Assembly: GCF_056746865.1 (NCBI RefSeq)
Contig: NZ_CM163382.1
Direction: 5' to 3' (one strand)
Length of the DNA: 64,000 nucleotides
Both the position numbers and the translations under genes were made by a program. Positions 1 to 64,000 of this stretch are shown piece after piece. The first letter of the stretch is position 1. The number at the start of each line of letters is the position of its first letter. The notes beneath the pieces were generated by a model. That model ran no database searches, had not been told where the DNA came from, and saw nothing but the letters and a program-made list of their open reading frames with translations.

Positions 1-1846
1 CTCTATAGATCCTTTTAATATCGACCATATTGAAGTGATCTCCGGTGCGACGTCCCTGTATGGCGGCGGCAGTACCGGTGGCCTGATCAACATCGTGAGC
101 AAAAAAGGCCAGCCGGAAACCATGAAGGAGTTTGAGGCTGGCACCAAAAGTGGCTTTAGCAGCAGTAAAGATCACGATGAACGCATTGCCGGAGCTGTCT
201 CCGGCGGAAATGAGCATATCTCCGGACGTCTTTCCGTGGCATATCAGAAATTTGGCGGCTGGTTTGACGGTAACGGCGATGCCACCCTGCTTGATAACAC
301 CCAGACCGGCCTGCAGTACTCCGATCGGCTGGACATCATGGGAACTGGAACGTTGAACATCGATGAATCCCGGCAGCTTCAGTTGATCACACAGTACTAT
401 AAAAGCCAGGGCGACGACGATTACGGGCTTAATCTCGGGAAAGGCTTCTCTGCCATCAGAGGGACCAGCACGCCCTTCGTCAGTAACGGGCTGAATTCCG
501 ACCGTATTCCCGGCACTGAGCGGCATTTGATCAGCCTGCAGTACTCTGACAGCGCTTTCCTGGGACAGGAGCTGGTCGGTCAGGTTTACTACCGCGATGA
601 GTCGTTGCGATTCTACCCGTTCCCGACGGTAAATGCGAACAAACAGGTGACGGCTTTCTCTTCGTCACAGCAGGACACCGACCAGTACGGCATGAAACTG
701 ACTCTGAACAGCAAACCGATGGACGGCTGGCAAATCACCTGGGGGCTGGATGCTGATCATGAGCGCTTTACCTCCAACCAGATGTTCTTCGACCTGGCTC
801 AGGCAAGCGCTTCCGGAGGGCTGAACAACAAGAAGATTTACACCACCGGGCGCTATCCGTCGTATGACATCACCAACCTGGCGGTCTTCCTGCAATCAGG
901 CTATGACATCAATAATCTCTTTACCCTCAACGGTGGCGTACGCTATCAGTACACTGAAAACAAGATTGATGATTTCATCGGCTACGCGCAGCAACGGCAG
1001 ATTGCCGCCGGGAAGGCTATATCCGCCGACGCCATTCCTGGCGGCTCAGTCGATTACGACAACTTCCTGTTCAACGCTGGTCTGCTGATGCATATCACCG
1101 AACGCCAGCAGGCATGGCTCAACTTCTCCCAGGGCGTGGAGCTGCCGGACCCGGGTAAATACTATGGTCGCGGCATCTATGGTGCTGCAGTGAACGGCCA
1201 TCTTCCTCTAACAAAGAGTGTGAACGTCAGCGACAGCAAGCTGGAAGGCGTGAAAGTCGATTCTTATGAGCTGGGCTGGCGCTTTACTGGCAATAATCTG
1301 CGCACCCAAATCGCGGCCTACTATTCGATTTCTGATAAGAGCGTGGTGGCGAATAAAGATCTGACCATCAGTGTGGTGGACGACAAACGCCGTATTTACG
1401 GCGTGGAAGGTGCGGTGGACTACCTGATTCCTGATACTGACTGGAGTACCGGAGTGAACTTCAACGTGCTGAAAACTGAGTCGAAAGTGAACGGTACCTG
1501 GCAGAAATACGATGTGAAGACAGCAAGCCCATCAAAAGCGACAGCCTACATTGGCTGGGCACCGGACCCGTGGAGTCTGCGAGTGCAGAGCACCACCTCC
1601 TTTGACGTGAGCGACGCGCAGGGCTACAAGGTCGATGGCTATACCATCGTCGATTTGCTTGGCAGTTATCAGCTTCCGGTGGGTACACTCAGCTTCAGCA
1701 TTGAAAACCTCTTCGACCGTGACTACACCACTGTCTGGGGGCAGCGTGCGCCACTGTACTACAGCCCGGGTTACGGCCCTGCTTCACTGTACGGCTACAA
1801 AGGCAGGGGCCGCACCTTTGGTCTGAGTTACTCAGTATTATTCTGA
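1..1846 (+). CDS. iutA: TonB-dependent ferric aerobactin receptor, 5' end outside window
   Basis: Long ORF open from window start to stop at 1846; outer-membrane beta-barrel C-terminus ending in aromatic residue (GLSYSVLF); sequence recalled as IutA; sits next to sit operon as in aerobactin islands/ColV-type regions. Confidence 0.7.
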   Translation, partial: SIDPFNIDHIEVISGATSLYGGGSTGGLINIVSKKGQPETMKEFEAGTKSGFSSSKDHDERIAGAVSGGNEHISGRLSVAYQKFGGWFDGNGDATLLDNTQTGLQYSDRLDIMGTGTLNIDESRQLQLITQYYKSQGDDDYGLNLGKGFSAIRGTSTPFVSNGLNSDRIPGTERHLISLQYSDSAFLGQELVGQVYYRDESLRFYPFPTVNANKQVTAFSSSQQDTDQYGMKLTLNSKPMDGWQITWGLDADHERFTSNQMFFDLAQASASGGLNNKKIYTTGRYPSYDITNLAVFLQSGYDINNLFTLNGGVRYQYTENKIDDFIGYAQQRQIAAGKAISADAIPGGSVDYDNFLFNAGLLMHITERQQAWLNFSQGVELPDPGKYYGRGIYGAAVNGHLPLTKSVNVSDSKLEGVKVDSYELGWRFTGNNLRTQIAAYYSISDKSVVANKDLTISVVDDKRRIYGVEGAVDYLIPDTDWSTGVNFNVLKTESKVNGTWQKYDVKTASPSKATAYIGWAPDPWSLRVQSTTSFDVSDAQGYKVDGYTIVDLLGSYQLPVGTLSFSIENLFDRDYTTVWGQRAPLYYSPGYGPASLYGYKGRGRTFGLSYSVLF

Positions 1847-1910
1847 CAGGAATTCTTTGGAAACAAAGGTATGTTGATATAAGGGCCTTCCCTGATCATG
1901 GTGGGAAGGC

Positions 1911-3145
1911 TCAAAACGCCATATTCAGTTTCCCGTAGTGGAACATCACGCCCAGCTTAAAGCGTTCCCGATTGCGGTATCCCCTGGCTTTTATCCTCAG
2001 CAGCCTGAGCTTACTGTTAAGCGCCTCCGCGTTTCCGTTTGAGACACGGTGTCGCATGGCATTCAGGATCCCATACAGCCTTTTTCCTATCGTTTTCGTG
2101 GCGTTTTTCATCATAGTAATGTCACTGTTGGCCGCCAGAGCCAGCAATCTCTCCCACTCATTACGTCTTTCCTCACTTCATGGCCTGTTCCAGATATTCT
2201 TTGCCAGCTCTTTCAGCGCCCAGCACAGGCTTGTCAGCTTCATCTGTGCACGCAGCCATATCAGCTTTTCCTGCCTGGATTCGGTCATCCATTTATCGTT
2301 GTACTGCCACAGGAAGCGGGTCCCCTTTGCCTGACGCCGACTTTCAACAGGGAGGTGTGGATGTTCATCCTGACGGATTTTATCAACTACTTCACCAAGT
2401 TGCTTTGCTACATGGAAGCGGTCGAAGGCGATTTTCTCAACCGCACAGGGTAAGTGGATACGCGCTGCTCTTATACAGCCTGCATTCATGTCCATTGAGA
2501 GCGTTTTGATAGCCAGCAACTGCCCGTCAGTAAGCGTGCGAAGATAGCCGGCGAGGCTCTCTGTGCCACGATCGTCCGTTAAGGCCAGTGCACGACCATC
2601 GCGATCGGAGATCACAGTTATATAACAATGTCCTTTTTTAAAGGCGACCTCATCCACATTCATATGACGGGCGGATAATGGCTTTTTTATCCGGGCAAGA
2701 CCTCGCTTAACTGCCCGGGTCATAATGCCGTCAACCGCATTCCAGCTGAGCTTAAGTTGTTTCCTTACAGCATCAACAGTGCTGATTTTCAGCCATGAGA
2801 GAACGAGTCGAACAGCAGCGTATACCGCCTTCCGGGGCCAGCCCAGGGAACTAGCAACGTCTGGCAGCCATGCTCCGGGCACATAATGCGGGGCACATCG
2901 GCTTCGACAATAGTGGTGAACTGGCAGATATCAAGATGACGCCATTTACGATGACGGTGATCGTGAACAGAACAGGATTTACCGCAGGTCGGACAGGCTA
3001 ACCGGGCATTTTTAGCGATTCCAACTGTGACGGTAACAGAACCGGCGTTTTCATCGAGAGAAAGATATTTAACCTGCCATGGAGCGGTCAGGTTGATAAT
3101 ATGAGCGTAGAGGGACCTTTCGTCCATGGCGGTGACCTTTGGCAA
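1911..3145 (-). pseudogene. ISL3-family transposase, disrupted by two frameshifts
   Basis: Three consecutive minus-strand ORF pieces (2789-3145 zinc-finger N-term with CPTCG; 2178-2882 DDE core with NVDEVAFKKGH; 1911-2147 C-term with GYRNRERF) that together make one ISL3-like transposase. Confidence 0.5.
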
Positions 3146-3430
3146 TTAAAACACCATCATCATGCCTTCAGCCACCATAACAAGGGAAAACCCTGATATA
3201 CGGCCTTAAAAAGATATTCCGTCTCCGGAACGGACTGCTCACCACTGAATAACATTATGCCTGTTTTATGTATCTTTGACTGAAATTTATCGCATATCCT
3301 CATTTCATTGCCCGTATGAAAAGGTAAGCGAAAACCTACTGCCGTAGTAGCCATTGAGTAGTATTGGTAACATAGGTGCCAACATTTCAACTGATCTGCG
3401 CTAAGATCTTGGGTATTCTATGAAAAATGT

Positions 3431-3741
3431 GGTAGTGCTTCCAATCAGTAGAACATGTTCTTTTCAATGACGGAACCGATGACTTTTTCGTTGATTTTCA
3501 CGGAACGCGAGAAGCAGATTGTTTTACGTGCCAGCCGCTTGATGCGGGTGCGGAGGGGCAGGTTGTTAAGTTCAATAGGTTGCGTGAATATTTTACCGGT
3601 CAGGTATTTCTCCTTCGTCACTTCTCTGACGTTGCAGCCCCTGTCATTGCTGGTCACTATGCCGATATAGAACGAAGTCAACAGGGCTAACAGTTCCCGA
3701 CAGGTCTCATCATTCCGTGGCCCGAAAGAATAAGCCAACAC
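3431..3741 (-). pseudogene. IS1-family element right end with divergent InsB-like C-terminal fragment
   Basis: ORF 3445-3741 C-terminus parallels IS1 InsB (RLARKTICFSRSVKINEKVIGSVIE vs [26 protein letters not shown]); terminal sequence ggtagtgcttccaatcagtag at 3431 resembles the IS1 inverted repeat; 5' part absent. Confidence 0.45.
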
Positions 3742-4083
3742 ACCGCAGTTTTAGTGTTGTAAGCAGACCAGTGTTGTTGCGCCTTGCTGCCAACGAAATT
3801 TAACTGCTCATCAAGTTTCAAAGATAAGGGCAACATCAGCGTGAACGACTGGCGTAGATGTTATCCGCCGGGGCGAAAACATTTTTAATGTCCGTATGAC
3901 GGTATTGATGCCGATTTTCAGTGTTCATGGGTATCACGGACACCTGCGCCGTTATGTGCCATTTCAACGATCTGCTCCTTAACGCCGGGTTTCCTGACTT
4001 CACCAAGAGTAAGTGAGCTGGAAAACATGTTTTACATGAGCGACAACGGAAACGCTCATCTCGGGAACGTGTTCTTAACGGTT

Positions 4084-4170
4084 AGACTGGCCCCCCTGAA
4101 TCACCTGCAGTTGAAGGACAGTAACAGGTTAAGTGATAACAGATGTCTGGAAATATAGAGGTAAATCCAA
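4084..4170. mobile_element. Miniature IS2 remnant: IS2 left and right terminal repeats with almost all internal sequence deleted
   Basis: tagactggcccccctgaatcacc matches IS2 left end; gttaagtgataacagatgtctggaaatatagaggtaaatcca matches IS2 right end; only about 20 bp between them. Confidence 0.55.
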
Positions 4171-4435
4171 GGAAGTGCCACTTTTCATCCGTTGTTGACA
4201 ATACAGCAAAACTTGATGCTATTCGTACGCCCACAATGGAATGTGGATTCAAACTGAATATTCCGTTTGTTGATATGAGTGATTTGGGCAACGGTGGCAA
4301 CAAATAACTTTATACAGGAGCTGACGGTGTTTTCCTGATCATGCCGCCCATATTTTCTTCGGAGGTCGGGGACTTTCAATACCTTCCCCCGACACTCTAT
4401 GACTTCACAAGATTGTCTCCATGACTGCTATGTGC

Positions 4436-5314
4436 CTACAGATGTTGCTCTCTGGTTGTTGTACTAGTCGGGAGATCCTGTGGATCGACATTTTCCTTCG
4501 CGTGAGCATTGATGCTGGAAGCGGTAAACGTCAGGATGAATACAACCGTGAATAAGATAACAATCGTTGGTGCTGGTGCGCTGTCTATAAAAAAGGAGAG
4601 CCATACACCAGTCATTGAGACCATTACCGATATACCGAGCGCCAGCAGGAGCGCAATATGAAAGCGTTGCGTCAGGAGTACCGCAATGGCGCCAGGCGCA
4701 ATGAGCAGAGAAATGGAGAGAATGATACCTACCGCTTTCAGCGTCGCCACAATGGTCAGAGAGACCATGCACAGCAGCCCATAATGCAGCCATCTCGTAT
4801 GCAAACCGCTTACCTGCGCCTGTTGATAATCAAAGCTGAACAGCAAAAAATCCCGCCATTTTACGCTAATAACAAGTGTAACCAGCCCGGCAATAATCAC
4901 CGTCTGGATTATATCGCCGATGGTTACCCCGAGCATGTCGCCGAAAAGAATATGGTCAAGATGTACGTCGGGTTTGACTGCAATATACAAGATCAGACCT
5001 GCGGCAAACATGCCAGAAAAAACAATCCCCATCACTGTATCTTGCTTGATTCGGCTGTTGTCTTTCAGGTATCCCGTCGCCACCGCGCAGAATACTCCGG
5101 CGACGAATGCTCCTCCCGCCAGAGGAAAACCCAGTATCCACGCAAGCACGATACCAGGAAAAACCGCATGACTCATCGCGTCTCCCATCAGTGCCCAACC
5201 TTTCAGGACCAGAAAGACCGACAGCAGCGCACAGGGTATGGAAACTACCAGTGAAATCAGCAGTGCGTGACTCATAAAGGTGAACTGCAGTGGCTCCAGT
5301 AATAATGCCATCAT
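4436..5314 (-). CDS. sitD: Iron/manganese ABC transporter permease SitD
   Basis: 292-aa polytopic membrane protein; last gene of four-gene operon with overlapping stop/start codons. Confidence 0.85.
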   Translation of the reverse strand: MMALLLEPLQFTFMSHALLISLVVSIPCALLSVFLVLKGWALMGDAMSHAVFPGIVLAWILGFPLAGGAFVAGVFCAVATGYLKDNSRIKQDTVMGIVFSGMFAAGLILYIAVKPDVHLDHILFGDMLGVTIGDIIQTVIIAGLVTLVISVKWRDFLLFSFDYQQAQVSGLHTRWLHYGLLCMVSLTIVATLKAVGIILSISLLIAPGAIAVLLTQRFHIALLLALGISVMVSMTGVWLSFFIDSAPAPTIVILFTVVFILTFTASSINAHAKENVDPQDLPTSTTTREQHL

Positions 5315-6168
5315 GAGCGATCCTCCAGCACCTTATGCGCACGCTGACGATTTGCCAAAAGCCCATGGGTGGGTGCAAAGACAAATGCTAAAAGAAACAG
5401 CAGTGTCTGCGCCACCACGATGATTCCACCTGTCGCTCCGTCCAGAAAGTAACTGACCCACGCGCCGAGGAAACTGGTTACACTGCCAATAGTTACAGCA
5501 ATCACGAGCAGGCGGGGAAAACGATCGGTTAACAACCATGCTGTTGCGCCAGGGGTCACTACCAGACAGATCACCAGAAAAGCCCCAACCGTTTGCAATG
5601 CTGCAACGGTCGATACCGCCAGCAGTGTGAAGAAGAGGATTTTTAATCTTCCTGGATATAATCCAATAGCACGGGCGTGATTTTCGTCGAAAAAGGTCAC
5701 CATAAGATCTTTCCATTTGAAAAAGAGCACTATGACTGAGACAATGCCAATGATAGTGAGTTGCAGGATATCCGCCGGAGCGATTGCCAGAATATTGCCC
5801 AGGACGATGGTCTGAATATTTACGGATGTCGGGTTTAATGACACCATAAACAGCCCCAGGCCAAAAAAGGACGAGAAGATCAGGCCGATGATGGCATCTT
5901 CTTTTAAGCGAGTGCGTTGGTTAAGAAACAGCATGCTGCCCGCAGCCAGTCCACCGGAAAAGAAGGCCCCCAGAGAAAACGGAAGCCCCAGCATATATGC
6001 CCCCGCAACACCCGGGACGATAGAGTGCGACAGCGCATCGCCAATCAGCGACCAGCCTTTTAGCATCAGATAGCATGACAGGAAAGCGCAGAGACCGCCG
6101 ACCATCGCCGCGACCCACATCGCATTGAGCATATATTCATAGCTGAAGGGTTCCAGTAGCACGTTCAT
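5311..6168 (-). CDS. sitC: Iron/manganese ABC transporter permease SitC
   Basis: 285-aa hydrophobic permease; 4-bp overlap with sitD and sitB. Confidence 0.85.
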
Positions 6169-6992
6169 CTTTCTTCCCTCTGCACCGCTGATGGTCGATA
6201 AGCCACAAAGGGGCGTTCATCGTCAGTAATAATGCTTTCTTCCGAGCCTTTAAGTGTGACATGGCGTAGTACGCCGCTAAAAGCCAGCTCCAGGTTCTCG
6301 GCTGTAAAAGTGGTGTCTGTCGGCCCGCTTGCCAGGACGGTGCCTTTGACCATGACCGTATAATCGCAAAATGTCGTGACGGATCCGAGATTGTGCGTTG
6401 AGACAAGCATCGTTTTGCCTTCCGCGCGTAACTCCCTCAACAGGCTGATGATTTTGGCTTCGGTTTTCACATCAACGCCGGTAAAAGGTTCATCCAGCAG
6501 GATCACATCACCCTGCTGTGCAATCGCTCTCGCCAGAAAGACGCGTTTCTTTTGTCCACCGGAAAGCTCGCCGATTTGTCGATGGCGAAAATCTACCATA
6601 TCGACACGTTCCAGCGCATCGGTGACAACCTGACGATCCCTCTTATTGGCTATACGCAACATACCCATATGCCCATAGCGGCCCATCATCACCACATCTT
6701 CCACCAGTACAGGAAAGGACCAGTCCACTTCTTCTGACTGCGGGACGTAGGCAATCAGGTTTTTCTGCAGAGCCTGCCGCGTGGGAATACCCAGAACAGA
6801 TATCTTTCCGGTAGTCAGACGCACGAATCCCATAATCGCTTTAAATAACGTCGATTTTCCGGAACCGTTTACCCCAACCAGAGCGGCAATAGATCCGCCT
6901 GGTACTGTGAAGGATGCATCGCGCAGTGCTGTGTGCCCGTTACGCCAGGTGACAGTAACGCCATTAACGACAATACCCGCAGATTGCATCAT
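6165..6992 (-). CDS. sitB: Iron/manganese ABC transporter ATP-binding protein SitB
   Basis: Walker [10 protein letters not shown] and ABC signature LSGGQKKR in translation. Confidence 0.9.
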
Positions 6993-7906
6993 TACTTCTC
7001 CCTTTTCCCGGCTTTAATTCCCTGCACCAGCGTACTGGTAGTAACCTTCAGAAGGTCGATATACGTAGGTACCGGGCCGTTTTCTGTGCTCAGGGAATCG
7101 ACATAGAGCACACCGCCGTAGTGTGCGCCGGTTTCACGCGCAACCTGACGCGCTGGTTTATCGGAAACCGTACTCTCACTAAATACCGCTGGGATATTAT
7201 TTTTCTTCACTATATCAACCACTTTACGTACCTGCTGGGGTGTTCCTTGTTGATCGGCATTTATCGGCCACAGATAAAGCTCTTTTAGCCCCAAATCGCG
7301 TGCGAGATAAGAAAAAGCCCCTTCACTGGTGACCATCCATCTTTTATTCTCAGGGAGTTCAGCAATCTGCTTACGCAGGGGGGCAAGGGTTTGGGTAATC
7401 TTGGCTTTATAAGTATCGGCATTACGTTGGTATGTTTTTGCATTTGCCGGATCGTATTTTATCAACGCATCACGAATATTATCGACGTAAATCAAAGCAT
7501 TATCTGGTGACATCCAGGCATGAGGGTTAGGTTTTCCCTCGTAGGGGCCTTCGGTGATCCCTACTGGCGTCACACCCGAAGAGACAATCACTTCTGGAAC
7601 ACCATTGAGATGCTGGTAAAAGCGCTGGAACCACAATTCCAGATTCATTCCATTGGCGAGAATCAGTTGTGCCCCCTGCGCACGTTTAATATCGCCAGGG
7701 GTAGGCTGATACTCATGAATTTCCGCACCGGGCTTGGTTATGGATGAGACTTCTGCAACATCTCCAGCCACGTTTTTGGCCATATCTGCGATGATGGTAA
7801 ATGTTGTAATGACCTTGAATTTTTCAGTTGCACTCGCCTGAAATGCGATCGAGCAGGTGAGGGCGAGGAACCCCAAGAGCATGGTTAATTTTTTTATTGA
7901 GTGCAT
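6992..7906 (-). CDS. sitA: Periplasmic metal-binding protein SitA
   Basis: 304 aa with N-terminal signal peptide; first gene of operon; start overlaps sitB. Confidence 0.85.
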
Positions 7907-7938
7907 AATTCAGTACCTATAGTGAGCAAAATTAGAAC

Positions 7939-7960
7939 AAACATAGCAACGGCTATGTTT
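7939..7960. promoter_or_regulatory. MntR-box-like perfect palindrome upstream of sitA
   Basis: aaacatagcaacggctatgttt, a perfect inverted repeat matching the recalled MntR operator of mntH, about 35 bp upstream of the sitA start. Confidence 0.5.
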
Positions 7961-7979
7961 TATAGCATAATCTATACAA

Positions 7980-8000
7980 ATGCAAATGGTTATCATTAAT
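7980..8000. promoter_or_regulatory. Fur-box-like element upstream of sitA
   Basis: atgcaaatggttatcattaat; minus-strand reading taatgataaccatttgcat resembles the GATAATGATAATCATTATC consensus. Confidence 0.35.
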
Positions 8001-8140
8001 GTATTTGTTTGTAAGTGATGAGATGCTCTTCCTCTCCTTCACGACAGCCTTCAATTACGCCATGATGGATAAACTGTAACCATAAAAGGAGAAATGTACT
8101 GAACACATCCTGCCCTGTTAAGAGAGGTGCACTGTGATGG

Positions 8141-9287
8141 ATGAAGGGTAAAATTGTCTGCTGTGGAGCCTCTCAGATTTCCGGCATCATAGTGCCCAAT
8201 ACGGGATGCAAAAGCGCCCTCAGACTGGCGACTCCACAAATGAAATATACACCGGTTGGCGTTGATATCGCAAAGTATCTGATTCAGGTTCACTTCATCA
8301 ATGAGTACACGGGCGAAGTGGTGGACAAGCAGCTACGTAGCAAGGATTTTCTGACGTTCTTCAGCAACCGGGAACCCTGTCTGATAGGTATGGAGGCTTG
8401 TGGAGGCTCCCAACATTGGGCGAGGGAACTGGAAAAAACTGGGACACAAAGTTCGGCTGTTGCAAGCTCGCTTCGTTAAAGCATTCGTCATGGGCAACAA
8501 AAATGATGTGATGGATGCGCGTGCTATCTGGATGGCGGTACAGCAGCCCAGTAAAGATATCGCTGTTAAAACGGAAGAGAAGCAGTCAGTTCTGGTCCTG
8601 CACCGTTCGCGCAGACAACTGGTGAAGTTCAGAACCTCGCATATTAATACCCTTGGCACGCTCCTCGAGTTTGGTGAAATCCTCCACAAAGATTGGACAG
8701 CGATGGACAGAAAGCTACCGACAGCCCTAGAGCGAATGAAGACGAACCTGCCGCCGTATCTCATCACTGTGCTTGAATACCAGTACAACAGACTGAGTGA
8801 GCTGGGCATGCAGATAGATGGCCTTGATAAACAGATTAACAGCGTGGCACGGCAGAGCGAAAACTGTAAGCGCCTAATGGAAATCCCCGGTGTGGGGCCG
8901 TTAATCGCTACGGCGGTGGTCGCCACCATGGGCGAGGCCTCAGCATTTAAATCCGGACGTGAGTTTGACGCTTATGTCTGTCTGGTGCCGAAGCAGACGG
9001 GGTCCGCTGGGAAGGTTCGCATGCTGGGGATAAGCAAACGTGGGGATACCTACCACCGGACATTATTTATCCATGGGGCAAGGGCGGCAGCATTGCTTAC
9101 CAAAGAACCCGGCCCATGGATCACGGAGCTGAAAAAACGGCAGCCGACAGGTGTAATGCCGATCAGTTTAGGAGCAGTTGACCGATCCAGGGTCTGTTTA
9201 AGAATCCTGAAACGCTCACTCGTTTCCGGATTTTTGTGCACAGAAAAACCCCAGCTAGGCTGGGGGCCGGAAAGCTTTCAGCTTTGA
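8141..9287 (+). pseudogene. IS110-family transposase, frameshifted
   Basis: ORFs 8141-8479 and 8400-9287 overlap in different frames; N-terminal GVDIAK/MEACG and C-terminal IPGVGP/GISKRG motifs. Confidence 0.6.
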
Positions 9288-9325
9288 GCCAGTTATTAAA
9301 ACCCCTTTTGATTTGTTAAAACACC

Positions 9326-9616
9326 TTGCGGTCTGGCAACTGCAAGTGTCAAACAAGAAATCAAAAGGGGGTCCCAATGGGGAACGAAAAGAGCTTAGCG
9401 CATACCCGATGGAACTGTAAATATCACATAGTTTTTGCGCCAAAATACCGAAGAAAAGTGTTCTACAGAGAGAAGCGTAAAGCAACAGGCAGTATTTTGA
9501 GAAAGCTGTGTGAGTGGAAAAGTGTACGGATTCTTGAAGCTGAGTGCTGTGCAGATCATATCCATATGCTTGTGGAGATCCCGCCCAAAATGAGCGTATC
9601 CGGCTTTATGGGATAG
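9326..9616 (+). pseudogene. IS200-family TnpA, 3'-truncated
   Basis: MGNEKSLAHTRWNCKYHIVFAPKYRR...HIHMLVEIPPKMSVSGFMG matches IS200 TnpA; left-end hairpin cccttttgatttgtt/aacaagaaatcaaaaggggg upstream; ORF cut short at 9616. Confidence 0.65.
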
Positions 9617-10347
9617 ACGGCATTAATCGCTTCCGGGAAGCCTTTCAGGCCGTCCACGAAGGCGATAAGGATATCGTTCAGGCCGCGATTTTTCAGTTCC
9701 GTCAGTACATTCAGCCAGAACTTTGCACCTTCATTTTCGGCCAGCCACATATCCAGCAGCTCTTTCTGACCGTCGGTATTGATGCCCAGCGCGAGGAACA
9801 CCGCTTTGTTAATGACACTCCCGCTGTGACGAACCTTAACCACAATACAGTCAAGATAAACAATGGGATACAGTGCATCCAACGGTCGGTTTTGCCATTC
9901 AGAGACCTGTTCTTTAACCGCATCGGTCACTTTGGATATCAGCGTGGGCGAGACATCGGCGTCGTACATTTCTTTGAAGGCTGAGGTAATTTCGCGGGTA
10001 GTCATCCCTCTGGCATACAGCGCCAGGATCTGGTTGTCCATGCCGGTAATGCGGGTCTGATTTTTCTTCACCAGTTGTGGTTCGAAGGAACCATCACGAT
10101 CAGGTGGAGTACGTAATTCCATCGGCCCGTCGGTAGTGGTGACGGTTTTCGTGGAATAGCCATTACGGAAGTTGGTTCCCGATTTGGTCTGATTTTTTTC
10201 ATGTCCCAGATGGTGAGTCAGTTCAGCGTTGAGAGCTGCCTCAACACTTATTTTCTTGAGCAGGCGATCGAACTGACTGAGATCTTCAGGGGTTTTGAGA
10301 TTTTTGGCCAGTTCGTTAGCCAGAGCCTGCAATTGTGTGTCGTCCAT
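9556..10347 (-). pseudogene. IS256-family transposase, C-terminally truncated
   Basis: 263-aa ORF with IS256-like N-terminus (LNAELTHHLGHEKNQ, VYLDCIVVKVR); abuts the truncated IS200 piece. Confidence 0.6.
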
Positions 10348-11267
10348 AATTTAGCTTTCATTTGATGTTGAATTGAACAGATCAAAATCAGGCAATTACA
10401 TAAATCTATGTACAGGCTCAATGCCGGCGCTGGTATTGTAGAAATCAATCCTGCCCCTGATGTCGGAGATACTCTCGTTAACCTTCCTGATTGTATCCTC
10501 TGCTCAGTCAATGGGTTGCCAATGGGGGCACCCTTTCCTGACTGATTCGTCATTTCATTCTTATTGTATGTTACTGGCATTACACCAGTGCTGGCATACT
10601 TTCCTGCGTGTCTGCACCGGTTTGACAAAATTCAACAGGGATAAAATAGTGCAGGAAACTGAAGCATTACTTGCAGAGCCGGGAGACATCCGGCGTTTTA
10701 TTCAACAGGCAGTGGATCACTGGCCGCATTTTCTGATTGTCCACTTCACACACAATTCGACAGAAGGAAACATCAACGGACAACAGATTCATGCATTCTG
10801 AACTTCCTTTTATGAACGTATTACTGAACGTAATCACACTGACAGTCCATCCTCGCCGGTGGTATTACGCTGGTTGCGTGAACAACATGAAGGAACAACA
10901 ATACCTGTTGCTGCTCAGCCATGTGGTGGCATGCAGCGGCACTTTAAGCAGCACAGGGCACTTTGAACTGCTCCGGGAATCCTGGAGACTAAACTCCCTG
11001 AGAAAGAGGTAAACAGGATGAGTATGATTCACAATTGGGGTAATTTGTTCCATTGCCTCAAATGCTGGCTGTACGCCACAGACTCTGCGTGTCTGGGTTA
11101 GCCAGTATGAGCGGGATACAGGGGCGCTTCACACATAACATTCCTTCTAATTTGCATAATTAATTACACTGATAGTCACATTCAATAACTATCATAAGCT
11201 ATCATCTGGCTGACTGTTATTTCGCAACAGTTATTGAGTAAATCTTTAACCTGTTAACAGAGGGTTT

Positions 11268-11792
11268 ATGAAACGTAAACTTATTGCCTTTGTGATTCTG
11301 GCTACATCATCCTGTGGATATGCAGCCACCAAAGATGTAACAATGAATCTTGTTGATAGTGACGGAAAAGAGCGAAATATTGGTAAAATAACCATCCAGA
11401 AGACACCCTACGGGCTGCTGTTCACCCCTGATCTTCACTCCTTACCCGCCGGCATTCATGGTTTTCATGTACATGAAAACGCAAGTTGTGCTCCTGCCCT
11501 GAAAGATGGAAAAACTGTCGCTGCTTTATCTGCAGGTGGTCACTTTGACCCGGAAAAAACAGGGAAGCATCTCGGTCCATGGTCTCCTGATGGCCACCTA
11601 GGTGATCTCCCTGCGCTTTATGTCACTCATGACGGAAAAGCAACCTACCCGGTGCTTGCGCCAAGACTATCTGAATTAAAGGAGCTCGATGGCCGTTCGC
11701 TAATGCTCCACGCAGGAGGTGATAATCATGATGACCATCCTGAACCTCTAGGTGGCGGTGGTGCAAGAATTGCCTGTGGTATCATCCCATAA
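11268..11792 (+). CDS. sodC: Periplasmic Cu/Zn superoxide dismutase, acquired paralogue
   Basis: 174 aa with signal peptide, copper-site histidines (HGFHVHE, GGHFDPE) and C-terminal [12 protein letters not shown]; diverged from chromosomal SodC as recalled. Confidence 0.8.
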
Positions 11793-11799
11793 TCAATCA

Positions 11800-11822
11800 G
11801 GTAAGGGATATCCTCCCTTACC
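11800..11822. terminator. Hairpin between convergent genes, possible bidirectional terminator
   Basis: ggtaagggatatcctcccttacc inverted repeat directly after the sodC stop. Confidence 0.3.
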
Positions 11823-11920
11823 CTTAATCTTCCCTGGCGGCATGTGCATATCTTTCAGTTACTGTGAGATACCTGTATTACGGTGTCTTTTTAGCTCACA
11901 GAAATATCAGACAGCCCGTT

Positions 11921-12145
11921 TCAGTGTTTTATTACCTTAATCTTTTTACGGCATTCTTCAGCTCTTGCGCATGCTATTTTTTCACCTGTTTCATAACATT
12001 GCTGGCAGCCTAATCCAAATTTCATCGCCATATCATAACCTTCCCGAAAACCTCGGAACCACGCGTTACGAAGGTATTCATCATATTCCCCGTAGTCAAT
12101 AATAACCATTTTATTTTCATGGGATTTTCCGGTATTCTCACTCAT
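11921..12145 (-). CDS. Small cysteine-containing hypothetical protein
   Basis: ORF track gives 119 aa; internal start MSENTGK is preceded by a GAGG ribosome-binding site; convergent with sodC. Confidence 0.3.
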   Translation of the reverse strand: MSENTGKSHENKMVIIDYGEYDEYLRNAWFRGFREGYDMAMKFGLGCQQCYETGEKIACARAEECRKKIKVIKH

Positions 12146-12959
12146 TTTCGATACCTCAATGCTTACAACAGAAAAGTATACTTTTACGAAGTTCGCCTTT
12201 GCAGGACTATATAAAGTTATCACTGGATGCAAGAGCCGGAAATCATGTATATCAGGATCAACTTTGTAATTCAATAACATATTATCCAGTGAAAAAGTAA
12301 GTATATTTAAGCTGGGGAAGGAGAAGGGGGACTTAATTTGATATTTTCATCAATAATATTATTTTACCTCCTCCATTATTCATTCAGGCCTGGTTCCGGG
12401 CGTAATTCCGATTTCTCTGTTGAAGCGATGCATTTATATTTAAATATTCACCTGTCATTGAATTTTATTTGAAATAGGAGAAAATCTCCTCCTGTACTAC
12501 AGATAACCCGGAATGTTCCTCGAAAGAAAATTCTGGCGCAGAATTCACGCCCGGTTCTGTTCAACATCATGCAGGATAACGATACCGAAACGTTAAACTC
12601 TGGCAATTCTCGTGTTATACACAGGCAGGAGTGATTACTACGGTAAGAATTGCTGAAAAGGGGAGAACACTGAAGGCCTTATTCGCGAAGAATAAAGGAG
12701 ACATTTCATGTAAATTATTATCAGAGATAACCTTCTCCAGGCGCTTTTGTTCGCTTCCTGAATTGCTACCTGATACATATTTACGGGATGCCAGCCTGGT
12801 GACTATAACTCCGAAAAGACCGATTATTGTATTGCGTGCATCCGGCATGTTTACAATGTACGCTGGTATCTAACGGAGTCTGACACAGATGCACGCAGGT
12901 GTATATTTTAACGTAATTATCCGGAAGGAACAGTATATTTTAATGCGGGAGTTGCATGA

Positions 12960-13777
<818 letters not shown>

Positions 13778-14116
13778 TAATTACACTGTGGGTTGACGCC
13801 GGAAGAATCAGAGAACAGATACCGTTCTTACTGTAAAACGTGGCTAATATTAATTGAGCACTGCAGTGTTCAGAGCACAAAGAAGAAAAAAGATGTGTGC
13901 GAATGCCTGTAATGTGTTAAAAGAATGTTCCGCGTTTCCGGTACGCTTTTCGTAACTAACAATGCAGGGTGACGTAACGCTGGTTGTGCCGGAAACGCGT
14001 CCCTCCCCCTATCTTTCCTGTTTGGATTTGCCCCTATATTTCTGGATTATCCGACAAAACCGGCGTGAAGTATTACTCTCGTCGCCCAGCACCATAAGGA
14101 TAACGCCCATAAAATC

Positions 14117-14482
14117 ATGAAACTTTTCTTCCAGATTGGATACAATCAGGCCGTATCCCGTATTACAGGCTTATCACGTGTGACAGTCAGTCTCTGGGTG
14201 TGTTCAGGAACATTCCCTGAAATGTCAACCCGGCCTCCAGAGCGAGGACTTCTGGCCCCATGGAGGGAGTGGTTAAAAGAGCAACGAGAAAGTGGTAACT
14301 TCGGCGCGTGGCTGCAAGGATGGCAGCTGATGCTGCGGCTATATGTGAGGCAATCGGCAGTCGCTGGAATAATGGGGGTTGTCGAAAGTCATGTAAATAG
14401 ACTAAAAATGCTGAAAGGCCAGATGTATGGTCGAGCCGGATTTGAACTACTCAGACAGAGGGTCATGAGTCCACTGGCATGA
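14117..14482 (+). CDS. Hypothetical protein with possible AlpA-like helix-turn-helix
   Basis: 121-aa ORF containing ITGLSRVTVSLW...FPE; weak resemblance only. Confidence 0.2.
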   Translation: MKLFFQIGYNQAVSRITGLSRVTVSLWVCSGTFPEMSTRPPERGLLAPWREWLKEQRESGNFGAWLQGWQLMLRLYVRQSAVAGIMGVVESHVNRLKMLKGQMYGRAGFELLRQRVMSPLA

Positions 14483-14690
14483 AAATCTCCATCCAGGTTG
14501 CGTAAGAGCCACTTTTCATCCGTCGTCGATATCTGGGATAGCCATAGTGAAATAAAAAGCTGTCTGAATTAAATTATTTTGCACATATATTTTAATCCTG
14601 CACTGAATTAAGAATGGGTAATCAGTGACTGCTTGGACGGTCACTTTTAAGAGAAGGCATTAACAGAGAATGGTAAACAGGCTCAATATA

Positions 14691-15143
14691 TTATGTTGTT
14701 GGCACTACAGATGAATGATGGGATGATATTTTCCAATCCTTTCCATCCCACTCATAAGCGAAACTATAGCGTGCTGAAACTTGTTTTTTATCTTCAAAAG
14801 TAAACGTGTAATTCCCTGTATCAAGAGCCATATTGCATCCAATGCGAATAGTTCTGAAGTTTATTTCTCCAACAGGTTTTTTTTTCAAAAAATGCTCAAA
14901 ATAGTCAACTCTTTCTGCATCTGTAATCCTAATTTTTTTTGATACTGTGGGCAGTAAGATCGCATCACTTAAATAGTTATCAGCAACCTTCTTGGCATCA
15001 CCTGTTTTTAATGATTCATTCCAGCGATCGAATAACCTTTCAATGTCTTTACTATCTACCCGAATACACTTAACATTATCTACGTCACTTGCCCACGACG
15101 CTCCAGAAAACAGACACAGAATTAAAATATTTATTTTTTTCAT
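14691..15143 (-). CDS. Secreted hypothetical protein, possibly NTF2/SnoaL-like fold
   Basis: 150 aa with clear signal peptide (MKKINILILCLFSGASWA); AT-rich codon usage; fold guess from size and composition only. Confidence 0.45.
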   Translation of the reverse strand: MKKINILILCLFSGASWASDVDNVKCIRVDSKDIERLFDRWNESLKTGDAKKVADNYLSDAILLPTVSKKIRITDAERVDYFEHFLKKKPVGEINFRTIRIGCNMALDTGNYTFTFEDKKQVSARYSFAYEWDGKDWKISSHHSSVVPTT

Positions 15144-15317
15144 AACTCCTCCTGATCAGCCTGAAACTTTTTTAAAGTTTAATCATATTAATACAGTGCA
15201 ACTATTTGATAGTAAAAACGATGTTCTCTATTTTGTTAATAGATACTTCCTATTGTGTATATATTATGAGATTATTAAGAATAATACTCTCTGGGTCGTA
15301 GAGACAGGGTATAAGTC

Positions 15318-15760
15318 ACAGGCTGGTGTGGTTCGGATGTTCTTGCCCCCTCAATATCAGACTGCTATTGTATCTTAAGTTAACGTTATCCGCTGACGTC
15401 GATATTCCCGTGGTGAGAGATAACCTAACGCACTATGCGGATGGTTTTCATTGTAATGCTCGAACGCCTCTGCAAGGTTATGCAATGCCGTTATTACATT
15501 CAGTTTCGGCATGAACGCGATGTAGTCTTCATTCACGTTTTCACGAACCTTTCTGCCATTCTATTGCTCTGAGGGCTACTGACTGCCGTCGTGCAGGGCT
15601 CCAGATTCAACTCTCTGGCGAATTGCCGTGTTTCATGAGCCGTATAAGCCGAACCGTTATCCGTCCGCCACTGGATTGCTCGTTCCGGTCCTTTATCGCC
15701 AAAGCGTTTTTCTATCGCTCCTAACATCACATCCTGCACTGTCGGCTTTATCGTAACCTC
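15318..15760 (-). pseudogene. IS2-like (IS3 family) orfB C-terminal fragment with right inverted repeat
   Basis: [15 protein letters not shown]...[19 protein letters not shown]...[26 protein letters not shown] parallels IS2 OrfB; in-frame stop; terminal repeat ttaagatacaatagcagtctgatattgagggggcaag is IS2-IRR-like. Confidence 0.5.
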
Positions 15761-15789
15761 CCGTACTGGTCACGGGCAGACTGTTCATC

Positions 15790-16503
15790 ATGTTAAACCC
15801 AGCCGCTGTCAGATCATGCACCGGCCGGATGGCGGGCTGACCTGCCCCGCCGCGCTGCTGCCCGCCAATCCATTTCTTACCTTCCTTCCCGGTGGCCTGA
15901 CGTCCGGCCTCGTCCCCTTTCACCGCATCACCGTCACCGCTGTTCACCACCTTCTTGTACTCTTCCAGCATCGCTGGCCTGCGTCCATTTGCTGCGATCA
16001 GAAAAGTCCATCATCCGTTTTGCCATGTTCTGGCAGTTCAGTTACGCCTTGTCGAAAGCCACATTCGCCTGCAGCACACCGTTGGTGATCATGTCGTACA
16101 GGCCGGGGTTGGCACGCTGTATCACCATCGCCGGCAGACTGGCAGCGGCGCCGGTCGCCCCCTAAATCACATCCCCCATCAGATTTTTAAAGCCGTCGGT
16201 CAATCCGTTAAGATGATTACCCACCGTGGTCTTCAGGTCAAAGTTGCCGCACATCAGATCGCTGCTCCAGCCCAGGTCCATACCCAGCTTCTGCATGTTG
16301 CTGCGCGTGGCCAACTGTGAGATCACCGAGCCGCCACCCAGCGTATAGAACAGTTTGTCGGATACGGCGCCATCCACGGATTTCCCGTAACCGAACGTGC
16401 TGTCATTCAGTTTCGGCAGGGAAAGAAGATCAGCCATCGCCGGAATACTGCAGTACAGCATCACACTCAGTGCCACCATACCTGTTTTCATCTTCATCAT
16501 CAT
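15790..16503 (-). pseudogene. TraH-like conjugative transfer protein, disrupted
   Basis: ORF 16162-16503 has signal peptide and TraH-like N-terminus; reading continues in other frames to about 15790 with stops. Confidence 0.35.
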
Positions 16504-16509
16504 GGTTCC

Positions 16510-18365
16510 TTAAAAATTCGTACTGCCAAGGAATCGCTGCCCGCGCTTTTCGAAGCAGCTGTAAGGCTGCCACAGTGCAAAGGCTGCATTACCGTTCTCC
16601 GCCGCCTGGTGTTCACCATCCGGGAAAACGGCACAGGAACGCGACACTGACGGCGTCAGTCGCTGCCATTTGTGATTGCGGGTGCCGGTGTTTTCCTCCA
16701 CCGCCTCCGGGGGCCAGTAGCCGTCACGTTTCACGCCCTTAACCTCCCTGTAGACATGCGACTCCCCCATCCGCGTGATAATGTCGGCCACCCGCTGAGC
16801 CCCCACCGCCGCGGCCCGGTCATCATCGCTCTGCATCACAAAACCACTCCGGTGATAAACGCTCCCCCACATGTTTTTATCGGCCTAGCTGCCAATCTCG
16901 CGTTTGCCGGGAACCTGTGCCTCTGGATACAGGGATTCAGGTAATCCCGTTCGCTAGACGATGCTGTCCAGGGTACTGAGGAAATAGGCCATGGCCGGTG
17001 TCACCGGTGAATCACAGCTGAATCCGGGTACCATCCCGCCGATAAGCTGTGTGGCCGGATGACCCAGCGCATCTGCATATTTGAAACGAATTGCTGAACG
17101 GCGCTTCCCCTGTATTTTCATATCCGCCGGATTTCCCCCGCCGGCACTCAGCCCGGACAGGCCGTCAGTGATGGCATTCTCCGGGCCACCTGCGGTCCGG
17201 CTGACCAGCGACATCTCTTTCCAGGGATTACCACCCGGTGCCGTATAGGTGGAAATAACCACTTCCGGGATGAAATGTGTCACCTTCACGGAAATTCTGA
17301 CCGTACAGCCAGACGCGCTGCAGTAAAGCCAGTAACAAATCCCGCTGACACGCCAGCTGATATAGTCCGGTGCCGCAGTACTGGCGATAATGCTGGCGGT
17401 GTTCAGTGATACAGACGCCAGGGGCAGTGATGCCACACTCAGTAACAGCACGCCGGTACGCAGACGACATTTCAGGGACATCATGGCTGCACTCCTCCCT
17501 CAGCACGGATTTTCCCGGCCATCACCACATCCATGGTGCCGTAAACCACCTCACTGTCATCAAACACCACGGCAGGGTATTTCTTCACGCCCAGCGACTA
17601 GGCATGTGCCACATCGCGGTAATGACCGGCCAGTTCCGCCTGCATCGTCTGCCATTCGGGAGACTTCATACGTACCCTGACCACCGATTCAGCCTCACCC
17701 GCATCAGCAGGCAACAGGCCCCAAAAGCGGCTCTGAAGCTGCTCAGGCGCATCCAGCAGAACCACCCTGACACCATCAGGAGGATTAACGGGAAGATGCT
17801 GAGAATCGGTATAAATTGTTGTGCCGGCAGACGCTGCCAGCGGCAGGAAAAACAGGGAACAGAAAATCCGGTACATCGTACACCTCAGTCAGATATTATC
17901 TGACTGACAGCGTGCGAAGAAAGCGCTCATTTATCAGCAATAAATTAAAAACGGGATTAAAAAATTACGGTGGGATCCGGGGAAGTGTATCTGCCAAGCA
18001 TAACAGACAGTCTGTGATTATACCCGGCCTTTCACAAAGCCGGGGAACTGATTCATACCAAGTGGTGATTTTCAACAATAAGTATAATGAGGTTGTCCCG
18101 GCACCGGTGGCAGTGGTTCGAGATAGACGTCATCAACAAAAACACAGGGGAATTTTTCAACTGCACATCCAGCACGCTCAGACATTACCTTCAGACTGAT
18201 ACCATGTTTCTCAGCATCAATAAAGAGGACATCTGCCCCTGTTTCATCCCGGAGATTTGTCGCATGATGCATGATCCGGTGTACTGAAGGACATGTTTTG
18301 TAACCAAAAACACATATACGCATGTTGCACCTCCTGATCACTGGTTGACGCCGATAATAAAACAA
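16510..18365 (-). pseudogene. Degraded conjugation-module remnants (TraU-like, signal-peptide protein, glutaredoxin-like protein)
   Basis: Co-directional short ORFs 16510-16872, 16954-17484 (CxxxxC motif ICYWLYCS), 17598-17876, 18072-18365 (CPSV glutaredoxin-like), separated by in-frame stops. Confidence 0.3.
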
Positions 18366-18809
18366 TAATGTGAGCGTAAAAAATGCACCTCATACCACAT
18401 TTCTGTAAAAGGCTCTGGCTATCACTGCAAAAAGCAAAATCTTAATTCCAGCATCACTTGTTACTCTCATTCCGTCACTTATATTTACCCACATGGCGAT
18501 GTATTTAATTACTGCCCATAAGAATAAAAGCCGCTGGCGGATTATTTCTTTATTACCCGGATGCGGTCACAAGCCCACACATCGTCAACTACCTGCCGGT
18601 AATATTAACTGTCAGAAGAACGCATACATCCGGATGTTTACAGAGTCGCGCGCCTGGTCACAGGTGACAACAGAAGTATGCCATACTAAAGGAGTAAACG
18701 GCGGGTCACTGGTGATCAAACACCTGCATCGTGTGTTGCTGCCACTGCCCTCAGGTGACAGAGGCAGCATCTTTACGTATTATAATGCGTTATATCGGGT
18801 TTGTTGTTA

Positions 18810-20897
18810 TCAGAACTGATAGTTCAGCGACATCCAGTAATTTCTCTCAGGTATCACATAACCCGTTGTCGATGCCCCCGTCTGGAAGTAATCACCCGCA
18901 TAAAGCGTACCACTGCCGGCACGATACAGACTTACGTCACTGTAATCCTTGTTAAGCACATTATTCACCGCTGCATTCAGCATCAGTGCATCCGTCACTT
19001 TCCACGACATGCCCGCATCCAGTACCGTCCAGGCTTTCAGATATTCACCTTTCTCATCATACACTTTCTTCTGTACAGCTGAGAGTGACGAATAATTCTG
19101 GGTGAAACGTGGCGTTTTCCCGCGGTAACGGGCACCCAGCCATGATGTCACCTCTTCAGTAATCTGCCAGTTCAGTTTCGCATTCACCATATGCTCAGGG
19201 GTGTAACTCAGTGGTGCACCTTTATTATCCCCATCCCGTTGTTCACTCTGCGTCCAGGTATAATTCAGAGACAGAGTCACATCCTCTGACAACAGAGGCA
19301 GTGTGCCGGCAAATTCCACGCCCTGAGTCCTAGCCTTTCCGCTGTTTGTGTAGCTGCGGGTATTATCATCAATGGAATAAGATACGATCTTGTTGGAGAA
19401 TTCTGTCATAAAGCCCGTGATATTGGCGTTCAGACCGGCATGATTATCGTAATACACGCCCGCTTCATAACTGACACTCTCCTCCGGCTTCAGGTCCGGG
19501 TTACCGAGAAGATTCGTACGCCCCTGACCGGACACACCGCTGATCCCCTTATGTAACTGCCCCATGCTGGGCGCCTTATATCCCGTGGTCACCCCACCTT
19601 TCAGCGTCCACGCATCAGTCACATCCCAGACCATATATGCCCGGGGACTGAAGTGTCCTCCGAACACCTCATAGCGTTCATAGCGGCTACCCGCAGTCAG
19701 TGCAAATGCATCCGTGATATACCACTCATCCTCAACAAATGCCGACCAGCTTTTCTGACGGAAGGTTTCACCAGTACTGGCGAGAACAACCCCGTCTTTC
19801 ATGGAGGAGTTCTGATACTCACCACCGACGGTAACCTTGTGTGATTCCCCCAGAGGTGCAAACAGTAATGAGCTCAGGATAAGATTCGACTCCTTAAGCT
19901 CCCTCGGCTGGCCGGCAAGCCCCCATTTATCACGCTGCAGTACGCTACGTACAAGCTGACGGCCTTTATTTTCCGTCTCATTCCAGTTCAGAGATGACTT
20001 CCAGGCTCCGAAGGTGAATGTATGATCATAGCCTGCTGAAATTTTATTACGCTCATAGCGCAGGGTGCGATCATAACCGCCCGTCAGACTGCCCAGCTGG
20101 CCATCTCGGTTATCATAACGCTGCCGGGCGATATCCATATCAATCCAGAGTACATCCTTGTCCGTCGCTTTCCAGTCAAGACGACCACCTGCATTATAAT
20201 TCTGTGATTCCGTGGGATAAGGGATACGCGTAGCTGAGGTGTCGCTCAGTGATGTGACCGATGAGCCCTGACGCTGCTGTGTGCTGCCACGTACCTGAAG
20301 GCTGAGTGAATCATCCACAAGGGGACCGCTGCTCCAGAAATTAAACTGGCTGCTGTTCCCCCATTTGTTACTTTCCTGCAGGTTCAGCCCGGCATTAACC
20401 GAAGAGCGCCATTTGTCTGCATTCTTTTTGGTGATGATATTCACCACGCCCCCCATGGCATCAGAGCCGTACAGAGTGGACATGGGGCCCCTGATAATCT
20501 CAATACGTTCGATGGCGGCCAGAGGTGGCATAAAACCCGTATTCATGGCAGCATAACCGTTTGGGGTTACGTCACTGCTCCCGCCCTGACGGACACCATC
20601 GATCAGTATCAGCGTATAACTGGCAGGCATTCCGCGGATGCTGATTTCGAGCCCACCTGTTTTACCCGTACCGCTTTCAACATCCACCCCCTCTACGGAT
20701 CTCAGTGCCTCCCCCAGATCATGATACTGGCTGGATCGCAAATCCTCCTGGCTGATCACTGAAACACTCGCAGCTGCACTGGTTAATTTTTTTTCATAGC
20801 CAGACGCCGTGACTACCATCACATCTTCCGCAGCCATACTGCTGACTGAAAACCCGAGACAAGGGATGGCTACTGAAGCCAGAGTGGTTACTCGCAT
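18810..20897 (-). CDS. iha: TonB-dependent siderophore receptor/adhesin, Iha-like (IrgA homologue)
   Basis: 695 aa with signal peptide, TonB-box-like EDVMVVTAS, plug plus beta-barrel, C-terminal aromatic residue; size and sequence recalled as Iha. Confidence 0.6.
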   Translation of the reverse strand: MRVTTLASVAIPCLGFSVSSMAAEDVMVVTASGYEKKLTSAAASVSVISQEDLRSSQYHDLGEALRSVEGVDVESGTGKTGGLEISIRGMPASYTLILIDGVRQGGSSDVTPNGYAAMNTGFMPPLAAIERIEIIRGPMSTLYGSDAMGGVVNIITKKNADKWRSSVNAGLNLQESNKWGNSSQFNFWSSGPLVDDSLSLQVRGSTQQRQGSSVTSLSDTSATRIPYPTESQNYNAGGRLDWKATDKDVLWIDMDIARQRYDNRDGQLGSLTGGYDRTLRYERNKISAGYDHTFTFGAWKSSLNWNETENKGRQLVRSVLQRDKWGLAGQPRELKESNLILSSLLFAPLGESHKVTVGGEYQNSSMKDGVVLASTGETFRQKSWSAFVEDEWYITDAFALTAGSRYERYEVFGGHFSPRAYMVWDVTDAWTLKGGVTTGYKAPSMGQLHKGISGVSGQGRTNLLGNPDLKPEESVSYEAGVYYDNHAGLNANITGFMTEFSNKIVSYSIDDNTRSYTNSGKARTQGVEFAGTLPLLSEDVTLSLNYTWTQSEQRDGDNKGAPLSYTPEHMVNAKLNWQITEEVTSWLGARYRGKTPRFTQNYSSLSAVQKKVYDEKGEYLKAWTVLDAGMSWKVTDALMLNAAVNNVLNKDYSDVSLYRAGSGTLYAGDYFQTGASTTGYVIPERNYWMSLNYQF

Positions 20898-20946
20898 ATC
20901 TTCTCTCCGATTATATTAATCAGAGAGAAGATAAACAAACGCAAGA

Positions 20947-20965
20947 GATAATGAGAATGATTTGC
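20947..20965. promoter_or_regulatory. Fur box upstream of the Iha-like receptor gene
   Basis: gataatgagaatgatttgc, strong match to the Fur consensus, about 50 bp upstream of the start. Confidence 0.45.
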
Positions 20966-21209
20966 TTTTGGTTTTTACATAAAAAAGCAAAAAATTACAA
21001 AATATTACATAAGGTTCTACTATACCCCGAATTTCAGTTGAGGACGTTCTTTTCTCTAGGGGAAAGTAACGGATAGCAATCGTTGACGATCCATATCGGA
21101 TTTTTGCACTATGGGTATTTATCCAATCTTTATCAGTTTCTTGTCCTTGGATATGTTAATCATACACTATCGGATATTTCGTACATCAGACAGGTGAATA
21201 TAATTAATA

Positions 21210-21494
21210 ATGAGGAGTTTTATGGACAATAGAACAATTACTCTGCAGGAATTACTCGAGTACATGTCAATGCTTCGAGACGACATGAATGCTCTCACGG
21301 TTGCATTTTCATATCTGGCTTCATCGCTTCCTAAGGAACAGATGATACAAATACTGGCATTCATTCATTTTGAATCAAATAATTCCAGATGGTCTTCAGA
21401 ACAGCAGAAATCTTTCAAATGGCTAGCATCACTACTGGAGGGCTGTTATACAGTTCACACAAACATTTTTGATATACCATCAAAGAACCACTAG
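21210..21494 (+). CDS. Hypothetical small protein in AT-rich DNA
   Basis: 94-aa ORF; no recognisable motif. Confidence 0.2.
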   Translation: MRSFMDNRTITLQELLEYMSMLRDDMNALTVAFSYLASSLPKEQMIQILAFIHFESNNSRWSSEQQKSFKWLASLLEGCYTVHTNIFDIPSKNH

Positions 21495-22158
21495 TACATT
21501 ATGATACATTCCCTCTGAAATATATTTCTACTTTGAGCGCCTCTGACTTTATGAGGCGCTTTGTCCAGCAAACCAAACATACTCGCTGGAAACAGAGTAA
21601 AGTATTATTATCCCCGATACATCTATATTTTACAACAGCGCATCCATATATTAATTAACGATGCAGTTAAGTTCCCCATTCTACCCAATTTACTGTTTTT
21701 GTTGTTTGAAAGAAGACTCTCATTAAGTGAGAGCCATCTGTAAGTATCCCGCATAATCGCTCCATTCATATTTAGAGATCATCCGGAATAATCAATCTGA
21801 TAACGAAGAAAATCGCTATGCGTAAAGCCCGTATTACTGAGTATTAGATCATCGCTGTAATTAAATCGGTTGAAACCGGACGAACAATTAAAGATGTTTG
21901 TCGGGAAGCCGGTATTTCTGAAGCCACTTACTACATCTATTGACTACCTCAGTTTTGCAAGCACTGATTCTGGTTTTGGATTGTTGCTTACATCTATCCG
22001 GCATCAGGAAAACCTGTGCCCAAATAGGGAATCCACACACAATCGCCTCTACAACTGGACGACCTCTGAGGCCAGTACAAAAATCAGGTTCCGATTGTGC
22101 AGGTGCAACCCGTCACCATTTCTCAGTACGCTGCAACTTTTGCTGAAAGAGATTAACT

Positions 22159-22620
22159 TCACACTGCCTGATATTCTGTATCATTTATCAGCATCGACCA
22201 GATTATTCTCGCGTATTTGTTAGCAATCTCCACAGTAGTTTTATTAAATTCGCGACTCTCCTTTAACTGCTTAACCCACTGATTTAGGTATACATCATTA
22301 TTATTCGTAGCAACTCTAACGACAGCACGGACGCCATGAATAAAAAGTGTTTGCAGATGCTTGTCGCCTTTTTTCGTTATATTCATGAGAACTTACCTGC
22401 AGCAACTCTAGTGCAGGCATGGAAGCAGACCAAGCCATGCAGCACAGTGACGATCATTCTTAAATTCAGTGCCTTTGCCAATAATAACAGCAACAACGCT
22501 CGTGACAATTTCAGGACCAATGCCTTTAGCTTTTGCAATACGCTGACAGCATTCAGATTGCCTGGACAGGTCTCTATTTATTTATCAAAAAAGTTTATAC
22601 TACGACCGAGATCGTTAAAG
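22159..22620 (-). pseudogene. IS110-family transposase C-terminal fragment, cut by IS630
   Basis: ORF 22159-22386 (GDKHLQTLFIHGVRAV...ANKYARIIW) plus upstream frame with IAKAKGIGPEIVTSVVA; homology ends at the IS630 boundary. Confidence 0.45.
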
Positions 22621-22628
22621 AGATCATC

Positions 22629-23786
22629 TAAATAGCTGCGCCTAATACCACTACACTTTTGCCAGCCCATGTTTGCCTCCGGGGAACGGGCTGATGGTTT
22701 CCATAAAATGGCGAATTTTTTTCAACAGTTGCCACATTGAGCGGCACTGATGATTACGCGTTATTGTGTCGTGAAGTGCCTGCCATAGCCGTTCAACATG
22801 ATTCACCCATGGCAAGTAAACCGGCTGATAAATGACCCTGAACTTCGGGTTCTCCTTCAACCAGCGCTGTGTTTCCCGGCTTTTGTGGATAATGTAGTTG
22901 TCCACGATCAGTGTGATGGTTTTCACCCGAAGGTATGTCGCTTTAAGCCGCTTCAGCAGGCTGATGAACAGCGCCGAACTTTTGCTGTTGCCGCCCACAT
23001 AGCTGACTTTACCTGTCCCGCTGTGCAGCGCTCCGGCCAGATCATATTTTTCATTCTGTCCCGGCGTGACCACCCGTTTTTGCTGTCCGCGCAGTTGCCA
23101 GTCCGCACCGATTTTGGGATTAAGATGGATATCCACTTCATCTTCATAAAAGACCGGATGCTCTGTGCTGCATTCGTCCAGTGCTTTATGGATTGCTGCC
23201 ATCTTTTCATCTTTATGCGGGTCACGGATACGCAGAGTTGGCGCAGCCCTTCGCCACACAATCCCCGCAGACGGCAACCAGCGGCGAACGGTTCCGGCAT
23301 TTAACTGGCAATCGGTTATCTCATTGATTTTTATTGCCAGCAGTTCTGTACTCCAGCGTGAACGCTGGTAGCCAAAGTCGCCGGGAGAATGTTTTACCAG
23401 CTCACGTAACAGTGTGCAGATATGCTCAAACGACCAGAGACGGGCTCGCCCGGCAGGTAATGATTTCAGTCCCTCAACACCCGACTGCGTGAACCAGTTA
23501 ATCCAACATCCAACAGAGGAACGGGCGCAGCAGAGCGTTCTGGCAACGTCGCTGACACGGTCGCCCCGGTGCAGCATCAGCATGGCAGTCAGTCTGCGGG
23601 CATAATTTTTATCGTGTGTTTTATGGATGGCTTTCTGCATCAGGCGTCGTTCGTCACGGGAAATTGGTGCTATGATCGGCATTGCTCAGTCCGGTTGGTG
23701 ATTTGTTTTGATTTGGCGATTGATCAGATCGCACAATCCAGGCTGAGCTCCCTCAAAGTGATCTACTATTCCGCGCAGCTATTTAG
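22629..23786 (-). mobile_element. IS630 insertion sequence, complete
   Basis: About 1158 bp bounded by inverted repeats taaatagctgcgc/gcgcagctattta; contains intact transposase. Confidence 0.8.
22651..23682 (-). CDS. IS630 transposase
   Basis: 343 aa; near-identical to the recalled IS630 transposase (MPIIAPISRDERRLMQKAIHK...). Confidence 0.85.
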   Translation of the reverse strand: MPIIAPISRDERRLMQKAIHKTHDKNYARRLTAMLMLHRGDRVSDVARTLCCARSSVGCWINWFTQSGVEGLKSLPAGRARLWSFEHICTLLRELVKHSPGDFGYQRSRWSTELLAIKINEITDCQLNAGTVRRWLPSAGIVWRRAAPTLRIRDPHKDEKMAAIHKALDECSTEHPVFYEDEVDIHLNPKIGADWQLRGQQKRVVTPGQNEKYDLAGALHSGTGKVSYVGGNSKSSALFISLLKRLKATYLRVKTITLIVDNYIIHKSRETQRWLKENPKFRVIYQPVYLPWVNHVERLWQALHDTITRNHQCRSMWQLLKKIRHFMETISPFPGGKHGLAKV

Positions 23787-24039
23787 TTCCGCTATCGTTC
23801 TGCACATACAAGCTCTTAACCCGTTTATGCATCCTCAAGGCTCAGCAGAATAGCTGTCAGCGCCAATGATATAAGACAGTAATGGGGATGCGGACGATTT
23901 CCTGGACTCTCAGGAGATGAAACATGTTTACTGAAGAAGAAAAAATCCGCGCCATTGAGCTTTATTTCAAATATGTGACCCGTCCTGAATAGCGTTGACA
24001 CGTTCCTACTTAAATCCGGAGAACGTAATGATGACTTAG

Positions 24040-25260
24040 CTCAAACGCACCCAACGTGATTATCCTCTATCCTTTAAAATAGCTGTTGTTGAGCAGGTTG
24101 AAAAAGGCGAGATGACTTATAAACAGGCCCAGCAGCGGTATGGCATTCAGGGGCGCTCCACCGTTCTTGTCTGGTTACGTAAATATCCTGGACTTCCTGA
24201 GCTGGTGAAGAGGAAACTGCCTGTGACTCAGACAACTATCCCGCTCACACCCGAGCAAAGAATCAGGGAACTTGAAACGTAGCTTGAGCTGGCGAACCAG
24301 AAAGCTACGTTTTTTGAGTCAGTTATCAATGTCCTGAAAAATGATTACGGGGTGAGTATCGTAAAAAGCGGCCCGGCAAGTCCTCGCGCAAAGTCCGGTC
24401 CCCAAAATAACTGTGACGCGTGCAGTCTGTTCCTGGGACACAGCAGACAGGCATGGTATCAGGACAATGCAAGGCGCAGAAAACGGCAGGAACATCATGC
24501 TCAGGTTCTTGATTTTGTTGCCCGTGTCAGATGTCGTCAGCCCCGAATCGGTGCGCGTAAGCTGCACTATCTGCTGAACACTCAGGCCGATAAAAGGCTG
24601 AATATCGGGCGAGACCGCCTGTTTAACCTGCCCGATGAATACCGACTCCTGGTGCCAGTAAAACGGTCATATCACAAAACTACCAACAGCCATCATCGCT
24701 TCTACCGACATCCAAACCTGCTTAAACCAGGCCCTGAACAGGTTACTGCTCTTGAACCAGAACAGGTCCGGGTCGCCGATATTACTTACCTTCCACTGCG
24801 CAATAGTTCGGCCTATCTGAGTCTGGTCACCGATGCCTGCTCCAGAAAAATTATGGGCTACCATGTTGGGGAAAACCTGCAGACAGAAAATGTGGTAAAA
24901 GCGTTCAGACAGGTGCTGAAGCTGAGAAAAACGACGAGTCCCCTGGTGCATCATTCTGGCAGGGGCTGCAATACTGTTCAGCGCTCTATCAGTCAGTTCA
25001 TGAAAGAAATGAAATAACCTGTTCAATGACTGATGGTTATGACTGCTACCAGCATTGGCTGAGTGAATAAATGGTACCCTGAAAAATGAGTTTTTACTCT
25101 CGCGTCCTGCAGACCTGGCTCAGGCCCGGGAAATGGTCCAAGAGTCCGTGGCAATTTATAACCATGAGCGGCCACACCTGGCTCTGAAATACAAAACGCC
25201 CTATGACGTTCATCAGGCGTTTTACAGACAGAAAAGTGTCAACTTATACCAAGACTAGTC
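24040..25260 (+). pseudogene. IS3-family transposase orfA/orfB, multiple stops and frameshifts
   Basis: OrfA-like helix-turn-helix (YPLSFKIAVVEQVEKG) with in-frame TAG; orfB 24352-25017 with DDE core; C-terminal piece to about 25260. Confidence 0.5.
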
Positions 25261-25485
25261 AATGGTAAGAAGCTGGCTCCCGTCGTACGCGAACTGGGCT
25301 ACCCTTCGAAAAGAAATCTGCGGCGTTGGATCCGTTCATAGGAATCAGGTGGCGGAGCAAAAGAATCCATTCGCCATAAGCCCCGTTACACAGATGAGCA
25401 AAAACAAGTTGCCGTTGAACATTATCTTAACCACGGCTGCTGCCTAGCGTTTACCAGTAGAACTCTGGGTTATCCCTGTACCGAT

Positions 25486-25878
25486 GTGCTCGCTCGCTGG
25501 GTTAATGAACGTTACCCCGGCAGACGACGTATATTTACCAGTAAGACCAGTCCGGTTGCGCCCTTTGAACCAGAAGTCAAACGTCAGGCTGTCATGGCAT
25601 TCTGTACACGACAAATATCAGCCAGTGAAATCTCTAGGCGTATTGGTGTCAGTCGTGCGGTATTGTATAAATGGAAAGATGAAATTATCGGCAACAGTGC
25701 TTACCAGACTATGCGTAAACATAACGAACCTTCCCTAGAGGCAGAACGCGATGCGTTGCGGGAGGAAGTCGCCCGACTGAATCAGGAAATACGCCGCCGG
25801 CAGATGGAACTGGATATTCTGAAAAAAGCGGAGAAAATCATAAAAAATCTATGGTCACCCCCGTTTTTGCTACACTGA
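25486..25878 (+). pseudogene. IS3-family OrfA-like fragment
   Basis: FEPEVKRQAVMAF...leucine-zipper...LKKAEKI typical of IS3-family OrfA; no orfB follows. Confidence 0.4.
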
Positions 25879-26122
25879 TTTTTGATTAATGGTGGGCTTG
25901 CTTAAATCTATCCGGCGTCTCTGTGGACAAGGAGACCCGCGCCTCGATGAGTTCCGCACCTGATAATCCTAAAAAGACCCTCGGCTTCAGTGAGCCATTT
26001 TTTCTGTCAGGTTTTTAATCAGGTCTATTTGCCGTTCATGTCATCAATAATCAGTCTTCGCAAAACCAGACAGGTAACTTGTATCGTAAGCGTGCAGCAA
26101 GAACCGTATTGACGGGGATGTG

Positions 26123-27661
26123 TTATTCAGTCGGCAGTGCTACGCGCCAGGGGAGCAGTTCGCCGACCCGGTTTATCGGCCAGTCGGCTATGACGTCAAG
26201 GACATAGCGGAGGTAGCTTTCTGGCTCCACTCCGTTCAGTTTGCACGTCCCGATCAGGCTGTACAGCAGCGCTCCCCGCTCTCCTCCATGATCCGAACCG
26301 AAGAACAGGTAGTTTTTGCGGCCCAGACTGACCATCCGCAACGCATTTTCAGCGATGTTATTGTCCGCCTCAGCCCAGCCATCATCTGCATAGTACGTCA
26401 GCGCCGGCCACTGGTTCAGGGCGTATGCGAACGCTTTCGCCAGTTCTGAGTGTCGCGACAGGGTTTTCATCTTTTCACGCAGCCAGCTTTCCAGGGATTT
26501 CAGCAGCGGTTTCGTTTTCAACTGACGTTCGGCAAGGCGCTGCTCCGCCGTCATTCCCCTTATCTCTGCCTCGATGGCGTACAGTTCGCCGATCCGTTTC
26601 AGCGCTTCCTCCGTCAGGGCTGACGGGGTGCGAACGTGCACATCGTGGATTTTACGGCGGGCGTGAGCCCAACAGGCGGCTTCCGTTATCCGGCCATCCC
26701 GGTACAGCTCGTTGAACCCGGCGTATGCATCCGCCTGCAGTACACCACTGAACCCCGCAAGATGGGTCTGCGGATGGATGCCTTTTCTGTCCGGGCTGTA
26801 AGCGAACCACACCGCCGGCGCCAGCGTTGACCCGGCGTTACGGTCGTCACGAACGTAGGTCCATAACCGCCCGGTCTTCGTTTTCTTATTGCCTGGCAAC
26901 AGCACCGGGACAGGCGTGTCATCAGCATGGAGCTTACCGTCAGTCAGCACATAGTCCTGAAGCGCTTCTTCCAGCGGTGACAGTAGCCGGCAGCATGCAT
27001 CCACCCAGCCCGACAGCAGTGAACGACTCAGCTCCACGCCCTGGCGGCCGTACATTTCAGACTGGCGGTACAGCGGGGTGTGCTCTGCATACTTTGAGAT
27101 CAGCACGCGGGCCAGCAGCCCCGGTCCTGCGATACCCCGCTCGATGGGCCGTGAAGGCGCGGGGGCCTGCACGATGGCATCGCACTGAGTACAGGCATGC
27201 TTTTCACGTACAGTCCGGATAACCCGGAAGGCGCTGCGCATCAGCTCCAGCTGTTCGGCGGCATCCTCACCCAGATAGCTCAGCGAGCCTCCACATTCCG
27301 GGCAGCATGACGCTGCCGGCAGCAGCCGTTTTTCATCGCGGGGGAGTGATTCGGGGAACGGTTTGCGGGTGCGGGTTTGACGCAGCGGGCGCTGCACGGC
27401 CGGGTCGTCAACCCGACCGGTAAGGGTATCACTTTCTTTCTGAAGTGCCTTCAGGTCAGCTTCCATCTGTGCGATACGACGGGAGACTTTTTCCGAGCGG
27501 CTGCCGAAGTTCATCCGGCGCAGCTTATCCAGCTGTGCCTGCAGATGGTCTATTTCGCGTTCACGCTCGTTCAGCTTTTCCTGCAGGGCACGGTTCAGCG
27601 CCTCCTGTTCGGCAAGGAGACGTTTCAGTGCATTGATATCGTCAGGAAGTGAGCTGCTCAT
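26123..27661 (-). CDS. IS66-family transposase TnpC
   Basis: 512 aa with CCPECGG zinc motif and IS66 DDE core. Confidence 0.85.
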
Positions 27662-27709
27662 ACCGGGTATATTACCAGGCTCATTCAGCGTCGACCAGGA
27701 TAAAGAGGC

Positions 27710-28057
27710 TTACAACATAGTCAGGGACGTAAGCAGTCTTTTAGGCTGCCGCCAGTCGATACCTTCCAGCAGCATCGCCAGCTGTGCCGGTGTGAGGAAC
27801 ACTTTGCCATCCCGGGCTGACGGCCAGGCGAAGCGGCCGCGCTCCAGCCGTTTGGTCAGCAGACACAGTCCATCGCCGGTAGACCAGAGGAGCTTTACCT
27901 GACTGCCATTACGCCCACGGAAGATAAAAACGTGACCTGACATCGGATCGTCTTTCAGCGTCGTCTGCACCTTTGCCGCCAGGCCGTTGAAGCCGTTTCT
28001 CATATCGGTGATGCCAGCGACCAGCCAGATCTTTGTCCCTGATGGTAATGGGATCAA
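27710..28057 (-). CDS. IS66-family TnpB
   Basis: 115 aa MIPLPSGTKIWLVAGITDMRNGFNGL... Confidence 0.85.
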   Translation of the reverse strand: MIPLPSGTKIWLVAGITDMRNGFNGLAAKVQTTLKDDPMSGHVFIFRGRNGSQVKLLWSTGDGLCLLTKRLERGRFAWPSARDGKVFLTPAQLAMLLEGIDWRQPKRLLTSLTML

Positions 28058-28458
28058 CGTTTGAGCTCCCGTATCAGCAGGTTCAGGATATTTTCACTGA
28101 TGGCACCATTCAGACGGAGTGATCCGTGCCGGAACGTCACTTCACAGCTGATATTGAGTGATTCAGGTGTCGCAGTAGCTACAGGTTGTGACCGGGGGGA
28201 GGTTGTAGGGACAACATCTTCGGCATCAAGTGTTATCGGGAGCAGCTCAGGCACGTTGTTTTCTGTTGTTGAAGGAGGACGTAGTTTTCCTTCGCGCCAG
28301 TACTGGCGCCACTTGAACAGCAAATTATCGTTGATCCCATGCTCACGAGCGAGTTGCGCTACGGAGATCTCTGGTCGATGCGAGAGTTCAACCATTTTGA
28401 TTTTGAACTCAACGGGATAATTAGGGCTTTTTTTACGCACTGCGGTTAATGATTTCAT
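28054..28458 (-). CDS. IS66-family TnpA (orf1)
   Basis: 134 aa helix-turn-helix protein, 4-bp overlap with tnpB. Confidence 0.8.
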   Translation of the reverse strand: MKSLTAVRKKSPNYPVEFKIKMVELSHRPEISVAQLAREHGINDNLLFKWRQYWREGKLRPPSTTENNVPELLPITLDAEDVVPTTSPRSQPVATATPESLNISCEVTFRHGSLRLNGAISENILNLLIRELKR

Positions 28459-28600
28459 GGATAGCGTCCACCATATTTGGTGTCCACTATTCTCTCAGGA
28501 ATTTCAGGATCTGCCAGACGGTGCTGAGACGACGCTTACCTTGTATCTTATTTTTTAAAATAAGCTAATTGAGTTTTGTCAGTATCTATATCAGGCCTGA

Positions 28601-29580
28601 TATTCTTTGTGCAGAGCAGTGATTGCCCAGGCTATTCGGGCCAGTTTATTTGCCAGAGCGCAGGCGACAATATTTGAATGCTTATTGTCGAGTTGCTTTT
28701 GAACCCATTCAGCAACTCTGCCCTATTGATGCTCCAGCCGCATCATGAACGAGCGGGCGTACAGAACAAGTAACCGACTCGTTTGCTGATCCCCAGCAGC
28801 ATTGATTTACCACCGGTACTGTATTGTCGGGGAACAAGTCCTGTGGATGCTGCAAAATCCCTACTGCACGAAAATTGTTTACCATCACCAAGCTGGGATG
28901 ATAGCAGGCTGGCCGTCATCGGCCCAACACCGGGGATTGTCATGATTCGTTGCACAGTAGCGTCAGCTTTGATTGACTGGTTTAACTCTGATTCCAGTTC
29001 TGTTATTTGCTCAATACGATAAAGATAGTGAGCATGTAATTTCATCAGCAAGCGACTCAGATATTCAGGTATTTCGTGTTCAGCTAACGCCAGAGATAAC
29101 CATTTTATTGCGGCATCCCCTGTCGGCAGTCTGATTCCAAATTCCAGCAAGAAACCGTGGATCTGGTTGTTTTTTTTCACCTTATCTCTGATGAGCGATT
29201 CTCTGACCCGATGTAATGCCCTCATTGCCTGCTGGGTTTCTGTTCTGGGCTGGACAAAACGCATTGATGGTCGTGAAGCCGCTTTGCATATGGCTTCTGC
29301 ATCAATAAAATCATTCTTATTACCTTTGACAAACGGACGCACGAATTACGGAGAGATAAGTTTTTCTTCATGACCGATGTCGCTGATACGCCGGGCCATA
29401 AAATGCGTACCAGCGCAGGCTTCCATAACAACTACTGAGGATGGACATGTTGCCAGAAACTGCATCAGCTTCGTACGCGTAAACTTTTTACGCAAAAGCG
29501 CATTGCCAGATTTATCTTGACAATGAATATGGAAAGAATGTTTACCGAGATCGATACCAATAAGCGCAACGTTTTACATG
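28601..29580 (-). pseudogene. IS110-family transposase, disrupted
   Basis: ORF 28743-29342 (IS110 core, IPGVGP, GISKR); N-terminal piece with in-frame TAA near 29400; C-terminal ...ACALANKLARIAWAITALHKEYQA in shifted frame ending at 28601. Confidence 0.5.
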
Positions 29581-29627
29581 ATGGTGCCCTCTAAAATAAC
29601 CCACCCTGTCAGCGTACCGCTCACAGG

Positions 29628-30532
29628 GTGGGGGTGACCATCTCATTAGACCCGGGCATCAGTATCAGTCACCTAAACAACAGAGAAAAAACAAATATCG
29701 CTGATGCCCTGAGACAAACATATCCCCTGACAGAATTACTGCATGTTCTGGGGCTTGCCCGTAGCAGTTATTTTTATCACCGGGCTGCACTGAAAGCCGG
29801 TGATAAATACGCCACGATACGTACGATGCTGACAGATATAGTTAACAGTAATTACCAGTGTTATGGCTATCGTCGCCTGCATGCGATGCTCAGGCATGAG
29901 GGGGTCAGCTATCAGAAAAGGTTGTAAGCAGACTTATGGTGAAGGAACAGCTTGTCGTCAGCCGTAACCGTCGTCGCCGCTACAGCTCATATTGCGGAGA
30001 AATCGGACCGGATCCGGATAACCTTATCGCCAGAGATTTTAAGGAGGACCAACCTAATCAGAAATGGCTGACAGATATAACGGAGTTCCAGCTTCCTGCA
30101 GGAAAAGTCTGGCTGTCACAGGTGGTGGACTGCTTCGATGGAAAAGTTGTGAGCTGGTCTCTCAGTACACGCCCCGACGCAGAACTGGTTAACGCTATGC
30201 TGGATAACGCTGTCAAAACGTTAAATGCTGGCGAACGACCGATGATACACAGTGGCAGAGGTGGGCATTATCGCTGGCCAGGCTGGCTGGAAAGAGTTAA
30301 TGCCGCAGGTCTTATTCACTCAATGTCCCGTAAGGATGATGCCGCATGCGAAGGCTTTTTCGGCAGACTGAAAACGGAAATGTATTATGGGCGTAAATGG
30401 TCGGGCATCATGCCGGAAAAGTTCATGCAGCATGTGGATGCTTACATCAGAGGGTATAACGAGCGGCGTATAAAATTATCGCTGGGTGAAGACAGCCCTG
30501 AAATGTACCGCCAACAATGTAGGCTGGAATAA
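29628..30532 (+). pseudogene. IS3-family orfB with internal stop; orfA absent
   Basis: ORFs 29628-29927 and 29936-30532 form one integrase-core protein (QKWLTDITEF..., rve-like) split by a stop. Confidence 0.55.
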
Positions 30533-31079
30533 TAAAGAAGTCCAGGAAATCGTCCGCATCCCCAAAACGGCCAATAATCTTGGCGTTGACATAGCACGAC
30601 GATCTCTTGAAACTACCGCGCCGATAGTTATTCCCCAATCAAGCAACAGTCCCCTGATTTGACAAACGGTCACATTAACAATATGCTGCCTTGCCCGGTG
30701 CAAAGCGTAGATATCCTGTTGTTCCGAGCTTTTTGGAGGCATGAACAGCATTGTCGGTTACATCAGAAGCACTGCGATGGCCTGTGCATCATTACCGTCA
30801 TTTTTTGCCCACAGACAAAGGGAGTTACATACTGTGGGTTGAGGACCTTTACGTTATGCCCCAGTTTTTTAAATTCACTCTGCCAGTAAAATTCCCATGT
30901 GGATGCCCTACATCAATTAGGAAGGCCGGAATATTCGCCACTATTTGGAGTAATTCTTTTCGGCCAATACGTTTTGAATAAACCGGATTACCGACCTAAT
31001 TTAACCCGCAGAGCTGAAAGATATTTTTATCCAGATCAATACCTAGGAATACGATATTCATTGTGATTCCCCTGCTGAG

Positions 31080-31825
31080 TGAGTGCATTTCGTACAGTTA
31101 ACCGCAAAAGGAGGGGGTACTCCATTCCATGAACTGGAAGCCCAGATACGATGCATAGAGTCACCTGATATTAAAAAGAACGAGGATCTTGAGGACGAGA
31201 ACCGACGTCCAAAACAGATGCTTGCCGACCTTAGCCTAGAGAACCGGCATTGAAAGACATTATCGAAAAAAGCTTTAAAACCAGCCTGTAAGCGTGAGCT
31301 TGTTACTCATCAGATAACGACATTTGGACTCAGTGTCCATCAGGCCTGCCGGAGTCTGAACCAGAGCAGAACGGTTTCCCATTACCGTCCGGATACCACG
31401 TGGTACGACCCCGTTATTGTGGTGGTGCAGGCAGTGGACGAGCGATATCCTCGATACGGTTTTTCAAAACTTTTTCAGGTTCTGAGGCAGCAGGTTCGCG
31501 GCAAATCGCAGTTATCCGGTCATGCTGCGCATAGATAATGGTTCGGAATTTATCTCTCTAACGCTGGCTGAATGGGCTGATATACACGCAGTAAAACGGG
31601 AGTTTATCCAGCCGGGTAAGCTGACGTAGAACGCTTTTATTGGGCGTTTTAACAGGACACACCGTACAGAAATACTCGATTTTTATCTGTTCAGAACGCT
31701 GAATGAAGTTCTAGAAATTACGGAGAAATGGTTATCAGAATATAGCTATGAACGCACACATGAATCACTGAACAATAAGACGCTGGAAGAATATCGACGA
31801 CACCATTATTTGACCAAGATATAAA
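31080..31825 (+). pseudogene. IS3-family transposase remnant, heavily degenerate
   Basis: OrfA C-terminus (ENRRPKQMLADLSLEN) and orfB C-terminus (ERFNRTHRTEILD...ERTHESLNNKTLEEY) recognisable between many stops. Confidence 0.4.
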
Positions 31826-31983
31826 AATGCATGGAATTAAAACGGGGCATATTTATATATGAATAACACAACTATATCGCTAAGGTAAAGGTGTATCCAA
31901 ACGGAGAATACAGCACTAACAGCATATATTCATCCAAATTAATAAAATATGACCGAGAACATAGAATATTAAACATTTTTAAA

Positions 31984-33243
31984 TTATGCTTTTCTCGCTA
32001 ACGCGTCTATATCCGAAAAATACTCTTTAATTCCCTCTAGGATAGATTCTGCCACTTGTTGTTGGAATCTTGCCGTTTTCAGTTTGCGCTCTTCCTCAAC
32101 GTTACTGATAAACGCCGTTTCGACCAGAATGGAGGGAATATCAGGTGCTTTCAGCACGGCAAACCCGGCCTGTTCAACCTGATTTTTATGCAGCTTGTTG
32201 ATTTTACCGAGCTTATTCAGCACCGCTTTACCCAACTTCAGGCTGTCGGCAATGGTCAGCGACTGCACCATATCGAACATGGTGTGGTCGACATAGCGGT
32301 CACCGCTTTTGCTCACGCCGCCAATCAAGTCCGAGGCGTTCTGGGTTTGTGCCAGATATTTTGCCGCAGTACTTGTCGCGCCTTTGGTCGAAAGCGCAAA
32401 CACGGAAGAACCGCTCGGCTGGCGACTGGTAAAGGCATCAGCATGGATAGAAACAAAAAGGTCAGCACGTTGTTTCTGTGCTTTTGCTACACGCACTTGC
32501 AACGGAATGAAGATGTCTTCATTGCGCGTCATGTACACCTTCATATTACCCTCTTTTTCGATCAGAGAGCGCAGACGGCGAGCTATTTGCAATACCACGT
32601 CTTTTTCGCGTGTTTTGTATTTCCCCACCGCACCGGGGTCTTCGCCACCGTGGCCGGGGTCAAGCATAATGACAATCGGACGATCACGCCCTGCTTTACC
32701 CGGTTGTGGACCACTTTGTGCTGGCGGCACCTGCTTTTCGAGGTCGCCTTTGTTGTAATCCTCCAGCAGCGCCAGCAGCGGGTCCTGCATATCCTGTGCA
32801 TTGGCCGGATAGAGGTCCATCACCAGACGCTCTTTAAACCCGGCGACCGGCGCAAGGGCAAACAGCTGCGGTTTTACGTTTTGCTTTAATTCAAAAACCA
32901 TGCGTACGGTTTGCGGGTCAAATTGCCCGACGCGCGCCGACTTGATGAACGGGTCGTCTGCACGAATTTGTGCCGCCATCCCCTTGAGTACCGAGTTCAG
33001 GTTTACATCTTCGATATCCACCACCACACGTTCAGGGTTACTTAACGCGAACTGCTTATATTGCAGCTGACGATTTGATTCTACCGTCACGCGGGTGTAG
33101 CTGGACGCAGGCCAGACGCGTACCGCCACGACCTGGCTGACCGCAGCCAGGCTGACCTGACTTACGCTCAATAGCCACATGGCGCCCGCACCTTGCAGTA
33201 AACGACGACGGCTGATTACATAATTATAGTTAGATACCAGCAT
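31984..33243 (-). CDS. amiC: N-acetylmuramoyl-L-alanine amidase AmiC (Tat-exported)
   Basis: 419 aa; twin-arginine signal [13 protein letters not shown]; amidase_3 domain; near-identical to E. coli AmiC as recalled apart from the first few residues. Confidence 0.85.
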
Positions 33244-33895
33244 ACCTTACCTAAGCAATACAATGTTCAATAATATAACTATGCTCTAATAAATTTTTAC
33301 AGGTGTTTAAAGAAATAATCACACGTATTCTTATCTTTGCAATCTAATCTAATTTTAAATAAAGGTCAATATCTTATTTTTTGATATAAGTTTTCTTAAA
33401 TACCACGATATAAAAACATTTTATTTAAGTGATTTCTTTTAGTTTGTTTTTCAAATAAAAGGGATGTACTCATGACATTTTAAATATGTACATCATGCAC
33501 AGCAATATTATAGTTTTTATCTGATTACTGAGAAGTATCTATCAATAGAACAATGTTTTTTAGTTTGTATAGGGAAGAGTTGGGTTGAATTGAGAATAAA
33601 AACTAGAGATTACTGGGGAAGGAACTTTTCAAATCCGAAATCATGGTCTACAATGAAAAAATGATGTTCTAAGTATTCCTATCATGAATAAGAATGCACC
33701 ATATTTTGAATAGTATAATTTTATATTTATATATCCTTTACTGTACGATGATGATATTTTATGCCTGAATGACAAGGGTGTTATTTTATACCACATATAA
33801 ATTTGCAGAAAATATAAAATGAGAAGCACTGAATAATCGCGGCTTCTGGCTATGATTTAAATGTTTTTACATTTTTTCAAAGTAAATTCAGTTCA

Positions 33896-34099
<204 letters not shown>

Positions 34100-34106
34100 C
34101 TAAGAG

Positions 34107-35183
34107 TCAAGCAGTTATCGGGGTGCTGTTGATCTGCCTGTTTTGATTACGCAGTAATGTATAAACTTCGTGTGAGATATAGCGCTTCAGGCTGCGTATT
34201 GTTTCCATTTTTGTATGCCCTTCCGCTACTCGTCTGGCGACATATTCCTTCGTTTTATCGTCAGTTCGCAAACGTCCGATGGAAATGATGTGAAGTGCAC
34301 TATTTGCAGCACGATCTCCACCCCGGTTAAGTCGATAACGATTCGTTTTTCCTGAAGATACGGGAACAGGGCTGACACCACACAGTGCCGCAAAACCTGA
34401 TTCTGATCTTAATCGTTGGGGATTGTCTCCGGCAGTGATCAGCAACTGTGAAGCGCTTTCGTATCCAATAGCATTACGTTTAATCAGTGCAGGTGCCAGC
34501 TCATCCACAATTGCCGCAATCATAACATCCAAATCAGCGATTTCGTCATGTAACTCGAGATAGCGTCGGGCAAGGGACTTTAATGAAATACGATAAACGT
34601 TGGTAACATTGAGCTATTCACTGGCATCAGGCCGCTAGGATCTCAGAGTCCTGATGAGCTGCATGCGCGTCATATTTCTGAGCTGTTCACGTAATTCATC
34701 CGGGGCAGAGATAATATTGGAATGGTTAATCTGGAGAGCGACTCTGCGGGCTGATATTGCTGTTTTTCGGCAAGTTTTTAATACCCGCAGAGACTCAATC
34801 ATACCATTGCGCGTTTTGGGTGTGACAGTTCTTATTCCGGAGCATGCGGCGTGAGCGGCACATTCAGCATCAATCGTGTCACTTTTACCCCGTTTGCGTC
34901 GCTCCATCCGATCTGGCACAGCCACCTCAAGAACTTCTAACCCGGCATTCTGTAAATAGCGAAGCAGACCTGATCCATAGGTGCCTGTACACTCAACACC
35001 AATTCGCTTTAATGCCCCAAACGAAACCATCCATGCCAGCATCTGCCGGTAACCTTGCCGTGTTGTGGAGAAAAACGGGGGCCCCAGAACTTTATTGTTC
35101 TGATCTACGACAGCGGCAACGTGCAGATCTTTATGTATATCCACGCCACCCACAACAGCGGTTTCCGTAACTTTACCTGCCAT
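34107..35183 (-). pseudogene. IS110-family transposase, split by a frameshift
   Basis: ORFs 34635-35183 (N-terminal GGVDIHKD, ECTGTYG) and 34107-34532 (C-terminal domain) in different frames. Confidence 0.55.
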
Positions 35184-35851
35184 AACAGAGCTCCTGTGAG
35201 GAAACAGAGTTGAATCTCCAGACAGATAACCCGGACAGGACAGTAACGAGACAAGACGTCAGGCCCTTCTTGAGTCACGCGCATCGGTGAGGAGACGCCT
35301 CGCATGAAGGCGTTTCCGACATCCTCTCTGTTCATCGGCAGATAGCCTATTTCATCCAGGATCAACACCCGGGCATAACTCAGTTGCTGTAGCTGACGCT
35401 CCAGCCGGTTTTCCTGTTTCGCTTTCATCAGTGTCGCGATCAGTCTGTCCAGTGGCATAAACAGTACCCGATGTCCCGCATCCACCGCTTTCACGCCAAG
35501 AGCTATGGCCAGATGAGTTTTTCCGACACCAGGAGGTCCCAGCAGGATCACGTTTTCGCTGCGCTCCACGAACGCCAGACCAGCCAGTTCCCGGACAACC
35601 TTACGGTAGATGCCCGGCTGGAAGGTAAAGTCGAACTGCTCCAGCGTTTTGACCCACGGCAGACGAGCCTGCTTCAGCCTGGACTCCATACCGCGCTGAT
35701 GCCTGCCGTTCCATTCCTGCTGTAGCGCCATGCACAGGAACTCCCGGTAGTTCAGCTCTTTTTTAGCTGCCTGTTCCAGCAGGCTTTCAACGTGATAACT
35801 CAGATGCTCCATTTTCAGGCGACTCAGCAGGACTTCCAGCTCATGCATCAC
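35105..35851 (-). pseudogene. istB: IS21-family IstB helper ATPase, 3'-truncated
   Basis: Walker [12 protein letters not shown] and Walker B LILDEIGYLP present; homology lost after about residue 185, where the IS110-family element begins. Confidence 0.6.
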
Positions 35852-37020
35852 AACAGCTCCTCATAGGCACTCAGTAGTCGATGTTCCACCTGACTGACCT
35901 GCTGCCAGAGCGGGGTGTGATGCTCCGGCACTGTCTGCCAGCCAGACGATGCCGAACAGAGGCGATGTGAGGCCACCAGTTTCTCATTACTGTAGATCCG
36001 CAACTCGTCATCCAGCGATATTCGTATCGATACCGGCTGACCACACAGCGCTTCGGGAACGCTGTAACGATTACCACCAACCTCGATATAGCTGTCCCAG
36101 GACACATGGCGGATGTCAAAGTAACTGGTATCGAAGTCCGTATCCGGTAACGGCTGCAGATATTCCTGCTCCAGCGCGAAGCGCTGTTCCGGCGTTTCTT
36201 TGAACTGACGAAGCTCCCGTTTGTCAGCCACATCGGCTATCCATTGCTCCAGTTGTTGATTGACATGAGTGAAGCTGTCGAACCTGCGGTACCGGACGAA
36301 GAAGTTCTCCTTGAGGTATTTCACCATCCGCTCAACCTTACCTTTTGTTCTGGCCCTGCGTGGACGGCATGCCCGTGGCAGGAAGTTATAGTGGTCAGCC
36401 AGCAACAGAAATCCGGAGTTGAACACGACTTTCCCGTTGTTATTCTTCAGCACCGCAGCCTTCTGGTTATCAACCAGCACCGTTTTCACACAACCACCGA
36501 AGTAGCGGAAGGCGCGAACCAGTGATTCGTAGGTATTCTCAGCATCCTGTTTTGGGGCAGCGAAGACATGAAAGCGGCGGGAGAACCCCAGCGCATTAAC
36601 CGCAAAGTTAACTTTGCACCGTTGCCCGGCAACTTCCACCTCAACTTCGCCCCAGTCGTGCTGGAGCTGGTATCCAGGCTGAGTTTCGAAGCGAACTGTT
36701 CTTTTTGACGGACGCATTTTACGTTTGGGCTGGATGTAGTAACGCAGCATGGAACGTCCGCCCGTATAGCCCATTGCCTTAATCTCCGCGAAGATAACCG
36801 CGCTATTCCAGACATTCTCTGCCAGGCGCATGTCGATGTAATCCATAAACGGTTTCAGCTTAACCATTTTGTGGCGGGTCCTTCTGGCTGGCGGTTCAGG
36901 GTATTTGAGGTAGCGTCTGACCGTTCGTTCAGAGCAACCAATCTGAGTCACAATATCGACAATGTACGCGCCCTGCTGGCGCATTTGCTTTATCATGTAA
37001 AAGTCCTCTCTGCTCAGCAT
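35848..37020 (-). CDS. istA: IS21-family transposase IstA
   Basis: 390 aa; N-terminal helix-turn-helix plus DDE core; 4-bp overlap with istB. Confidence 0.7.
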   Translation of the reverse strand: MLSREDFYMIKQMRQQGAYIVDIVTQIGCSERTVRRYLKYPEPPARRTRHKMVKLKPFMDYIDMRLAENVWNSAVIFAEIKAMGYTGGRSMLRYYIQPKRKMRPSKRTVRFETQPGYQLQHDWGEVEVEVAGQRCKVNFAVNALGFSRRFHVFAAPKQDAENTYESLVRAFRYFGGCVKTVLVDNQKAAVLKNNNGKVVFNSGFLLLADHYNFLPRACRPRRARTKGKVERMVKYLKENFFVRYRRFDSFTHVNQQLEQWIADVADKRELRQFKETPEQRFALEQEYLQPLPDTDFDTSYFDIRHVSWDSYIEVGGNRYSVPEALCGQPVSIRISLDDELRIYSNEKLVASHRLCSASSGWQTVPEHHTPLWQQVSQVEHRLLSAYEELL

Positions 37021-37067
37021 GTTGATGTCCTTTCTGGTGTGAGAACCTTAAGGAAACAACATGTTGG

Positions 37068-37406
37068 GTGGAGCGGACAATCCAAATGGTGAATTACCGT
37101 CTTATATCACTGGCGCTGACAGGCTTTAACGGCCTGTCCTCAAAAGTTCAGAACGTCCTGAAGGATGACCCGTTCTCCGGGCATATCTTCGTCTTCCGGG
37201 GCCGCAGTGGCAAAATGGTGAAAATACTGTGGGCCGATCGTGATGGGTTATGCCTGTTCGCCAAACGCCTGGAACGGGGCCGCTTCATCTGGCCGGTGAC
37301 CCGGGAAGGGAAAGTGCACCTGACGCCAGCTCAGTTATCCATGCTACTGGAGGGGATCGCGTGGCAACATCCCAAACGGACAGAACGGCCTGGCATCCGG
37401 ATATAA
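37068..37406 (+). pseudogene. IS66-family TnpB, 5'-truncated
   Basis: Matches IS66 TnpB from GFNGL onward; N-terminus replaced at the junction with the IS21-family element. Confidence 0.55.
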
Positions 37407-37410
37407 CCCG

Positions 37411-61833: not shown

Positions 61834-62436
61834 TCATGAAAATACGCATACGCCGCGCAGTACCCGCTCTCTGAAGCGCAGATACCTCCCCTTATCAATG
61901 AGATGTCCCATATGGAGGTAAACCGGTTTACCGTCCAGCATTTCTTTTTCAAATTCGAACAGGTTTGATATGACCTGTCTGATGACATCTTCTGTAACCC
62001 AGTTAAGGAAAACTTTCCCTGCCCGTGGCGTTTTTTTACCGGTTCTTCCTCCCAGACGAACCTGCCAGAACTCCTGCGGCTGACGCTGCCAGGCAAGGGT
62101 GGGACATGCCAGAACACATTCTCCGCATCCGATACAGAGCGACTCTTCCTTTGTGGCTTTGCCGTTCTTTAATGACAGGCACCCCACGGCGTGGTGCGCA
62201 CAGGCTTTCACACAGGCGCCACATCCGATGCAACGTTCTGCCGTAAAACGCATTCTGGCCACACCAATAATGCCAAAGTCTGACATGGAGGCTTTGGCAC
62301 AGTCATTCGGACACCCGGCAATGACGGTTTTCAGGTGATAGGCGCTGGGATAAATCAGCTTTTCCAGCCGCCGGGATAAACCTGTGGTGTCGGTATTGGC
62401 TTTCTGGCAAATCCGGTTACTATCGCCTGCATGGTG
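61834..62436 (-). pseudogene. asrC: Anaerobic sulfite reductase subunit C remnant; N-terminal third missing, 3' end cut by the IS3-family copy
   Basis: [14 protein letters not shown]...CPNDC siroheme motif and two ferredoxin-type CIGCG(A/E)CV motifs; frame opens only about 10 codons upstream of RICQ; ends VLRGV at the IS boundary. Confidence 0.55.
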
Positions 62437-63035
62437 CTGATATCTTCAAATGTCAGTGCTGCCAGATGGTCAGTGACCCGCCCGGTACGGTAACGTTCAT
62501 CCGCCTCGCCTTCATCCAGGGTCAGAATGAGATTGTGGTGCCGGTGCCAGTTCGCCATCTCCTGCCTGTACAGCACACATTCCCGGTTTCTGTAACCAAA
62601 AATTATGTCAAGCTGGTTGATTTCCTGCGGGTTTTCGACGAAATAGCGCATTAACCCTTTGACTGGCGCAACGCCAGTACCGCCGGCAATGACCACCAGA
62701 GATTTGTGGCGGAAGGCATCAACAGGATAGCCGTTACCATAACAGCCACGAAGCCATACCCTGTCGCCTTCACGGAGGGTAAAAAGCGCGCCGGTCACTT
62801 TGCCGACATTGCGGATAAGCAGGTCTGCCCAGCCCTCTCCGCAGTCAGAAACAGAAATGGGCGCCTCCCCGACACATGGCAGGGAGACTTCGACAAACTG
62901 TCCCCAGCGAGCCGGAAAATCGATTTCCACACGGAAATTCCACTCCTGTGGTGTATGACGGGTGATGGAAATAATGCGGTATGCAGCAGGCAAAAGGCTG
63001 TGCTTTTCTTTATCGTGACAGGAACACGTTGACAC
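62355..63035 (-). pseudogene. asrB: Anaerobic sulfite reductase subunit B remnant; C-terminal Fe-S domain missing
   Basis: Flavin/NAD-binding region present (GGTGVAPV) but ORF ends without the cysteine cluster; asrC-like frame begins in the overlap. Confidence 0.55.
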
Positions 63036-63038
63036 AGG

Positions 63039-63922
63039 TTATGCCTCCCCGGAGAGTGCCTGCCGGACAGCGGCAGTCATTTTATTGATAATACGTGAGA
63101 ATTTAATGTACTGAGGACAACGGTCATCGCAGCGTCCGCAGCCCACGCACATATGCTCAGTACCATTGCGGGCTTTGTAATCATTGACTTTATGAAGTGC
63201 ACGGTAACGTAAACGTTCTCCCGCAGACTGGCGAAAACGGTGTCCGCCGGCCATATCGCTGAAACCCGGTACCATACAGCTGGCCCACTGGCGACGGCGT
63301 TCACCGCGCTGAGGATTTTCGTCATAAGCCACATCAAAAACGCTGTAGCAGGTACAGGTCGGACACCCGGTTGTGCAGCGCCCGCAACCAATACAGCGAC
63401 TGTTGTACTCATCCCAGAGCGGATGATTGATAATAATGTCGCGAACTTTTTGGGGGGACTGACAGATTTTTTCAGGGAGGGTAACCTGCTCCAGGTTTTC
63501 GCTGACGAAGACAGGCTCATATTCCGTGCTCTGTCCCATTCCCTGTAAGGCTTCTTCAAAAAAAGCATCCCTGATAAAAACACTGGCACCGTCATCACTG
63601 AAACGCATTGCCGCGCTGTAATTATCGGTTTTATTGCTCCCCATGGAGACACAGAAGCAGTTTTCAAAACTTTGCGGACACTCAATCAGCACAAAGCGAA
63701 TATGGTCGCGCAGTCGCTGATAACTGTAATCAGAATTATTCCCGTTTGATAAATACATATAATCCAGCCGCGACATGGCATTAATGTCACAGGCGCGGGC
63801 AAATATCAGTACTGGTGTGGTATCCGTCTCCGCAATCTGGATAGTGTCTTTATTAAAATAAAAGAGCGTCTCTGTTATTGGTGAAATAACCGTACTAGGT
63901 GACATGTGGGATTTCTCCTGCC
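63039..63922 (-). pseudogene. asrA: Anaerobic sulfite reductase subunit A remnant, 5'-truncated by IS2
   Basis: Two 4Fe-4S motifs ([26 protein letters not shown]); the apparent N-terminus MITDVWKY is encoded by IS2 end sequence. Confidence 0.55.
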
Positions 63923-64000
63923 TGGATTTGCCCCTATATTTCCAGACATCTGTTATCACTTAACCCATTACTGGTCCGCTGCCGCAGATATTCCCGTGGC
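63923..64000 (-). mobile_element. IS2 right end, element continues beyond the window
   Basis: tggatttgcccctatatttccagacatctgttatcacttaacccattac is the reverse complement of the IS2 right terminus and orfB 3' end. Confidence 0.65.

What the first reader, a model, noticed from the sequence alone, without database searches (positions are those of the whole stretch)
1..20965. Three metal-uptake loci (iutA, sitABCD, Iha-like receptor) plus an acquired sodC, stitched together by IS debris
Intact virulence-associated cargo alternates with truncated IS elements (ISL3, IS1-like, mini-IS2, IS110, IS200, IS256, IS3-family, IS2-like) and a decayed conjugation module. The arrangement looks like a pathogenicity island or integrated plasmid segment assembled by successive IS-mediated events rather than one contiguous ancestral island.
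Basis: partly seen in the sequence, partly recalled or inferred. Interest (0 to 1): 0.45.

Follow-up and report, generated by a model that had tools for sequence, protein, structure and literature searches.

The report
Mosaic E. coli iron-uptake pathogenicity island
This stretch is an ordinary, already-sequenced piece of a large E. coli pathogenicity island at the pheU tRNA site, where intact iron/manganese-uptake genes and an extra superoxide dismutase sit between dead insertion-sequence fragments that let the island invert, lose or duplicate blocks.

Summary
Window 1-20965 carries intact iutA (cut by the window start), sitABCD, an accessory sodC and a divergent iha. These are separated by nine transposase remnants, none intact, and by two stop-riddled ICE transfer genes.

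In close relatives the region lies inside a ~113.5 kb island between tRNA-Phe (pheU) with its integrase and cadC. It is a tRNA-linked pathogenicity island, not an integrated ColV plasmid segment.

Each cargo module recurs elsewhere with edges at or next to the IS debris:
- iutA: 98% identical to ColV, homology ends at 1880.
- sit: 95% identical to ColV, 4475-7998.
- sodC module: 11204-14153, 99.5% identical in six unrelated contexts.
- iha: 18800-20985, only 86% nt / 90% aa identical to CFT073/O157 iha.

GC3 ranges from 0.28 to 0.70 across modules.

About 51 of 55 complete genomes with this island carry the 31.8 kb between the copies flipped, so iha lies ~30 kb from sodC. The window's order occurs in none of 5,426 complete RefSeq genomes but in three other assemblies at up to 99.98% identity.

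This is known biology and of low interest.

The parts
1..1846 (+). iutA, ferric aerobactin receptor (3' 603 codons; the 5' end is cut by the window start)
   Evidence: RefSeq annotation of a 99.97% identical genome. TonB-dependent siderophore receptor by NCBIfam. 98.0% identical to ColV plasmid iutA, with homology ending at 1880.
1911..3127 (-). ISL3-family transposase pseudogene (frameshift, internal stop)
   Evidence: Pfam DDE_Tnp_ISL3, Zn_ribbon_ISL3
3445..4057 (-). IS1-family transposase fragment, lacking the N-terminus and divergent from IS1A
   Evidence: PF03400. No nucleotide match to a canonical IS1 copy.
4119..4202 (.).
   Evidence: 90-92% and 96% identity
4436..7906 (-). sitDCBA, intact Mn2+/Fe2+ ABC importer operon; the module shared with ColV plasmids spans 4475-7998
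   Evidence: 95.1% identical to ColV sit
7939..8000 (.). sit promoter: perfect MntR-type palindrome AAACATAGCAACGGCTATGTTT (7939-7960) and a Fur-like box (7982-8000, 14/19)
   Evidence: both consensus sequences are from my own knowledge
8240..9170 (+). IS110-family transposase fragment
   Evidence: PF02371
9231..9613 (+). IS200 left end with STnc490 RNA (9246-9367) and a truncated tnpA (9377-9613)
9610..10347 (-). IS256-family fragment lacking the C-terminus. It is the direct-repeat partner of a full-length IS256 upstream of iucA in relatives.
11204..14153 (.). 2.95-kb sodC module: sodC (11268-11792, +), a 74-aa hypothetical (11921-12145, -) and an IS3 fragment (13071-13702)
   Evidence: The module is continuous at 99.4-99.6% in six unrelated genomic contexts.
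13123..13725 (.). Copy 1 of a perfect 603-bp inverted repeat (IS3-derived); recombination site for the 31.8-kb inversion
45521..46123 (.). Copy 2 of the 603-bp inverted repeat (outside the finding's coordinates)
   Evidence: 100% identical, inverted
14154..14483 (+). Transposase remnant at the right edge of the sodC module
   Evidence: no Pfam hit to its ORF
14691..15143 (-). SgcJ/EcaC-family protein, intact, GC3 0.28
15376..15768 (-). IS2-like (IS3-family) integrase-core remnant
   Evidence: 71-74% identical to IS2
16162..17876 (-). ICE transfer-module relic: a 113-aa hypothetical, a TIGR03756/TraU pseudogene (16510-17484) and a TIGR03757/DUF1525 pseudogene (17481-17876)
   Evidence: (2 stops)
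18810..20897 (-). iha variant (695 aa, intact); the module shared with canonical iha spans 18800-20985
   Evidence: 90% aa / 85.8% nt identical to CFT073 Iha
20947..20965 (.). Fur-like box (15/19), 50-68 bp upstream of iha

Best explanation
Window 1-20965 is an internal segment of a large chromosomal pathogenicity island. In close relatives this island is integrated at the pheU tRNA-Phe gene next to cadC.

It carries four independently derived cargo modules that still look functional:
- iutA, the last gene of iucABCD-iutA, encoding a TonB-dependent ferric-aerobactin receptor.
- sitABCD, a Mn2+/Fe2+ ABC importer that keeps its MntR and Fur operators.
- An accessory periplasmic Cu,Zn superoxide dismutase, SodC.
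- A divergent Iha catecholate-siderophore receptor/adhesin with a Fur-like box.

Together these plausibly serve metal acquisition and oxidative-stress resistance in the host. That function is inferred from the families and was not tested here.

The modules are joined by truncated IS copies and a dead ICE transfer module. No transposase in the 21 kb is intact, so present-day plasticity comes from homologous recombination between the IS remnants. Three variants show this:
- A perfect 603-bp inverted repeat (13123-13725 / 45521-46123) flips the 31.8 kb between its copies. This puts iha either 7 kb (this window) or ~30 kb (most genomes) from sodC.
- Two IS256 copies in direct orientation bracket the iuc-iutA-sit block, which is absent in one relative.
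- A further variant has an inverted duplication of the sit-sodC end.

The window's orientation preserves the native 2.95-kb sodC module, so it is probably the original state.
For: Gene identities.

Island context: tRNA-Phe plus integrase at one end and cadC at the other, ~113.5 kb apart, in 23CRST007. There is no tRNA in the window itself.

Module edges and independent occurrence:
- iutA homology to ColV ends at 1880 (98.0%), and sit homology spans 4475-7998 (95.1%).
- The sodC module 11204-14153 is one continuous match at 99.4-99.6% in six contexts with unrelated flanks.
- iha homology to the roughly 1,500 complete genomes that match only at 80-95% identity, including CFT073, O157:H7 and O104:H4, is confined to 18800-20985 at ~86%, with 90% aa identity.
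- The sodC allele is at >=99% in only 125 records. A 76-78% relative is in 571 records, and the remaining genomes give no match.

Composition: GC3 is 0.67 (iutA), 0.48-0.57 (sit), 0.35 (sodC), 0.28 (SgcJ), 0.70 (ICE relic) and 0.55 (iha).

Inversion:
- The 603-bp repeat is perfect.
- Relatives align as window 1-13725 followed by 46123 running downward.
- Of 55 complete genomes holding >=80% of 13000-24000, only 4 run through the sodC-side junction.
- None of 5,426 has 1-21000 colinear.
- Three other assemblies have the window's order, two of them as a single 20.2-kb match at 99.95-99.98%.

Deletion variant: L035 lacks iuc-sit, and its junction falls in a ~460-bp stretch identical between the two IS256 copies.

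Regulatory sites: only 3 sites in 64 kb have <=5 mismatches to the Fur consensus. Two of them lie directly upstream of sitA and iha. A perfect MntR palindrome lies 33 bp upstream of sitA.
Against: - The order and mechanism of the original assembly cannot be reconstructed. No target-site duplications or intact IS ends were shown at the module edges.
- The iutA-sit-sodC block (1-13725) is invariant in every context that holds the exact SitA protein. That part behaves as one inherited unit within this island family.
- The polarity of the IS256-bounded variant (deletion or insertion) is undecidable.
- Function of the cargo is inferred from family membership only.
- iucD is annotated as frameshifted in two relatives, so aerobactin synthesis may be defective upstream of the window.
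Confidence: 0.85

Rival explanations
1. The segment is a chromosomally integrated piece of a ColV/ColBM-type virulence plasmid (the conserved virulence plasmidic region, which also carries iucABCD-iutA next to sitABCD).
For: ColV plasmids also hold aerobactin and sit within ~3 kb of each other, and they share 1-1880 (98%) and 4475-7998 (95%) with the window.
Against: - Homology is limited to the two cargo modules.
- On ColV the order is iutA-iucDCBA / shiF / crcB / sitDCBA. Here the iutA end faces sitD, so the aerobactin block is flipped, and crcB is absent.
- There are no RepFIB, tra or other backbone genes.
- 95% identity rules out recent transfer.
- The island sits at a tRNA with a P4-type integrase.
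Confidence: 0.05
2. One contiguous ancestral island was acquired once, and IS elements later inserted into it and decayed. On this reading the IS debris marks later hits, not assembly joints.
For: - The 13.7-kb iutA-sit-sodC block is identical in all ten contexts of the exact SitA protein.
- The whole 20.2 kb is colinear in other assemblies.
- Fresh IS insertions into the island are seen: IS66 at 26086-28539, plus IS1, IS66, IS5 and IS2 insertions in relatives.
Against: - Homology to other carriers of each cargo stops at or next to the IS remnants.
- The sodC module occurs with four or more unrelated flank sets.
- GC3 differs by up to 0.4 between neighbouring modules.
- iutA and sit differ in their divergence from ColV (98% against 95%).
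Confidence: 0.1
3. The sodC-to-SgcJ/iha junction in the window is an assembly artefact caused by the 603-bp perfect repeat.
For: The arrangement is absent from all 5,426 complete RefSeq genomes. A 603-bp exact repeat can mislead short-read assemblers.
Against: - Three independent assemblies with Mb-scale contigs show the same junction (L029, L037, L049).
- XH992 and EC6563 also have the same junction. They belong to a group of four complete genomes that cover it fully.
- The sodC module runs uninterrupted through this junction in six other contexts.
Confidence: 0.03

Closest known systems
PAI iuc/iut family (SHI-2 / SHI-3 aerobactin islands of Shigella; SHI-3 at pheU), as reviewed in PMC7545054
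   Same: Chromosomal iucABCD-iutA with the shiF-like MFS gene. In relatives it sits in a tRNA-Phe island with an integrase and many IS remnants, at the same pheU/cadC site as SHI-3 (PMC7545054).
   Different: The island here is ~113 kb against 21-30 kb. It additionally holds sitABCD, sodC, an iha variant and ICE relics. I could not compare it directly with Shigella chromosomes, because no such collection was available.
PAI-ED1a-pheU (Iha, aerobactin) and PAI I-CFT073 (pheV: hly, pap, iha, sat, aerobactin), listed in PMC7545054
   Same: iha and aerobactin lie in one tRNA-Phe island, and iha is flanked by IS fragments.
   Different: The iha here is a divergent allele: 85.8% nt and 90% aa identical to CFT073. 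There is no sat, and sit and sodC are present. Canonical iha homology ends within ~90 bp of the ORF.
Conserved virulence plasmidic region of ColV/ColBM IncF plasmids
   Same: Aerobactin and sitABCD are close neighbours, and the sit promoter region is shared up to 7998.
   Different: Identity is 95-98%. The aerobactin block is inverted relative to sit. crcB and the plasmid backbone are absent. The location is chromosomal.
Chromosomal aerobactin + sitABCD locus of E. coli IAI39 (Fig. 1E of PMC7592755)
   Same: [quoted passage not shown]
   Different: I did not retrieve the IAI39 sequence, so identity and orientation are untested.
Prophage-borne accessory sodC of STEC/O157 and Salmonella sodCI-type genes
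   Same: A second, horizontally acquired periplasmic Cu,Zn-SOD that passes the SodC equivalog model. It is 76-78% nt identical to the STEC copies.
   Different: It is not in a prophage. It travels as a 2.95-kb sodC-hypothetical-IS3-fragment module found in several islands.

Membership tests
tRNA-associated pathogenicity island (classical PAI criteria) | Carries virulence-associated genes | tested here: met
   iutA, sitABCD, iha and sodC are identified by NCBIfam and RefSeq annotation.
tRNA-associated pathogenicity island (classical PAI criteria) | Inserted at a tRNA gene with an adjacent integrase | tested here: met
   Shown in the relative 23CRST007: tRNA-Phe at 2620708-2620783 with a tyrosine recombinase, and cadC at the far end ~113.5 kb away. 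The window itself contains no tRNA, so this rests on relatives.
tRNA-associated pathogenicity island (classical PAI criteria) | Atypical or mosaic base composition and mobility-gene remnants | tested here: met
   Segment GC is 0.37-0.56 and GC3 is 0.28-0.70. There are nine IS remnants plus ICE relics.
tRNA-associated pathogenicity island (classical PAI criteria) | Present in a subset of strains only | tested here: met
   Of 5,426 complete genomes, >=99% matches are in 125 records for this sodC allele and in 59 genomes for this iha allele. Association with disease was not tested.
Integrated ColV-type plasmid segment | Colinear with the plasmid iutA-iucDCBA / shiF / crcB / sitDCBA region and flanked by plasmid backbone genes | tested here: not met
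   Only 1-1880 and 4475-7998 match, at 98% and 95%. The aerobactin block is flipped, and there is no crcB or RepFIB.
SitABCD Mn/Fe ABC importer | Four intact genes in the order sitA-B-C-D: ZnuA-type binding protein, ATPase and two ABC-3 permeases | tested here: met
   ORFs are 304/275/285/292 aa. SitB passes equivalog NF011630 (585 bits against 393). Pfam families are ZnuA, ABC_tran and ABC-3 x2.
SitABCD Mn/Fe ABC importer | MntR- and Fur-controlled promoter | tested here: inconclusive
   A perfect MntR-type palindrome and a 14/19 Fur-like box lie upstream of sitA. The consensus sequences are from memory and binding was not tested.
Iha (bifunctional siderophore receptor/adhesin) | Full-length match to the Iha equivalog model | tested here: met
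   PRK13486: 1536 bits against a cut-off of 924, covering residues 1-694 of the protein scanned, which lacked the initiator Met.
Iha (bifunctional siderophore receptor/adhesin) | Near-identity to the characterised O157/CFT073 protein; adhesin and catecholate-uptake activity | not testable with these tools
   Only 90% aa identity to CFT073 Iha. Activity of this allele is unknown.
Periplasmic Cu,Zn superoxide dismutase SodC | Passes the SodC equivalog model; Sod_Cu domain | tested here: met
   NF007628: 218 bits against 165. PF00080 is present. Metal ligands and the signal peptide were not checked.
Integrative conjugative element (TIGR03756/TIGR03757 PFL_4710-type transfer genes) | Intact transfer gene set | tested here: not met
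   Only two adjacent genes remain, and both have internal stops.
IS256-bounded composite unit carrying iuc-iutA-sit | Block bracketed by two same-orientation IS256 copies and able to move or excise as a unit | tested here: inconclusive
   A relative lacks exactly this block, with the junction in a 460-bp stretch identical between the copies. One copy is truncated. No target-site duplication was examined, and polarity is undecidable.

The most novel reading that the evidence does not exclude
The 603-bp inverted repeat might make the 31.8-kb iha-to-group-II-intron segment a recurrently flipping switch whose orientation matters, for example by changing transcriptional context or the linkage of iha with the iutA-sit-sodC block. 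Separately, the divergent Iha allele (90% aa identity, in ~1% of complete genomes) might have a different ligand or adhesion specificity from canonical Iha. Nothing here excludes either possibility. No gene or promoter is visibly disrupted or created by the inversion, so a neutral polymorphism is far more likely.
Probability: 0.07. Interest if true: 0.35.

Novelty: already known. Interest (0 to 1): 0.12.

Why it matters
It matters little beyond bookkeeping. Aerobactin and sit are among the loci most associated with extra-intestinal virulence in Escherichia (PMC7592755), and this island links them with a second siderophore receptor and an extra SodC in poultry- and human-associated strains.

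The practical points are these:
- Short-read assemblies will break or mis-join at the 603-bp repeat.
- Gene-presence typing will call this iha allele 'iha' although it is 14% divergent at the DNA level.
- The whole iuc-sit block is flanked by repeats, and one relative lacks exactly this block.

Tried and rejected
- An exact Fur-box search with <=3 mismatches found nothing. A relaxed scan was needed.
- My first Iha look-up failed because I used wrong minus-strand coordinates that dropped the start codon. I repeated it correctly. The same one-codon offset affects the minus-strand queries and does not change the family assignments.
- The apparent '1-14616' matches looked like extra colinearity. 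They turned out to be the tool joining a non-colinear IS piece upstream of iucA.
- I tried to polarise the IS256-bounded iuc-sit presence/absence variant. The crossover falls in a 460-bp stretch identical between the two copies, so deletion and insertion cannot be told apart.
- A canonical IS1 copy gave no nucleotide match to the window. The IS1 assignment rests on Pfam and RefSeq only.
- Literature searches found reviews of the component islands but no paper naming this specific pheU island.
- A junction-spanning pattern search in the big contig collections was not possible, because the repeat (603 bp) exceeds the 600-base pattern limit.
- Rfam found only IS- or intron-associated RNAs.
Full report
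**What is in the sequence**

Window 1-13725 is a single 99.9-100% match to dozens of complete E. coli chromosomes. Window 13000-24000 is a 100% match to others. Their RefSeq annotation, my NCBIfam/Pfam scans and precomputed Pfam hits on identical proteins give the following map:

| Coordinates | Strand | Feature |
|---|---|---|
| to 1846 | + | iutA (cut by the window start) |
| 1911-3127 | - | ISL3 pseudogene |
| 3445-4057 | - | IS1-family fragment |
| 4119-4169 |. | 51-bp IS2 end, plus a 25-bp match at 4178-4202 to IS2-flanking plasmid sequence |
| 4436-7906 | - | sitDCBA, intact |
| 8240-9170 | + | IS110 fragment |
| 9231-9613 | + | IS200 left end, with Rfam STnc490 at 9246-9367 |
| 9610-10347 | - | IS256 fragment |
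| 10649-10903 | + | UCP030791 remnant |
| 11268-11792 | + | sodC |
| 11921-12145 | - | 74-aa hypothetical |
| 13071-13702 | + | IS3 fragment |
| 14154-14483 | + | transposase remnant |
| 14691-15143 | - | SgcJ/EcaC gene |
| 15376-15768 | - | IS2-like remnant |
| 16162-16503 | - | 113-aa hypothetical |
| 16510-17484 | - | TIGR03756/TraU pseudogene |
| 17481-17876 | - | TIGR03757/DUF1525 pseudogene |
| 18810-20897 | - | iha |

Both transfer-gene pseudogenes carry internal stops. None of the nine IS-derived pieces is intact. They cover 25% of the interval and intact cargo covers 40%.

**Where it sits**

The window holds no tRNA. In strain 23CRST007 the same DNA lies in an accessory block bounded by two features:
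- dsbD-dicD-tRNA-Phe (pheU) with an intact tyrosine recombinase, at 2,620,708.
- cadC at 2,734,349, about 113.5 kb away.

This is the pheU site, also used by SHI-3 of Shigella boydii and by PAI-ED1a-pheU, which carries Iha and aerobactin (PMC7545054). The region is a classical tRNA-linked pathogenicity island.

**Is it a mosaic?**

Each cargo module recurs elsewhere, and homology stops at or next to the IS debris.

- **ColV plasmids.** They share only 1-1880 (98.0%) and 4475-7998 (95.1%). On those plasmids the order is iutA-iucDCBA / shiF / crcB / sitDCBA. The aerobactin block is therefore flipped relative to sit compared with the island, and no plasmid backbone is present here.
- **sodC.** The gene is part of a 2,950-bp module (11204-14153). 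This module occurs as one continuous match at 99.4-99.6% in six places with unrelated neighbours: an ABC transporter and LysR, ArsP and IS66, a type I methylase, and an autotransporter.
- **sodC allele.** It is at >=99% in 125 records. A 76-78% relative, annotated sodC in STEC strains, is in 571 records. The other ~4,700 genomes give no match, so it is clearly accessory.
- **iha.** Homology to the roughly 1,500 complete genomes that match only at 80-95% identity, among them CFT073, O157:H7 and O104:H4, is confined to 18800-20985 at ~86% nt. Protein identity to CFT073 Iha is 90%. This allele is at >=99% in only 59 of 5,426 complete genomes, so 'Iha-like' is an apt label.
- **Composition.** GC3 is 0.67 for iutA, 0.48-0.57 for sit, 0.35 for sodC, 0.28 for SgcJ, 0.70 for the ICE relic and 0.55 for iha.

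These points support assembly from separate sources. The order and mechanism of the joins are inferred, not shown.

The window contains a perfect 603-bp inverted repeat at 13123-13725 and 45521-46123.

- In most relatives, window 1-13725 is followed by 46123 running downward. The 31.8 kb between the copies is inverted, and iha lies ~30 kb from sodC instead of 7 kb.
- Of 55 complete genomes holding >=80% of 13000-24000, only four run through the sodC-side junction.
- The two of those that I inspected, XH992 and EC6563, have dnd/dpt genes instead of sit upstream of sodC. XH992 also carries an inverted second copy of the sit-sodC end.
- None of 5,426 complete genomes has 1-21000 colinear.
- The window's order is nevertheless real. 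GCA_974490305.1 and GCA_045609445.1 match 790-21014 as a single alignment at 99.95% and 99.98%. GCA_900448615.1 shows the same gene order.
- The sodC module runs uninterrupted through 13725 to 14153 in six unrelated contexts. The window's orientation therefore preserves the native module and is probably ancestral, with the common state derived. This is an inference.

**Other recombination variants**

- One relative (L035) lacks the whole iuc-iutA-sit block. Its single IS256 is a hybrid of the copy upstream of iucA and the truncated copy at 9610-10347. The switch lies in a ~460-bp stretch identical between the two copies. This fits deletion by homologous recombination or the reverse event, and I could not polarise it.
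- Relatives also carry fresh IS1, IS2, IS5, IS66 and IS3 insertions.
- The window has its own intact IS66-family element at 26086-28539 with an 8-bp duplication.

**How it most likely works**

The cargo is intact and retains plausible control sites (the consensus sequences are from my own knowledge):
- A perfect MntR-type palindrome at 7939-7960.
- A Fur-like box at 7982-8000, upstream of sitA.
- A Fur-like box at 20947-20965, upstream of iha.

These are two of only three sites in the 64 kb with <=5 mismatches to the Fur consensus.

By family knowledge, IutA imports ferric aerobactin, SitABCD imports Mn2+/Fe2+, Iha takes up catecholate siderophores and mediates adherence, and SodC removes periplasmic superoxide. 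None of this was tested here.

iucD is annotated as frameshifted in two relatives. Aerobactin synthesis upstream of the window may therefore be defective while the receptor remains.

**Comparison with known systems, and verdict**

The region meets the PAI criteria. It fails the test for an integrated ColV segment.

All components and the kind of island are well known, and near-identical copies are already annotated in public genomes. I found no paper naming this specific island. PMC7592755 depicts chromosomal aerobactin and sit operons in strain IAI39. The inversion polymorphism is a modest structural detail.

Interest is low.

Noticed in passing
window 26086-28539: Intact IS66-family element with three ORFs (134, 115 and 512 aa), termini GTAAGCG...CGCTTAC and an 8-bp target duplication CTTGTATC. 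It is absent from every related locus that spans this site (L002, L003, L019-L028), so it is a recent insertion specific to the window's strain.
   Followed up: yes
window 55999-57702 and 60145-61848: A perfect 1,704-bp inverted repeat: two IS3-family copies (273- and 180-aa ORFs) flanking an IS21-family element (istA 513 aa, istB 249 aa). This is another potential inversion or composite structure.
   Followed up: partly
L001 13286-14619 and L004 10036-11369 (upstream of the window start in relatives): iucD is annotated as frameshifted in two independent complete genomes that carry this island, while iutA is intact. The strains may use aerobactin without making it.
   Followed up: no
L002 (XH992) 814-16685; L003 (EC6563) 19463-35334: In some relatives a dndBCDE / dptFGH phosphorothioation defence system lies directly upstream of the sodC module, in place of the sit-iutA block.
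   Followed up: partly
window 31277-31419 (-) and 44886-44972 (+): Rfam hits to isrN (138 bits) and to group II intron domains V/VI. The intron hit lies next to an ltrA pseudogene, placed at about 43373-44881 by mapping from L001.
   Followed up: no
window 63923-64000: The window ends inside an IS2 copy (78 bp, 96-99% identical to an IS2 end).
   Followed up: no
L006 / L010 7926-9861 versus window 51051-53008: In two other genomes, a 97%-identical copy of a segment from the far part of this window lies immediately upstream of another sodC module. This suggests that further shared IS66-related sequence links these islands.
   Followed up: no

Follow-up and report, generated by a model that had tools for sequence, protein, structure and literature searches.

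One element in the 64,000-nucleotide stretch of DNA analysed here (the window) consists of the two ends of IS2 and almost nothing else. A sequence-only reading had left two possibilities for its nature: it could be the scar of an internal deletion, or a non-autonomous, MITE-like derivative that IS2 transposase could mobilise in trans. Here we address this question through the anatomy of the element, the distribution and flanks of its copies and the recombinant alleles in which it occurs. Taken as a whole, the comparisons favor the view, to which we assign a probability of roughly 0.85, that the element is an inert and decaying relic of a single IS2-family insertion.

Anatomy of the element and its deletion junction

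Alignment to the canonical 1331-bp IS2, which was taken from an annotated E. coli locus (L009), places the 87-bp mini-element at positions 4083-4169 on the plus strand (Table 1). The sequence-only reading had thus recognised the element correctly, and its coordinates (4084-4170) were one base too high. The left end matches IS2 nt 1-22 in 22 of 23 positions in the window copy and in 22 of 22 in a second version (L003, described below), while the last 49 nt agree with IS2 nt 1283-1331 in 45 positions (blastn E = 2e-14). The ends are ordered IRL to IRR, as in normal IS2. Of the two terminal repeats that had been described as present and correctly oriented, the orientation holds and the IRR is complete, but the IRL is not: the inner ~20 nt of its 42 bp are gone, and residues 23-42 are absent. 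Both mismatches of the IRR, at tip positions 8 and 11, fall inside the 11-bp cleavage domain. The spacer of about 20 bp between the ends turned out to be a stretch of ~23 nt that consists of diverged IS2 subterminal sequence rather than of foreign DNA. Because this stretch is only ~70% identical to IS2, the parent was probably a relative of IS2, or the relic is old.

A chance resemblance to IS2 was considered and can be ruled out, since two occurrences of the 32-nt IRR core were counted in the window where 0.00 would be expected, in addition to the blastn match and the collinear end alignments. By homology, the element therefore belongs to IS2-derived sequence, showing significant similarity to the IS2 termini in collinear order. 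Compared with IS2 itself, a 1331-bp member of the IS2 group of the IS3 family in E. coli, the relic retains the left 22 nt and the right ~65 nt in their normal relative orientation, but it lacks about 1,245 bp, comprising orfA, orfB, the frameshift site, the promoter and OrfA operator region, and IRL residues 23-42, and it also lacks a target duplication. No orfA-orfB transposase with a programmed -1 frameshift is encoded in the 87 bp, where the coding sequence is gone. Hence none of the features of an autonomous IS2 (genes, complete ends, target duplication) is present.

The deletion junction lies at the left edge of the subterminal stretch. It joins IS2 nt ~21/22 to nt ~1267/1268, is the same in all versions found and reads ...GAATC(T/A)CC directly followed by TGC..., with a microhomology of 1-2 nt. 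The junction adjoins an imperfect direct repeat (GAATCTC at nt 15-21 and GAATATC at nt 1261-1267). This context fits a deletion by illegitimate recombination or slippage, with local divergence blocking an exact call.

The 5-bp target duplication expected of an IS2 insertion is missing from the window copy, which has ACGGT on the left and AGGAA on the right, and it is equally absent from all four versions (ACGGT/AGGAA, GCGGT/AGGAA, GCGCT/GTCAC and GCGCT/CCGAT). The data contain no empty-site allele; in the only yebF-paralogue loci that are free of the relic, homology ends about 90 nt upstream of the site. Neither the site of the original insertion nor its duplication can therefore be recovered. 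A vestigial duplication might be seen in AGCGG to the left and AGG to the right, compared with the uninterrupted GCGGAAGAGCC of ISEc38, although this resemblance is weak and not demonstrable.

Table 1. Coordinates of the relic, its flanks and related insertion-sequence fragments in the window
Feature	Coordinates	Strand	Evidence or remark
IS1-family transposase pseudogene fragment	3445..4057	-	RefSeq annotation; Pfam DDE_Tnp_IS1, E = 1.6e-36; translation
Shared left flank	4061..4082	+	Common to the window, L003, L015 and L016 types
Whole IS2-family relic (IS2 minus about nt 22-1266)	4083..4169	+	Alignments to 1331-bp IS2; blastn of IS2 against the window
Outer half of IRL (IS2 nt 1-22)	4083..4105	+	Alignment; extra C in the C-run, T20A
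Diverged IS2 subterminal stretch (about nt 1267-1290)	4106..4128	+	Roughly 70% identical; alignments to IS2 and to the IS2 at the window end
Complete 41-bp IRR	4129..4169	+	39/41; alignment; domain definition from PMC3299598
Right flank common with L003 (AGG plus the outer 28 nt of an ISEc38-like, ISL3-family repeat)	4170..4200	+	Ends ...GTTGACA
Solitary IS2 IRR tip (20 nt)	14023..14042	-	20/20; abuts the truncated ISEc38-like element
ISEc38-like ISL3-family 3' fragment	14043..14530	+	Repeat tip at 14504-14530 is a second copy of the relic-flanking sequence
ISEc48-like relic (IS2 group, IS3 family)	15333..15672	-	Position 15314 beside it is the right-hand endpoint of the L015 deletion
IS2 right end (IRR plus 37 nt, body off the window)	63923..64000	-	75/78 to IS2 nt 1254-1331

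Versions of the relic and their shared flanks

In a census of 5,426 complete E. coli genomes, a full-length version of the relic was found in 61, with at most three copies per genome and five flank contexts overall. The window type, in which the relic stands between the IS1 fragment and the sit genes, is present in 51 genomes with 100% identity. The L003 type (86 bp, 90.8% identical, about 18 genomes) is bordered by a yebF-paralogue pseudogene on one side and by an IS3-family remnant, an AbgT transporter and an S6 peptidase on the other. The L016 type occurs in 28 genomes downstream of a yebF paralogue, near an island integrase; its identity is 84% across 109 aligned nt, 22 of which belong to the shared left flank, and it lies 33-57 kb from the window-type copy in the genomes checked. 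The L015 type, known from two genomes, resembles L016 but has a different right flank, and the fifth context is a hybrid locus in strain GF43 (L019, 3930-4180). The versions differ from each other by 9-16% (84-91% identity). A search for further copies carrying 5-bp duplications had been proposed as a check. Copies do exist, at 84-91% identity and with shared flanks, while the duplications do not.

Beyond the E. coli chromosomes, no full-length relic was detected on plasmids in PLSDB, and the plasmid search returned IS2 right ends only. A scan of one genome per species gave 0 matches both for IS2-left and IS2-right motifs spaced 10-40 nt apart and for a 27-nt lineage-specific motif; these searches outside E. 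coli used exact patterns, which diverged copies would escape. When metagenomes were scanned with the 27-nt motif, five contigs were obtained, all of them window or L003 loci. Separately, plasmid p1 of strain W224N (L005, 4001-4054) carries a lone IS2-like right end that is 83% identical to that of the relic. It is located just downstream of iutA on a plasmid that also encodes iucC and iucD, in a different context and with no left end.

The left flank is common to all versions and reads ...GGGAAC(G/A)TGTTCTTA(A/G)CG(G/C)T. The flanks of the relic read ...GTTCTTAGCGG on the left and AAGAGCCACTTTT... on the right. Homology between the window and L003 covers 4061-4200, of which 31 bp lie to the right of the relic. 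For comparison we used both ends of an intact ISEc38 and of an ISL3 copy on a ColV plasmid, which end in ...GCGGAAGAGCCACTTTT.......GT.GACA at the tip. In the segment 4173-4200 (AAGTGCCACTTTTCATCCGTTGTTGACA), the match to ISEc38-type terminal repeats covers their outer part as far as the tip of the element, with the same TGACA, and the homology to L003 stops exactly at this tip. A 20-nt motif of the ISL3 tip is found again at 14504-14523, against 0.02 occurrences expected. Because the right flank corresponds to the tip of an ISL3-type repeat, the IS2 relic appears to be nested in the relic of another IS, sitting 28-31 bp inside, or directly against, its terminal repeat.

The other side of this presumed host is less clear. 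The 22 nt of the left flank may represent the diverged inner part of the same ISL3-type terminal repeat; this is only suggestive, as 4061-4082 aligns weakly with the inner ISEc38 repeat (...GTT....GCGG against ...GGTTGCGG) and the rest is not recognisably ISL3. ISEc38, the inferred host of the ISL3 family, resembles the flanking DNA in the outer part of its repeat, with an identical tip, but convincing similarity to ISL3 is confined to the tip, the left 22 nt show no clear homology and an attached transposase gene is absent.

Two other assignments were considered and rejected. An ISL3-derived MITE corresponding to the 140-bp unit would need a counterpart upstream, where just a 10-nt resemblance (TGTCA..AACG) and no 8-bp duplication is present. 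The IS1-family fragment is a neighbour of the relic and not its host: IS1 homology ends at 4057, in the InsA zinc-finger region, the shared DNA begins at 4061 and the right side is ISL3-type. The 5' side of this fragment, encoding the N-terminus, is missing, cut where the shared flank begins.

Taken together, the same junction, the shared flanks, the absence of a duplication and the divergence of 9-16% argue for one inherited relic and not for independent insertions. The copies are accordingly best read, from their sequences, as a single old relic that was inherited and reshuffled, and not as a mobile family. A plausible course of events would begin with an IS2-type element that inserted in or beside an ISEc38-like ISL3 terminal repeat, about 28-31 bp from the tip. 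An illegitimate internal deletion would then have taken about nt 22-1266, including orfA, orfB and the inner half of the IRL, and the remaining 86-87 bp would have been carried along passively with genomic-island DNA while the versions diverged by 9-16%.

Recombination at the relic and alternative explanations

Several alleles record exchanges at or within the relic. The GF43 locus is of the L003 type up to the C-run of the relic and of the window type from there onward, which places the crossover within about 12 nt inside the left end; this exchange joins the yebF-paralogue island to sitDCBA. The L015 and L016 types show no difference along about 150 nt of flank and relic, and the four positions that distinguish them all fall within the final 28 nt of the IRR. 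There, L015 matches the IRR of an IS2 variant (L008) exactly. The right flanks of the two types diverge exactly at the last IRR base, with a constant left flank, and the right flank of L015 starts at the equivalent of window position 15314, 10.5 kb further on when the DG351-2 genome, which has the L016 arrangement, serves as the yardstick. In strain XH992 (L006), a hybrid of the two ISL3-tip copies of the window is located beside sitD. The evidence points to homologous recombination at the relic as the source of the differing flanks. In particular, the rewritten IRR tip of L015 suggests recombination with a full IS2 at the distal site, because cleavage by transposase at the relic's own tip would not rewrite that tip. 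The only demonstrable activity of the relic is passive, in that it provides a homology patch of 50-140 bp at which islands or resident IS2 copies recombined, exchanging the DNA on one side.

The possibility that the relic is a non-autonomous MITE moved in trans by IS2 transposase has several points in its favor: both ends are IS2-derived and correctly oriented, the IRR is complete, more than one genomic context exists and full IS2 copies are found in the same genomes. One of these is represented by the end at 63923, which was confirmed as IS2 nt 1331-1254 on the minus strand over 63923-64000 with 75 of 78 positions identical, and which is inverted relative to the relic's IRR. Yet the left flank is the same in all contexts and the right flank in two of them, a target duplication is absent throughout, and the versions are 9-16% diverged instead of near-identical. 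No genome has more than three copies, and the plasmids and the scans of other species yielded none. Many copies at unrelated sites with their own duplications, as would be expected of a MITE, are thus not observed, and neither is a pair of repeats with binding and cleavage determinants. According to Lewis et al. (Mob DNA 2012, PMC3299598), residues 12-19 of the IS2 IRL matter for recognition, an anchoring sequence lies within residues 20-42, and minicircle formation is lost when a single base is deleted at position 14, 26 or 29. The relic has lost IRL residues 23-42, the C-run of the window copy contains an inserted base, and 2-4 substitutions are found in the IRR cleavage domain of the window and L003 copies, those in the window copy being at positions 8 and 11. 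Because of these three defects, transposition is not expected: judged by the published mutagenesis of full-length IS2, the relic would be unable to form a synaptic complex or a circle, should stay in place even when IS2 transposase is provided in trans and is almost certainly immobile. The MITE-like derivative of the sequence-only reading, contradicted by few, diverged and flank-sharing copies and by the truncated IRL, is largely refuted and in our view very improbable, whereas the internal-deletion scar proposed beside it is borne out by a single shared junction, a single shared left flank and the lack of a target duplication in every version.

A comparison with known bacterial MITEs leads in the same direction. 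Like them, the relic is short (87 bp), non-coding and left with both IS ends after an internal deletion. It differs in having half an IRL in place of a functional repeat pair, and in lacking target duplications, amplification and a hairpin-type fold; moreover, all of its copies share flanks, which implies descent or recombination and not transposition. Among the matches listed in a literature search, no title or abstract describes an IS2-derived MITE. The element can therefore serve as a clean negative example: two close and correctly oriented IS ends indicate a MITE only when they are combined with independent flanks and target duplications.

A relic that is immobile as a unit could nonetheless retain an IRR that works as a one-ended donor for IS2 transposase, with the changes of the right flank explained by adjacent deletions or inversions. 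In step I of IS2 transposition only the IRR acts as donor end and only the IRL as recipient end (PMC3299598), the right flanks of L015 and L016 change exactly at the last IRR base with the left flank constant, and L015 can be described as a 10.5-kb deletion starting at the tip. This is countered by the last 28 nt of the L015 IRR, which are replaced by an IS2-variant sequence, with four clustered differences against none in the preceding ~150 nt, by the mutations in the IRR cleavage domain and by the requirement for a bound IRL that normally applies to synapsis, so that we regard this explanation as unlikely. Its stronger form, in which an intact IRR is still recognised by the transposase of resident IS2 copies and has repeatedly caused adjacent deletions and rearrangements as a one-ended donor, is decidedly unlikely. 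If it were true, the 87-bp scar would repeatedly drive mosaicism in the aerobactin/sit island, beyond its part as a passive homology patch. It is extremely improbable that the relic spread as a passenger in the terminal repeat of a mobile ISL3-family element, with the 140-bp unit marking separate ISL3 insertions. Such a passenger would account for the window/L003 homology ending on the right exactly at the ISL3-type tip, and the length of the unit (a repeat of about 50 bp plus 87 bp) suits one interrupted terminal repeat, but no ISL3 transposase adjoins it in any version. Its left neighbours are instead the IS1 fragment in the window and yebF-downstream DNA in L003, L015 and L016; the ISL3 tip is wholly absent from L015 and L016, and the ISL3 end would probably not stay functional with 87 bp inserted 28 nt from its tip.

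A regulatory or RNA role for the relic was also examined and rejected. No Rfam family is found at the site, promoter-like and terminator-like matches remain at background level with no excess, and the predicted RNA fold is weaker than that of shuffled sequence (z = +1.84).

The relic in an IS-dense virulence island

The relic resides in the IS-dense aerobactin/sit virulence island. In the RefSeq annotation of an identical region, the gene order is iucD, iutA, an ISL3-family pseudogene, the IS1 fragment, the relic and sitDCBA, followed by IS110, IS200 and IS256 fragments. The relic itself falls into an unannotated gap, and the nearest gene is sitD, which is convergent and ends 266 bp away. The relic has been inherited along with this iron-uptake island of E. 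coli and is one of the IS remnants that are well known from mosaic islands. It shares with the IS remnants and solo IS ends of pathogenicity islands and ColV-type regions the location in an IS-dense mosaic, the lack of a RefSeq annotation and the function as a recombination patch. Its sole particularity is that both ends survive and are nested in the terminal repeat of another IS.

Internally deleted or truncated IS copies are commonplace in the pathogenicity islands of E. coli and carry little general biological weight. The relic and the ISL3 tip, however modest, mark joints that link the aerobactin/sit region to the yebF-paralogue island in about 1% of sequenced E. coli, mostly poultry-associated, and such joints can aid the reconstruction of how virulence islands were assembled. 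In addition, the site that is left blank in RefSeq could be labelled as an IS2 remnant.

Other fragments of related elements are scattered over the same region. The solitary IRR tip at 14023-14042 is fused directly to the body of the ISEc38-like ISL3 element and represents a second, still smaller IS2 scar. The two direct copies of the ISL3 tip, at 4173-4200 and within 14043-14530, are about 10 kb apart and bracket sitDCBA. The ISEc48-like relic (15314-15672, minus strand) is 74% identical to IS2 nt 995-1278. Positions 4201-4357, which separate the ISL3 tip from sitD, are about 75% similar to DNA beside a prophage tail-fibre assembly pseudogene in other E. coli (L007).

Further along the window, Rfam matches at gathering level were obtained for two Hfq-binding sRNAs, STnc490 at 9246-9367 on the plus strand (129 bits) and isrN at 31277-31419 on the minus strand (138 bits). 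A match to the catalytic domain of group II introns is located at 44886-44972 on the plus strand (64 bits), and an ltrA reverse transcriptase/maturase pseudogene is annotated in the same island of a related genome. Finally, the segment 56076-61771 contains mirror-image pairs of open reading frames (273 and 180 amino acids, on opposite strands) around open reading frames of 249 and 513 amino acids, and it looks like an IS that is inserted into another IS or flanked by inverted copies of it.

Follow-up and report, generated by a model that had tools for sequence, protein, structure and literature searches.

What does the short stretch of DNA in front of sitA encode, and what has the neighbouring mobile DNA left of it? 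The question concerns positions 7939-8000 of a 64-kb window (the whole stretch that was analysed, 64,000 nucleotides). The original prediction described a perfect MntR-type palindrome and a Fur-like box at this place, and read them as consistent with joint control of the operon by manganese and iron. Our analysis leads to the same reading. We put the probability at just under nine in ten that 7939-8000 is the control region of sitABCD, in which a contiguous 62-bp array of repressor sites is laid over a sigma-70-type promoter and is subject to dual repression by Mn-MntR and Fe-Fur. The dual arrangement of manganese and iron repressors at sitA is already known. The case is therefore a clean positive control, in which a textbook dual metal-repressor promoter was recognised from sequence alone.

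The sitABCD operon and its setting

An ORF search places sitA on the minus strand, and its upstream side therefore runs toward higher coordinates (Table 1). The start of the gene was compared with RefSeq by using a 701-bp query (7700-8400), which is 100% identical to DNA annotated as sitA (WP_000555617.1). In profile searches, SitA matches manganese substrate-binding-protein families with scores below the family-specific cut-offs. For SitB, the match is to NF011630 (manganese/iron ABC transporter ATPase) with a score of 586 bits, where the cut-off is 393. The 7700-8400 query also spans the junction between the sit upstream region and IS DNA. This junction is found in 53 complete E. coli genomes at a minimum of 80% of the query length and 99% identity, and it is chromosomal in every case among the matches listed. 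The sit genes are found in 2697 of 5426 E. coli genomes. The mntR gene lies outside the window and is found in nearly every complete E. coli genome (5421 of 5426).

The window is a heavily IS-eroded genomic island that carries iutA, sitABCD, sodC, a group II intron ltrA pseudogene, ibrAB-like genes, iha and ICE remnants. The annotation of SCU-115 (NZ_CP054368.1), one of the 53 genomes with this junction, gives the order iutA, IS remnants, sitD-sitC-sitB-sitA (minus strand), IS110, IS200/IS605 and IS256 remnants, and sodC. Farther along the same region of SCU-115, the island is riddled with IS elements, carries iha, and is bounded by a tyrosine integrase beside ynjA/ydjXYZ/xthA. Within the window, this end of the island is marked by the tyrosine integrase at about 58793-59980, which adjoins ynjA/ydjXYZ/xthA. 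Most mobile-element genes of the island are pseudogenes, and the metal-uptake genes iutA, sitABCD and iha, together with sodC, are annotated intact. The sitABCD operon has a part in the virulence of Shigella, of Salmonella, and of E. coli from avian and other extraintestinal infections (PMC3852070). Given this role, an intact control region within the island matters for annotation.

Table 1. Coordinates of the sitABCD operon, its predicted control elements and the adjoining IS110-family remnants
Feature	Position in window	Strand	Remarks
sitB, sitC, sitD	4436..6992	-	remaining operon genes, annotated intact
sitA CDS	6992..7906	-	periplasmic Mn/Fe-binding protein; first gene of sitABCD; ATG at 7906
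Proximal MntR operator (putative)	7939..7960	.	perfect palindrome AAACATAGC-N4-GCTATGTTT; covers predicted +1
Distal, weaker MntR-type palindrome	7958..7979	.	core ATAGC-ATAA-TCTAT, 7962-7975; covers predicted -10 and spacer
Best promoter candidate (predicted)	7959..7986	-	-35 TTTGCA, 7986->7981; 16-nt spacer; extended -10 TGcTATAAA, 7967->7959
Second Fur 19-mer (putative)	7976..7994	+	ACAAATGCAAATGGTTATC; overlaps the first, 6-bp offset
Fur box 19-mer (putative)	7982..8000	-	ATTAATGATAACCATTTGC, read 8000->7982; overlaps predicted -35
10-bp residue gtatttgttt	8001..8010	.	between Fur box and IS end
IS110-family element A, left-end remnant, ~79 bp	8011..8089	+	terminus GTAAG(C/T)GATGAGATGG...
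IS110-family element B, decayed	8088..9230	+	transposase pseudogene ~8240-9170; both ends approximate

Putative repressor sites over the predicted promoter

The palindrome nearest to sitA is the 22-mer AAACATAGCAACGGCTATGTTT. As predicted, it is a 9-N4-9 palindrome without a single mismatch, and it has exactly the two half-sites of the mntH box of K-12, AAACATAGCAAAGGCTATGTTT. The 22-mer is unique in the window even when three mismatches are allowed, and a match of any kind appears in 2 of 100 dinucleotide shuffles. Positioned 32 nt upstream of the start codon of sitA, the palindrome overlaps both the predicted -10 and the predicted +1. A second palindrome of the same type lies directly upstream of it. 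Its core, ATAGCATAATCTAT, matches at nine of ten core positions, with one mismatched half-site (TCTAT) and poor outer positions. Cores of the form ATAGC-N4-GCTAT with at most one mismatch occur four times in the entire window, and two of the four are the sitA pair. A 22-bp MntR matrix was built from 36 sites with the E. coli sit alleles left out. It ranks the proximal palindrome first in the window (25.6 bits) and the distal palindrome second (16.7 bits), and the maximum score on shuffled windows averaged 11.4 bits. The same matrix also gives 14.1 bits at 38039-38060, a position distant from any start codon.

Hexamer scoring on the strand of sitA yields the promoter candidate of Table 1, with a predicted +1 near 7952 and a leader of about 46 nt. 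The second-best candidates shift the +1 by 10-20 bp to either side. The TG-extended -10 is also the top candidate in three other E. coli sit alleles. This predicted promoter is absent from the output of a stock promoter scan, whose stated rules require a T at the sixth position of the -10; the hexamer TATAAA does not have one. A C immediately preceding the -10 favours sigma-S. From the C at this place in sitA we infer a possible fit with the effect of sigma-S that has been reported for sitABCD (PMC8970401). Every MntR and Fur site overlaps the best promoter candidate, and all predicted promoter and operator elements are contained in the 104 bp that separate the start codon of sitA from the IS DNA.

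This layout suggests how the operon may be repressed. Two overlapping Fur 19-mers (7976-8000) lie over the -35, the distal MntR palindrome lies over the spacer and the extended -10, and the proximal palindrome lies over the predicted start. When Mn2+ is plentiful, MntR dimers would occupy the palindromes, and when Fe2+ is plentiful, Fur would occupy the AT-rich array. Either repressor would block RNA polymerase, so that the operon would be on only when both metals are scarce. Repression by occlusion is also suggested by the layout of mntH. The sites themselves are observed, with their scores, conservation and positions, whereas repressor binding, the start site and occlusion are inferred by homology with mntH and with sitABCD of Salmonella and Shigella. 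According to reviews, Mn-MntR and Fe-Fur both repress sitABCD and mntH in Salmonella, Shigella and E. coli (PMC3852070, PMC8264917, PMC8970401, PMC3212961). The literature on this point includes fusions in fur and mntR mutants (PMC8970401) and a 53.8-fold increase of sitA in a Salmonella fur mutant (PMC3212961).

The Fur site is the less obvious part of the array. A search of the 64-kb window for the Fur consensus with up to three mismatches returned nothing. The 19-mer ATTAATGATAACCATTTGC agrees with the consensus GATAATGATAATCATTATC at 14 of 19 positions and was missed because of its five mismatches, and a matrix was built instead. The matrix took the best site from each of 16 K-12 Fur-regulated promoter regions (mntH, fepA-fes, fepD-entS, fepB-entC, fhuA, fecI, fecA, cirA, tonB, fur, exbB, fiu, fhuE, ryhB, fhuF and feoA) and was iterated to convergence. 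It was seeded with the consensus, and consequently the matrix score and the consensus match are not independent. The 19-mer at 7982-8000 scores 16.57 bits and ranks third among about 128,000 window positions, in agreement with the predicted Fur-like box. Its outer edge is 94 bp from the ATG, which places both kinds of site within the 100 bp upstream of sitA that had been proposed. The matrix scans for the two regulators thus agree with the original prediction, since the MntR palindrome ranks first and the Fur 19-mer third in the window.

The most serious alternative is that the MntR site functions alone and that the "Fur box" is decayed or a chance match in AT-rich DNA, in which case the operon would respond to manganese and weakly or not at all to iron. 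The 14/19 match that escaped the consensus search would fit this reading, and so would the score of the site, the lowest among four E. coli alleles. The normal footprint of Fur is about 30 bp. With a rearrangement junction at the distal edge of the site, part of that footprint would fall on foreign DNA. However, leave-one-out scores of the 16 K-12 training promoters span 9.8-21.7 bits around a median of 15.4; the 16.57 bits of the sitA site exceed this median, and 9 of the 16 promoters score lower. Sites that reach this score average 0.135 per dinucleotide-shuffled 64-kb window. In a local control, 13 of 5000 dinucleotide shuffles of the AT-rich 104 bp at 7907-8010 reached it (0.26%), and the site is above chance in its own context. 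Fur sites are typically made of overlapping 19-mers offset by 6 bp. The second 19-mer at sitA has this offset, scores 15.13 bits (rank 5 in the window) and resembles the K-12 fepA-fes site GCAAATGCAAATAGTTATC from the same matrix build. On direct reading, TGATAACCATTTGCA also agrees with the 7-1-7 motif TGATAATnATTATCA at 12 of 14 positions. These observations make control by MntR without Fur unlikely, and dual repression by both regulators is the preferred reading.

Other Fur-matrix matches in the window were recorded as well. The top two scores are at 20947-20965 (plus strand, 19.98 bits), inside a frameshifted hypothetical ORF downstream of an ibrB-like gene, and at 29306-29324 (minus strand, 17.33 bits), within amiC; neither position coincides with an obvious promoter. 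A borderline match of 13.3 bits (11020-11038) lies about 230 bp upstream of sodC (11268-11792, Cu-Zn superoxide dismutase), a gene that is 3.4 kb from sitA with IS remnants between them. The siderophore receptor/adhesin gene iha (start near 38922) is reported as Fur-regulated. A good Fur site was not found within about 400 bp upstream of it (38500-38925), where the best score was 6.2 bits.

IS110-family remnants at the edge of the predicted promoter

The original prediction placed an IS110-family element about 140 bp further upstream. This distance needs correction. IS DNA starts at 8011, which puts it 105 bp from the start codon of sitA and only 11 bp past the outer edge of the Fur 19-mer. 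The figure of about 140 bp is the distance to an ATG-initiated ORF at 8141. The IS110 neighbour is also not one element. It consists of two abutting remnants, A (8011-8089) and B (from about 8088). The terminus of element A abuts unrelated flanks in five other loci, which represent four distinct contexts, and in a sixth locus it is about 4 bp off the estimated junction. On plasmid pCH425, a terminus of this type lies directly upstream of an IS110-family transposase gene. A common target motif that could account for insertion beside the Fur box was not found in the left flanks of element A, which are unrelated and in some cases AT-rich. For element B, homology to intact E. coli IS110-family elements begins at 8088-8092. 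Its ORF at 8400-9287 matches NF033542, the IS110 family RNA-guided transposase (DEDD), at 207 bits against a cut-off of 140. The transposase is incomplete, and identical DNA in RefSeq is called frameshifted, lacks the C-terminus and is annotated as a pseudogene from 8240. On its 3' side, element B is delimited solely by the point near 9231 where IS200-like homology sets in. Both transposase remnants face away from sitA.

Elements of types A and B are nested in a comparable way elsewhere, in an unrelated chromosomal context, where the internal position differs. On the far side of element B, about 100 bp (9231-9330) recur in most of 2,957 matching E. coli records and look like the left end of IS200. 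The plus strand of 9246-9367 strongly matches the Hfq-binding RNA STnc490 in Rfam (129 bits, E = 3e-27), and a truncated IS200/IS605 tnpA (about 9377-9613) follows directly downstream.

The boundary of the sit-derived DNA is sharp. Megablast homology with all other sit loci stops at window positions 7998-8000, and beyond this point an alignment shows no more than weak similarity. Mere allelic divergence was considered as the cause of the break and rejected: about 2,600 other sit loci all stop there, and the IS terminus is independently defined. The 10 bp between the Fur box and the IS end (8001-8010) are probably a diverged remnant of the ancestral sit upstream region. A conserved stretch (CAGCAGGAAACAACCTAATCCCTGTTTTGGG...) located 45-110 bp upstream of the Fur box is common to other sit loci from three unrelated contexts and is missing from the window allele.

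Such a close junction raises the possibility that insertion or rearrangement of the adjacent IS crippled the native promoter, leaving the operon silent or driven by an IS promoter and the operators as relics. IS DNA only 11 bp from the Fur box is what this explanation would call for, as is the loss of at least about 45 bp of upstream sequence common to other sit contexts. A promoter-like match directed toward sitA is also present inside the IS DNA (8121->8093), but the scan that produced it found 2 promoter-like sites against 1.1 expected, which is not above chance. RNA polymerase starting farther upstream would still need to read through the repressor sites. The predicted -35, the predicted extended -10 and all operators are retained, sitA to sitD are annotated intact amid many neighbouring pseudogenes, and the junction persists in 53 genomes. 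We regard a crippled promoter as very improbable. Both this explanation and that of a functional MntR site alone are disfavoured because of the scores, the retention of all elements within 104 bp, and the intactness of sitABCD among pseudogenes. That the promoter survives, as had been proposed, is a reasonable view of a locus in which the predicted elements lie within 104 bp and sitABCD is annotated intact; the IS, however, is much closer than had been thought.

Conservation of the array and comparison with known systems

Conservation of the array was examined in a scan of 100,044 species genomes with SitA, which returned at least 80 loci, with no E. coli, Shigella or Salmonella among the matches listed. 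The core ATAGC-N4-GCTAT, with at most one mismatch, is present in 18 of 19 other Enterobacterales sitA loci among the matches listed. When these promoters are aligned on the palindrome, the half-site bases ATAGC and GCTAT are fixed across genera and the N4 spacer is variable, which is the signature of a protein-binding site and not of an RNA stem. Site order is conserved as well: the Fur site is distal and the MntR site proximal in each of four independent contexts in E. coli and in the majority of the 19 other Enterobacterales species among the matches listed. Among the same matches, the loci of Enterobacter, Lelliottia, Shimwellia, Pluralibacter, Citrobacter, Klebsiella and Cedecea, and most of those of Erwinia, have an MntR-type palindrome with a Fur site (15-21 bits) placed 17-44 bp upstream of it; two Erwinia and two Pantoea sitA loci have weak Fur sites only. 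Across the other E. coli alleles and most enterobacterial orthologues together, the Fur sites upstream of the MntR palindrome score 15-25 bits. Most of the sampled alphaproteobacterial and Pseudomonas sitA loci have a Fur/Mur-like box at best and are without the MntR palindrome.

An RNA hairpin, whether a terminator or a leader structure, is a far poorer explanation of the palindrome and can be set aside: a terminator scan does list 7960->7939 on the minus strand (a 9-bp stem and a 4-nt loop followed by GTTCTAATTT), but G-C pairs make up only three of the nine, the T-run is poor, no upstream minus-strand gene needs termination, the stem bases are fixed across genera without covariation while the loop varies, identical half-sites stand 14 nt before the mntH ATG, a +1 near 7952 would leave the hairpin incompletely transcribed, and a permissive Rfam search of 7700-9700 gave no family match in the operator region (STnc490 and one sub-threshold match only). 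The terminator reading was rejected on the grounds of conservation. Protein operators for MntR and Fur remain the preferred reading of the array. The proposed co-regulation by manganese and iron is supported by the identity of the half-sites with mntH, the Fur matrix scan, the conserved layout and published reviews.

The spacing of the two MntR palindromes appears to be rigid. From core to core, the distance is exactly 19 bp at K-12 mntS, in each of the four sit alleles of E. coli and in 16 of the 19 other Enterobacterales sitA loci among the matches listed. It is tempting, if doubtful, to suggest that the sitA operator is not one MntR site but a rigid tandem of two MntR palindromes, found also at mntS and retained among the Enterobacterales, so that two MntR dimers would bind cooperatively over the -10 and +1, and that in this lineage an IS end 11 bp from a weakened Fur box may have lowered iron control relative to manganese control. 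A description of the second, distal MntR site of sitA was not found in the accessible literature. If the fixed 19-bp tandem is confirmed and has so far been undescribed, it would refine models of MntR repression.

The K-12 mntS (rybA) promoter is a parallel to the tandem. It has two MntR-type cores, TTAGC-N4-GCTAT and ATAGC-N4-GCTAT, with the same 19-bp spacing as at sitA. In contrast to sitA, the product of mntS is a small protein and not a transporter. It has been proposed that mntS descended from the signal-peptide region of sitA and retained MntR control (bioRxiv 10.1101/2023.06.02.543501). The tandem common to mntS and sitA fits this proposed descent.

The manganese importer gene mntH of K-12 offers a close comparison for the dual array. 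Its upstream region reads ...TTTGATAATCATTCTCGTTTGGCATAGCATG-AAACATAGCAAAGGCTATGTTT-(14 nt)-ATG. Both mntH and the sit operon encode manganese importers, both have the MntR half-sites AAACATAGC-N4-GCTATGTTT, and in both the MntR box is preceded by a Fur box that overlaps the best -35 candidate. The two promoters differ in several details. In place of the two palindromes with 19-bp spacing at sitA, there is a single full palindrome at mntH, together with an extra upstream CATAGC half-site. The N4 spacer on the sense strand is AAAG in mntH and CCGT in sitA, and the distance from the MntR box to the ATG is 14 nt in mntH and 32 nt in sitA. The mntH box is reportedly a validated MntR operator, a result attributed to Patzer and Hantke in 2001. 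Dual repression of mntH by Fe-Fur and Mn-MntR is described in reviews (PMC3852070, PMC8264917).

The sit operons of Salmonella and Shigella offer a further comparison for the window allele. In Salmonella, mutation of the putative MntR and Fur sites is said to have abolished the metal control of sitABCD in the work of Ikeda et al. in 2005, in J Bacteriol 187:912. The operons of Salmonella Typhimurium and Shigella flexneri (Ikeda et al. 2005; Runyen-Janecky et al. 2006) are orthologous to the one in the window, and according to reviews they are repressed by MntR with manganese and by Fur with iron. Unlike the Salmonella operon, which lies in SPI-1, the window allele is part of a chromosomal island of E. 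coli and has IS remnants beside it.

Finally, the window allele can be compared with the other E. coli sit alleles, which are chromosomal by uspF, chromosomal and icd-adjacent, or on a plasmid by IS1. These alleles have the same MntR boxes, -10 and leader, and are about 92-96% identical over the first 299 bp of the query. Unlike the window allele, they have stronger Fur boxes (17.9-24.7 bits) and about 45-110 bp more of common upstream sequence, which in the window is replaced by IS110-family DNA from about 8000. The window allele has the weakest Fur-matrix score of the four (16.6 bits), followed by the plasmid (17.9 bits), the icd context (19.8 bits) and the uspF context (24.7 bits). With the weakest Fur box and foreign DNA on its distal flank, it is possible that iron control is attenuated in this allele. 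Natural sit alleles with Fur boxes of 16.6-24.7 bits, including one that has IS DNA directly beside it, provide a ready series for relating the strength of the Fur site to the balance of iron and manganese control.

Follow-up and report, generated by a model that had tools for sequence, protein, structure and literature searches.

A phage-type sodC gene in an Escherichia coli iron-uptake island and the small cysteine-containing gene that accompanies it

Introduction

Extra SodC enzymes of the phage type aid Salmonella and EHEC in surviving the oxidative burst of phagocytes, and the members of this clade in E. coli O157 and Salmonella, which are dimeric and more stable, contribute to virulence. 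The phage-encoded SodC enzymes of O157 are dimeric and more stable, are produced in log phase as well as under anaerobic conditions, and are in part anchored to lipid via a cysteine of the leader; the chromosomal E. coli SodC is monomeric and is expressed in stationary phase (PMC2569942). A further sodC gene of the phage type lies in the stretch of DNA analysed here (64,000 nt, referred to as the window), and a small open reading frame converges on it. The locus raises the questions of where this sodC came from, whether the small ORF is a gene, and whether the two belong together. A preliminary description, made from the sequence of the window, had taken them for an acquired sodC paralogue and a small cysteine-containing ORF that share a hairpin.

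Results

The sodC gene of the window (Table 1), referred to as the island sodC, appears from its sequence to be an intact Cu,Zn superoxide dismutase gene, and its product is predicted to be exported by the Sec pathway to the periplasm. The protein matched the Pfam family Sod_Cu (PF00080, 6e-32, 111 bits against a cut-off of 28.9) and, with residues 1-173 of 174, the NCBIfam equivalog NF007628 (218 bits against a cut-off of 165). A higher score was obtained with PHROG_1975, 'superoxide dismutase precursor' (299 bits). The copper ligands (HxH, bridging His and distal His), the zinc ligands (His, His and Asp) and the cysteines of the intrasubunit disulfide were all there. These metal and disulfide residues lined up with those of 1ESO and SodCI, and H67, H69, H92, H101, H110, D113, H148, C74 and C170 were invariant in an alignment with phage, plasmid and metagenome copies. 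The N-terminus resembles a Sec signal and aligns with the leader of O157 SodC-F1. The putative signal peptide contains Cys16, at the position that aligns with the leader cysteine of the O157 phage enzymes; the SodC proteins of O157:H7 and of Stx2a phages have the same signal peptide and a cysteine at the position of the lipobox Cys. By analogy, the properties of the O157 phage enzymes may extend to the island SodC. The enzyme would convert host-derived superoxide in the periplasm to H2O2 and O2.

Table 1. Positions of the features of the locus in the window
Feature	Position	Strand	Remarks
Whole two-gene module	11132-12311		limits of E. coli-Klebsiella homology, 85% nt over 1.18 kb (blastn); flanks unrelated
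Conserved sodC upstream (promoter/regulatory) region	11132-11267	+	86% identical to Klebsiella
sodC, precursor (174 aa) of a predicted periplasmic Cu,Zn superoxide dismutase	11268-11792	+	WP_000823671.1 (RefSeq)
Hairpin, perfect 9-bp stem/5-nt loop	11800-11822		GGTAAGGGA TATCC TCCCTTACC; sodC 3' stem-loop
Second, imperfect inverted repeat	11859-11904	+	inner 8-bp stem ~11866-11889, then T run
Orphan gene, 74-aa protein	11921-12145	-	WP_001470144.1; RefSeq/PGAP CDS, hypothetical protein
Shine-Dalgarno GAGG of the small gene	12154-12157	-	8 nt 5' of ATG
Perfect 14-bp palindrome AAAAGTATACTTTT in the small-gene leader	12172-12185		candidate operator; identical in Klebsiella
Candidate sigma-70 promoter of the small gene, TTGAAT-N17-TATACA	12246-12274	-	read from alignment

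The island SodC was 57% identical to the chromosomal E. coli SodC (comparison sequence verified against PDB 1ESO), which bears out the earlier remark that the protein is diverged from the chromosomal enzyme. The latter has the same fold and metal ligands and passes the same NCBIfam equivalog cut-off. The identity to the SodC proteins of Stx2a-converting phages and lambdoid prophages was 79-80%. It was only about 60% to SodCI (Gifsy-2) and SodCIII (Fels-1) of Salmonella, which are likewise horizontally acquired extra periplasmic Cu,Zn superoxide dismutases of a pathogen, sit on another mobile element and lack the small-gene partner in their phages. Among solved structures the best match was Salmonella SodCI (6d52/1eqw, 221 bits). 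In a neighbor-joining tree the island copy grouped with the phage clade, apart from the chromosomal enzyme. These comparisons place the island sodC, as a paralogue gained by horizontal transfer, in the phage-associated (moron-type) clade.

About 135 nt 5' of the sodC start could be aligned among the island, Klebsiella, Stx2a-phage and P1-like-plasmid copies and a copy from an enterobacterial metagenome assembly (L007). Since this upstream region and the 3' hairpin are common to the phage and plasmid copies, sodC appears to move as a classical moron that consists of its own promoter region, the gene and a 3' hairpin or terminator. The prophage genes sodC-F1 and sodC-F2 of O157:H7 and the sodC of Stx2a phages are stand-alone promoter-gene-terminator units of this kind (about 80% protein identity), with the same conserved upstream region and with a hairpin of the same position and sequence type. 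The phage genes lie between tail genes, whereas the island copy is found in an IS-rich aerobactin/sit/iha island and also on IncF plasmids, and it has beside it the 74-aa orphan gene, which is absent from the phage copies. The upstream region contains inverted repeats at 11170-11176/11188-11194 and 11184-11194/11211-11221. A Fur box upstream of sodC was dropped as a candidate; the 19-bp consensus occurred nowhere in the window with three mismatches or fewer.

A perfect hairpin does separate the two genes, as had been described. It is 8 nt away from the stop codon of sodC and 98 nt from that of the small ORF. Its stem has -14 to -16 kcal/mol and its tails, CTTAATCTTC on the plus strand and GATTGATTAT on the minus strand, are only moderately T-rich; a terminator scan flagged both strands. 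Perfect hairpins of at least 9 bp occurred in 3% of dinucleotide shuffles of 11100-12400 (66 of 2000). The hairpin was found at the same position in the Klebsiella, plasmid and Stx2a-phage copies, with two compensatory pairs and with pairing kept throughout, and in a Salmonella plasmid copy of sodC this position was taken by a 9-bp hairpin of unrelated sequence. Because phage and plasmid sodC genes without a small gene beside them are followed by the same element, with compensatory changes in the stem, the hairpin appears to be the 3' element of sodC itself and not a feature shared by the pair, and the earlier claim of sharing had to be given up. It is a candidate terminator or stabilizer of sodC, terminator-like on both strands, and may incidentally also stop the small-gene transcript. 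The second inverted repeat, kept only partly in Klebsiella, may serve as a back-up terminator for sodC read-through.

The region 11000-12700 was 100% identical to the chromosomes of many human and poultry isolates. Of 5426 complete E. coli genomes, 125 carried the island sodC, among them SMS-3-5 and APEC O2-211, and 124 carried the small gene (122 at a coverage of at least 80%). In SCU-115 the neighbors were iucABCD-iutA, sitABCD, many degraded insertion sequences, a group II intron and ibrAB-like genes. In EC6563 one flank of the module was formed by dptFG and the other by an SgcJ/EcaC oxidoreductase, ICE remnants and iha. Plasmid copies adjoined rep, psi and toxin-antitoxin genes. No phage structural genes were present among the neighbors (IS fragments, sitABCD, iuc/iutA, iha and ICE remnants), and the 64,000-nt window contained no tRNA gene. 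A prophage location was therefore rejected in favor of an IS-shattered iron-uptake island; the earlier proposal of an acquired paralogue, likened to prophage-type genes, held as to the phage clade (about 80% identity to Stx2a-phage SodC), but the locus is not a prophage.

Across the module the GC content fell to 37-45%. The limits of homology to Klebsiella delineate a horizontally mobile two-gene module of 1.18 kb. Extraintestinal and avian pathogenic E. coli have acquired the portable phage-type sodC unit in their iron-uptake islands and on IncF plasmids; about 2% of complete E. coli genomes are concerned, and the spread of the unit is relevant to virulence-gene inventories. No paper in the literature searched mentions the island sodC, WP_001470144.1 or DUF7574. 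The residence of sodC in iron islands of ExPEC and APEC and on IncF plasmids appears to be undescribed in the searchable literature, yet the gene is annotated in RefSeq. An extra phage-type sodC in a pathogen is of a known kind; the new element is the conserved orphan gene beside it.

The convergent 74-aa ORF was found with every feature ascribed to it in the preliminary description, including the cysteines (Cys47-x2-Cys50-x8-Cys59-x5-Cys65) and a good ribosome-binding site, GAGG at 8 nt before the ATG. The right-hand coordinate of that description, 12280, is the start of an extended ORF of 119 aa, which was rejected on account of a 1-nt indel (frameshift) in the Klebsiella copy. That copy comes from a Klebsiella pneumoniae contig on which the two genes likewise converge and adjoin a FecCD-type iron ABC transporter; its small protein is intact and 81% identical in amino acid sequence. 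The nucleotide identities between E. coli and Klebsiella were 86% for the region upstream of sodC, 88.6% for sodC, 75.8% for the spacer, 85.8% for the small ORF and 79.4% for the region upstream of the small ORF. The dS values were equal (0.46 for sodC and 0.43 for the small gene), and the two genes therefore appear to have diverged as one unit between the two species.

Selection on the encoded protein was evident from several comparisons. The dN/dS between E. coli and Klebsiella was 0.09 for sodC and 0.24 for the small gene, or 0.14 for residues 27-74, the C-terminal two-thirds of the protein; the other five reading frames of the region were closed or had an omega near 1. In a neutral simulation, 31 random substitutions led to 14 or fewer amino acid changes in 0.02% of cases (P = 0.0002). 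A HMMER search yielded an enterobacterial metagenome homologue of 75 aa, 55-57% identical, in the assemblies L007 and L008. Against L007 the synonymous sites were saturated (pS 0.91) with a pN of 0.25, and none of 20,000 simulations reached so few amino acid changes (P <5e-5). The ORF had neither indels nor stops in the three lineages; the 76%-identical spacer had indels.

The expression signals were conserved as well. The Shine-Dalgarno sequence was GAGG in Klebsiella and AAGG in L007, and the hexamers and spacing of the candidate promoter were kept, with TATAAA and TAGAAA, respectively, as the -10 hexamer. The last base of the -10 hexamer in the window is A, and a consensus promoter scan missed this pair. 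Parts of the leader, including the core of the palindrome, were recognizable in all three lineages. Taken by its pattern of substitution, the small ORF is a real, selectively maintained protein-coding gene with its own candidate promoter. As a refutation, the preliminary description had named a lack of conservation of the ORF in other genomes with this sodC; this did not come about, for the ORF was intact in the two other diverged lineages that carry it.

The small protein had no match in Pfam, NCBIfam, PHROGs, PADLOC or the PDB sequences (E<=1 to E<=10; PDB profile E<=10), so the earlier statement that it belongs to no nameable family agrees with the HMM searches of curated families. The only hit was that of the metagenome homologue to DUF7574, with 15 bits against a cut-off of 27 and thus sub-threshold. 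Besides the E. coli gene, a HMMER search of 1.84e9 representatives and searches of 5.8e9 clusters by profile and by word turned up the Klebsiella and L007/L008 lineages and no others. No lineage beyond these three was found in 100,044 species genomes, IMG/VR and phage collections, in a DNA-pattern scan of JGI metagenomes, or in plasmid collections. The family consists of three lineages only in the collections searched.

In each known lineage, the distance between the small gene and a sodC of the mobile clade was below 0.8 kb. The next neighbors of the pair were metal-uptake genes in two of the three lineages and katG in the third. The two genes point towards each other in E. coli and Klebsiella and away from each other in L007, and each has its own conserved upstream region. 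A two-gene operon or a type II toxin-antitoxin pair with sodC was rejected, as the genes are not co-oriented. In L007 copies of an insertion-sequence end flanked the sodC gene on both sides (5-32 and 1225-1252), along with a transposase fragment; an IS remnant lay between sodC and the small gene, and katG followed 465 nt past the small gene. A functional link to this katG was judged weak; it is an ordinary enterobacterial katG (about 75% nt identity), and IS remnants surround the insert. In the neighbor-joining tree, which was made without bootstrap, the L007 SodC fell outside the group of island, Klebsiella, phage and plasmid copies. This position suggests that the pairing of the small gene with sodC is old and that phages and plasmids later took up sodC alone.

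The co-occurrence of the pair, which the preliminary description had proposed as a check, held in one direction: the small gene was never without a sodC nearby, but the majority of sodC lineages in the clade had no small gene. By tblastn, no trace of it was detected beside sodC copies at 82% (P1-like plasmids), 80% (prophages), 76%, 68% and 66% identity. On IncF plasmids of E. albertii and E. coli the SodC was identical, and an insertion sequence had removed about the first 44 codons of the small gene; in one E. coli sub-lineage an insertion sequence lay in its last four codons. Apparent cases of the small gene without sodC, in L004 and L026, were contig ends or IS junctions and gave no evidence of separation. 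The pairing is one-sided: the small gene was never seen away from this sodC clade, and sodC is independent of the small gene. Several of these observations speak against a functional coupling. The independent lineages number only three, and the linkage could be inherited proximity; an IS remnant lies between the genes of L007, which have the other orientation; and sodC persists without the small gene at 82-66% identity and, on the IncF plasmids, with the 5' half of the small gene deleted.

The small protein (8.7 kDa) is hydrophilic (GRAVY -0.8, pI about 7.7). It has no signal peptide and is therefore presumably cytoplasmic. Structure prediction gave, at modest confidence (pLDDT 57-68 with a 4-sequence alignment), a disordered N-terminus followed by a hairpin of two amphipathic helices at 23-42 and 47-71, and prediction of a linked dimer gave the same helices in all five models. 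Fold searches with these models returned generic helical hairpins only. The N-terminal 20 residues, predicted to be disordered, were the least conserved (omega 0.46). The invariant core was AW[FY]RGFREGY-x-MA-xx-FGL-x-CQQC[YF]ETGEK-x-A-x-ARA-xx-C. Cys47, Cys50 and Cys65 did not vary and belong to the hydrophobic i/i+3/i+4 face of the predicted helix 2. Cys59 lies outside this face; its replacement by Tyr in L007 shows that it is not conserved, which excludes a site of four cysteines in a single monomer. The protein is probably a two-helix thiol- or metal-centre protein, as far as the models indicate.

Known classes of small cysteine proteins were compared with it. ZAS proteins have the motif Hx3Cx2C, and DksA/TraR proteins have two CxxC pairs; a ZAS site and a TraR/DksA C4 zinc finger were ruled out by the Phe at -4 from Cys47 and the single CxxC. 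The Fe-S sensors WhiB and SoxR have four conserved cysteines, with Cx2Cx5C and Cx2CxCx5C spacing, respectively. A sensor of this type was ruled out by the spacing Cx2Cx8Cx5C, the replacement of Cys59 by Tyr in L007 and the lack of a profile match. Cox17-type CHCH copper chaperones, Csp bundles, Bfd and the WhiB/SoxR sensors are all small, helical, cysteine-containing proteins with a metal or redox centre. The small protein resembles them in size, in its all-helical prediction and in its packing-face cysteines, and its genomic company comprises a copper enzyme, metal-uptake genes and katG. This likeness is an analogy only, with no match in sequence or fold, and Cx2Cx8Cx5C fits none of their motifs.

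Discussion

We favor the reading that the mobile module combines a self-contained sodC moron with a cytoplasmic thiol- or metal-centre accessory factor that works in the same oxidative- or copper-stress setting, and we put its probability at about 0.5. The centre would be either a redox-active disulfide or a site for Cu(I), Zn or an Fe-S cluster. The CxxC at the N-terminus of helix 2 and Cys65 would supply it, probably within a four-helix bundle made by a dimer. The protein would act in the cytoplasm under the same oxidative or copper stress as SodC, and would either sense or buffer the peroxide or copper load of SodC activity or feed copper towards export; SodC catalysis would not need it. 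Such an accessory redox or copper role is the most economical guess, because the small gene occurs exclusively beside the gene of a copper enzyme that defends against the oxidative burst, and metal-uptake genes or katG lie close by. As a presumably cytoplasmic protein would have no direct contact with the periplasmic SodC, any link would have to be indirect, by copper routing to export, peroxide sensing or regulation. A functional coupling of the two proteins is plausible, with a probability between about one third and one half; that of any given mechanism is far lower. If the accessory role is true, a cytoplasmic component is added to what was supposed to be a one-gene periplasmic defence. 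The only known habitat of the small gene is beside this kind of sodC, and there it is selectively maintained with invariant cysteines.

The small gene may instead be a passenger, a real gene of the donor genome or element that is kept only by its 130-bp proximity to sodC and by joint excision, with a function unrelated to superoxide or metals, such as that of a small regulator, an H-NS or RNA polymerase modulator or an anti-defence protein. We regard this as a substantial possibility that falls short of an even chance. It agrees with the many sodC lineages of the clade that do without the small gene, with the truncation tolerated by plasmid copies, with the separate convergent transcription units that form no operon, and with a tiny, taxonomically narrow family as is typical of mobile-element ORFans. 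A mere passenger is harder to reconcile with an adjacency that has outlasted both divergence to saturated synonymous sites and an IS-mediated rearrangement of order and orientation, with the lack of any copy seen away from sodC, and with the metal-uptake neighbors in two of three lineages and katG in the third. If the small protein is no accessory, it is one more mobile-element ORFan.

A stronger form of the accessory reading would make the 74-aa protein the founder of a new cysteine-centred helical-bundle family dedicated to acquired periplasmic Cu,Zn superoxide dismutases. It could then be a router that passes Cu(I) to an export ATPase for the metallation of SodC, or a thiol switch that reports H2O2. 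We consider this unlikely; if it holds, the module would be a two-compartment cassette for defence against the oxidative burst and not a lone enzyme gene.

It is more doubtful still that the small protein is an autoregulator, a dimeric DNA-binding protein (for example ribbon-helix-helix-like, with an MVII strand and two helices) made redox-sensitive by its cysteines and acting on the 14-bp leader palindrome and perhaps on the inverted repeats upstream of sodC. The palindrome, with 0.16 matches expected per window, sits between the candidate promoter and the ribosome-binding site and is unchanged in Klebsiella in surroundings of 79% identity; the conserved region upstream of sodC does contain inverted repeats, and in the protein a short hydrophobic stretch precedes the two predicted helices. 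However, the palindrome is not repeated upstream of sodC, and phage copies that lack the small gene share the same promoter region of sodC. The protein itself matched no DNA-binding family, its disordered N-terminal residues are those under the weakest constraint, and helix 1 is longer than in ribbon-helix-helix proteins.

That the conserved sequence is not translated at all, being an RNA element (a long sodC 3' UTR or an antisense RNA) or a chance ORF, is scarcely credible: convergence would make sodC read-through antisense to the small ORF and the spacer has two structured hairpins, but the substitutions are protein-like (omega 0.24, and both simulations), the ORF is free of indels and stops in the three lineages while the spacer has indels, no RNA family of Rfam matched in 10800-12800, PGAP calls a CDS, and the start codon and the ribosome-binding site are conserved.

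Upstream and leader elements

The copies of sodC in Stx2a phage, a P1-like plasmid and metagenomes keep the same upstream region of about 135 nt as the window. This stretch is a portable regulatory region of sodC. The sodC upstream region was scanned for a Fur box together with the whole window, and no match with three or fewer mismatches was found. The leader of the convergent small gene carries a perfect palindrome, which is unchanged in the Klebsiella copy while the DNA around it is 79% identical. In the metagenome lineage L007 the core AGTRTAYT is still recognisable. The palindrome is a possible operator.

Features in and around the sodC module and in related loci
Feature	Location	Strand	Remark
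sodC upstream region, ~135 nt	window 11132-11267		inverted repeats 11170-11194 and 11184-11221
SodC Cys16 codon	window 11313-11315		leader peptide
Small-gene codon 18	window 12092-12094		Tyr18/Cys18 among E. coli
14-bp palindrome AAAAGTATACTTTT	window 12172-12185		small-gene leader
Transposase-fragment debris, dense	window 8400-10350 and 12900-14500		IS110, IS200/IS605, IS256 and IS3 families; flanks module on both sides
SgcJ/EcaC family oxidoreductase (RefSeq annotation)	window 14691-15143	-	150 aa, with signal peptide
Small gene and neighbours	L007 1485-4864		then 465 nt, katG (catalase-peroxidase, 723 aa), glutaredoxin-like 83-aa ORF
Insertion-sequence-end repeats	L007 5-32 and 1225-1252		flank sodC on both sides
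71-aa ORF	L002 1401-1616 (Klebsiella contig)		between FecCD permease gene and sodC
dptF/dptG and sodC module	L038 1-2720 (strain EC6563)		directly adjoining

Genomic surroundings

The SgcJ/EcaC-type gene stands alone amid insertion-sequence fragments. Past position 13725 the gene order of the window differs from that of E. coli strain SCU-115, which shows that the island was reshuffled between strains by insertion sequences. The 71-aa ORF of the Klebsiella contig had no E. coli counterpart. In strain EC6563 dptF/dptG, genes of phosphorothioation-dependent restriction, occupy the place where the sit operon otherwise stands; this adjacency is found in some strains only.

Cysteines of the two proteins

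Cys16 of the window SodC aligns with the lipobox cysteine of O157 SodC-F1/F2, which are partly lipid-anchored (PMC2569942). As the motif is TSSC in the window protein, compared with AASC in SodC-F1/F2, lipidation at Cys16 is uncertain.

The Pfam domain DUF7574 matched residues 19-60 of the metagenome homologue P0008 below threshold (15.1 bits, cut-off 27, E = 0.023), and the match was confined to this homologue. A literature search found no paper on the domain. Residue 18 of the small protein is Tyr in the window, but P0001 and P0002, two large Logan clusters, have Cys there; the L007 homologue has Cys14 and lacks Cys59. The number of cysteines beyond the invariant three is thus fluid.

Follow-up and report, generated by a model that had tools for sequence, protein, structure and literature searches.

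An insertion sequence-bounded low-GC unit in the iha/sodC island

The DNA studied here is a 64,000-nt stretch of E. coli chromosomal island sequence (contig NZ_CM163382.1, assembly GCF_056746865.1), referred to below as the window, and all coordinates are positions within it. A preliminary description had reported two open reading frames (ORFs) of 150 and 121 aa in one segment of this window, and both were recovered, at 14691–15143 and 14117–14482, respectively. The segment and its surroundings contain the following features.

11268–11792: sodC, farther out from the 150-aa ORF
13000–14153, plus strand (start approximate): degraded IS3-family element with frameshifted OrfA-like HTH and HTH_21 fragments; RefSeq pseudogene
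14117–14482, plus strand: 121-aa ORF, a chance frame over the junction of the IS3 and ISL3 remnants; not a gene
14154–14526, plus strand: what is left of an ISL3-family insertion sequence, its 3' terminus; pseudogene in RefSeq
14527–15337, no strand assigned: AT-rich acquired unit of 811 bp, GC 0.348, with the putative iota-class carbonic anhydrase (iota-CA) gene and its flanks as its only cargo
14691–15143, minus strand: intact coding sequence of 150 aa, putative iota-CA (RefSeq WP_029400372.1, 'SgcJ/EcaC family oxidoreductase'); predicted to be periplasmic, with a COG4875/CaMKII_AD-like NTF2 fold
15338–15769, minus strand: remnant of an IS2-like (IS3 family) transposase, C-terminal integrase core, upstream of the putative iota-CA gene and on the same strand; RefSeq pseudogene
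18810–20897: iha, farther out from the 150-aa ORF

All neighbors within 2 kb of the 150-aa ORF were RefSeq pseudogenes, namely the IS3-family remnant, a 'frameshifted, incomplete' transposase over the 121-aa ORF, an 'integrase core domain' remnant and ICE genes (TIGR03756/TIGR03757) interrupted by stop codons. The 150-aa ORF itself was intact despite the decay of all these immediate IS and ICE neighbors, an observation that was counted toward the explanation favored below. On the left, positions 13372–13713 matched the NCBIfam IS3 model (2e-14) and Pfam HTH_21, and 13700–14153 matched an annotated IS3-family transposase at 99.8%. On the right, the IS2-like fragment already named in the preliminary description was found at 15338–15769 (NCBIfam IS2 TnpB, 4e-24; Pfam rve), its DNA being 70–73% identical to IS2 and 89–90% identical to another IS3-family element. 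The intron remnant that had been proposed as the other flank was not recovered: Rfam returned no introns in 10000–17000 (E ≤ 0.1), the single group II intron signal in the whole window lay at 44886–44972, about 30 kb from the segment, and the left flank consisted of IS3 and ISL3 debris. The region from 13900 to 15400 was matched at 99.9% identity by 47 complete E. coli chromosomes.

Two functional cargo genes had originally been envisaged, with the 121-aa ORF encoding the second protein. This frame is uninterrupted over 121 codons, has an ATG start and gave weak HTH-like Pfam matches (E about 0.05). Against this reading, the ORF starts inside the IS3 remnant and then crosses into the terminal (3') part of an ISL3 transposase, with its residues 26–117 corresponding to positions 275–368 of the 370-position NCBIfam ISL3 model (its last 95 positions). 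With this model it scored 36 bits (cut-off, 180), short of a full-length equivalog match. The DNA of the ISL3 remnant was 90–92% identical to ISL3 transposase genes annotated in E. coli, which are widespread, with such copies in thousands of E. coli genomes; RefSeq calls a frameshifted pseudogene of a partial transposase over the ORF, and the GC content is host-like. A second functional protein encoded here is very improbable, and the ORF was rejected as a cargo gene.

The unit was delimited by composition and by homology. GC content was 0.348 across 14527–15337, with no difference between the 150-aa coding sequence and its two flanks, as compared with 0.494 for the whole window (1–64000), 0.507 for the ISL3 remnant (14154–14526), which contains most of the 121-aa ORF, and 0.484 for the IS2-like remnant at 15375–15760. 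The left border coincided with the point where ISL3 homology stops and the right border, at about 15338, with the onset of IS2-like homology. The earlier placement of both ORFs in AT-rich DNA thus holds for the 150-aa gene and fails for the 121-aa ORF (GC about 0.49–0.51). Of 5426 complete E. coli genomes, 51 (about 1%) carried the 811-bp unit at ≥99% identity; it was chromosomal in every one of these carriers, which were mainly poultry and human isolates. The exact 150-aa sequence occurred on at least 999 public contigs, and the cluster also has truncated members, one of them the 74-aa remnant of SMS-3-5. The 150-aa gene was horizontally acquired, having come in on a low-GC fragment of 811 bp that today lies hemmed in by IS remnants within the iha/sodC island; the idea of foreign cargo is retained for this discrete unit and abandoned for the 121-aa ORF, which is transposase debris. 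A search for the donor found none, as the nearest proteins outside E. coli were only about 70% identical and came from unrelated contexts.

Sequence, structure and family of the 150-aa protein

The gene and its product carry the following elements, all on the minus strand.

15148–15153: AGGAGG as Shine-Dalgarno sequence, separated from the ATG by 4 nt, by reading of the sequence
15090–15143: codons of the predicted Sec signal peptide, MKKINILILCLFSGASWA, with predicted cleavage after Ala18, from the hydrophobicity profile and translation
14835–15068: stretch bounded by two invariant cysteines, C26 (15066–15068) and C103 (14835–14837), a putative periplasmic disulfide
14901–14948: stretch with T66 (14946–14948) and Y81 (14901–14903), counterparts of the catalytic Thr and Tyr
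14709–14720: HHSS motif, H142-H143-S144-S145, the iota-CA signature, in which H143 and S145 match the catalytic His and Ser

By inspection, the N-terminus consists of MKK, a 12-residue hydrophobic core and SWA/S at the predicted cleavage site. Ala18 (position −1) was invariant over 42 homologs while the N-terminal 18–25 residues varied, and together with the Sec-type features this agreed with the signal peptide assigned in the preliminary description. A lipoprotein was considered and rejected, as the sequence has no lipobox and Cys11 lies in the context LILC, lacking a small residue at −1. Both C26 and C103 were invariant in the 42 homologs, and both are also found in the Ralstonia and Burkholderia proteins; a signal peptide combined with two invariant cysteines fits an oxidizing periplasmic location, and from these sequence features the protein is most likely exported to the periplasm. 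Consensus scans identified neither a sigma-70-like promoter on the minus strand nor an intrinsic terminator, and the 3' flank of the gene folded no better than shuffled sequence (z = −0.28). Acquired AT-rich DNA is frequently silenced in E. coli, so expression of the 150-aa gene can only be presumed.

More than 320 homologs of about 150 aa, 60–71% identical to the 150-aa protein, were found in genera including Enterobacter, Buttiauxella, Pantoea, Serratia, Yersinia, Providencia, Pseudomonas and Acinetobacter, and the alignment of 42 of these contained 46 invariant columns. The ORF is thus both intact and conserved in relatives, and its former description as an orphan no longer applies to a family with over 300 close homologs and a solved structure. 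The window allele is an outlier of its clade, with a mature region 67–76% identical to the other members as compared with a mean of 78% among those others; it departs conservatively at nine positions that are ≥90% conserved, none of them a catalytic or cysteine position. No conserved operon partner was seen in six native contexts, as expected for a self-sufficient enzyme; the neighboring genes changed from one setting to the next (Buttiauxella, plasmids of Enterobacter, Ralstonia, two metagenomic contigs, qnrB plasmids). WP_029400372 was absent from the searchable literature.

Pfam searches matched the protein to CaMKII_AD (5e-13), SnoaL_3 and DUF4440. It also passed the cut-off of TIGR02246 'SgcJ/EcaC family oxidoreductase' (42.8 versus 33.95 bits), a broad 'subfamily' HMM from which a match is no proof of function. 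An AF2 model (pLDDT 84.7) and these matches agree with a cone-shaped NTF2-like/CaMKII-AD-like alpha+beta barrel. Among solved structures, only PDB 3H51 from Xanthomonas campestris was close (E 1e-30 for the single sequence and 1e-40 for the profile), and the family profile matched 7C5X, 'iota-carbonic anhydrase' (E 1.7e-11), through the C-terminal ...YTF.Y...HHSS region. In structural alignments, identity was 45% to 3H51 and 24–25% to the iota-CA crystal structures, as compared with 4–18% for SgcJ and other NTF2-like neighbors. Neither a link to enediyne or other secondary metabolites nor oxidoreductase chemistry of the SgcJ/EcaC kind was supported, with SgcJ structures aligning at 13–14% identity and biosynthetic genes absent from every neighborhood. 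The CaMKII association (hub) domain PF08332 was also set aside: its HMM matched, but that class forms the C-terminal domain of 12–16-mer kinase holoenzymes, whereas the E. coli protein is a stand-alone secreted domain of 150 aa without a kinase, and hub structures aligned with it at 12–16% identity.

To our knowledge, the iota-CAs assayed so far are limited to BteCAiota (COG4875 type, one laboratory), the diatom enzyme LCIP63 and two COG4337 proteins. The literature places the COG4875 or 'SgcJ/EcaC-annotated' group among the iota-CAs, and the proteins listed in a review of the class include Enterobacterales WP_003833285.1 as well as Enterobacter, Buttiauxella, Serratia, Kosakonia, Ralstonia and Xanthomonas proteins (PMC8425729). 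BteCAiota of Burkholderia territorii, WP_063553346.1 in that review (PMC8425729), was kinetically characterized by Del Prete et al. 2020, with a kcat of 3.0e5 s-1 and inhibition by acetazolamide (PMC7191908). It was described as a dimer of 162 aa, annotated 'SgcJ/EcaC family oxidoreductase' and 42% identical to 3H51, with a SignalP-predicted signal peptide cleaved at ASA/QN (25/26) and an HHHSS motif (PMC7191908). For the COG4337 branch, Hirakawa et al. 2021 solved structures and demonstrated metal-free catalysis, and activity of all2909 was found to require Thr106, Tyr124, His197 and Ser199; the His-His-Ser-Ser motif is common to both branches, and bacterial members bear signal peptides (PMC8132391). 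In the COG4875-type diatom enzyme, the same four residues are T62/Y77/H139/S141 (PMC8395977). The HHSS motif and the roles of these residues are defined in PMC8132391, PMC8425729 and PMC8395977.

Against this background, the 150-aa protein was compared with BteCAiota, whose recovered sequence was confirmed as WP_063553346.1 by exact look-up and agreed with the published description in length (162 aa), cleavage site (ASA/QN, 25/26) and HHHSS motif. The two proteins were 54% identical over 123 residues in an ungapped alignment that spans the entire mature domain (E 3e-49), and T66/Y81/H143/S145 aligned with T73/Y88/H150/S152 of BteCAiota. The same four residues correspond to those whose mutation abolishes activity in all2909, and their spacing (15/62/2) equals that of T62/Y77/H139/S141 in domain 1 of the diatom iota-CA; judged from sequence, the full Thr/Tyr/His/Ser set of the cavity is present. 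Near the C-terminus, the protein reads S141-H142-H143-S144-S145, in agreement with the (H)HHSS consensus. Across the 42 homologs, T66, Y81, H142, S144 and S145 were invariant and H143 was ≥90% conserved. This is strong evidence that the protein belongs in the COG4875 branch of the iota-class carbonic anhydrases, and the earlier view that no function could be assigned gives way to that of a COG4875 member, 54% identical to BteCAiota, the one bacterial representative with reported kinetics, with all proposed catalytic residues kept. Its relation to the COG4337 branch is more distant, as the profile aligned only positions 96–146 of 150 to each repeat of 7C5X and left all2909 unmatched at E ≤ 10; by these sequence comparisons, it is a relative of that branch and not a member. 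Precomputed matches of homologs to PF27546 'MICAH', a name that may stand for 'metal-independent carbonic anhydrase', were flagged 'weak'.

The likeness to BteCAiota extends to the overall architecture, with a single NTF2/CaMKII-AD-like domain of ~150–160 aa, an N-terminal signal peptide and the same RefSeq name, and to the shared Thr/Tyr/His/Ser residues, C-terminal (H)HHSS and both cysteines. In contrast to BteCAiota, the E. coli protein has SHHSS in place of HHHSS, a signal peptide of 18 rather than 25 residues and no acidic, Cys-containing C-terminal tail; its gene lies on an IS-flanked low-GC island fragment, and its activity is predicted from sequence. The 3H51 protein, a dimeric structural-genomics entry deposited as 'putative CaMKII association domain' that serves as the template for iota-CA models, differs by an Asp at the second conserved Cys (C103) and by insertions of 1 and 4 residues. 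A closer relative is WP_003833285.1, a Citrobacter-derived protein named as an iota-CA by Nocentini et al. 2021 (PMC8425729), which adjoins qnrB on ISCR1/IS26 multiresistance plasmids. It shares length (150 aa) and architecture, is 67% identical and is likewise mobilized in Enterobacterales, whereas the window allele is chromosomal, linked to iha/sodC and far more AT-rich, and thus represents a different allele and lineage. The metal-independent iota-CAs Anabaena all2909 (PDB 7C5V) and Bigelowiella Bn86287 (PDB 7C5X) fall in a different COG/superfamily branch at 24–25% identity; metal-free catalysis has been demonstrated for COG4337 only and is partially indicated for the diatom enzyme. Periplasmic alpha-class CAs of Gram-negative bacteria such as Helicobacter pylori, Vibrio cholerae and Neisseria share the proposed compartment and reaction (PMC7191908, PMC8425729), but have an unrelated fold in which zinc is held by three histidines and no homology to the iota-class protein.

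Proposed function and competing readings

On these sequence grounds, the 150-aa gene probably encodes a stand-alone, Sec-exported iota-class carbonic anhydrase of the COG4875/LCIP63/BteCAiota type that would act as a CO2 hydratase. Cleavage at Ala18 would yield a mature protein of roughly 132 residues that would fold in the periplasm as a cone-shaped NTF2-like alpha+beta barrel, probably stabilized by a C26–C103 disulfide and, by analogy with 3H51 and BteCAiota, probably dimeric. CO2 would pass into the internal cavity, in which T66, Y81, H143 and S145 may use their side chains to activate water and shuttle the proton, yielding HCO3- and H+. The familiar carbonic anhydrases of E. coli belong to the beta and gamma classes and reside in the cytoplasm, and the island protein would extend the interconversion of CO2 and bicarbonate to the periplasm, for inorganic-carbon trapping and/or buffering of envelope pH. 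We infer catalytic activity, metal requirement, dimer, disulfide, expression and physiological role alike for the 150-aa protein. In the COG4875 branch, the catalytic mechanism is unsettled (PMC8132391, PMC8425729) and metal use is disputed, the diatom enzyme being linked to Mn, BteCAiota tentatively to Zn and COG4337 to no metal (PMC8132391, PMC8425729, PMC8395977).

With the 121-aa ORF set aside, two other readings were weighed, and both rank below the iota-CA reading as less likely. NTF2-like folds serve many unrelated activities, and hydration of CO2 in vitro need not equal the physiological role. The protein could accordingly be an NTF2-like enzyme or small-molecule binder for another substrate (an isomerase, dehydratase, cyclase or the 'oxidoreductase' of its name), with the CA activity of its relatives as a side activity; its score above the TIGR02246 cut-off, the SnoaL_3 and DUF4440 matches and the hydrophobic ligands typical of NTF2-like cavities are in keeping with this. 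However, the structural neighbors with such activities are the 4–18% identical ones, as opposed to 3H51 and the iota-CA crystals, a biosynthetic or catabolic gene cluster lay beside the gene in none of the contexts examined, and HHSS together with the Thr/Tyr/His/Ser set is specific to iota-CAs. The SgcJ/EcaC-annotated family is, moreover, without known function according to the iota-CA review (PMC8425729), and we regard this reading as unlikely.

The remaining reading leaves the biochemistry aside: whatever its activity, the gene could be a silent passenger in E. coli, an IS-captured fragment that is unexpressed or unselected and is decaying like its neighbors. Its position among IS and ICE pseudogenes, the failure of the scans to detect a promoter or terminator, a GC content of 35% in a host of roughly 50%, the truncated copies such as that in SMS-3-5 and the restriction of the unit to about 1% of complete genomes would all suit such a passenger, and the plasmid sister gene clearly hitch-hikes with qnrB. 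Weighing against it are the integrity of the ORF and of all its catalytic residues, the strong Shine-Dalgarno sequence, the ≥99% identity of the unit in 51 complete genomes of different hosts and the recurrence of the exact protein on so many contigs. The near-identity of the copies also means that the acquisition may be too recent for selection to be judged either way. Overall, a silent passenger appears improbable, and the exported iota-CA is the preferred reading.

Implications for E. coli and the iota-CA family

The family itself is already described, and close relatives of the protein appear as iota-CAs in the review (PMC8425729), so that the gene is in this sense one more family member; the gain lies in the corrected functional label and the clean anatomy of the segment. 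In practical terms, the RefSeq name 'SgcJ/EcaC family oxidoreductase' masks the likely function of a gene found on thousands of clinical assemblies. The 67% identical sister gene travels with qnrB on hundreds of multiresistance plasmids. Carbonic anhydrase inhibitors are under exploration as antibacterials, an effort that could be affected by strains with an unrecognized CA, possibly one that needs no metal.

A more speculative and doubtful extension is that the island allele is a metal-independent or metal-sparing periplasmic CA that contributes to the fitness of E. coli in extraintestinal and avian settings. If so, CO2/bicarbonate interconversion and envelope pH buffering would persist when the host withholds zinc and manganese, the CA would group functionally with its island neighbors Iha (siderophore receptor/adhesin) and periplasmic SodC, and the sister allele's spread alongside qnrB on plasmids would be more than a passive ride. 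Carried as an accessory by about 1% of completely sequenced E. coli, the probable exported iota-class carbonic anhydrase would add periplasmic CO2 hydration to these strains.

Envelope functions in the island

The island that carries the gene for the predicted periplasmic iota-class carbonic anhydrase (iota-CA) also encodes the following:
11268-11792 (+): sodC, periplasmic Cu,Zn superoxide dismutase
18810-20897 (-): iha, siderophore receptor/adhesin
Together with the iota-CA gene, sodC and iha thus place three envelope-located accessory functions within 10 kb, with IS debris between them. A 119-aa ORF (11921-12280, minus strand) adjoins sodC in AT-rich DNA (GC 0.37-0.40); it had no match in Pfam or NCBIfam, and the RefSeq product at this position is shorter, the hypothetical protein WP_001470144.1.

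Mobile-element remains and strain variation

RefSeq annotation of matching genomes placed the ICE genes TIGR03756 and TIGR03757 at window ~16500-17900 (minus strand), with internal stops or frameshifts. These genes are the remains of an ICE, and part of the island may have arrived with that element. Rfam searches gave the following matches, listed with one neighbouring ORF:
9246-9367 (+): STnc490 sRNA (129 bits, above gathering score)
13062-13144 (+): isrC-like match within the degraded IS3-family remnant (sub-threshold, 30.8 vs 39 bits)
31277-31419 (-): isrN sRNA (138 bits, above gathering score)
43359-44600 (+): 413-aa ORF directly upstream of the intron match
44886-44972 (+): group II intron, domains V/VI (64 bits)
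The last of these was the sole intron signal found by Rfam in the 64-kb window and lies 30 kb from the iota-CA segment; the 413-aa ORF may encode the reverse transcriptase of this intron.

In E. coli SMS-3-5 (NC_010498.1 3207606-3207991), the AT-rich unit containing the iota-CA gene is reduced to its 5' half only, and the gene is shortened to a 74-aa "hypothetical protein" (WP_012311683.1), indicating that the unit can decay. The island is also mosaic between strains, as the left part of the window diverges from E. coli EC6563 before ~10964. In the EC6563 locus (L013), dptFGH (DNA phosphorothioation-dependent restriction) was observed left of sodC (1-5720, upstream of sodC).

A plasmid-borne sister gene beside qnrB

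A gene for the 150-aa sister protein WP_003833285.1, 67% identical to the window protein, was located on two plasmids:
L010 6956-7408: plasmid NZ_MH477636.1
L011 6956-7408: plasmid NZ_LR890351.1
On both, qnrB lies 42 bp away in convergent orientation, and the pair is set within ISCR1/IS26 multiresistance regions. Homologues of the window protein were present on 494 PLSDB plasmids (137 from Klebsiella), and the 90% cluster of WP_003833285.1 included Citrobacter freundii and C. portucalensis proteins encoded on Mb-scale contigs. These observations fit an inferred co-mobilisation of the sister gene with qnrB from the Citrobacter source locus of the latter.

Follow-up and report, generated by a model that had tools for sequence, protein, structure and literature searches.

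Remains of conjugative transfer genes beside iha point to a decayed MPF_G-type ICE

Three broken transfer genes between an IS fragment and iha

The DNA analysed here is a window of 64,000 nucleotides from contig NZ_CM163382.1 (RefSeq assembly GCF_056746865.1), and all positions given below refer to it. On the minus strand, three pseudogenes follow one another at positions 15761–17876, one from each of the ICE-specific families TIGR03755, TIGR03756 (Pfam TraU) and TIGR03757 (DUF1525). In the open reading frame listing and three-frame translation they appear as co-directional minus-strand fragments at 15693–15971, 16162–16503, 16510–16872, 16954–17484 and 17598–17876, with a separate ORF at 18072–18365. 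The original prediction read such fragments as an eroded conjugative-transfer module, and the NCBIfam and Pfam family assignments bear this out. Mapped against intact genes, the lesions comprise five nonsense mutations, one +1 frameshift and a truncation by an IS2-like element.

The TIGR03755 pseudogene (15761–16503), corresponding to Tfc22 of MPF_G and orf55476 of ICEclc, retains about the first 247 of 472 codons and has lost its 3' end. It carries two stops, Q113* (TAG, 16162–16164) and Q153* (TAA, 16042–16044), and a 1-bp insertion at 15975 that produces the +1 frameshift. Its two fragments, the first and second of the five, match the NCBIfam model with E values of 6e-22 and 2e-23, and the intact protein of Escherichia coli APEC 102026 aligns with the window in tblastn over residues 9–176 at 93% and 174–261 at 82%. 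The TIGR03756 pseudogene (16510–17484; TraU-like, Tfc23, IceU of ICEclc) is full-length and is labelled "internal stop" in RefSeq, with lesions W177* (TAG, 16954–16956) and Q200* (TAG, 16885–16887). Fragments three and four match NCBIfam TIGR03756 (E 5e-46 and 2e-47) and Pfam TraU PF06834 (6e-20 and 3e-16), and the APEC 102026 protein aligns over residues 1–324 at 93.5%. The TIGR03757 pseudogene (17481–17876; DUF1525, thioredoxin-like, Tfc24), also full-length, is interrupted by W93* (TAG, 17598–17600); the fifth fragment matches NCBIfam TIGR03757 (E 6e-17) and Pfam DUF1525 (1e-13), and the APEC 102026 protein aligns over residues 1–131 at 88%. The last three stops are the in-frame TAGs predicted near 16880, 16955 and 17590, now placed exactly. 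In ICEclc, deletion of the TIGR03755 or the TraU homologue abolishes transfer; the contribution of the DUF1525 gene is about 4-fold (PMC10018362). All three genes of the relic lack intact reading frames for transfer function, and the relic is non-functional. As a gene cluster it is ordinary, and RefSeq already marks the pseudogenes as such.

On the left, an IS2-like fragment encoding the C-terminal part of an IS3-family OrfB transposase (15375–15760, minus strand; about residues 172–289 of 301, frameshifted) truncates TIGR03755 at the break-point 15760/61. This InsD-like fragment matches NF006918, "IS2 transposase TnpB", with E values of 4e-24 and 2e-19. Homology to an intact ICE starts exactly at 15761, in agreement with the predicted limit at 15760 next to an IS2-like fragment. 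Strain LS45 carries an identical 13-kb relic block in an island at pheV; the two sequences are identical over 13123–26085 of the window and differ outside, and the LS45 annotation was applied only within that range. There, RefSeq names the IS fragment a frameshifted "integrase core domain-containing protein" without an N-terminus.

On the right lies an intact allele of iha, encoding a TonB-dependent receptor/adhesin of 695 aa (18810–20897, minus strand). The uninterrupted ORF matches the Pfam Plug (2.5e-27) and TonB-dependent barrel (6e-65) models, and an identical protein, WP_001266790.1, is named Iha by RefSeq. It shares 95% aa identity with the Iha of the APEC 102026 ICE, and the gene shares 85.7% nt identity with the canonical iha of CFT073 and EDL933. 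The upstream region of the gene (20898–21011, minus strand) is kept from the ICE cargo unit, and ICE homology ends at the right break-point, 21011, the end of the blastn alignment, which corresponds to position 24851 of the APEC 102026 locus. A search for the Fur-box consensus with up to 3 mismatches yielded nothing; a candidate Fur-box-like 19-mer at 20947–20965 has 14 of 19 consensus matches and 5 mismatches. This 19-mer may act as a Fur box, and iha may still be expressed and Fur-regulated. Rfam detected no RNA family in 14500–22000, and promoter and terminator scans remained at chance level. The G+C content is 55–60% in the relic, about 51% in iha and 35–45% in the flanks.

Intact relatives in E. 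coli and the cargo slot

Intact ICEs in E. coli strains APEC 102026, FDN-4 and 2013C-3033 share a gene order, all on one strand, of ATPase, a small hypothetical gene, iha, TIGR03757, TIGR03756, TIGR03755, a hypothetical gene and TraG_N. The APEC 102026 element, apparently complete, is annotated in RefSeq with the TIGR037xx/PFL_47xx set together with TraD, TraG_N, PilL, ParA/ParB, dnaB-PI, STY4528/4534 and a type IVb pil operon. The TIGR03744 model matches its ATPase at 1401 bits, and the element sits in pheV with its end marked by a duplication of the 3' 52 nt of that gene (attR). Nucleotide identity to the window is 95.0% over 15761–17956 and 93.3% over 18737–21011. The tfc24-tfc23-tfc22 homologues (TIGR03757-TIGR03756-TIGR03755) of the relic are adjacent and co-directional, in the order found in intact ICEs, with NCBIfam E values from 6e-17 to 2e-47, and the order agrees with that tabulated for tfc genes in PMC7067208. 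This shared order and orientation, with 93–95% identity on both sides, indicates that the pseudogenes and iha form one inherited block rather than chance neighbours. The transfer region had been suggested as a possible vehicle of the adjacent Iha-like gene, and the intact ICEs, which carry iha at the same place and in the same orientation, support it more firmly than the original prediction had put it.

The two homologous stretches are separated by DNA of another kind. About 90 bp of intergenic ICE backbone upstream of TIGR03757 (17877–17967), delimited by alignment end-points, form the left edge of a cargo slot; the alignments end at 17956 against APEC 102026 and at 17967 against the S19-651 and 2013C-3033 ICEs, at the same backbone position in all three. 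Beyond it, a segment of roughly 780 bp (17968–18736, or 17957–18736 relative to APEC 102026; about 44% G+C) replaces 385 bp of the intact ICE. No counterpart of the segment was found at DNA or protein level in the intact ICEs examined, and in blastn at distant settings it occurs full-length only in relic genomes (59 at an identity of at least 99%). The donor ICE was therefore not identical to the sampled ICEs.

The segment encodes an intact ORF of 83 aa with a predicted glutaredoxin fold (18072–18323, minus strand, ATG at 18323; the mechanical 97-aa ORF extends to a TTG at 18365). It matches GrxA NF008401 with E 6e-8 over residues 15–80 of the 97-aa ORF, at 32.7 bits against a curated cutoff of 84, and PDB 1EGO with E 6e-4 over residues 1–68 of 83. 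We read this as a weak resemblance to the thioredoxin fold, spanning the whole protein, and not as membership of the GrxA equivalog. Its motif is CPSV and not CPYC, and CPSV also occurs in a homologue of 83 aa with 70% identity that lies in a non-ICE island of CFSAN061770. Only 13 homologues, all unnamed, were found in the database, from E. coli wherever the species is given. A glutaredoxin-like protein had been counted within the module; the resemblance stands, but the ORF is not part of the transfer backbone, because the segment that encodes it is absent from intact ICEs, and in annotation it should not be counted in the transfer module.

This unshared stretch (17957–18736), lying between TIGR03757 and iha in an island that is a mosaic of IS-bounded modules, could be taken to mean that IS shuffling brought the pseudogenes and iha together by chance and that the transfer genes were irrelevant to the arrival of iha. 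We regard such an explanation as very improbable, since order, orientation and the backbone junction (17956–17967) recur in intact ICEs of two lineages, and the ICE that is homologous to one flank of the unshared segment is homologous to the other as well, at 93–95%. The slot itself is variable: it is empty in S19-651, is occupied by iha in two backbones with only ~80% identity to each other, and holds DUF1187 and a hypothetical gene in MS1494 and RM8082, while in ICEclc it contains dsbA-like and radC genes (PMC10018362).

The original prediction described the fragments as TraU-like and TraH-like, labels that would also fit the transfer region of an F-type (MPF_F) plasmid, with TraH, TraU and TraF, of which a remnant had stayed in the chromosome after integration. 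The middle gene does match Pfam TraU, and the intact relative of TIGR03756 does so at 1.4e-54; however, TraU-type proteins are common to MPF_F and MPF_G, so that this match does not separate the classes, and TraU-, TraW- and TraH-type components are homologous between the two (PMC4027160). For TraH (PF06122) there was no direct HMM match among the fragments, the intact TIGR03755 protein or 46 diverse family members. Profile-profile comparison of TIGR03755 with TraH gave a probability of 8% (E 0.0044, 55 collinear columns) against a shallow TraH profile built from homologues at least 78% identical. The TraH-like label goes back to a remote homology described in published work, which equates TIGR03755, Tfc22 and a TraH homologue: Tfc22 is reported to be the only TraH homologue outside MPF_F (Guglielmini et al. 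2014, PMC4027160) and corresponds to TIGR03755 by gene order (PMC4027160, PMC7067208).

An F-type origin is scarcely credible and was rejected. The best models are the ICE-specific TIGR03755, TIGR03756 and TIGR03757, and in E. coli the 133 places that match all lie on the chromosome, with none on a plasmid. A plasmid setting with the F-type neighbours TraC, TraN, TraF, TraW and TrbC was not found, the neighbours in intact relatives being TIGR037xx ICE genes, and the intact relative, at 95% identity, is an ICE at pheV with a TIGR03744 ATPase, ParA and dnaB-PI. Thus, where the original prediction allowed for either an ICE or a plasmid, the relic derives from an ICE, of the MPF_G class. The correct labels are TIGR03755/Tfc22, TIGR03756/Tfc23 (TraU-like) and TIGR03757/Tfc24 (DUF1525), and not TraF/TraH.

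Origin of the relic and the route of iha

We interpret 15761–21011 as a 5.25-kb leftover of an ICE of the SPI-7/PAPI-1/pKLC102/ICEclc family with an MPF_G-type T4SS and with iha as its cargo, a reading to which we assign a probability of roughly 0.9. The check proposed with the original prediction, tblastn with ICE proteins and pseudogene reconstruction, aligned the three genes, mapped their lesions and revealed significant similarity to conjugation families. When the 66 annotated proteins of the APEC 102026 ICE were used as tblastn queries, only four could be placed in the window, namely TIGR03755, TIGR03756, TIGR03757 and Iha, and the other 62 gave no match. The same searches found no VirB4-type ATPase (TIGR03744), coupling protein TraD, TraG_N, pilin or core-complex gene there; the region is therefore a fragment derived from the family and not a member system. 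Blastn and tblastn across the window revealed no further ICE pieces, and no tRNA gene lies within the 64 kb. Because no att site, integrase, relaxase, coupling protein or ATPase was found in the window (tblastn), we infer, rather than see, that a whole ICE was formerly resident at this position.

The transfer genes decayed stepwise: strain LH50-c carries the same relic with codon 113 of TIGR03755 still CAG, one stop fewer. When changes were polarised with two outgroup ICEs, the window lineage showed 12 synonymous, 11 nonsynonymous and 5 stop changes, as against 12, 5 and 0 in the intact lineage, an excess of nonsynonymous and stop changes that is a trend only (Fisher p = 0.12). The spectrum of the window lineage includes 31 GC>AT versus 13 AT>GC changes. 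All five stops are G:C>A:T changes, and four of them are TAG, in DNA of 58% G+C.

The predominance of TAG, the absence of frameshifts from TIGR03756 and TIGR03757, and the conservation of the block at 99% or more in 59 genomes might suggest that the broken genes are still used, either because the amber codons are suppressed or because the N- and C-terminal parts are made as separate polypeptides that have taken on a new role in the periplasm. Continued use is nevertheless exceedingly improbable. By tblastn the window lacks the partners that are essential to the system (VirB4, coupling protein, TraG_N, pilins and core complex), TIGR03755 is frameshifted and truncated as well, all five stops are of the G:C>A:T kind that mutation bias would produce in DNA of this composition, and the high conservation reflects recent common descent and not selection, the sister relic of LH50-c having one stop fewer.

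We propose that a pheV-targeting ICE of the MPF_G kind brought iha in. The gene would have occupied a variable slot of the mating-pair-formation operon, with the VirB4-type ATPase and a small tfc17-like gene on one side and tfc24/tfc23/tfc22 on the other, a slot that holds iha in several E. coli ICE lineages. IS activity would then have removed the rest of the ICE, on one side all that lay downstream of about codon 247 of TIGR03755 (junction 15760/61), on the other all that preceded the iha promoter (junction 21011). The stranded transfer genes, useless without the remaining machinery, would have drifted and acquired one frameshift and five nonsense mutations, all G:C>A:T, while the reading frame of iha stayed intact and the region upstream of the gene was retained. 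iha is the surviving cargo of the ICE. The order of these events, and decay in place as opposed to the arrival of a fragment, are reconstructed from the present arrangement.

The ICE may instead have been the ancestor of the block and not its vehicle, if IS transposition or homologous recombination between islands brought the 5.25 kb here as a piece, by copying or by relocation, from an ICE at another site of the genome or from one in a donor. Break-points at both ends are IS-associated, the window contains no other ICE gene, and the island around it is a mosaic dense in IS elements, the blocks of which occur in different arrangements in other strains. We consider such a move rather unlikely, although the data discriminate weakly between the two accounts; decay in place is the simpler one because MPF_G-type ICEs integrate at pheV in tandem with a resident island and the identical LS45 block lies in a pheV island.

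Decay in place would give iha a concrete way into pheV islands, by conjugative delivery, tandem integration at pheV and IS trimming that spared selected cargo. This route is the modest new element here, the pseudogene status being already in RefSeq. The region illustrates island formation by ICE decay, with intermediates present in sequenced strains, namely the relic of LH50-c and the intact-type ICE of FDN-4 with an IS21 inserted in TIGR03755. The relic plays no biological part of its own. Its value is historical, in that it connects one lineage of iha, a virulence-associated gene, with a specific and still-circulating family of pheV-targeting ICEs, of which apparently complete copies are known from avian and human E. 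coli.

The window-type iha lineage occurs in 59 + 20 of 5426 complete genomes, as against about 1536 with the canonical allele (TAI of O157:H7, PAI-CFT073-pheV), which is present in about 28% of complete E. coli genomes. A literature search found no paper describing iha inside an ICE. A tentative extension, for which we would give somewhat less than even odds, is that the tfc17–tfc24 slot of E. coli MPF_G ICEs was the ancestral home of iha and that the canonical PAI loci are IS-trimmed fragments of such elements. Compatible with this, the two ~80%-identical backbones carry ~85%-identical iha alleles at the same junction, and canonical loci are collinear with an ICE-borne copy over 2462 bp at 94.4%, of which 86 bp recur in a sister ICE that lacks iha.

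Comparison with known systems

Canonical iha loci (TAI/OI-43/48 of O157:H7, PAI-CFT073-pheV and the LAA module) contain the same gene family and match the window only over the gene and about 90 bp upstream; they have IS elements beside iha, but lack ICE transfer genes. The thioredoxin-fold core of E. coli GrxA (PDB 1EGO) aligns over the full length of the 83-aa ORF, which differs in having CPSV for the CPYC dithiol, in scoring far under the family cutoff and in being confined to a handful of E. coli islands. TraU and TraH of the F plasmid belong to the MPF_F class, whereas the relic is of another MPF class and is chromosomal, not plasmid-borne.

The closest likeness is to MPF_G ICEs (SPI-7/PAPI-1/pKLC102-PAGI-2/ICEclc/ICEHin1056), which share the order and orientation of the trio and whose apparently complete E. 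coli members at pheV reach 95% nt identity to the relic. An example from the E. coli literature is ICEEc2 (Roche et al. 2010), for which PMC11537424 gives pheV/pheU as the sites used. In contrast to these elements, the relic keeps only three of more than 40 backbone genes, all inactivated, and has no integrase, relaxase, coupling protein, ATPase or att site. In ICEclc, each of the three families has a member downstream of the VirB4 gene, orf57827 (DUF1525), orf56883 (iceU, TraU-like) and orf55476 (TIGR03755), and their order is that of the relic (PMC10018362); there the trio is functional and dsbA-like and radC genes fill the slot, whereas E. coli ICEs have iha in that place.

The remains of a transfer operon beside iha

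Five co-directional ORF fragments occupy the minus strand at 15693-17876, followed by a sixth ORF at 18072-18365. In NCBIfam the five fragments fall, one after another, into three ICE-specific families: TIGR03755 (15693-15971 and 16162-16503, E 6e-22 and 2e-23), TIGR03756 (16510-16872 and 16954-17484, E 5e-46 and 2e-47) and TIGR03757 (17598-17876, E 6e-17), all on the minus strand. In Pfam the middle gene is TraU (E 6e-20 and 3e-16) and the last DUF1525 (E 1e-13). Directly to the left lies an IS2-like transposase fragment (15375-15739, residues ~172-289; NF006918, E 4e-24 and 2e-19) and to the right iha, encoding an intact TonB-dependent receptor of 695 aa (18810-20897; Iha in RefSeq). The ORF listing, NCBIfam and Pfam bear out the original prediction for 15760-18365, stop codon positions included; the observation stands, and what it describes is a decayed ICE fragment of an ordinary kind. 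The pieces of the block stand out from one another in G+C content, with 55-60% for the transfer genes, ~44% for the spacer before the iha unit, ~51% for iha and 35-45% outside. Immediately left of the IS2-like fragment, in DNA of 35% G+C, 14691-15143 encodes an intact 150-aa protein of the SgcJ/EcaC family (SnoaL-like) whose N-terminus resembles a signal peptide; this gene is frameshifted in strain LH50-c.

The pseudogene reconstruction proposed with the original prediction was performed by aligning 15761-17956 with its intact counterpart in E. coli APEC 102026, from which 110 of 2196 positions differ. It yielded five nonsense mutations, namely W93* in TIGR03757 (17598-17600), W177* and Q200* in TIGR03756 (16954-16956 and 16885-16887) and Q113* and Q153* in TIGR03755 (16162-16164 and 16042-16044), together with a 1-bp insertion at 15975 and a truncated TIGR03755 that is cut off at codon ~247 of 472, at the start of the IS fragment. 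Each of the five stops arose by a G:C>A:T transition. With two more divergent ICEs used as outgroups to polarise the changes, the window lineage received 12 synonymous, 11 nonsynonymous and five stop changes and the intact lineage 12, five and none, a contrast that is not significant alone (p = 0.12), and the window-lineage spectrum was AT-biased (31 GC>AT vs 13 AT>GC). This bias fits drift once function had been lost. The decay was stepwise, with intermediate stages visible in two sequenced strains: the relic copy of LH50-c lacks the Q113* stop and keeps CAG at codon 113 (window-equivalent 16164), and in FDN-4 (L015 3461-5768) an IS21 lies in TIGR03755 of an otherwise intact-type ICE.

The TraU-like label given earlier to one fragment receives direct support from the intact TIGR03756 relative, which scores 1.4e-54 on Pfam TraU. 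The companion label, TraH-like, is defensible as remote homology resting on a literature equivalence: the published gene order of MPF_G systems, virB4-tfc17-tfc24(DUF1525)-tfc23-tfc22-tfc18-tfc19(TraG_N) (PMC7067208), equates TIGR03755 with Tfc22, the sole TraH homologue outside F-type systems according to Guglielmini et al. (PMC4027160). In direct tests, Pfam TraH matched neither the fragments, nor the intact protein, nor any of 46 diverse homologues; profile-profile comparison with F-plasmid TraH gave a weak collinear signal only (E 0.24) and, in a second comparison, a probability of 8% (E 0.0044, residues 80-139 vs 80-137), while an AlphaFold2 model (pLDDT 75) retrieved nothing informative among PDB structures.

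The most likely start of the glutaredoxin-like ORF is the ATG at 18323, for a product of 83 aa, and the ORF probably represents a genuine small gene. Its similarity to E. coli glutaredoxin 1 (GrxA model, 6e-8; 1EGO, 6e-4) spans the entire protein, but CPSV stands at the position of the glutaredoxin CPYC. There are 13 database homologues, none of them named and all from E. coli wherever the species is stated, and one of these, 83 aa long and 70% identical, is encoded beside the sit operon of an unrelated island. The ORF falls within the 780-bp spacer (17957-18736), which stands in place of 385 bp of the intact ICE and occurs in relic genomes only. Since it is absent at DNA and protein level from the intact ICEs examined, it should be left out of the transfer machinery; the predicted resemblance holds, its inclusion in the transfer module does not.

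The intact relative and its cargo slot

Region 15745-18400 was matched in 116 of 5426 complete E. coli genomes, always on the chromosome; 59 of these are relic carriers at >=99% identity, and in about 26, at 90-99%, the three genes are annotated without pseudogene qualifiers. In APEC 102026 a single strand carries, in order, a conjugative ATPase (1401 bits on TIGR03744), a small hypothetical gene, iha, TIGR03757, TIGR03756, TIGR03755, a hypothetical gene and TraG_N, surrounded by a full TIGR037xx/PFL_47xx gene set, including TraD and PilL, as well as ParA/ParB, dnaB-PI, STY4528/STY4534, topoisomerase III and a type IVb pil operon with shufflon. The element belongs to the SPI-7/PAPI-1/pKLC102/ICEclc family, classified as MPF_G by Guglielmini et al. 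(PMC4027160). The original reading of the relic, as an ICE or plasmid transfer region that may have delivered the adjacent cargo, was essentially right: the source is an ICE, and its intact relative carries iha.

Identity between the window and this ICE is 95.0% across 15761-17956 and 93.3% across 18737-21011, and tblastn with 66 of its proteins detected no further genes of it in the 64-kb window, so that the ICE-derived block is taken as 15761-21011. The sole intact parts of that block are iha and the ~114-bp region upstream of it. Transfer of ICEclc requires its TIGR03755 and TraU homologues (PMC10018362); in the window both are broken and all partner genes are missing, and the transfer genes therefore cannot work. 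The part predicted to remain functional is iha, together with the region upstream of it, where a putative Fur box (20947-20965) has 14 of 19 consensus matches; a strict consensus search with 3 mismatches found nothing.

In all comparisons the ICE backbone stops at one position, window 17956-17967. The slot is empty in the S19-651 ICE, where 265 bp separate the small gene from TIGR03757, contains iha again in the 2013C-3033 ICE, on a backbone sharing ~80% identity with the window, and holds a DUF1187 gene in the MS1494 and RM8082 ICEs, MS1494 adding another hypothetical gene. In ICEclc it is occupied by non-essential dsbA-like and radC genes (PMC10018362). These differing contents identify a recurrent cargo site within the transfer operon. 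The APEC 102026 iha unit is flanked by a ~100-bp direct repeat (L004, APEC 102026 ICE, 22468-22564 and 24870-24968; 77 bp at 91%) made up of 3'-terminal sequence from the tfc17-like gene upstream, a pattern that would be expected from single-crossover insertion of a circular intermediate. The left copy is missing from the window.

Integration site and probable history

The PGAP 'tRNA-Ser' of APEC 102026 (L005, the ICE end, 18217-18294), where ARAGORN recognised no tRNA, is a hybrid in which 3' 52 nt identical to pheV are joined to ICE sequence, and it constitutes the ICE attR. After it comes the P4-type integrase also found beside pheV in E. coli LS45, which places the intact ICE in pheV as a tandem neighbour of a resident island. 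The pheV island of LS45 contains a 13-kb block, relic included, that is identical in the window. The window itself has no tRNA gene and is arranged differently from LS45 outside that block, so that the relic's own chromosomal location is one that we infer. The main alternative, that the block was brought in as a fragment from an ICE located elsewhere, we regard as less likely, although the data do not distinguish it sharply from in-place decay. Most likely, an iha-bearing ICE would have arrived at pheV by conjugation, IS insertions and IS-mediated deletions would then have trimmed it on either side of the block, and the stranded transfer genes would have decayed neutrally.

The rest of the window is a virulence mosaic full of IS elements, with copies of IS66, IS21, IS256 and IS630, and the first 25 kb of the window have no collinear match among the complete E. 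coli genomes of the collection. The mosaic carries an iutA/RhtA-type siderophore receptor truncated at the start of the window (35-1846), a four-gene sit-type Mn/Fe ABC transporter cluster (4436-7906; the scan covered the substrate-binding gene, 6992-7906) and a group II intron reverse transcriptase (43359-44600). An island-borne AmiC paralogue, an N-acetylmuramoyl-L-alanine amidase (31984-33243; 793 bits on the AmiC model), lies amid IS elements, outside the chromosomal amiC context.

iha lineages and known elements

The iha lineage of the window is a minority one (59 genomes at >=99% and 20 at 90-95%); the canonical allele, ~86% identical to it, occurs in ~1536 genomes. The canonical loci of CFT073 (L010 4940-7400) and EDL933 (L011) are collinear with the 2013C-3033 ICE copy (L009 9274-11733) over 2462 bp at 94.4%, a stretch reaching about 73 bp past the junction with S19-651, a sister ICE that lacks iha. 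Inside the stretch, 86 bp upstream match S19-651 directly (L008 9218-9303) at ~75% and are absent from the more distant ICEs compared. The widespread island-borne iha may thus itself be an ICE fragment, although transfer from island to ICE is also compatible with these matches.

We found no literature placing iha inside an ICE transfer operon, the description of ICEEc2 lying outside that scope. This family of ICEs is well known, as are the genes it uses for transfer and their decay into islands, and in RefSeq these loci already carry the label 'TIGR03756/TIGR03757 family integrating conjugative element protein, internal stop'. The value of the relic lies less in itself than in the link that it provides between iha and a live ICE family.

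Follow-up and report, generated by a model that had tools for sequence, protein, structure and literature searches.

The window, a stretch of 64,000 nucleotides from contig NZ_CM163382.1 (RefSeq assembly GCF_056746865.1), carries on its minus strand an intact iha gene (18810..20897), which encodes Iha, the 'IrgA homologue adhesin'. Taken as a whole, the evidence makes it very probable that this is a functional copy, operated by Fur and belonging to a minority lineage of the gene, that has outlived a decayed integrative conjugative element (ICE) within an island riddled with insertion sequences (IS). Both the gene and its type of regulation were already known, and because the window copy behaves like the known iha gene, the finding is an ordinary one that brings no new biology. 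What is new is the rare, diverged allele and its origin as the leftover cargo of a decayed ICE.

Identity of the gene

The iha coding sequence (18810..20897, minus strand) consists of a single uninterrupted open reading frame of 695 amino acids plus the stop codon, and the first-pass annotation was right to describe an intact receptor gene here. Its identification draws on the translation, on NCBIfam and Pfam profiles, on the fold of an AF2 model, and on identity to RefSeq loci. The reference for the Iha family is NCBIfam NF010012/PRK13486 (bifunctional siderophore receptor/adhesin), an equivalog with a curated cutoff of 924 bits; the window protein scores 1538.7 bits, with residues 1-695 aligned on profile positions 1-696. 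Pfam places a Plug domain at residues 39-151 and a TonB_dep_Rec barrel at residues 221-647. At the DNA level, the gene is 100% identical to RefSeq iha loci (protein WP_001266790.1), and the same allele is present in 59 complete E. coli RefSeq records at 99.7-100% identity, every one of them annotated iha and all 59 copies aligning over their full length in one piece. Compared with Iha from O157:H7, the window protein shows 90% amino acid identity, with 67 amino acid differences. It had previously been called an 'Iha-like receptor', a description borne out by the full-length match to NF010012, the 90% identity to O157:H7 Iha, and the name iha given to identical DNA in RefSeq.

Canonical Iha is a catecholate siderophore receptor that mediates TonB-dependent uptake of enterobactin and DHBS, as cited in PMC6313751. 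Adherence to epithelial cells is described in the literature on Iha from O157:H7 and UPEC, and in ExPEC and STEC the protein is recognised as a virulence/colonisation factor and has been proposed as a vaccine antigen. By analogy, the product of the window allele would likewise act at the outer membrane as a TonB-dependent receptor of ferric catecholate siderophores and promote adherence as well.

Export, energy coupling and fold

The N-terminal region for export and energy coupling (20805..20897, minus strand) was read from the translation. Residues 1 to about 22/23, MRVTTLASVAIPCLGFSVSSMAA, form a putative signal peptide, and DVMVVTA at residues 25-31 (20805-20825) is presumably the TonB box, which we assign by its likeness to the boxes of FepA, CirA, and BtuB; V29, A31, and G33 are invariant or nearly so among 36 homologues. 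At the other end, the protein terminates in NYQF, i.e. with an aromatic residue, Phe. The AF2 model of the protein displays a plug and 22 strands, with a pLDDT of 69.5 and a pTM of 0.74, a moderate confidence at which the division into loops and strands is approximate. Its closest folds in the PDB are those of Cir, PirA, PfeA, and FepA (Foldseek E = 1e-41 to 1e-47, TM 0.73-0.79), and a sequence search of the PDB retrieves CirA at E = 7e-79; on the NCBIfam CirA and FepA profiles, the window protein scores below the cutoffs. The putative signal peptide, TonB box, plug, 22-strand barrel, and C-terminal aromatic residue together make up the architecture of a TonB-dependent transporter. Residues 1 to about 23, the putative signal peptide, would direct export of the precursor, which would then fold into a plug and a 22-stranded barrel with its C-terminal Phe, and ferric catecholates would be taken up with energy relayed through the DVMVVTA box.

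A cargo gene in a decayed conjugative element

A new detail is that the window gene is cargo of a decayed ICE of the SPI-7/PAPI-1/ICEclc type. The element used for comparison is the AR_0089 ICE (E. coli, NZ_CP032265.1), which carries the sister allele (WP_024210527.1). The window is collinear with it at 15761-17956 and 18737-21011, at 93-95% nucleotide identity. The second of these segments (18737..21011, minus strand, 93.4% nucleotide identity by blastn) is homologous to the iha cargo insert of the ICE, and the homology to canonical iha (about 18800-20985) is nested within it. Directly downstream of iha lies a remnant of the ICE mating-pair-formation operon (15723..17876, minus strand), delimited by tblastn with AR_0089 proteins. 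It comprises an ICE protein fragment (15723-16476) with two stops, a frameshift, and a truncation, and two pseudogenes: TIGR03756 (16513-17484), interrupted by TAG at codons 177 and 200, and TIGR03757 (17484-17876), interrupted by TAG at codon 93. RefSeq also calls the ICE genes adjoining iha pseudogenes in identical loci. TIGR03756, TIGR03757, and the ICE protein are thus found as in the intact element, but the window holds no complete functional ICE, the three ICE genes present being pseudogenes. Neither the conjugative ATPase nor the small ORF that belong upstream of iha gave a tblastn hit in the 64-kb window.

This minority iha lineage travels as cargo inside the conjugation operon of an SPI-7/PAPI-1/ICEclc-type ICE, which has decayed in this genome until only iha and the 114 bp upstream of it, Fur box included, are left intact. 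The locus has modest practical value as a neat illustration of how a cargo gene can survive the conjugative element that carried it, and the adjacent pseudogenes provide an internal neutral control.

The upstream part of the ICE is replaced by an AT-rich flank (21012..21740, 33-38% GC): ICE homology stops at 21011, and among complete E. coli genomes no others than the 59 that carry the window allele contain this stretch. It includes an ORF of 94 amino acids (21210-21494, plus strand) without a match in Pfam or NCBIfam. AT-rich flanks had been proposed for the gene; this is true upstream, where GC content is 33-39% over about 20950-21850 compared with 51.6% for iha and 49.4% for the window, but downstream the enrichment in AT is mild (40-47% GC). 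It had also been claimed that every neighbouring mobile element is degraded. The adjacent ICE genes and transposase fragments are indeed pseudogenes, but an IS630-family transposase ORF (22651..23682), located 1.75 kb from iha, is intact and full length against its profile. Farther away, two IS66-family ORFs (26123..27661 and 51630..53243) and an IS21-family ORF (58503..60044) cover essentially the whole of their transposase profiles. Besides iha, this IS-riddled island holds iutA, sitABCD, and sodC. A tRNA gene, sought as the attachment site of the island, was absent from the 64-kb window.

Selection and recent spread

The window iha gene is under strong purifying selection, with a dN/dS of about 0.08. 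Comparison with canonical alleles gives dN/dS values of 0.066-0.083 at dS 0.61-0.78, and comparison with the sister ICE allele of AR_0089 gives 0.136, whereas the adjoining ICE pseudogenes, in codon comparison with AR_0089, reach 0.33 and 0.69. The lesions are distributed in the same manner. The three ICE genes adjoining iha contain five in-frame stops according to tblastn (three of them confirmed as TAG in TIGR03756/03757), together with a frameshift and a truncation. Since the divergence from AR_0089, no such lesion has arisen in the 695 codons of iha, as against five stops, a frameshift, and a truncation in about 710 adjacent ICE codons; on a rough Poisson estimate, the probability of zero lesions in iha at the ICE-gene rate is about 0.005. 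The suggestion that the gene has been retained by selection therefore holds at the sequence level, with dN/dS at 0.07-0.08 and 0.136 in iha versus 0.33 and 0.69 in its decayed neighbours.

Could iha be intact merely because the block that carries it spread recently, without being selectively maintained in these genomes? The 59 carrier records are 99.7-100% identical over iha, the surrounding block of 18-20 kb, IS debris included, is 99.8-100% identical in most of the listed carriers (98.3-99.2% in a few), and amiC and sodC, which are non-mobile genes of the block, are intact too. Given this near identity of the 59 copies, part of the intactness of iha does come from recent, near-clonal spread. 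As the whole explanation, however, recent spread is improbable: over an equal divergence, the adjacent ICE codons decayed while iha stayed free of lesions, at the low probability given above, its dN/dS relative to AR_0089 lies well below those of the pseudogenes, and each of the 59 copies aligns whole, in one piece. Selective maintenance of the gene is thus the reading that we retain.

Diversifying selection on surface loops was also considered and rejected. With loops assigned from the AF2 model, 11 of the 189 positions predicted to be extracellular are substituted, compared with 52 of 483 elsewhere, so that substitutions in the loops are, if anything, depleted (p = 0.055, on a model with a pLDDT of 69.5). 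As a side observation, the conservation of these predicted loops would be compatible with an adherence function in the window allele.

A minority lineage of iha

A further new detail is that the window gene is a minority, diverged allele. It is found at 99% identity or more in 59 complete-genome records, whereas 1536 records fall in the 80-90% band, to which the canonical form belongs. Relative to the canonical subtypes (EDL933/UPEC, LAA, and pO113), identity is 85-86% at the nucleotide level and about 90% at the amino acid level. A mosaic or recombinant of canonical iha was rejected, sliding-window identity being fairly even along the gene (0.79-0.93). The allele presents 2-5 mismatches to subtype-specific primers, and 2 and 1 mismatches to the 'general' primers. 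A literature search for an ICE-borne or phylogroup-F-specific iha subtype returned nothing specific.

We tentatively propose, with somewhat less than even confidence, that the window and AR_0089 alleles constitute an unrecognised fourth iha lineage ('ICE-type'), a Fur-controlled cargo inside the mating-pair-formation operon of ICEs of the SPI-7/ICEclc type that was later fixed in poultry- and human-associated E. coli after decay of the ICE, and that is left untyped by the published subtype-specific PCRs. The 'ICE-type' Fur box is nearer to the consensus, so that iron might repress this lineage more tightly than canonical iha. Of similarly modest practical value is the observation that this lineage with 10% protein divergence occurs in isolates from chicken, human, swine, and wild birds, and that allele-specific assays and virulence-gene callers with identity thresholds may overlook it or type it wrongly.

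The same divergence might have altered function: the protein could accept other siderophores, no longer act as an adhesin, or evade a colicin or a phage, in which case it would be 'Iha-like' and not Iha. The protein does differ from O157 Iha at 67 positions and its lineage stands apart from the three published subtypes, which themselves differ by just 6-9%. We nevertheless consider such a change unlikely: the extracellular loops predicted from the model are the most conserved part of the protein (5.8% differences versus 10.8% elsewhere), dN/dS is uniformly low, divergence is spread evenly over the gene without forming a mosaic or hypervariable block, and the full-length equivalog score is far over its cutoff. 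The window gene is accordingly treated here as a diverged allele encoding Iha.

Fur box and probable promoter

A strong Fur box about 50 bp upstream of the start had been noticed in the first-pass annotation, and it stands up to a systematic scan. The box, GATAATGAGAATGATTTGC, lies at 20947..20965, from -68 to -50 relative to the ATG, and 49 nt separate it from the A of the ATG (20897). It agrees with the consensus GATAATGATAATCATTATC in 15 of 19 positions, which no other site on the two strands of the 64-kb window equals; in dinucleotide shuffles of the window, sites with at least 15/19 matches occur at a mean of 0.13 per 64 kb. The second-best site (14/19, 7982-8000) precedes another iron-uptake operon, at a distance of about 76 bp from sitA, and gives the scan an internal positive control. 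A further Fur-like site with 14/19 matches (11721-11739) falls inside the 3' end of sodC and was taken as a chance occurrence. The core of the box, AAT[C/T]ATTCTCATT, is invariant in six iha alleles with nucleotide differences of up to 15%, and the flanking bases vary. The scores of the box are 15/19 in the window allele, 14/19 in AR_0089, and 13/19 in canonical iha.

Control by iron and Fur is textbook knowledge for TonB-dependent siderophore receptors. In the case of canonical iha, iron repression through Fur was reported by Rashid et al. (2006), as cited in PMC6313751 and PMC2671405. Because the core is invariant in six alleles and the canonical allele is repressed in this way, Fur/iron regulation of the window gene is well supported, as far as a sequence comparison can support it. 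It is very unlikely that the 19-mer arose by chance in AT-rich DNA, or is kept for a promoter or 5' UTR role in an allele that is neither Fur- nor iron-regulated: the 33% GC of the upstream region does favour AT-rich motif matches, 11.5% of shuffled 64-kb windows hold at least one site at 15/19, and a promoter or leader function could explain the conserved core, but when the AT-rich 200 bp upstream of iha are shuffled, 15/19 is reached in only 0.32% of cases, the site stands where expected, ahead of an iron-uptake receptor gene, its core is unchanged across six alleles while the flanks vary, and the repression cited above was found experimentally for an allele in which the same box is weaker.

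The Fur box is found at or beside a putative promoter, with which it would overlap. A Shine-Dalgarno sequence, GGAGAG (20903..20908, minus strand), precedes the ATG by 5 nt, and the block ATCGGAGA at this position is invariant in all six iha alleles. A candidate sigma-70 promoter, recognised by eye at 20972..21000 (minus strand), is composed of TTGTAA (21000-20995), a 17-nt spacer, and TAAAAA (20977-20972), and promoter-like hexamers are found in equal register in the six alleles (TTGTCA/TTGTTG ... TAAAAG/TAAAAC). This is the probable iha promoter, and transcription would start at about 20965, at the first bases of the Fur box. The candidate -10 hexamer lacks the usual final T, and a sigma-70 consensus scan called, at its thresholds, no minus-strand promoter ahead of iha. 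A perfect TATAAT is present at 20915-20910, downstream of the Fur box; if this were the true -10, the Fur box would precede the -35, which is an uncommon arrangement for a repressor site. A scan for an intrinsic terminator downstream of iha found none.

With the Fur operator placed at or just downstream of the probable promoter (21000-20972), Fe2+-Fur would bind the 19-bp operator (20947-20965) when iron is plentiful and block transcription. When iron is scarce, Fur would dissociate and iha would be transcribed with a leader of about 68 nt.

Comparison with known receptors and iha loci

The known systems compared include CirA, FepA, PfeA, and PirA. They share their fold with the window protein and belong, as it probably does, to the class of Fur-repressed siderophore receptors, but they are just 24-30% identical to it and represent paralogous families, not the same gene. 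Orthologues of iha occur in Citrobacter, at 73% amino acid identity.

Iha from O157:H7 (OI-43/48) and from UPEC (PAI-CFT073-pheV; EC958) is much closer. These proteins have a length within one residue of that of the window protein, are 90% identical to it in amino acid sequence, have the plug and barrel, the TonB box, and the C-terminal Phe in common with it, and bear the same product name in RefSeq. Upstream of their genes is found the same module of a conserved Shine-Dalgarno sequence, Fur-box core, and promoter-like hexamers. Nevertheless, nucleotide identity is 86% (dS about 0.6), which makes the window allele a separate lineage, and its Fur box is nearer to the consensus (15/19 versus 13/19). 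The vehicles differ as well: a decayed ICE for the window gene, and a tellurite-resistance island or the pheV PAI for canonical iha. The published subtypes iha-LAA/LPA and iha-pO113 (Colello et al. 2019, PMC6920203) belong to the same gene family, possess the conserved promoter and Fur-box module, and are mobile-element-borne too. The published iha subtypes are, however, 91-94% identical to one another, whereas the window allele is 85-86% identical to each.

A closer counterpart is the iha gene of AR_0089, sister to the window allele with 94.7% nucleotide and 95% amino acid identity. ICE genes flank it in the same order and orientation as in the window, and the upstream module is shared. In AR_0089, iha has the conjugative ATPase and a small ORF on one side and the TIGR03757 gene on the other, within a complete ICE whose replication, T4SS, TraD, TraG, and integrase-domain genes are all intact. 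In contrast, what the window keeps of the ICE around iha amounts to about 2.1 kb of pseudogenes downstream and 114 bp upstream of the gene, where the element is cut off.

Coding sequence and identity

The iha gene (18810-20897, minus strand) is a single uninterrupted open reading frame of 695 codons and a stop, read from 20897 to 18810, with a GGAGAG Shine-Dalgarno sequence 5 nt ahead of its ATG. Its product scores 1538.7 bits over the whole protein length against NF010012, the NCBIfam equivalog that names Iha (cutoff 924), and falls below the cutoff of each of the NCBIfam receptor equivalogs for CfrA, IreA, CirA, FepA and BtuB. Pfam recognizes a Plug and a TonB-dependent receptor barrel, and BLASTP gives 628/696 identities (90%) to the Iha of O157:H7, with one 1-residue gap. 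The protein starts with MRVTTLASVAIPCLGFSVSSMAA, followed after a putative signal-peptide cleavage site by EDVMVVTASG, which we take to be a signal peptide and then a TonB box, DVMVVTA, of the FepA/CirA/BtuB type; it ends in NYQF. In an AlphaFold2 model built with 36 homologues as input (pLDDT 69.5, pTM 0.74), the protein forms a plug and a 22-stranded barrel. Among PDB entries the model is closest to Cir, PirA, PfeA and FepA (Foldseek E 1e-41 to 1e-47, TM 0.73-0.79), and the nearest solved structure by sequence is CirA (E = 7e-79). By megablast, 59 complete E. coli records match the 2.4-kb locus at 99.7-100%, all 59 of them annotated as 'iha: bifunctional siderophore receptor/adhesin Iha'. 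These carriers come from chicken, chicken meat, human, swine and black kite sources, and include strain SMS-3-5. The first-pass annotation, which had described an intact gene for an Iha-like receptor, was thus right on both counts.

Fur box and upstream regulatory module

A Fur box had also been proposed about 50 bp upstream of the start, and the string in question, GATAATGAGAATGATTTGC, is indeed found at 20947-20965, with 49 nt separating it from the A of the ATG. Scored by matches to the classical 19-bp consensus GATAATGATAATCATTATC, it reaches 15/19, and no other site on the two strands of the 64 kb scores as high. Across 200 dinucleotide-preserving shuffles of the window, sites of at least 15/19 averaged 0.13, and 11.5% of the shuffles contained any; when the AT-rich 200 bp preceding the ATG were shuffled 5000 times, 15/19 was reached in only 0.32%. 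The runner-up in the window, ATTAATGATAACCATTTGC at 7982-8000 on the minus strand (14/19), stands some 76 bp ahead of sitA (6992-7906, minus strand), with which the Fur-controlled sitABCD operon begins, and is probably the operator of that operon. Given where this second site falls, the scan does detect real iron promoters. The AT-rich label given to the flanks holds mainly for the upstream side, where GC is 33-39% across about 900 bp (20950-21850), whereas it is 40-47% in the 600 bp downstream; iha itself has 51.6% GC and the window 49.4%.

Homology between the window and the canonical alleles (those of O157:H7, the UPEC strain EC958, LAA-type and pO113-type) spans about 18800 to 20985, that is, the gene, 10 bp past its stop and about 88 bp upstream. 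When these four upstream regions were aligned with those of the window and of AR_0089, an E. coli strain with a sister allele, the Shine-Dalgarno block, the Fur-box core AAT[C/T]ATTCTCATT and the blocks TTTTGT and TGTAAAA were invariant in all six. Fur-box scores are 15/19 in the window, 14/19 in AR_0089, 13/19 in O157, EC958 and LAA, and 12/19 in pO113. The TTTTGT and TGTAAAA blocks may be read as a promoter, TTGTAA-17 nt-TAAAAA (21000-20972) for the window allele and TTGTCA/TTGTTG-17-TAAAAG/TAAAAC for the other five, from which transcription would begin at or near the first Fur-box base. This candidate is absent from the output of the automatic promoter scan. On the opposite strand, a weak sigma-70-like site (20974-21003, plus strand; TTTACA-18-CAAAAT, 9/12), 9 bp away from the Fur box, points towards a 94-aa ORF. 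It may act as a divergent promoter or be fortuitous; the expected number of sites of this kind in the 2.8-kb region scanned is 4.5. For canonical iha, PMC6313751 and PMC2671405 cite repression by iron through Fur. [quoted passage not shown]

A diverged minority allele

Beyond these 59 records, iha matches comprise 1536 at only 80-90% identity and 20 at 90-95%. In codon-level comparisons, the window allele shares 86.5% nt and 90.4% aa with O157, 86.3% and 90.2% with EC958, 85.9% and 89.8% with the LAA type, and 85.0% and 90.1% with the pO113 type. The canonical subtypes share 91-94% nt and 94-96% aa among themselves, in agreement with the subtype identities of PMC6920203, and O157 and EC958 share 99.6% nt and 99.7% aa. 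The LAA-type and pO113-type references have 0 mismatches to the subtype primers of that study; the window allele mismatches every primer, the 'general' pair at 2 and 1 bases and the subtype-specific ones at 2-5. A mosaic of canonical alleles was rejected because divergence is fairly even along the gene (identity 0.79-0.93 per 50 codons). A large protein database contains the exact sequence; the next E. coli clusters stand at 95%, 91%, 90% (3765 members), 89% and 76%, followed by chromosomal proteins of Citrobacter freundii/portucalensis at 73%. Several carriers have two iha matches per chromosome (e.g. NZ_CP156706.1, NZ_CP158308.1 and NZ_CP172185.1), and these probably also have a canonical copy.

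Arrival in an ICE and selection for retention

The sister allele of AR_0089 (94.7% nt, 95% aa) lies midway within the mating-pair-formation operon of an ICE that is complete. This ICE has genes for STY4528/STY4534-type replication proteins, PFL_4669, the TIGR03745-03759 series, TraD, TraG, a conjugative ATPase and an integrase-domain protein, and these family names place it in the SPI-7/PAPI-1/ICEclc family. There iha shares the operon orientation, with the conjugative ATPase gene and a small ORF on one side and the TIGR03757 gene on the other. The window is collinear with this ICE at 15761-17956 (95.0% nt) and 18737-21011 (93.4% nt), but its ICE genes have decayed: TAG codons interrupt the TIGR03756 homologue (codons 177 and 200) and the TIGR03757 homologue (codon 93), and the next ICE gene is truncated, with two stops and a frameshift. 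The window has no remnant of the conjugative ATPase gene or of the small ORF that lies upstream of iha in AR_0089. Within 16513-17876, all three confirmed nonsense codons are TAG produced by transitions relative to AR_0089 (TGG>TAG twice, CAG>TAG once). The 780 bp that separate the iha stop codon from the TIGR03757 pseudogene (17957-18736) have no counterpart in the AR_0089 ICE, where 385 unrelated bp are found. Past 21011, the ICE gives way to an AT-rich stretch of about 730 bp (21012-21740), with an IS110-family relic beyond it. The 59 carriers of the window allele are the only complete E. coli genomes that have this stretch. It contains the 94-aa ORF (21210-21494, plus strand), hypothetical protein WP_000370415.1 in relatives, which has no Pfam or NCBIfam match.

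The adjoining pseudogenes serve as a neat internal standard against which purifying selection on iha can be gauged. Their dN/dS against AR_0089 is 0.33 and 0.69, versus a Nei-Gojobori value of 0.136 for iha (dS 0.17); against the four canonical alleles the same method gives 0.066-0.083 for iha (dS 0.61-0.78). At the rate of 5 stops in about 710 ICE codons, about 5 would be expected in the 695 codons of iha, and the Poisson probability of none is roughly 0.005. The suggested selection for retention is thus supported at the sequence level. When the 67 differences from O157 Iha were placed on the AlphaFold2 model, predicted extracellular loops held 11/189 (5.8%) and plug, strands and turns 52/483 (10.8%; Fisher p = 0.055), so the model gives no hint that the exposed surface has diversified.

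The surrounding island

The whole window is an iron-acquisition island. It begins inside iutA, whose 3' part occupies 35-1846, and continues with sitDCBA (4436-7906), sodC (about 11268-11792), iha, amiC, a group II intron and a PhoX-family gene, with asrA at its end. Three iron-uptake systems are thus clustered on one IS-riddled chromosomal island, and strain 1517k also has iucABCD on it. No tRNA gene is present in the window. An 18-20 kb block about iha (about 13100-33400), largely transposase pseudogenes plus amiC, is 99.8-100% identical in most listed carriers and 98.3-99.2% in a few. The statement that every neighbouring mobile element is degraded was accurate for the ICE genes and many transposase pseudogenes, but is contradicted by an IS630-family ORF only 1.75 kb upstream of iha (22651-23682, minus strand), which is intact and whose 343-aa product covers its profile in full. 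IS66-family (26123-27661 and 51630-53243) and IS21-family (58503-60044) ORFs likewise cover essentially the whole transposase profile. The group II intron (43359-44972, plus strand) carries a 413-aa reverse transcriptase/maturase ORF (TIGR04416, 326 bits) followed by Rfam Intron_gpII at 44886-44972; the homologous ltrA in related genomes is an annotated pseudogene with an internal stop. Two island-associated Hfq-binding sRNAs match at Rfam gathering scores: isrN (31277-31419, minus strand, 138 bits) and STnc490 (9246-9367, plus strand, 129 bits).

Relation to known iha loci

The original observation is real, and its interpretation is supported as far as sequence comparison reaches. Both the gene and its mode of regulation are known, and RefSeq already gives the name iha to identical sequence. 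What is added is only that the window allele represents a diverged lineage and was brought in by an ICE, since decayed.

Follow-up and report, generated by a model that had tools for sequence, protein, structure and literature searches.

The window, a 64,000-nucleotide stretch of the contig NZ_CM163382.1 (assembly GCF_056746865.1), contains an island with the sit, iuc/iutA and iha genes for iron uptake and adhesin. Within this island lies a nest of three mobile elements: an IS3-family element is interrupted by an IS1111-type element of the IS110 family, which is itself split by a complete element of the IS66 family. The coordinates of these elements, of the features within them and of further IS66-family sequences in the window are collected in Table 1.

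Table 1. Features of the nested locus and other IS66-family sequences, in window coordinates
Feature	Position	Strand	Details and basis
IS3-family element, left part (orfA side)	25246-25847	+	annotation of identical empty-site locus
ISSfl8-like host element, IS110 family, IS1111 type	25848-29648	-	1339 bp without ISEc22 and one repeat copy
Host distal part: 3' non-coding tail and right end	25848-26077	-	right subterminal inverted repeat 25851-25862; ISSfl8 alignment
Predicted seekRNA/bridge-RNA-like loop of host	25955-26026	-	consensus fold of 5 copies; single-sequence fold, -19.5 kcal/mol
Loop strand matching left target flank and core	25971-25980	-	loop-target comparison
Conserved hairpin of predicted loop	25982-25997	-	consensus fold
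Loop strand (9 nt) matching bottom strand of right target flank	25998-26006	-	loop-target comparison
Left 8-bp target-site duplication CTTGTATC	26078-26085	.	single copy in empty-site genomes
ISEc22, IS66 family, complete, 2454 bp	26086-28539	genes on -	identity to RefSeq-named copies
Terminal inverted repeat, tnpC end (IRR), GTAAGCGTGCAGCAAGAACCGTATTG	26086-26111	.	17/26 positions as at other end
tnpC, DDE transposase, 512 aa	26123-27661	-	Pfam and NCBIfam
tnpB, IS66 accessory protein, 115 aa, TTG start	27710-28057	-	Pfam and NCBIfam
tnpA, helix-turn-helix accessory protein, 134 aa	28054-28458	-	Pfam and NCBIfam
Terminal inverted repeat, tnpA end (IRL)	28514-28539	.	end comparison
Right 8-bp target-site duplication CTTGTATC	28540-28547	.	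read from sequence
Host proximal part: first 43 nt of tail, transposase pseudogene, left end	28548-29648	-	left subterminal repeat 29630-29641; alignment, Pfam
Host transposase pseudogene	28591-29579	-	alignment with intact relatives
IS3-family element, right part (orfB side)	29649-30532	+	annotation of identical empty-site locus
Third IS66 member	37122-37964 and 39920-40959		5'-truncated, split by IS21-family element, recognisable right end
ISEc23, IS66 family, 2532 bp	50742-53273		100% identical to RefSeq-named copies
Fourth IS66 member, tnpA fragment	53863-54123

The innermost element was originally predicted to be an intact member of the IS66 family with three undamaged genes, and this is borne out: its tnpA, tnpB and tnpC reading frames are all open and full length, and follow one another on the minus strand. 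The TTG start codon of tnpB overlaps the tnpA stop codon as TTGA (28054-28057), and a 48-nt spacer precedes tnpC. Profile searches with TnpC recovered the Pfam domain DDE_Tnp_IS66 (E = 5e-107; model positions 1-283 of 284), along with an N-terminal leucine-zipper (LZ_Tnp_IS66), a zinc-finger (zf-IS66) and DDE_Tnp_IS66_C, and the protein scores 468 bits against the NCBIfam model transpos_IS66 (cutoff 180). Likewise, TnpB matches TnpB_IS66 in Pfam (E = 1.6e-38) and IS66_TnpB in NCBIfam (120 bits; cutoff 50), and TnpA matches HTH_Tnp_1 (E = 9e-12) and IS66_ISRel24_TnpA (82.7 bits; cutoff 74). A promoter scan of positions 25800-29700 returned sites that were no commoner than in shuffled sequence, with none on the minus strand for either tnpA or the guide region of the host described below.

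The 2454 bp of the element agree from end to end (100% identity) with numerous loci of E. coli annotated in RefSeq as 'IS66-like element ISEc22 family', judging by the best records listed. Altogether 1071 records match it at 99% identity or better, with a median of 3 matching places per genome. The length listed for ISEc22 is the same (2454 bp; PMC5001619, Table 2). The element is already known: it is an ordinary insertion sequence that has been named before.

The element starts with GTAAGCGT and finishes with ACGCTTAC, and both termini directly abut copies of the 8-mer CTTGTATC. Its terminal inverted repeats are imperfect, with agreement at 17 of 26 positions, among them those of the terminal GTAAGCGT and of an ACCGT block. 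This pattern, GTAAGCG and then the ACCGT block, is common to the ends of ISEc22, ISEc23 and the third IS66 member of the window (whose end lies at 40959). The terminal 8-mers GTAAGCGT/ACGCTTAC are also found at 2530, 31288 and 55219-55226; these were considered as further IS66 ends and rejected, as they are without the ACCGT block. About 2 such 8-mers would be expected by chance per 64 kb on both strands, and we treat these three as probable chance occurrences, of which the one at 31288 falls within a strong match to the Rfam family isrN.

The repeat was originally described as a perfect 8-bp duplication and withstands realignment, being an exact pair of CTTGTATC that cannot be extended in either direction: the preceding base is A on the left and C on the right, and the next base is G and T, respectively. 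The 8-mer occurs only 3 times on the plus strand of the 64-kb window, and the chance that two fixed positions agree over 8 bp is 1 in 65,536. We further compared 6 other copies of ISEc22, which comprise the same 2454 bp base for base, each lying in different DNA and each flanked by its own distinct 8-bp duplication. Thus, the boundaries of ISEc22 are fixed independently of the window, and 8 bp is its normal footprint. A passage in PMC6778807, citing Machida 1984, likewise gives an 8-bp duplication as the footprint of IS66. Comparison of the 7 ISEc22 sites, a small sample, revealed no clear target motif, only AT-leaning DNA (GC 0.29-0.48).

The original prediction also placed the insertion in the tail of an IS110-family element, and we can specify this further. 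ISEc22 lies 43-51 nt past the stop codon of the host transposase gene, in the 3' non-coding tail. The host aligns end to end with the intact element ISSfl8 at 83.6%, and has closer relatives at about 94%. An example of an intact ISSfl8 is found in NZ_CP018991.1, with the transposase WP_001179707.1. Its transposase gene contains a TAA at codon 2, a second in-frame TAA and a 16-bp deletion. The surviving ORF of 199 residues and the intact ISSfl8 protein both match the Pfam domains DEDD_Tnp_IS110 and Transposase_20, and the ISSfl8 protein scores 351 bits against the NCBIfam model transpos_IS110, which is described as an 'RNA-guided transposase'. At this locus RefSeq has a pseudogene labelled 'IS110 family RNA-guided transposase'. 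Elements of the IS1111 type are marked by subterminal inverted repeats and by a long stretch of non-coding DNA 3' of the transposase gene (Siddiquee et al., PMC11187229). The host has subterminal inverted repeats (ATGGTCACCCCC on the left and GGGGGTGACCAT on the right, each 7 nt inside an end) and non-coding parts of about 70 nt at the 5' side and about 284 nt in the 3' tail. Its insertion point is the frameshift site (A AAA AAG) of the IS3-family element.

To compare the locus with other genomes we used positions 20000-36000 of the window as a query against 5,426 complete E. coli genomes, 55 of which cover at least 80% of it. Each of the best 12 matches is 100% identical with 85% query coverage, i.e. 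about 2462 bp short, and most of these 12 match over 13,539 bp, a span that falls short of the query by 2462 bp (2454 + 8). At the nucleotide level, the window (25700-29800) from which 26086-28547 has been removed equals NZ_AP045764.1 exactly over 1639 bp that span the site, with a single CTTGTATC. This empty site, taken together with the exact repeat and the 8-bp footprints of the 6 other copies, establishes CTTGTATC as a true target-site duplication. Conversely, a 300-bp query for the filled left junction was spanned in none (0) of the 5,426 complete E. coli genomes. As the flanks are 100% identical to element-free genomes and no complete E. coli genome has the junction, the sequence comparison identifies the insertion as recent and, within this collection, private to the lineage of the window. 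Further, the stop codons and the 16-bp deletion of the host transposase gene are also present in the identical empty-site genomes; hence, the host was dead before ISEc22 arrived. Given that the target is a dead element inside another dead element, the insertion disrupted no functional gene and probably had no phenotypic consequence.

These observations converge on one reading, to which we assign a probability of about 0.96: positions 26086-28539 are a complete copy of ISEc22 that recently entered a dead ISSfl8-like host by direct transposition. The intact ORFs and the identity to a widely multiplied sequence suggest that this copy is presumably still active. A culture-based mobilome study of one Klebsiella strain recorded only 1 transposition read for ISEc22 and 0 circle junctions (PMC5001619, Table 2). 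The element may thus have low activity, and one could regard the present copy as a fossil that is structurally intact but functionally inert. We consider this unlikely, given that hundreds of identical copies occupy different sites, that no ORF of the present copy is damaged, and that its private junction and undiverged flanks point to movement in the very recent past. Multi-copy IS elements are also a classic source of misassembly, and the filled junction has no counterpart among the 5,426 genomes, as might be expected if the assembler had misplaced a repeated IS. However, a misplaced repeat would not come with precisely 8 bp of unique target sequence duplicated at the exact IS termini; such a perfect duplication at a site known to be empty elsewhere argues strongly against misplacement, and a lineage-private insertion is just how a recent transposition is expected to look. 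An assembly artefact is therefore highly improbable. Finally, placement by homologous recombination between ISEc22 copies, a process generally common because ISEc22 and its IS66 relatives are multi-copy in many genomes of E. coli, would leave non-matching flanks, whereas the observed flanks are an exact 8-bp repeat, are two halves of one host element colinear with ISSfl8 and, upon removal of the element and one repeat, give a sequence that other genomes have at 100% identity, such that this alternative, or a merely fortuitous agreement of the flanking 8-mers, has hardly any probability left and appears already refuted by the empty-site comparison.

Direct transposition of ISEc22 can be envisaged along the lines of DDE transposons in general, in which the 3' ends of the element are joined to the target by staggered attack and the gaps are then repaired, and of what is known for the IS66 family. 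With the aid of TnpA and TnpB, TnpC would bind the GTAAGCG-type terminal repeats; the 3'-OH ends of the element would attack phosphates of the two target strands with an 8-bp stagger; and the host would fill in the two resulting 8-nt gaps by repair, giving the CTTGTATC duplication. In the case of IS679, Han et al. reportedly found in 2001 that all three genes are required, with TnpA and TnpB as required accessory proteins. ISEc22 was on the move very recently in an iron-uptake island of the ExPEC/APEC type that is already full of nested dead IS elements. Being clean and private to its lineage, the insertion could serve as a marker to type or date the source strain.

A second complete IS66-family element, at 50742, had been grouped with the present one, the two being called complete copies. 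The divergence between the two at both the protein and DNA levels led us to reject that they are copies of one IS: the element at 50742 is ISEc23, a different IS whose proteins are 65% (TnpC), 66% (TnpB) and 39% (TnpA) identical to those of ISEc22, and the two DNA sequences are similar only in patches of 70-80%. The ends of ISEc23 agree at 20 of 26 positions, and the element is flanked by an 8-bp duplication, GCATGATA, with an empty site with identical flanks in NZ_AP039429.1. At least one other genome (H70) has ISEc23 inserted at the same site, and the ISEc23 insertion is thus older than that of ISEc22. The third and fourth IS66 sequences in the window had been counted as fragmentary copies; they come from yet other members of the family. 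Both fragments are also present in the empty-site relatives, which marks them as old. The suggestion of recent, repeated IS66-family activity in this lineage is borne out by ISEc22 and ISEc23, both of which have empty sites with identical flanks in relatives; it does not extend to the two fragments.

The tail of the host revealed a feature of wider interest that is incidental to the insertion of ISEc22. We aligned the tails of copies from 4 independent insertion sites, namely the group of the window, L002 (in a DUF4942 gene), L004 (near tssE) and L011, and found that two stretches of 9 nt hold nearly all of the differences among them. In the 3' stretch the four copies have GGGTC, GGGGA, GGGGC and TGATG, respectively, each ahead of a run of T, and their own left flanks end in these same 5 nt: every cognate pair agrees at 5 of 5 positions, and every non-cognate pair at fewer. 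The 5' stretch was compared to the reverse complement of the right flank: it matches in register at 9 of 9 positions in L002 (CAGATGAAA) and at 8 of 9 in the window copy. In L011 there is an exact 9-nt match (CAGAAGGAA) one base out of register, an ambiguity that stems from the shared T run, and in L004 only an offset 6-nt match to the right flank. The consensus fold places the two stretches on opposite strands of a predicted internal loop, one on either side of a conserved hairpin, with a stem that does not vary closing them off. Among the 5 sequences there are no (0) compensatory pairs in the stems of this fold, which are invariant; accordingly, the support for a guide loop comes from the co-variation of loop and target and from the fold energy, and not from structural covariation. 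A search of Rfam across the empty-site locus for a bridge-RNA or seekRNA family gave none, and only isrN was matched.

The predicted guide loop of the host family thus co-varies with the target DNA. The ISSfl8 group would accordingly offer clear natural examples of guide-loop reprogramming, and new ones, which supports the seekRNA/bridge-RNA model; these ISSfl8-like relatives can be seen as naturally occurring cases in which IS1111-type elements choose their target by an RNA guide.

ISEc22 lies 59 nt 5' of the outer stem of the guide loop and leaves the loop unbroken, but with its 2.46 kb it separates the guide module from the dead transposase gene. In ISEc11 the corresponding non-coding region is essential, and an internal promoter was not found in it (PMC11187229). 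The same insertion would probably disable a live element; here it changes nothing. The guide module lies directly downstream of the ISEc22 tnpC gene and is co-directional with it, and the guides still match their own flanks. Given this intact module and its orientation, read-through from ISEc22 could yield a seekRNA-like RNA. That such an RNA would serve a related intact transposase in trans, with the ISSfl8 group adding 4 undescribed reprogrammed guide/target pairs, is a long shot and, as a combined proposal, very unlikely.

With respect to known systems, the innermost element is alike in all respects save one to the ISEc22 copies in RefSeq: they encode the same TnpA (WP_000839181.1), TnpB (WP_000612626.1) and TnpC (WP_000099202.1) from identical DNA, and the known copies share the GTAAGCG termini and the 8-bp duplication, such that the window copy differs only in its insertion site. 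ISEc23 shares with it the tnpA-tnpB-tnpC order, the GTAAGCGT ends and the 8-bp duplication. The host, in turn, resembles ISSfl8 in its short 5' end, its DEDD transposase, its 3' tail of about 284 nt and its subterminal inverted repeats; however, ISSfl8 is intact, whereas the window copy is a pseudogene split by ISEc22. Finally, in the seekRNAs of the IS1111 family, of which ISEc11 is a studied example, segments match both target strands, with the top-strand complement coming first (PMC11187229); the host tail, as predicted here from sequence alone, is alike in both layout and strand order.

The window forms part of a chromosomal island of the ExPEC/APEC type, which carries sitABCD, the aerobactin genes (iuc/iutA), iha and a group II intron. 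We found no single complete genome covering at least 80% of either the first 20 kb or positions 36001-60000 of the window, and the island is therefore a mosaic. The window also holds two pairs of inverted repeats, presumably further IS copies, that could mediate inversions within the island.

Besides ISEc22, a second intact IS66-family element, ISEc23, is present, and its site is empty in NZ_AP039429.1 and filled in at least one other genome. A third member of the family is truncated at its 5' end within tnpB, split into two pieces by an IS21-family (IS100-like) element and has the right end GTAAGCGGTTCGCCAGAACCGTATTGA; the C-terminus of its TnpC shares 66% identity with its ISEc22 counterpart. 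Directly adjoining the target-site duplication of ISEc22 lies a near-perfect, AT-only palindrome (TTATTTT-TT-AAAATAA), which belongs to the tail of the ISSfl8-like host element, shortly past its transposase stop, and is also kept in the relatives of ISSfl8. A terminator-like hairpin and a target feature are both possible roles for this palindrome.

A strong, full-length Rfam match to the Hfq-binding sRNA isrN (138 bits, E 3e-31) was recovered where the annotation gives a degraded pseudogene of the integrase-core/IS3 type, with an IS110-family pseudogene on either side.

Features of the window, with positions in related loci where applicable
Feature	Window position	Strand	Remarks
Island regions noted	1-14616 and 20000-24000		
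Inverted repeat pair, 603 bp	13123-13725 and 45521-46123		100% identical
Junctions of host with IS3-family element	25840-25849 and 29649-29662		
Guide-like loop with variable strands	25955-26026	-	homologous tail positions in L002 (DUF4942 gene), L004 (near tssE) and L011, other ISSfl8-like insertions
Palindrome	28549-28564		
isrN match	31277-31419	-	Rfam; 11816-11958 in L001, the empty-site locus of NZ_AP045764.1
Third IS66-family member	37122-37964 and 39920-40959		two pieces
ISEc23, 2532 bp	50734-53281		intact; range includes 8-bp duplication GCATGATA
Inverted repeat pair, 1704 bp	55999-57702 and 60145-61848		100% identical

The ISSfl8-like host interrupts an IS3-family element precisely at its A AAA AAG programmed-frameshift site, and the ISSfl8-like elements of two further loci (L003 and L013) do likewise. 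Therefore, the predicted guide is directed at a motif, both functional and conserved, of another IS.

In E. coli 536 the two guide-loop segments form a mixed pair, the T segment (5' strand) being of the ISSfl8 type and the B segment (3' strand) of the L011 type. The 3' tail of ISSfl8-like, IS1111-type elements contains two loop strands of 9 nt that vary from copy to copy and match the target flanks of the copy carrying them. This variation looks like natural reprogramming of a guide resembling the seekRNA or bridge RNA.

Follow-up and report, generated by a model that had tools for sequence, protein, structure and literature searches.

Does the distal end of this stretch of DNA still encode a working anaerobic sulfite reductase and, if not, how was the operon lost? 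The window (the whole 64,000-nucleotide stretch analysed here) carries three consecutive ORFs on the minus strand of its last 2.2 kb. The first (63039-63959) has the 4Fe-4S dicluster domain typical of AsrA, the next (62355-63035) has an oxidoreductase NAD-binding domain, and the last (61834-62286) has two ferredoxin-type cluster motifs. BLASTN comparison with intact E. coli asrABC demonstrates that minus-strand positions 61849-63922 are the remnant of an asrA-asrB-asrC module. In this report, we conclude, with a probability that we put at about 95%, that this is a dead accessory copy of asrABC on an IS-rich E. coli island, and that it bears three independent lesions, each sufficient to inactivate it. 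The remnant is already known insofar as it is annotated as pseudogenes in three public genomes.

The module of strain MSI001 (L001; asrA 3841-4884, asrB 4888-5706, asrC 5717-6727) served as the alignment reference; its intact products are 347 (AsrA), 272 (AsrB) and 336 (AsrC) amino acids long. The search returned two collinear blocks. Window 63922..62419 corresponds to L001 4001..5504 at 97.5% identity, and window 62420..61849 to L001 6066..6637 at 96.9% identity. On the minus strand of the window, the asrA remnant therefore occupies 63039..63922 (L001 4001-4884), codons 1-205 of asrB occupy 62421..63035 (L001 4888-5504), and codons 118-307 of asrC, together with 2 nt of codon 117, occupy 61849..62420 (L001 6066-6637). 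The single-strand order asrA-asrB-asrC is preserved and the asrA-asrB spacer is still present; the asrB-asrC spacer lies inside a deletion. In total, 160 + 561 + 90 nt of the 2887-nt module are missing. The original prediction, made from the sequence of the window alone, had described an asrABC operon broken in three places, and this alignment put all three breakpoints where it had claimed them to be. Neither asrB nor asrC is full-length with point differences only; both are truncated.

Gene identity and extent were tested with NCBIfam equivalog models, and lost domains were located by a Pfam scan of the intact proteins. The AsrA remnant passes the TIGR02910 cut-off of 323.15 with 482.1 bits (model positions 55-333 of 334). 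The AsrB remnant scores 295.7 bits against TIGR02911 (cut-off 288.6), covering only positions 1-197 of 261. Because it is truncated, the AsrC remnant falls just below the TIGR02912 cut-off (306.5 versus 324.1 bits; positions 109-300 of 314). The missing pieces, namely the asrA 5' end with its upstream DNA, the deleted 561 bp and the asrC 3' end with its downstream DNA, have no match elsewhere in the window, and strain EC332, which carries the identical locus, has asr sequences in one place only in its genome. The remnant fails every completeness test and thus is a set of pseudogenes. No complete Asr subunit can be encoded by the window copy, and its sulfite-to-sulfide activity is predicted, from these truncations, to be absent.

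The upstream lesion removed the first 160 nt of asrA (53 codons and 1 nt), and residues 1-53 are missing from AsrA; codons 55-347 and the stop codon are kept, with no internal stops. As originally claimed, the 5' end gives way to IS2 at 63922/63923: the IS2 terminal sequence TGGATTTGCCCCTATATTTCCAGAC is matched exactly at 63923. This right terminal end (IRR side) of the element occupies 63923..64000 on the minus strand and runs off the window, its transposase reading towards asrA. In EC332, the IS2 is complete at 1331 bp (annotated as "IS3-like element IS2 family transposase") and is flanked by CTGCC on the asrA side and by GCAGA on the other. A simple insertion of IS2 is expected to give a 5-bp target duplication. 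There is none here, which suggests that a rearrangement followed the insertion. The IS2 right end stands in place of the asrA promoter region and the first 53 codons. We propose that, after a simple insertion, the upstream part was removed either in a deletion associated with IS2 or when two IS2 copies recombined.

The internal lesion is a deletion of 561 bp (L001 5505-6065) with its junction at 62419/62420. The BLAST blocks overlap by 2 nt at this point, a GT microhomology, and the junction lies in unique sequence with no IS at it. Thus, IS elements are associated with no more than two of the three lesions. The deletion takes AsrB residues 206-272, which span the last part of the NAD-binding domain and the entire 2Fe-2S domain (DHODB_Fe-S_bind, PF10418, residues 235-264 of the intact protein; motif CAVGKCGHC...C). 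It also takes AsrC residues 1-116, and with them the ferredoxin-like half-domain (NIR_SIR_ferr, PF03460, residues 24-82) and Cys115, which belongs to the C-X5-C part of the siroheme-coupled 4Fe-4S cluster motif. The expectation that a deletion near 62400-62440 had removed the asrB Fe-S domain and the asrC N-terminus was therefore borne out. An illegitimate, non-IS event joined asrB codon 205 to asrC codon 117. The fusion is out of frame even though 561 is a multiple of three, because asrB and asrC lie in different frames. Past codon 205, the asrB frame continues for 21 out-of-frame codons in asrC sequence to a stop at 62355, and the asrB-derived ORF (62355..63035) is 226 aa long.

The downstream lesion deprived asrC of its last 90 nt (29 residues and the stop, i.e. 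residues 308-336); the 190 remaining codons are open. The break, at 61848/61849, agrees with the position of about 61849 given in the original prediction, but the DNA abutting asrC is not the IS3-family element named there. It is the 33-bp outer terminal repeat unit of ISEc12, a member of the IS21 family (61816..61848, plus strand), which ends at 61848 with ...AATACGCA in the plus-strand reading. An IS3-family element of 1630 bp (60186..61815, plus strand), with orfA/orfB, a programmed frameshift and the Pfam domains rve and rve_3, is nested in this ISEc12 end. Beyond it lies the ISEc12 body (57675..60185, minus strand; istA 58503-60044, istB downstream), which matches standalone copies and the EC332 annotation. 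Standalone ISEc12 copies are 2581 bp long, begin with TGCGTATT, end with AATACGCA and have no IS3-family element; their termini read GTTATTGAGTGATC(A/T)CCTTTCATGAAAATACGCA, and 5-bp target duplications were found at three of the four copies examined. In many genomes, the equivalents of 60100-60185 and 61815-61848 are contiguous except for an 18-bp spacer and form one ISEc12 end, which identifies the 33 bp touching asrC as the outer unit of that end. The terminal repeat units at 61816-61848 and 60100-60185 equal the standalone left end, and istA and istB are present. A search of the window for IS21-like terminal repeats of the pOkiPb and JNE141411 types found none.

The window ISEc12 shares istA, istB and identical terminal repeat units with the standalone copies. 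It differs from them in that one 23-bp repeat unit is absent, the IS3-family element is nested 33 bp from the terminus, and the second end is an inverted duplicate of the first arrangement. This duplicate of 60145-61848 lies at 55999..57702 on the minus strand (repeat search: 1704 nt, 100% complementary), is made up of 41 bp of ISEc12 end, the IS3-family element and the 33-bp terminal unit, and replaces the normal ISEc12 right end. In EC332, the two copies of the 1704-bp repeat differ by 29 mismatches and 2 indels. The outer flanks of the composite are unrelated (GTCATGG to the left of 55999, TACGCCG to the right of 61848), and there is no 5-bp target duplication. This arrangement suggests that the asrC-side junction, too, was rearranged after the original insertion. 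The outer end of ISEc12, with its nested IS3-family element, takes the place of the last 29 asrC codons and everything downstream. The related strains 23CRST013 and XDL carry the same composite but lack the asr remnant, other DNA adjoining the composite on that side.

Three other explanations of these junctions were considered, and all of them are unlikely. One retains the IS3-family element as the direct cause of the asrC truncation and takes the 33 bp beside asrC to be that element's own inverted repeat. It draws on about 255 E. coli genomes in which this 33-34-bp sequence lies immediately beside the IS3-family element, and on units bounded by such repeats that have moved whole with 5-7-bp duplications. 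Yet 2581-bp ISEc12 copies that lack the IS3-family element normally terminate in the 33-bp unit, and the IS3-family element has recognizable ends of its own, CCCCCTGTGTCAGCATAGTTGTCGCC and GGCGACAACTACCTTGAAAAACGCCG (CCCCC.../...CGCCG). Among GTDB representative genomes, its 26-nt left end occurs at more than 120 loci in very different bacteria, always with unrelated flanks, and matching right ends with 4-bp duplications lie 1622-1675 bp away. These conserved ends, unrelated flanks and 4-bp duplications mark it as an autonomous insertion sequence. In the window, it is bounded on both sides by the 4-bp target duplication TTAT (60182-60185 and 61816-61819). Further, in strain N767 the same element interrupts, as a clean insertion that duplicates ATAA, an ISEc12 end that is intact in all other respects, and RHB15-C23 likewise carries it in such an end with ATAA. 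We accordingly rejected the notion that the 1704-bp repeat is a single IS3-family element with ISEc12-like inverted repeats, given the standalone ISEc12 copies, the N767 insertion and the ends found in GTDB genomes. Truncation of asrC by the IS3-family element itself is improbable.

Far less probable is that the breaks arose in assembly or scaffolding at repeated IS copies and that the real operon is intact. Two of the three junctions do lie at repeated elements, and the 100% identity of the two IS3-family copies in the window could be a symptom of repeat collapse. But the internal deletion is in unique sequence, EC332 contains no further asr fragment, and the same three junctions recur, without a single base difference, in three complete genomes that were sequenced independently. 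The three-lesion allele is 100% identical in these RefSeq genomes (EC332, AR13438 and CM2), which argues that it is not an assembly artefact. The least credible of the three is that the asrB-asrC junction represents a natural fused or shortened variant that is still active. The length of the deletion, divisible by three, and the absence of stops from the flanking frames are compatible with such a variant; the difference between the asrB and asrC frames, with 21 out-of-frame codons and then a stop, is not. Such a protein would also lack the AsrB 2Fe-2S motif, the AsrC half-domain and Cys115; the outer ends of asrA and asrC are truncated as well; and all 52 near-full-length E. coli asr alleles retain the deleted 561-bp segment. 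The reading that we favor thus remains a dead operon with two IS-associated rearrangements and one small deletion.

The surviving sequence is well preserved. Its 689 codons contain no stop codons and no frameshifts, and its dN/dS ratios (Nei-Gojobori) against two intact alleles are 0.072 and 0.086, compared with 0.125 between those two alleles themselves. The low ratios and the lack of stops indicate that the divergence of about 3% from the nearest intact allele is allelic variation under purifying selection. Judged by the open frames and this signature of selection, the operon was functional until recently, relative to that 3% divergence, and the structural lesions are recent compared with the allelic divergence. 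Slow decay by point mutation was considered and rejected, given zero stops and a dN/dS of about 0.08. Among 5426 complete E. coli genomes, none was found to carry an allele with just one or two of these lesions. Other asr remnants, in TUM9757 and a few plasmids, have breakpoints that differ from those of the window allele.

Of the same 5426 genomes, 67 contain asrABC sequences, 21 of the places being on plasmids. The module occurs at various chromosomal sites and islands as well as on plasmids, usually beside IS remnants. In a megablast search of these genomes, a related locus, about 560 bp longer, was present in some 50 genomes besides the three with the identical stretch, where it is annotated as asrA, asrB and asrC. 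This rarity argues that the decayed module is an imported accessory gene set and not a core E. coli pathway. The original prediction had spoken of the loss of an anaerobic respiration trait by IS activity and deletion. Its account of the agents holds, with two IS-associated lesions and one deletion; its mention of trait loss calls for a qualification, as the module is a rare accessory one. Intact E. coli modules (the MSI001 and MB06234 chromosomes and the SE11 plasmid NC_011416) are 96-97.5% identical in nucleotide sequence over the retained parts and are likewise embedded among IS110, IS66 and IS3 remnants, but they encode full-length products (347, 272 and 336 aa) and have other flanks.

The window itself is part of an IS-saturated island with a Mn/Fe ABC transporter operon, iha, a PhoX gene, and remnants of an integrative conjugative element (ICE) and a group II intron. 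In the RefSeq annotation of EC332, the asr pseudogenes ("missing N-terminus" for asrA, "missing C-terminus" for asrB, "missing N-terminus and C-terminus" for asrC) are flanked on one side by an IS2 transposase gene and on the other by a pseudogene labelled "IS3 family transposase". The same replacement of gene ends by IS termini without target duplications, in a mosaic of IS pseudogenes, is found in other IS-rich islands of E. coli and Shigella. The remnant does not differ notably from IS-driven pseudogenes of these bacteria and is a typical instance of them; this mode of decay, by IS ends without target duplications and a microhomology deletion, is routine in such islands.

In Salmonella, asrABC reduces sulfite to H2S, and sulfide production is described as setting that genus apart from E. 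coli (PMC12452934). The remnant shares with the Salmonella enterica operon its gene order and the equivalog-level families TIGR02910, TIGR02911 and TIGR02912. Unlike that operon, the window copy belongs to an accessory island of E. coli and has lost both of its ends as well as an internal segment. We found no literature specific to asrABC in E. coli or to H2S-positive E. coli. These data indicate that E. coli occasionally acquires a Salmonella-type sulfite-to-sulfide operon on islands and plasmids, and that in one island lineage the operon was wrecked recently. For annotation, the remnant should not be scored as a capacity for sulfide production. It adds modestly to the record of how accessory metabolic modules turn over and matters little overall.

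The IS3-family element next to asrC is more curious than the operon remnant, and its nesting could matter for the study of target choice by insertion sequences. All 12 copies that we inspected (in E. coli, Klebsiella and Salmonella) abut IS21-type terminal repeat units, exactly at their inner edge, and at least three different IS21-like repeat types are represented among them. Three of the 12 are nested in a complete ISEc12 end and flanked by an ATAA duplication, namely the window copy, that of N767, and that of plasmid pRHB15-C23_2, the last being a relative only 75% identical. These three insertions are at equivalent ATAA sites, and both orientations occur. Most of the other inspected copies form part of repeat-IS3-repeat units, about 1.7 kb long, that have each moved as a whole. 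About 255 complete E. coli genomes contain the junction of the ISEc12 terminal unit with the left end of the IS3-family element.

The duplications around these mini-elements are 5-7 bp, as for ISEc12, whereas the IS3-family element's own are 4 bp. Targeted nesting followed by hitchhiking is a plausible sequence of events, to be read against the small sample of 12 copies. In its fuller form, the proposal is that this enterobacterial IS3-family lineage homes to the inner edge of IS21-family terminal repeats and then travels in repeat-IS3-repeat mini-elements mobilised by the IS21 transposase; we offer this form tentatively, and the odds are against it. A precedent by analogy only is IS1353, an IS3-family element inside IS1326 (IS21 family) in Tn21-type integrons. 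When plasmids were searched for distant DNA matches, nothing indicated that the element studied here is IS1353-like. The IS21-family terminal repeat units are presumably binding sites for IstA. Over its first 52 residues, OrfA shares 42% identity with the ISEc12 IstA N-terminus (pairwise E = 1e-5); of the family members sampled, only the E. coli clade and one further member show this resemblance. Homing could thus use an N-terminal helix-turn-helix of OrfA that resembles the IstA N-terminus.

The ISEc12 copy that adjoins the broken asrABC operon is itself interrupted: an IS3-family element of 1630 bp (window 60186-61815), flanked by the 4-bp duplication TTAT, is nested 33 bp from its terminus, and an inverted copy of the same element lies at window 56032-57661. 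Every one of the 12 enterobacterial IS3-family copies that were inspected abuts an IS21-type terminal repeat unit on its inner edge. In N767, ATAA lies beside the repeat unit and marks the same type of insertion site as that of the window element (loci compared, L012 and L140). A relative on plasmid pRHB15-C23_2, only 75% identical, likewise has ATAA beside the repeat unit. About 255 complete E. coli genomes contain the junction between repeat and IS3-family element.

In five loci from other genomes, the element forms part of a unit of about 1.7 kb, in which it is enclosed between an IS21-type terminal repeat and the opposite repeat of that type. These units have been inserted whole, with flanking duplications of 5-7 bp (GTACG, TCCCC, GCTGAAA, TAAAAA and CATAC) that fit ISEc12 (5 bp) rather than the IS3-family element (4 bp). 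The ISEc12-like length of the duplications thus suggests that the units were mobilised in trans by an IS21-type transposase.

The left end of the IS3-family element, the 26-nt sequence CCCCCTGTGTCAG(C/G)ATAGTTGTCGCC, was matched exactly at more than 120 loci in GTDB representative genomes, in a scan that returned only exact matches and is therefore biased towards conservation. The right end, GGCGACAACTnnCTTGAAAAACnCCG, is almost as invariant, and the DNA just internal to the ends diverges widely. Among the hosts are Pseudoalteromonas, Vibrio, Shewanella, Marinomonas and Geobacter, along with metagenome-assembled genomes (MAGs) of Planctomycetota, Aminicenantes and Myxococcota. Conservation of these ends across phyla to such an extent is unusual. 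At the protein level, residues 1-52 of the IS3-family OrfA (window 60232-60390) and the N-terminus of the ISEc12 IstA (window 59890-60044) share 42% identity by pairwise BLASTP (E = 1e-5), with an MP..PI start and the pattern SHRQI...IS.SVVS common to both. Outside the E. coli clade, just one of the family members sampled, from a symbiont MAG, has this IstA-like N-terminus.

The usual right end of ISEc12 (TGCGTATTACCGTGAAGG...) is missing from the window copy; the left end, repeated in inverted orientation, takes its place, and the switch occurs at a common 13-bp motif, ATCGATGGAGATC. Inverted copies of 1704 bp lie on either side of the ISEc12 body (window 55999-57702 and 60145-61848). They are 100% identical to each other, whereas in EC332, an E. 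coli genome with the identical asr remnant, 29 mismatches and 2 indels separate them, and the asrC-adjacent copy is a pseudogene. The identity in the window reflects either gene conversion in the source strain or collapse of the repeat during assembly. Strains 23CRST013 and XDL share the iha-PhoX-IS5-ISEc12 composite but have no asr remnant. On the right of their second IS3-family copy comes a different IS21-like repeat, and after it an ECs1377-family gene, IS1203 and nanY. This differing DNA indicates that recombination took place at the nested IS3-family copy.

At the other border of the remnant, an ORF of 306 amino acids on the minus strand (window 63039-63959) has a GTG start within the IS2 terminal repeat, in frame with the truncated asrA; a predicted hybrid IS2-AsrA' product is formally possible. 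Two more IS2-like terminal sequences, at window 4145-4169 (minus strand, 2 mismatches) and 14023-14047 (plus strand, 3 mismatches), are candidate partners in a past IS2-IS2 recombination. The island cargo in window 1-54000 comprises a truncated TonB-dependent siderophore receptor (35-1846), a Mn/Fe ABC transporter operon (4436-7906), iha (18810-20897, placed by its position in EC332), a group II intron reverse transcriptase (43359-44600) and PhoX (46890-48869). Several blocks of this region are inverted or relocated relative to EC332. Transposases of IS110, IS630, IS66 and IS21 also occur within it.
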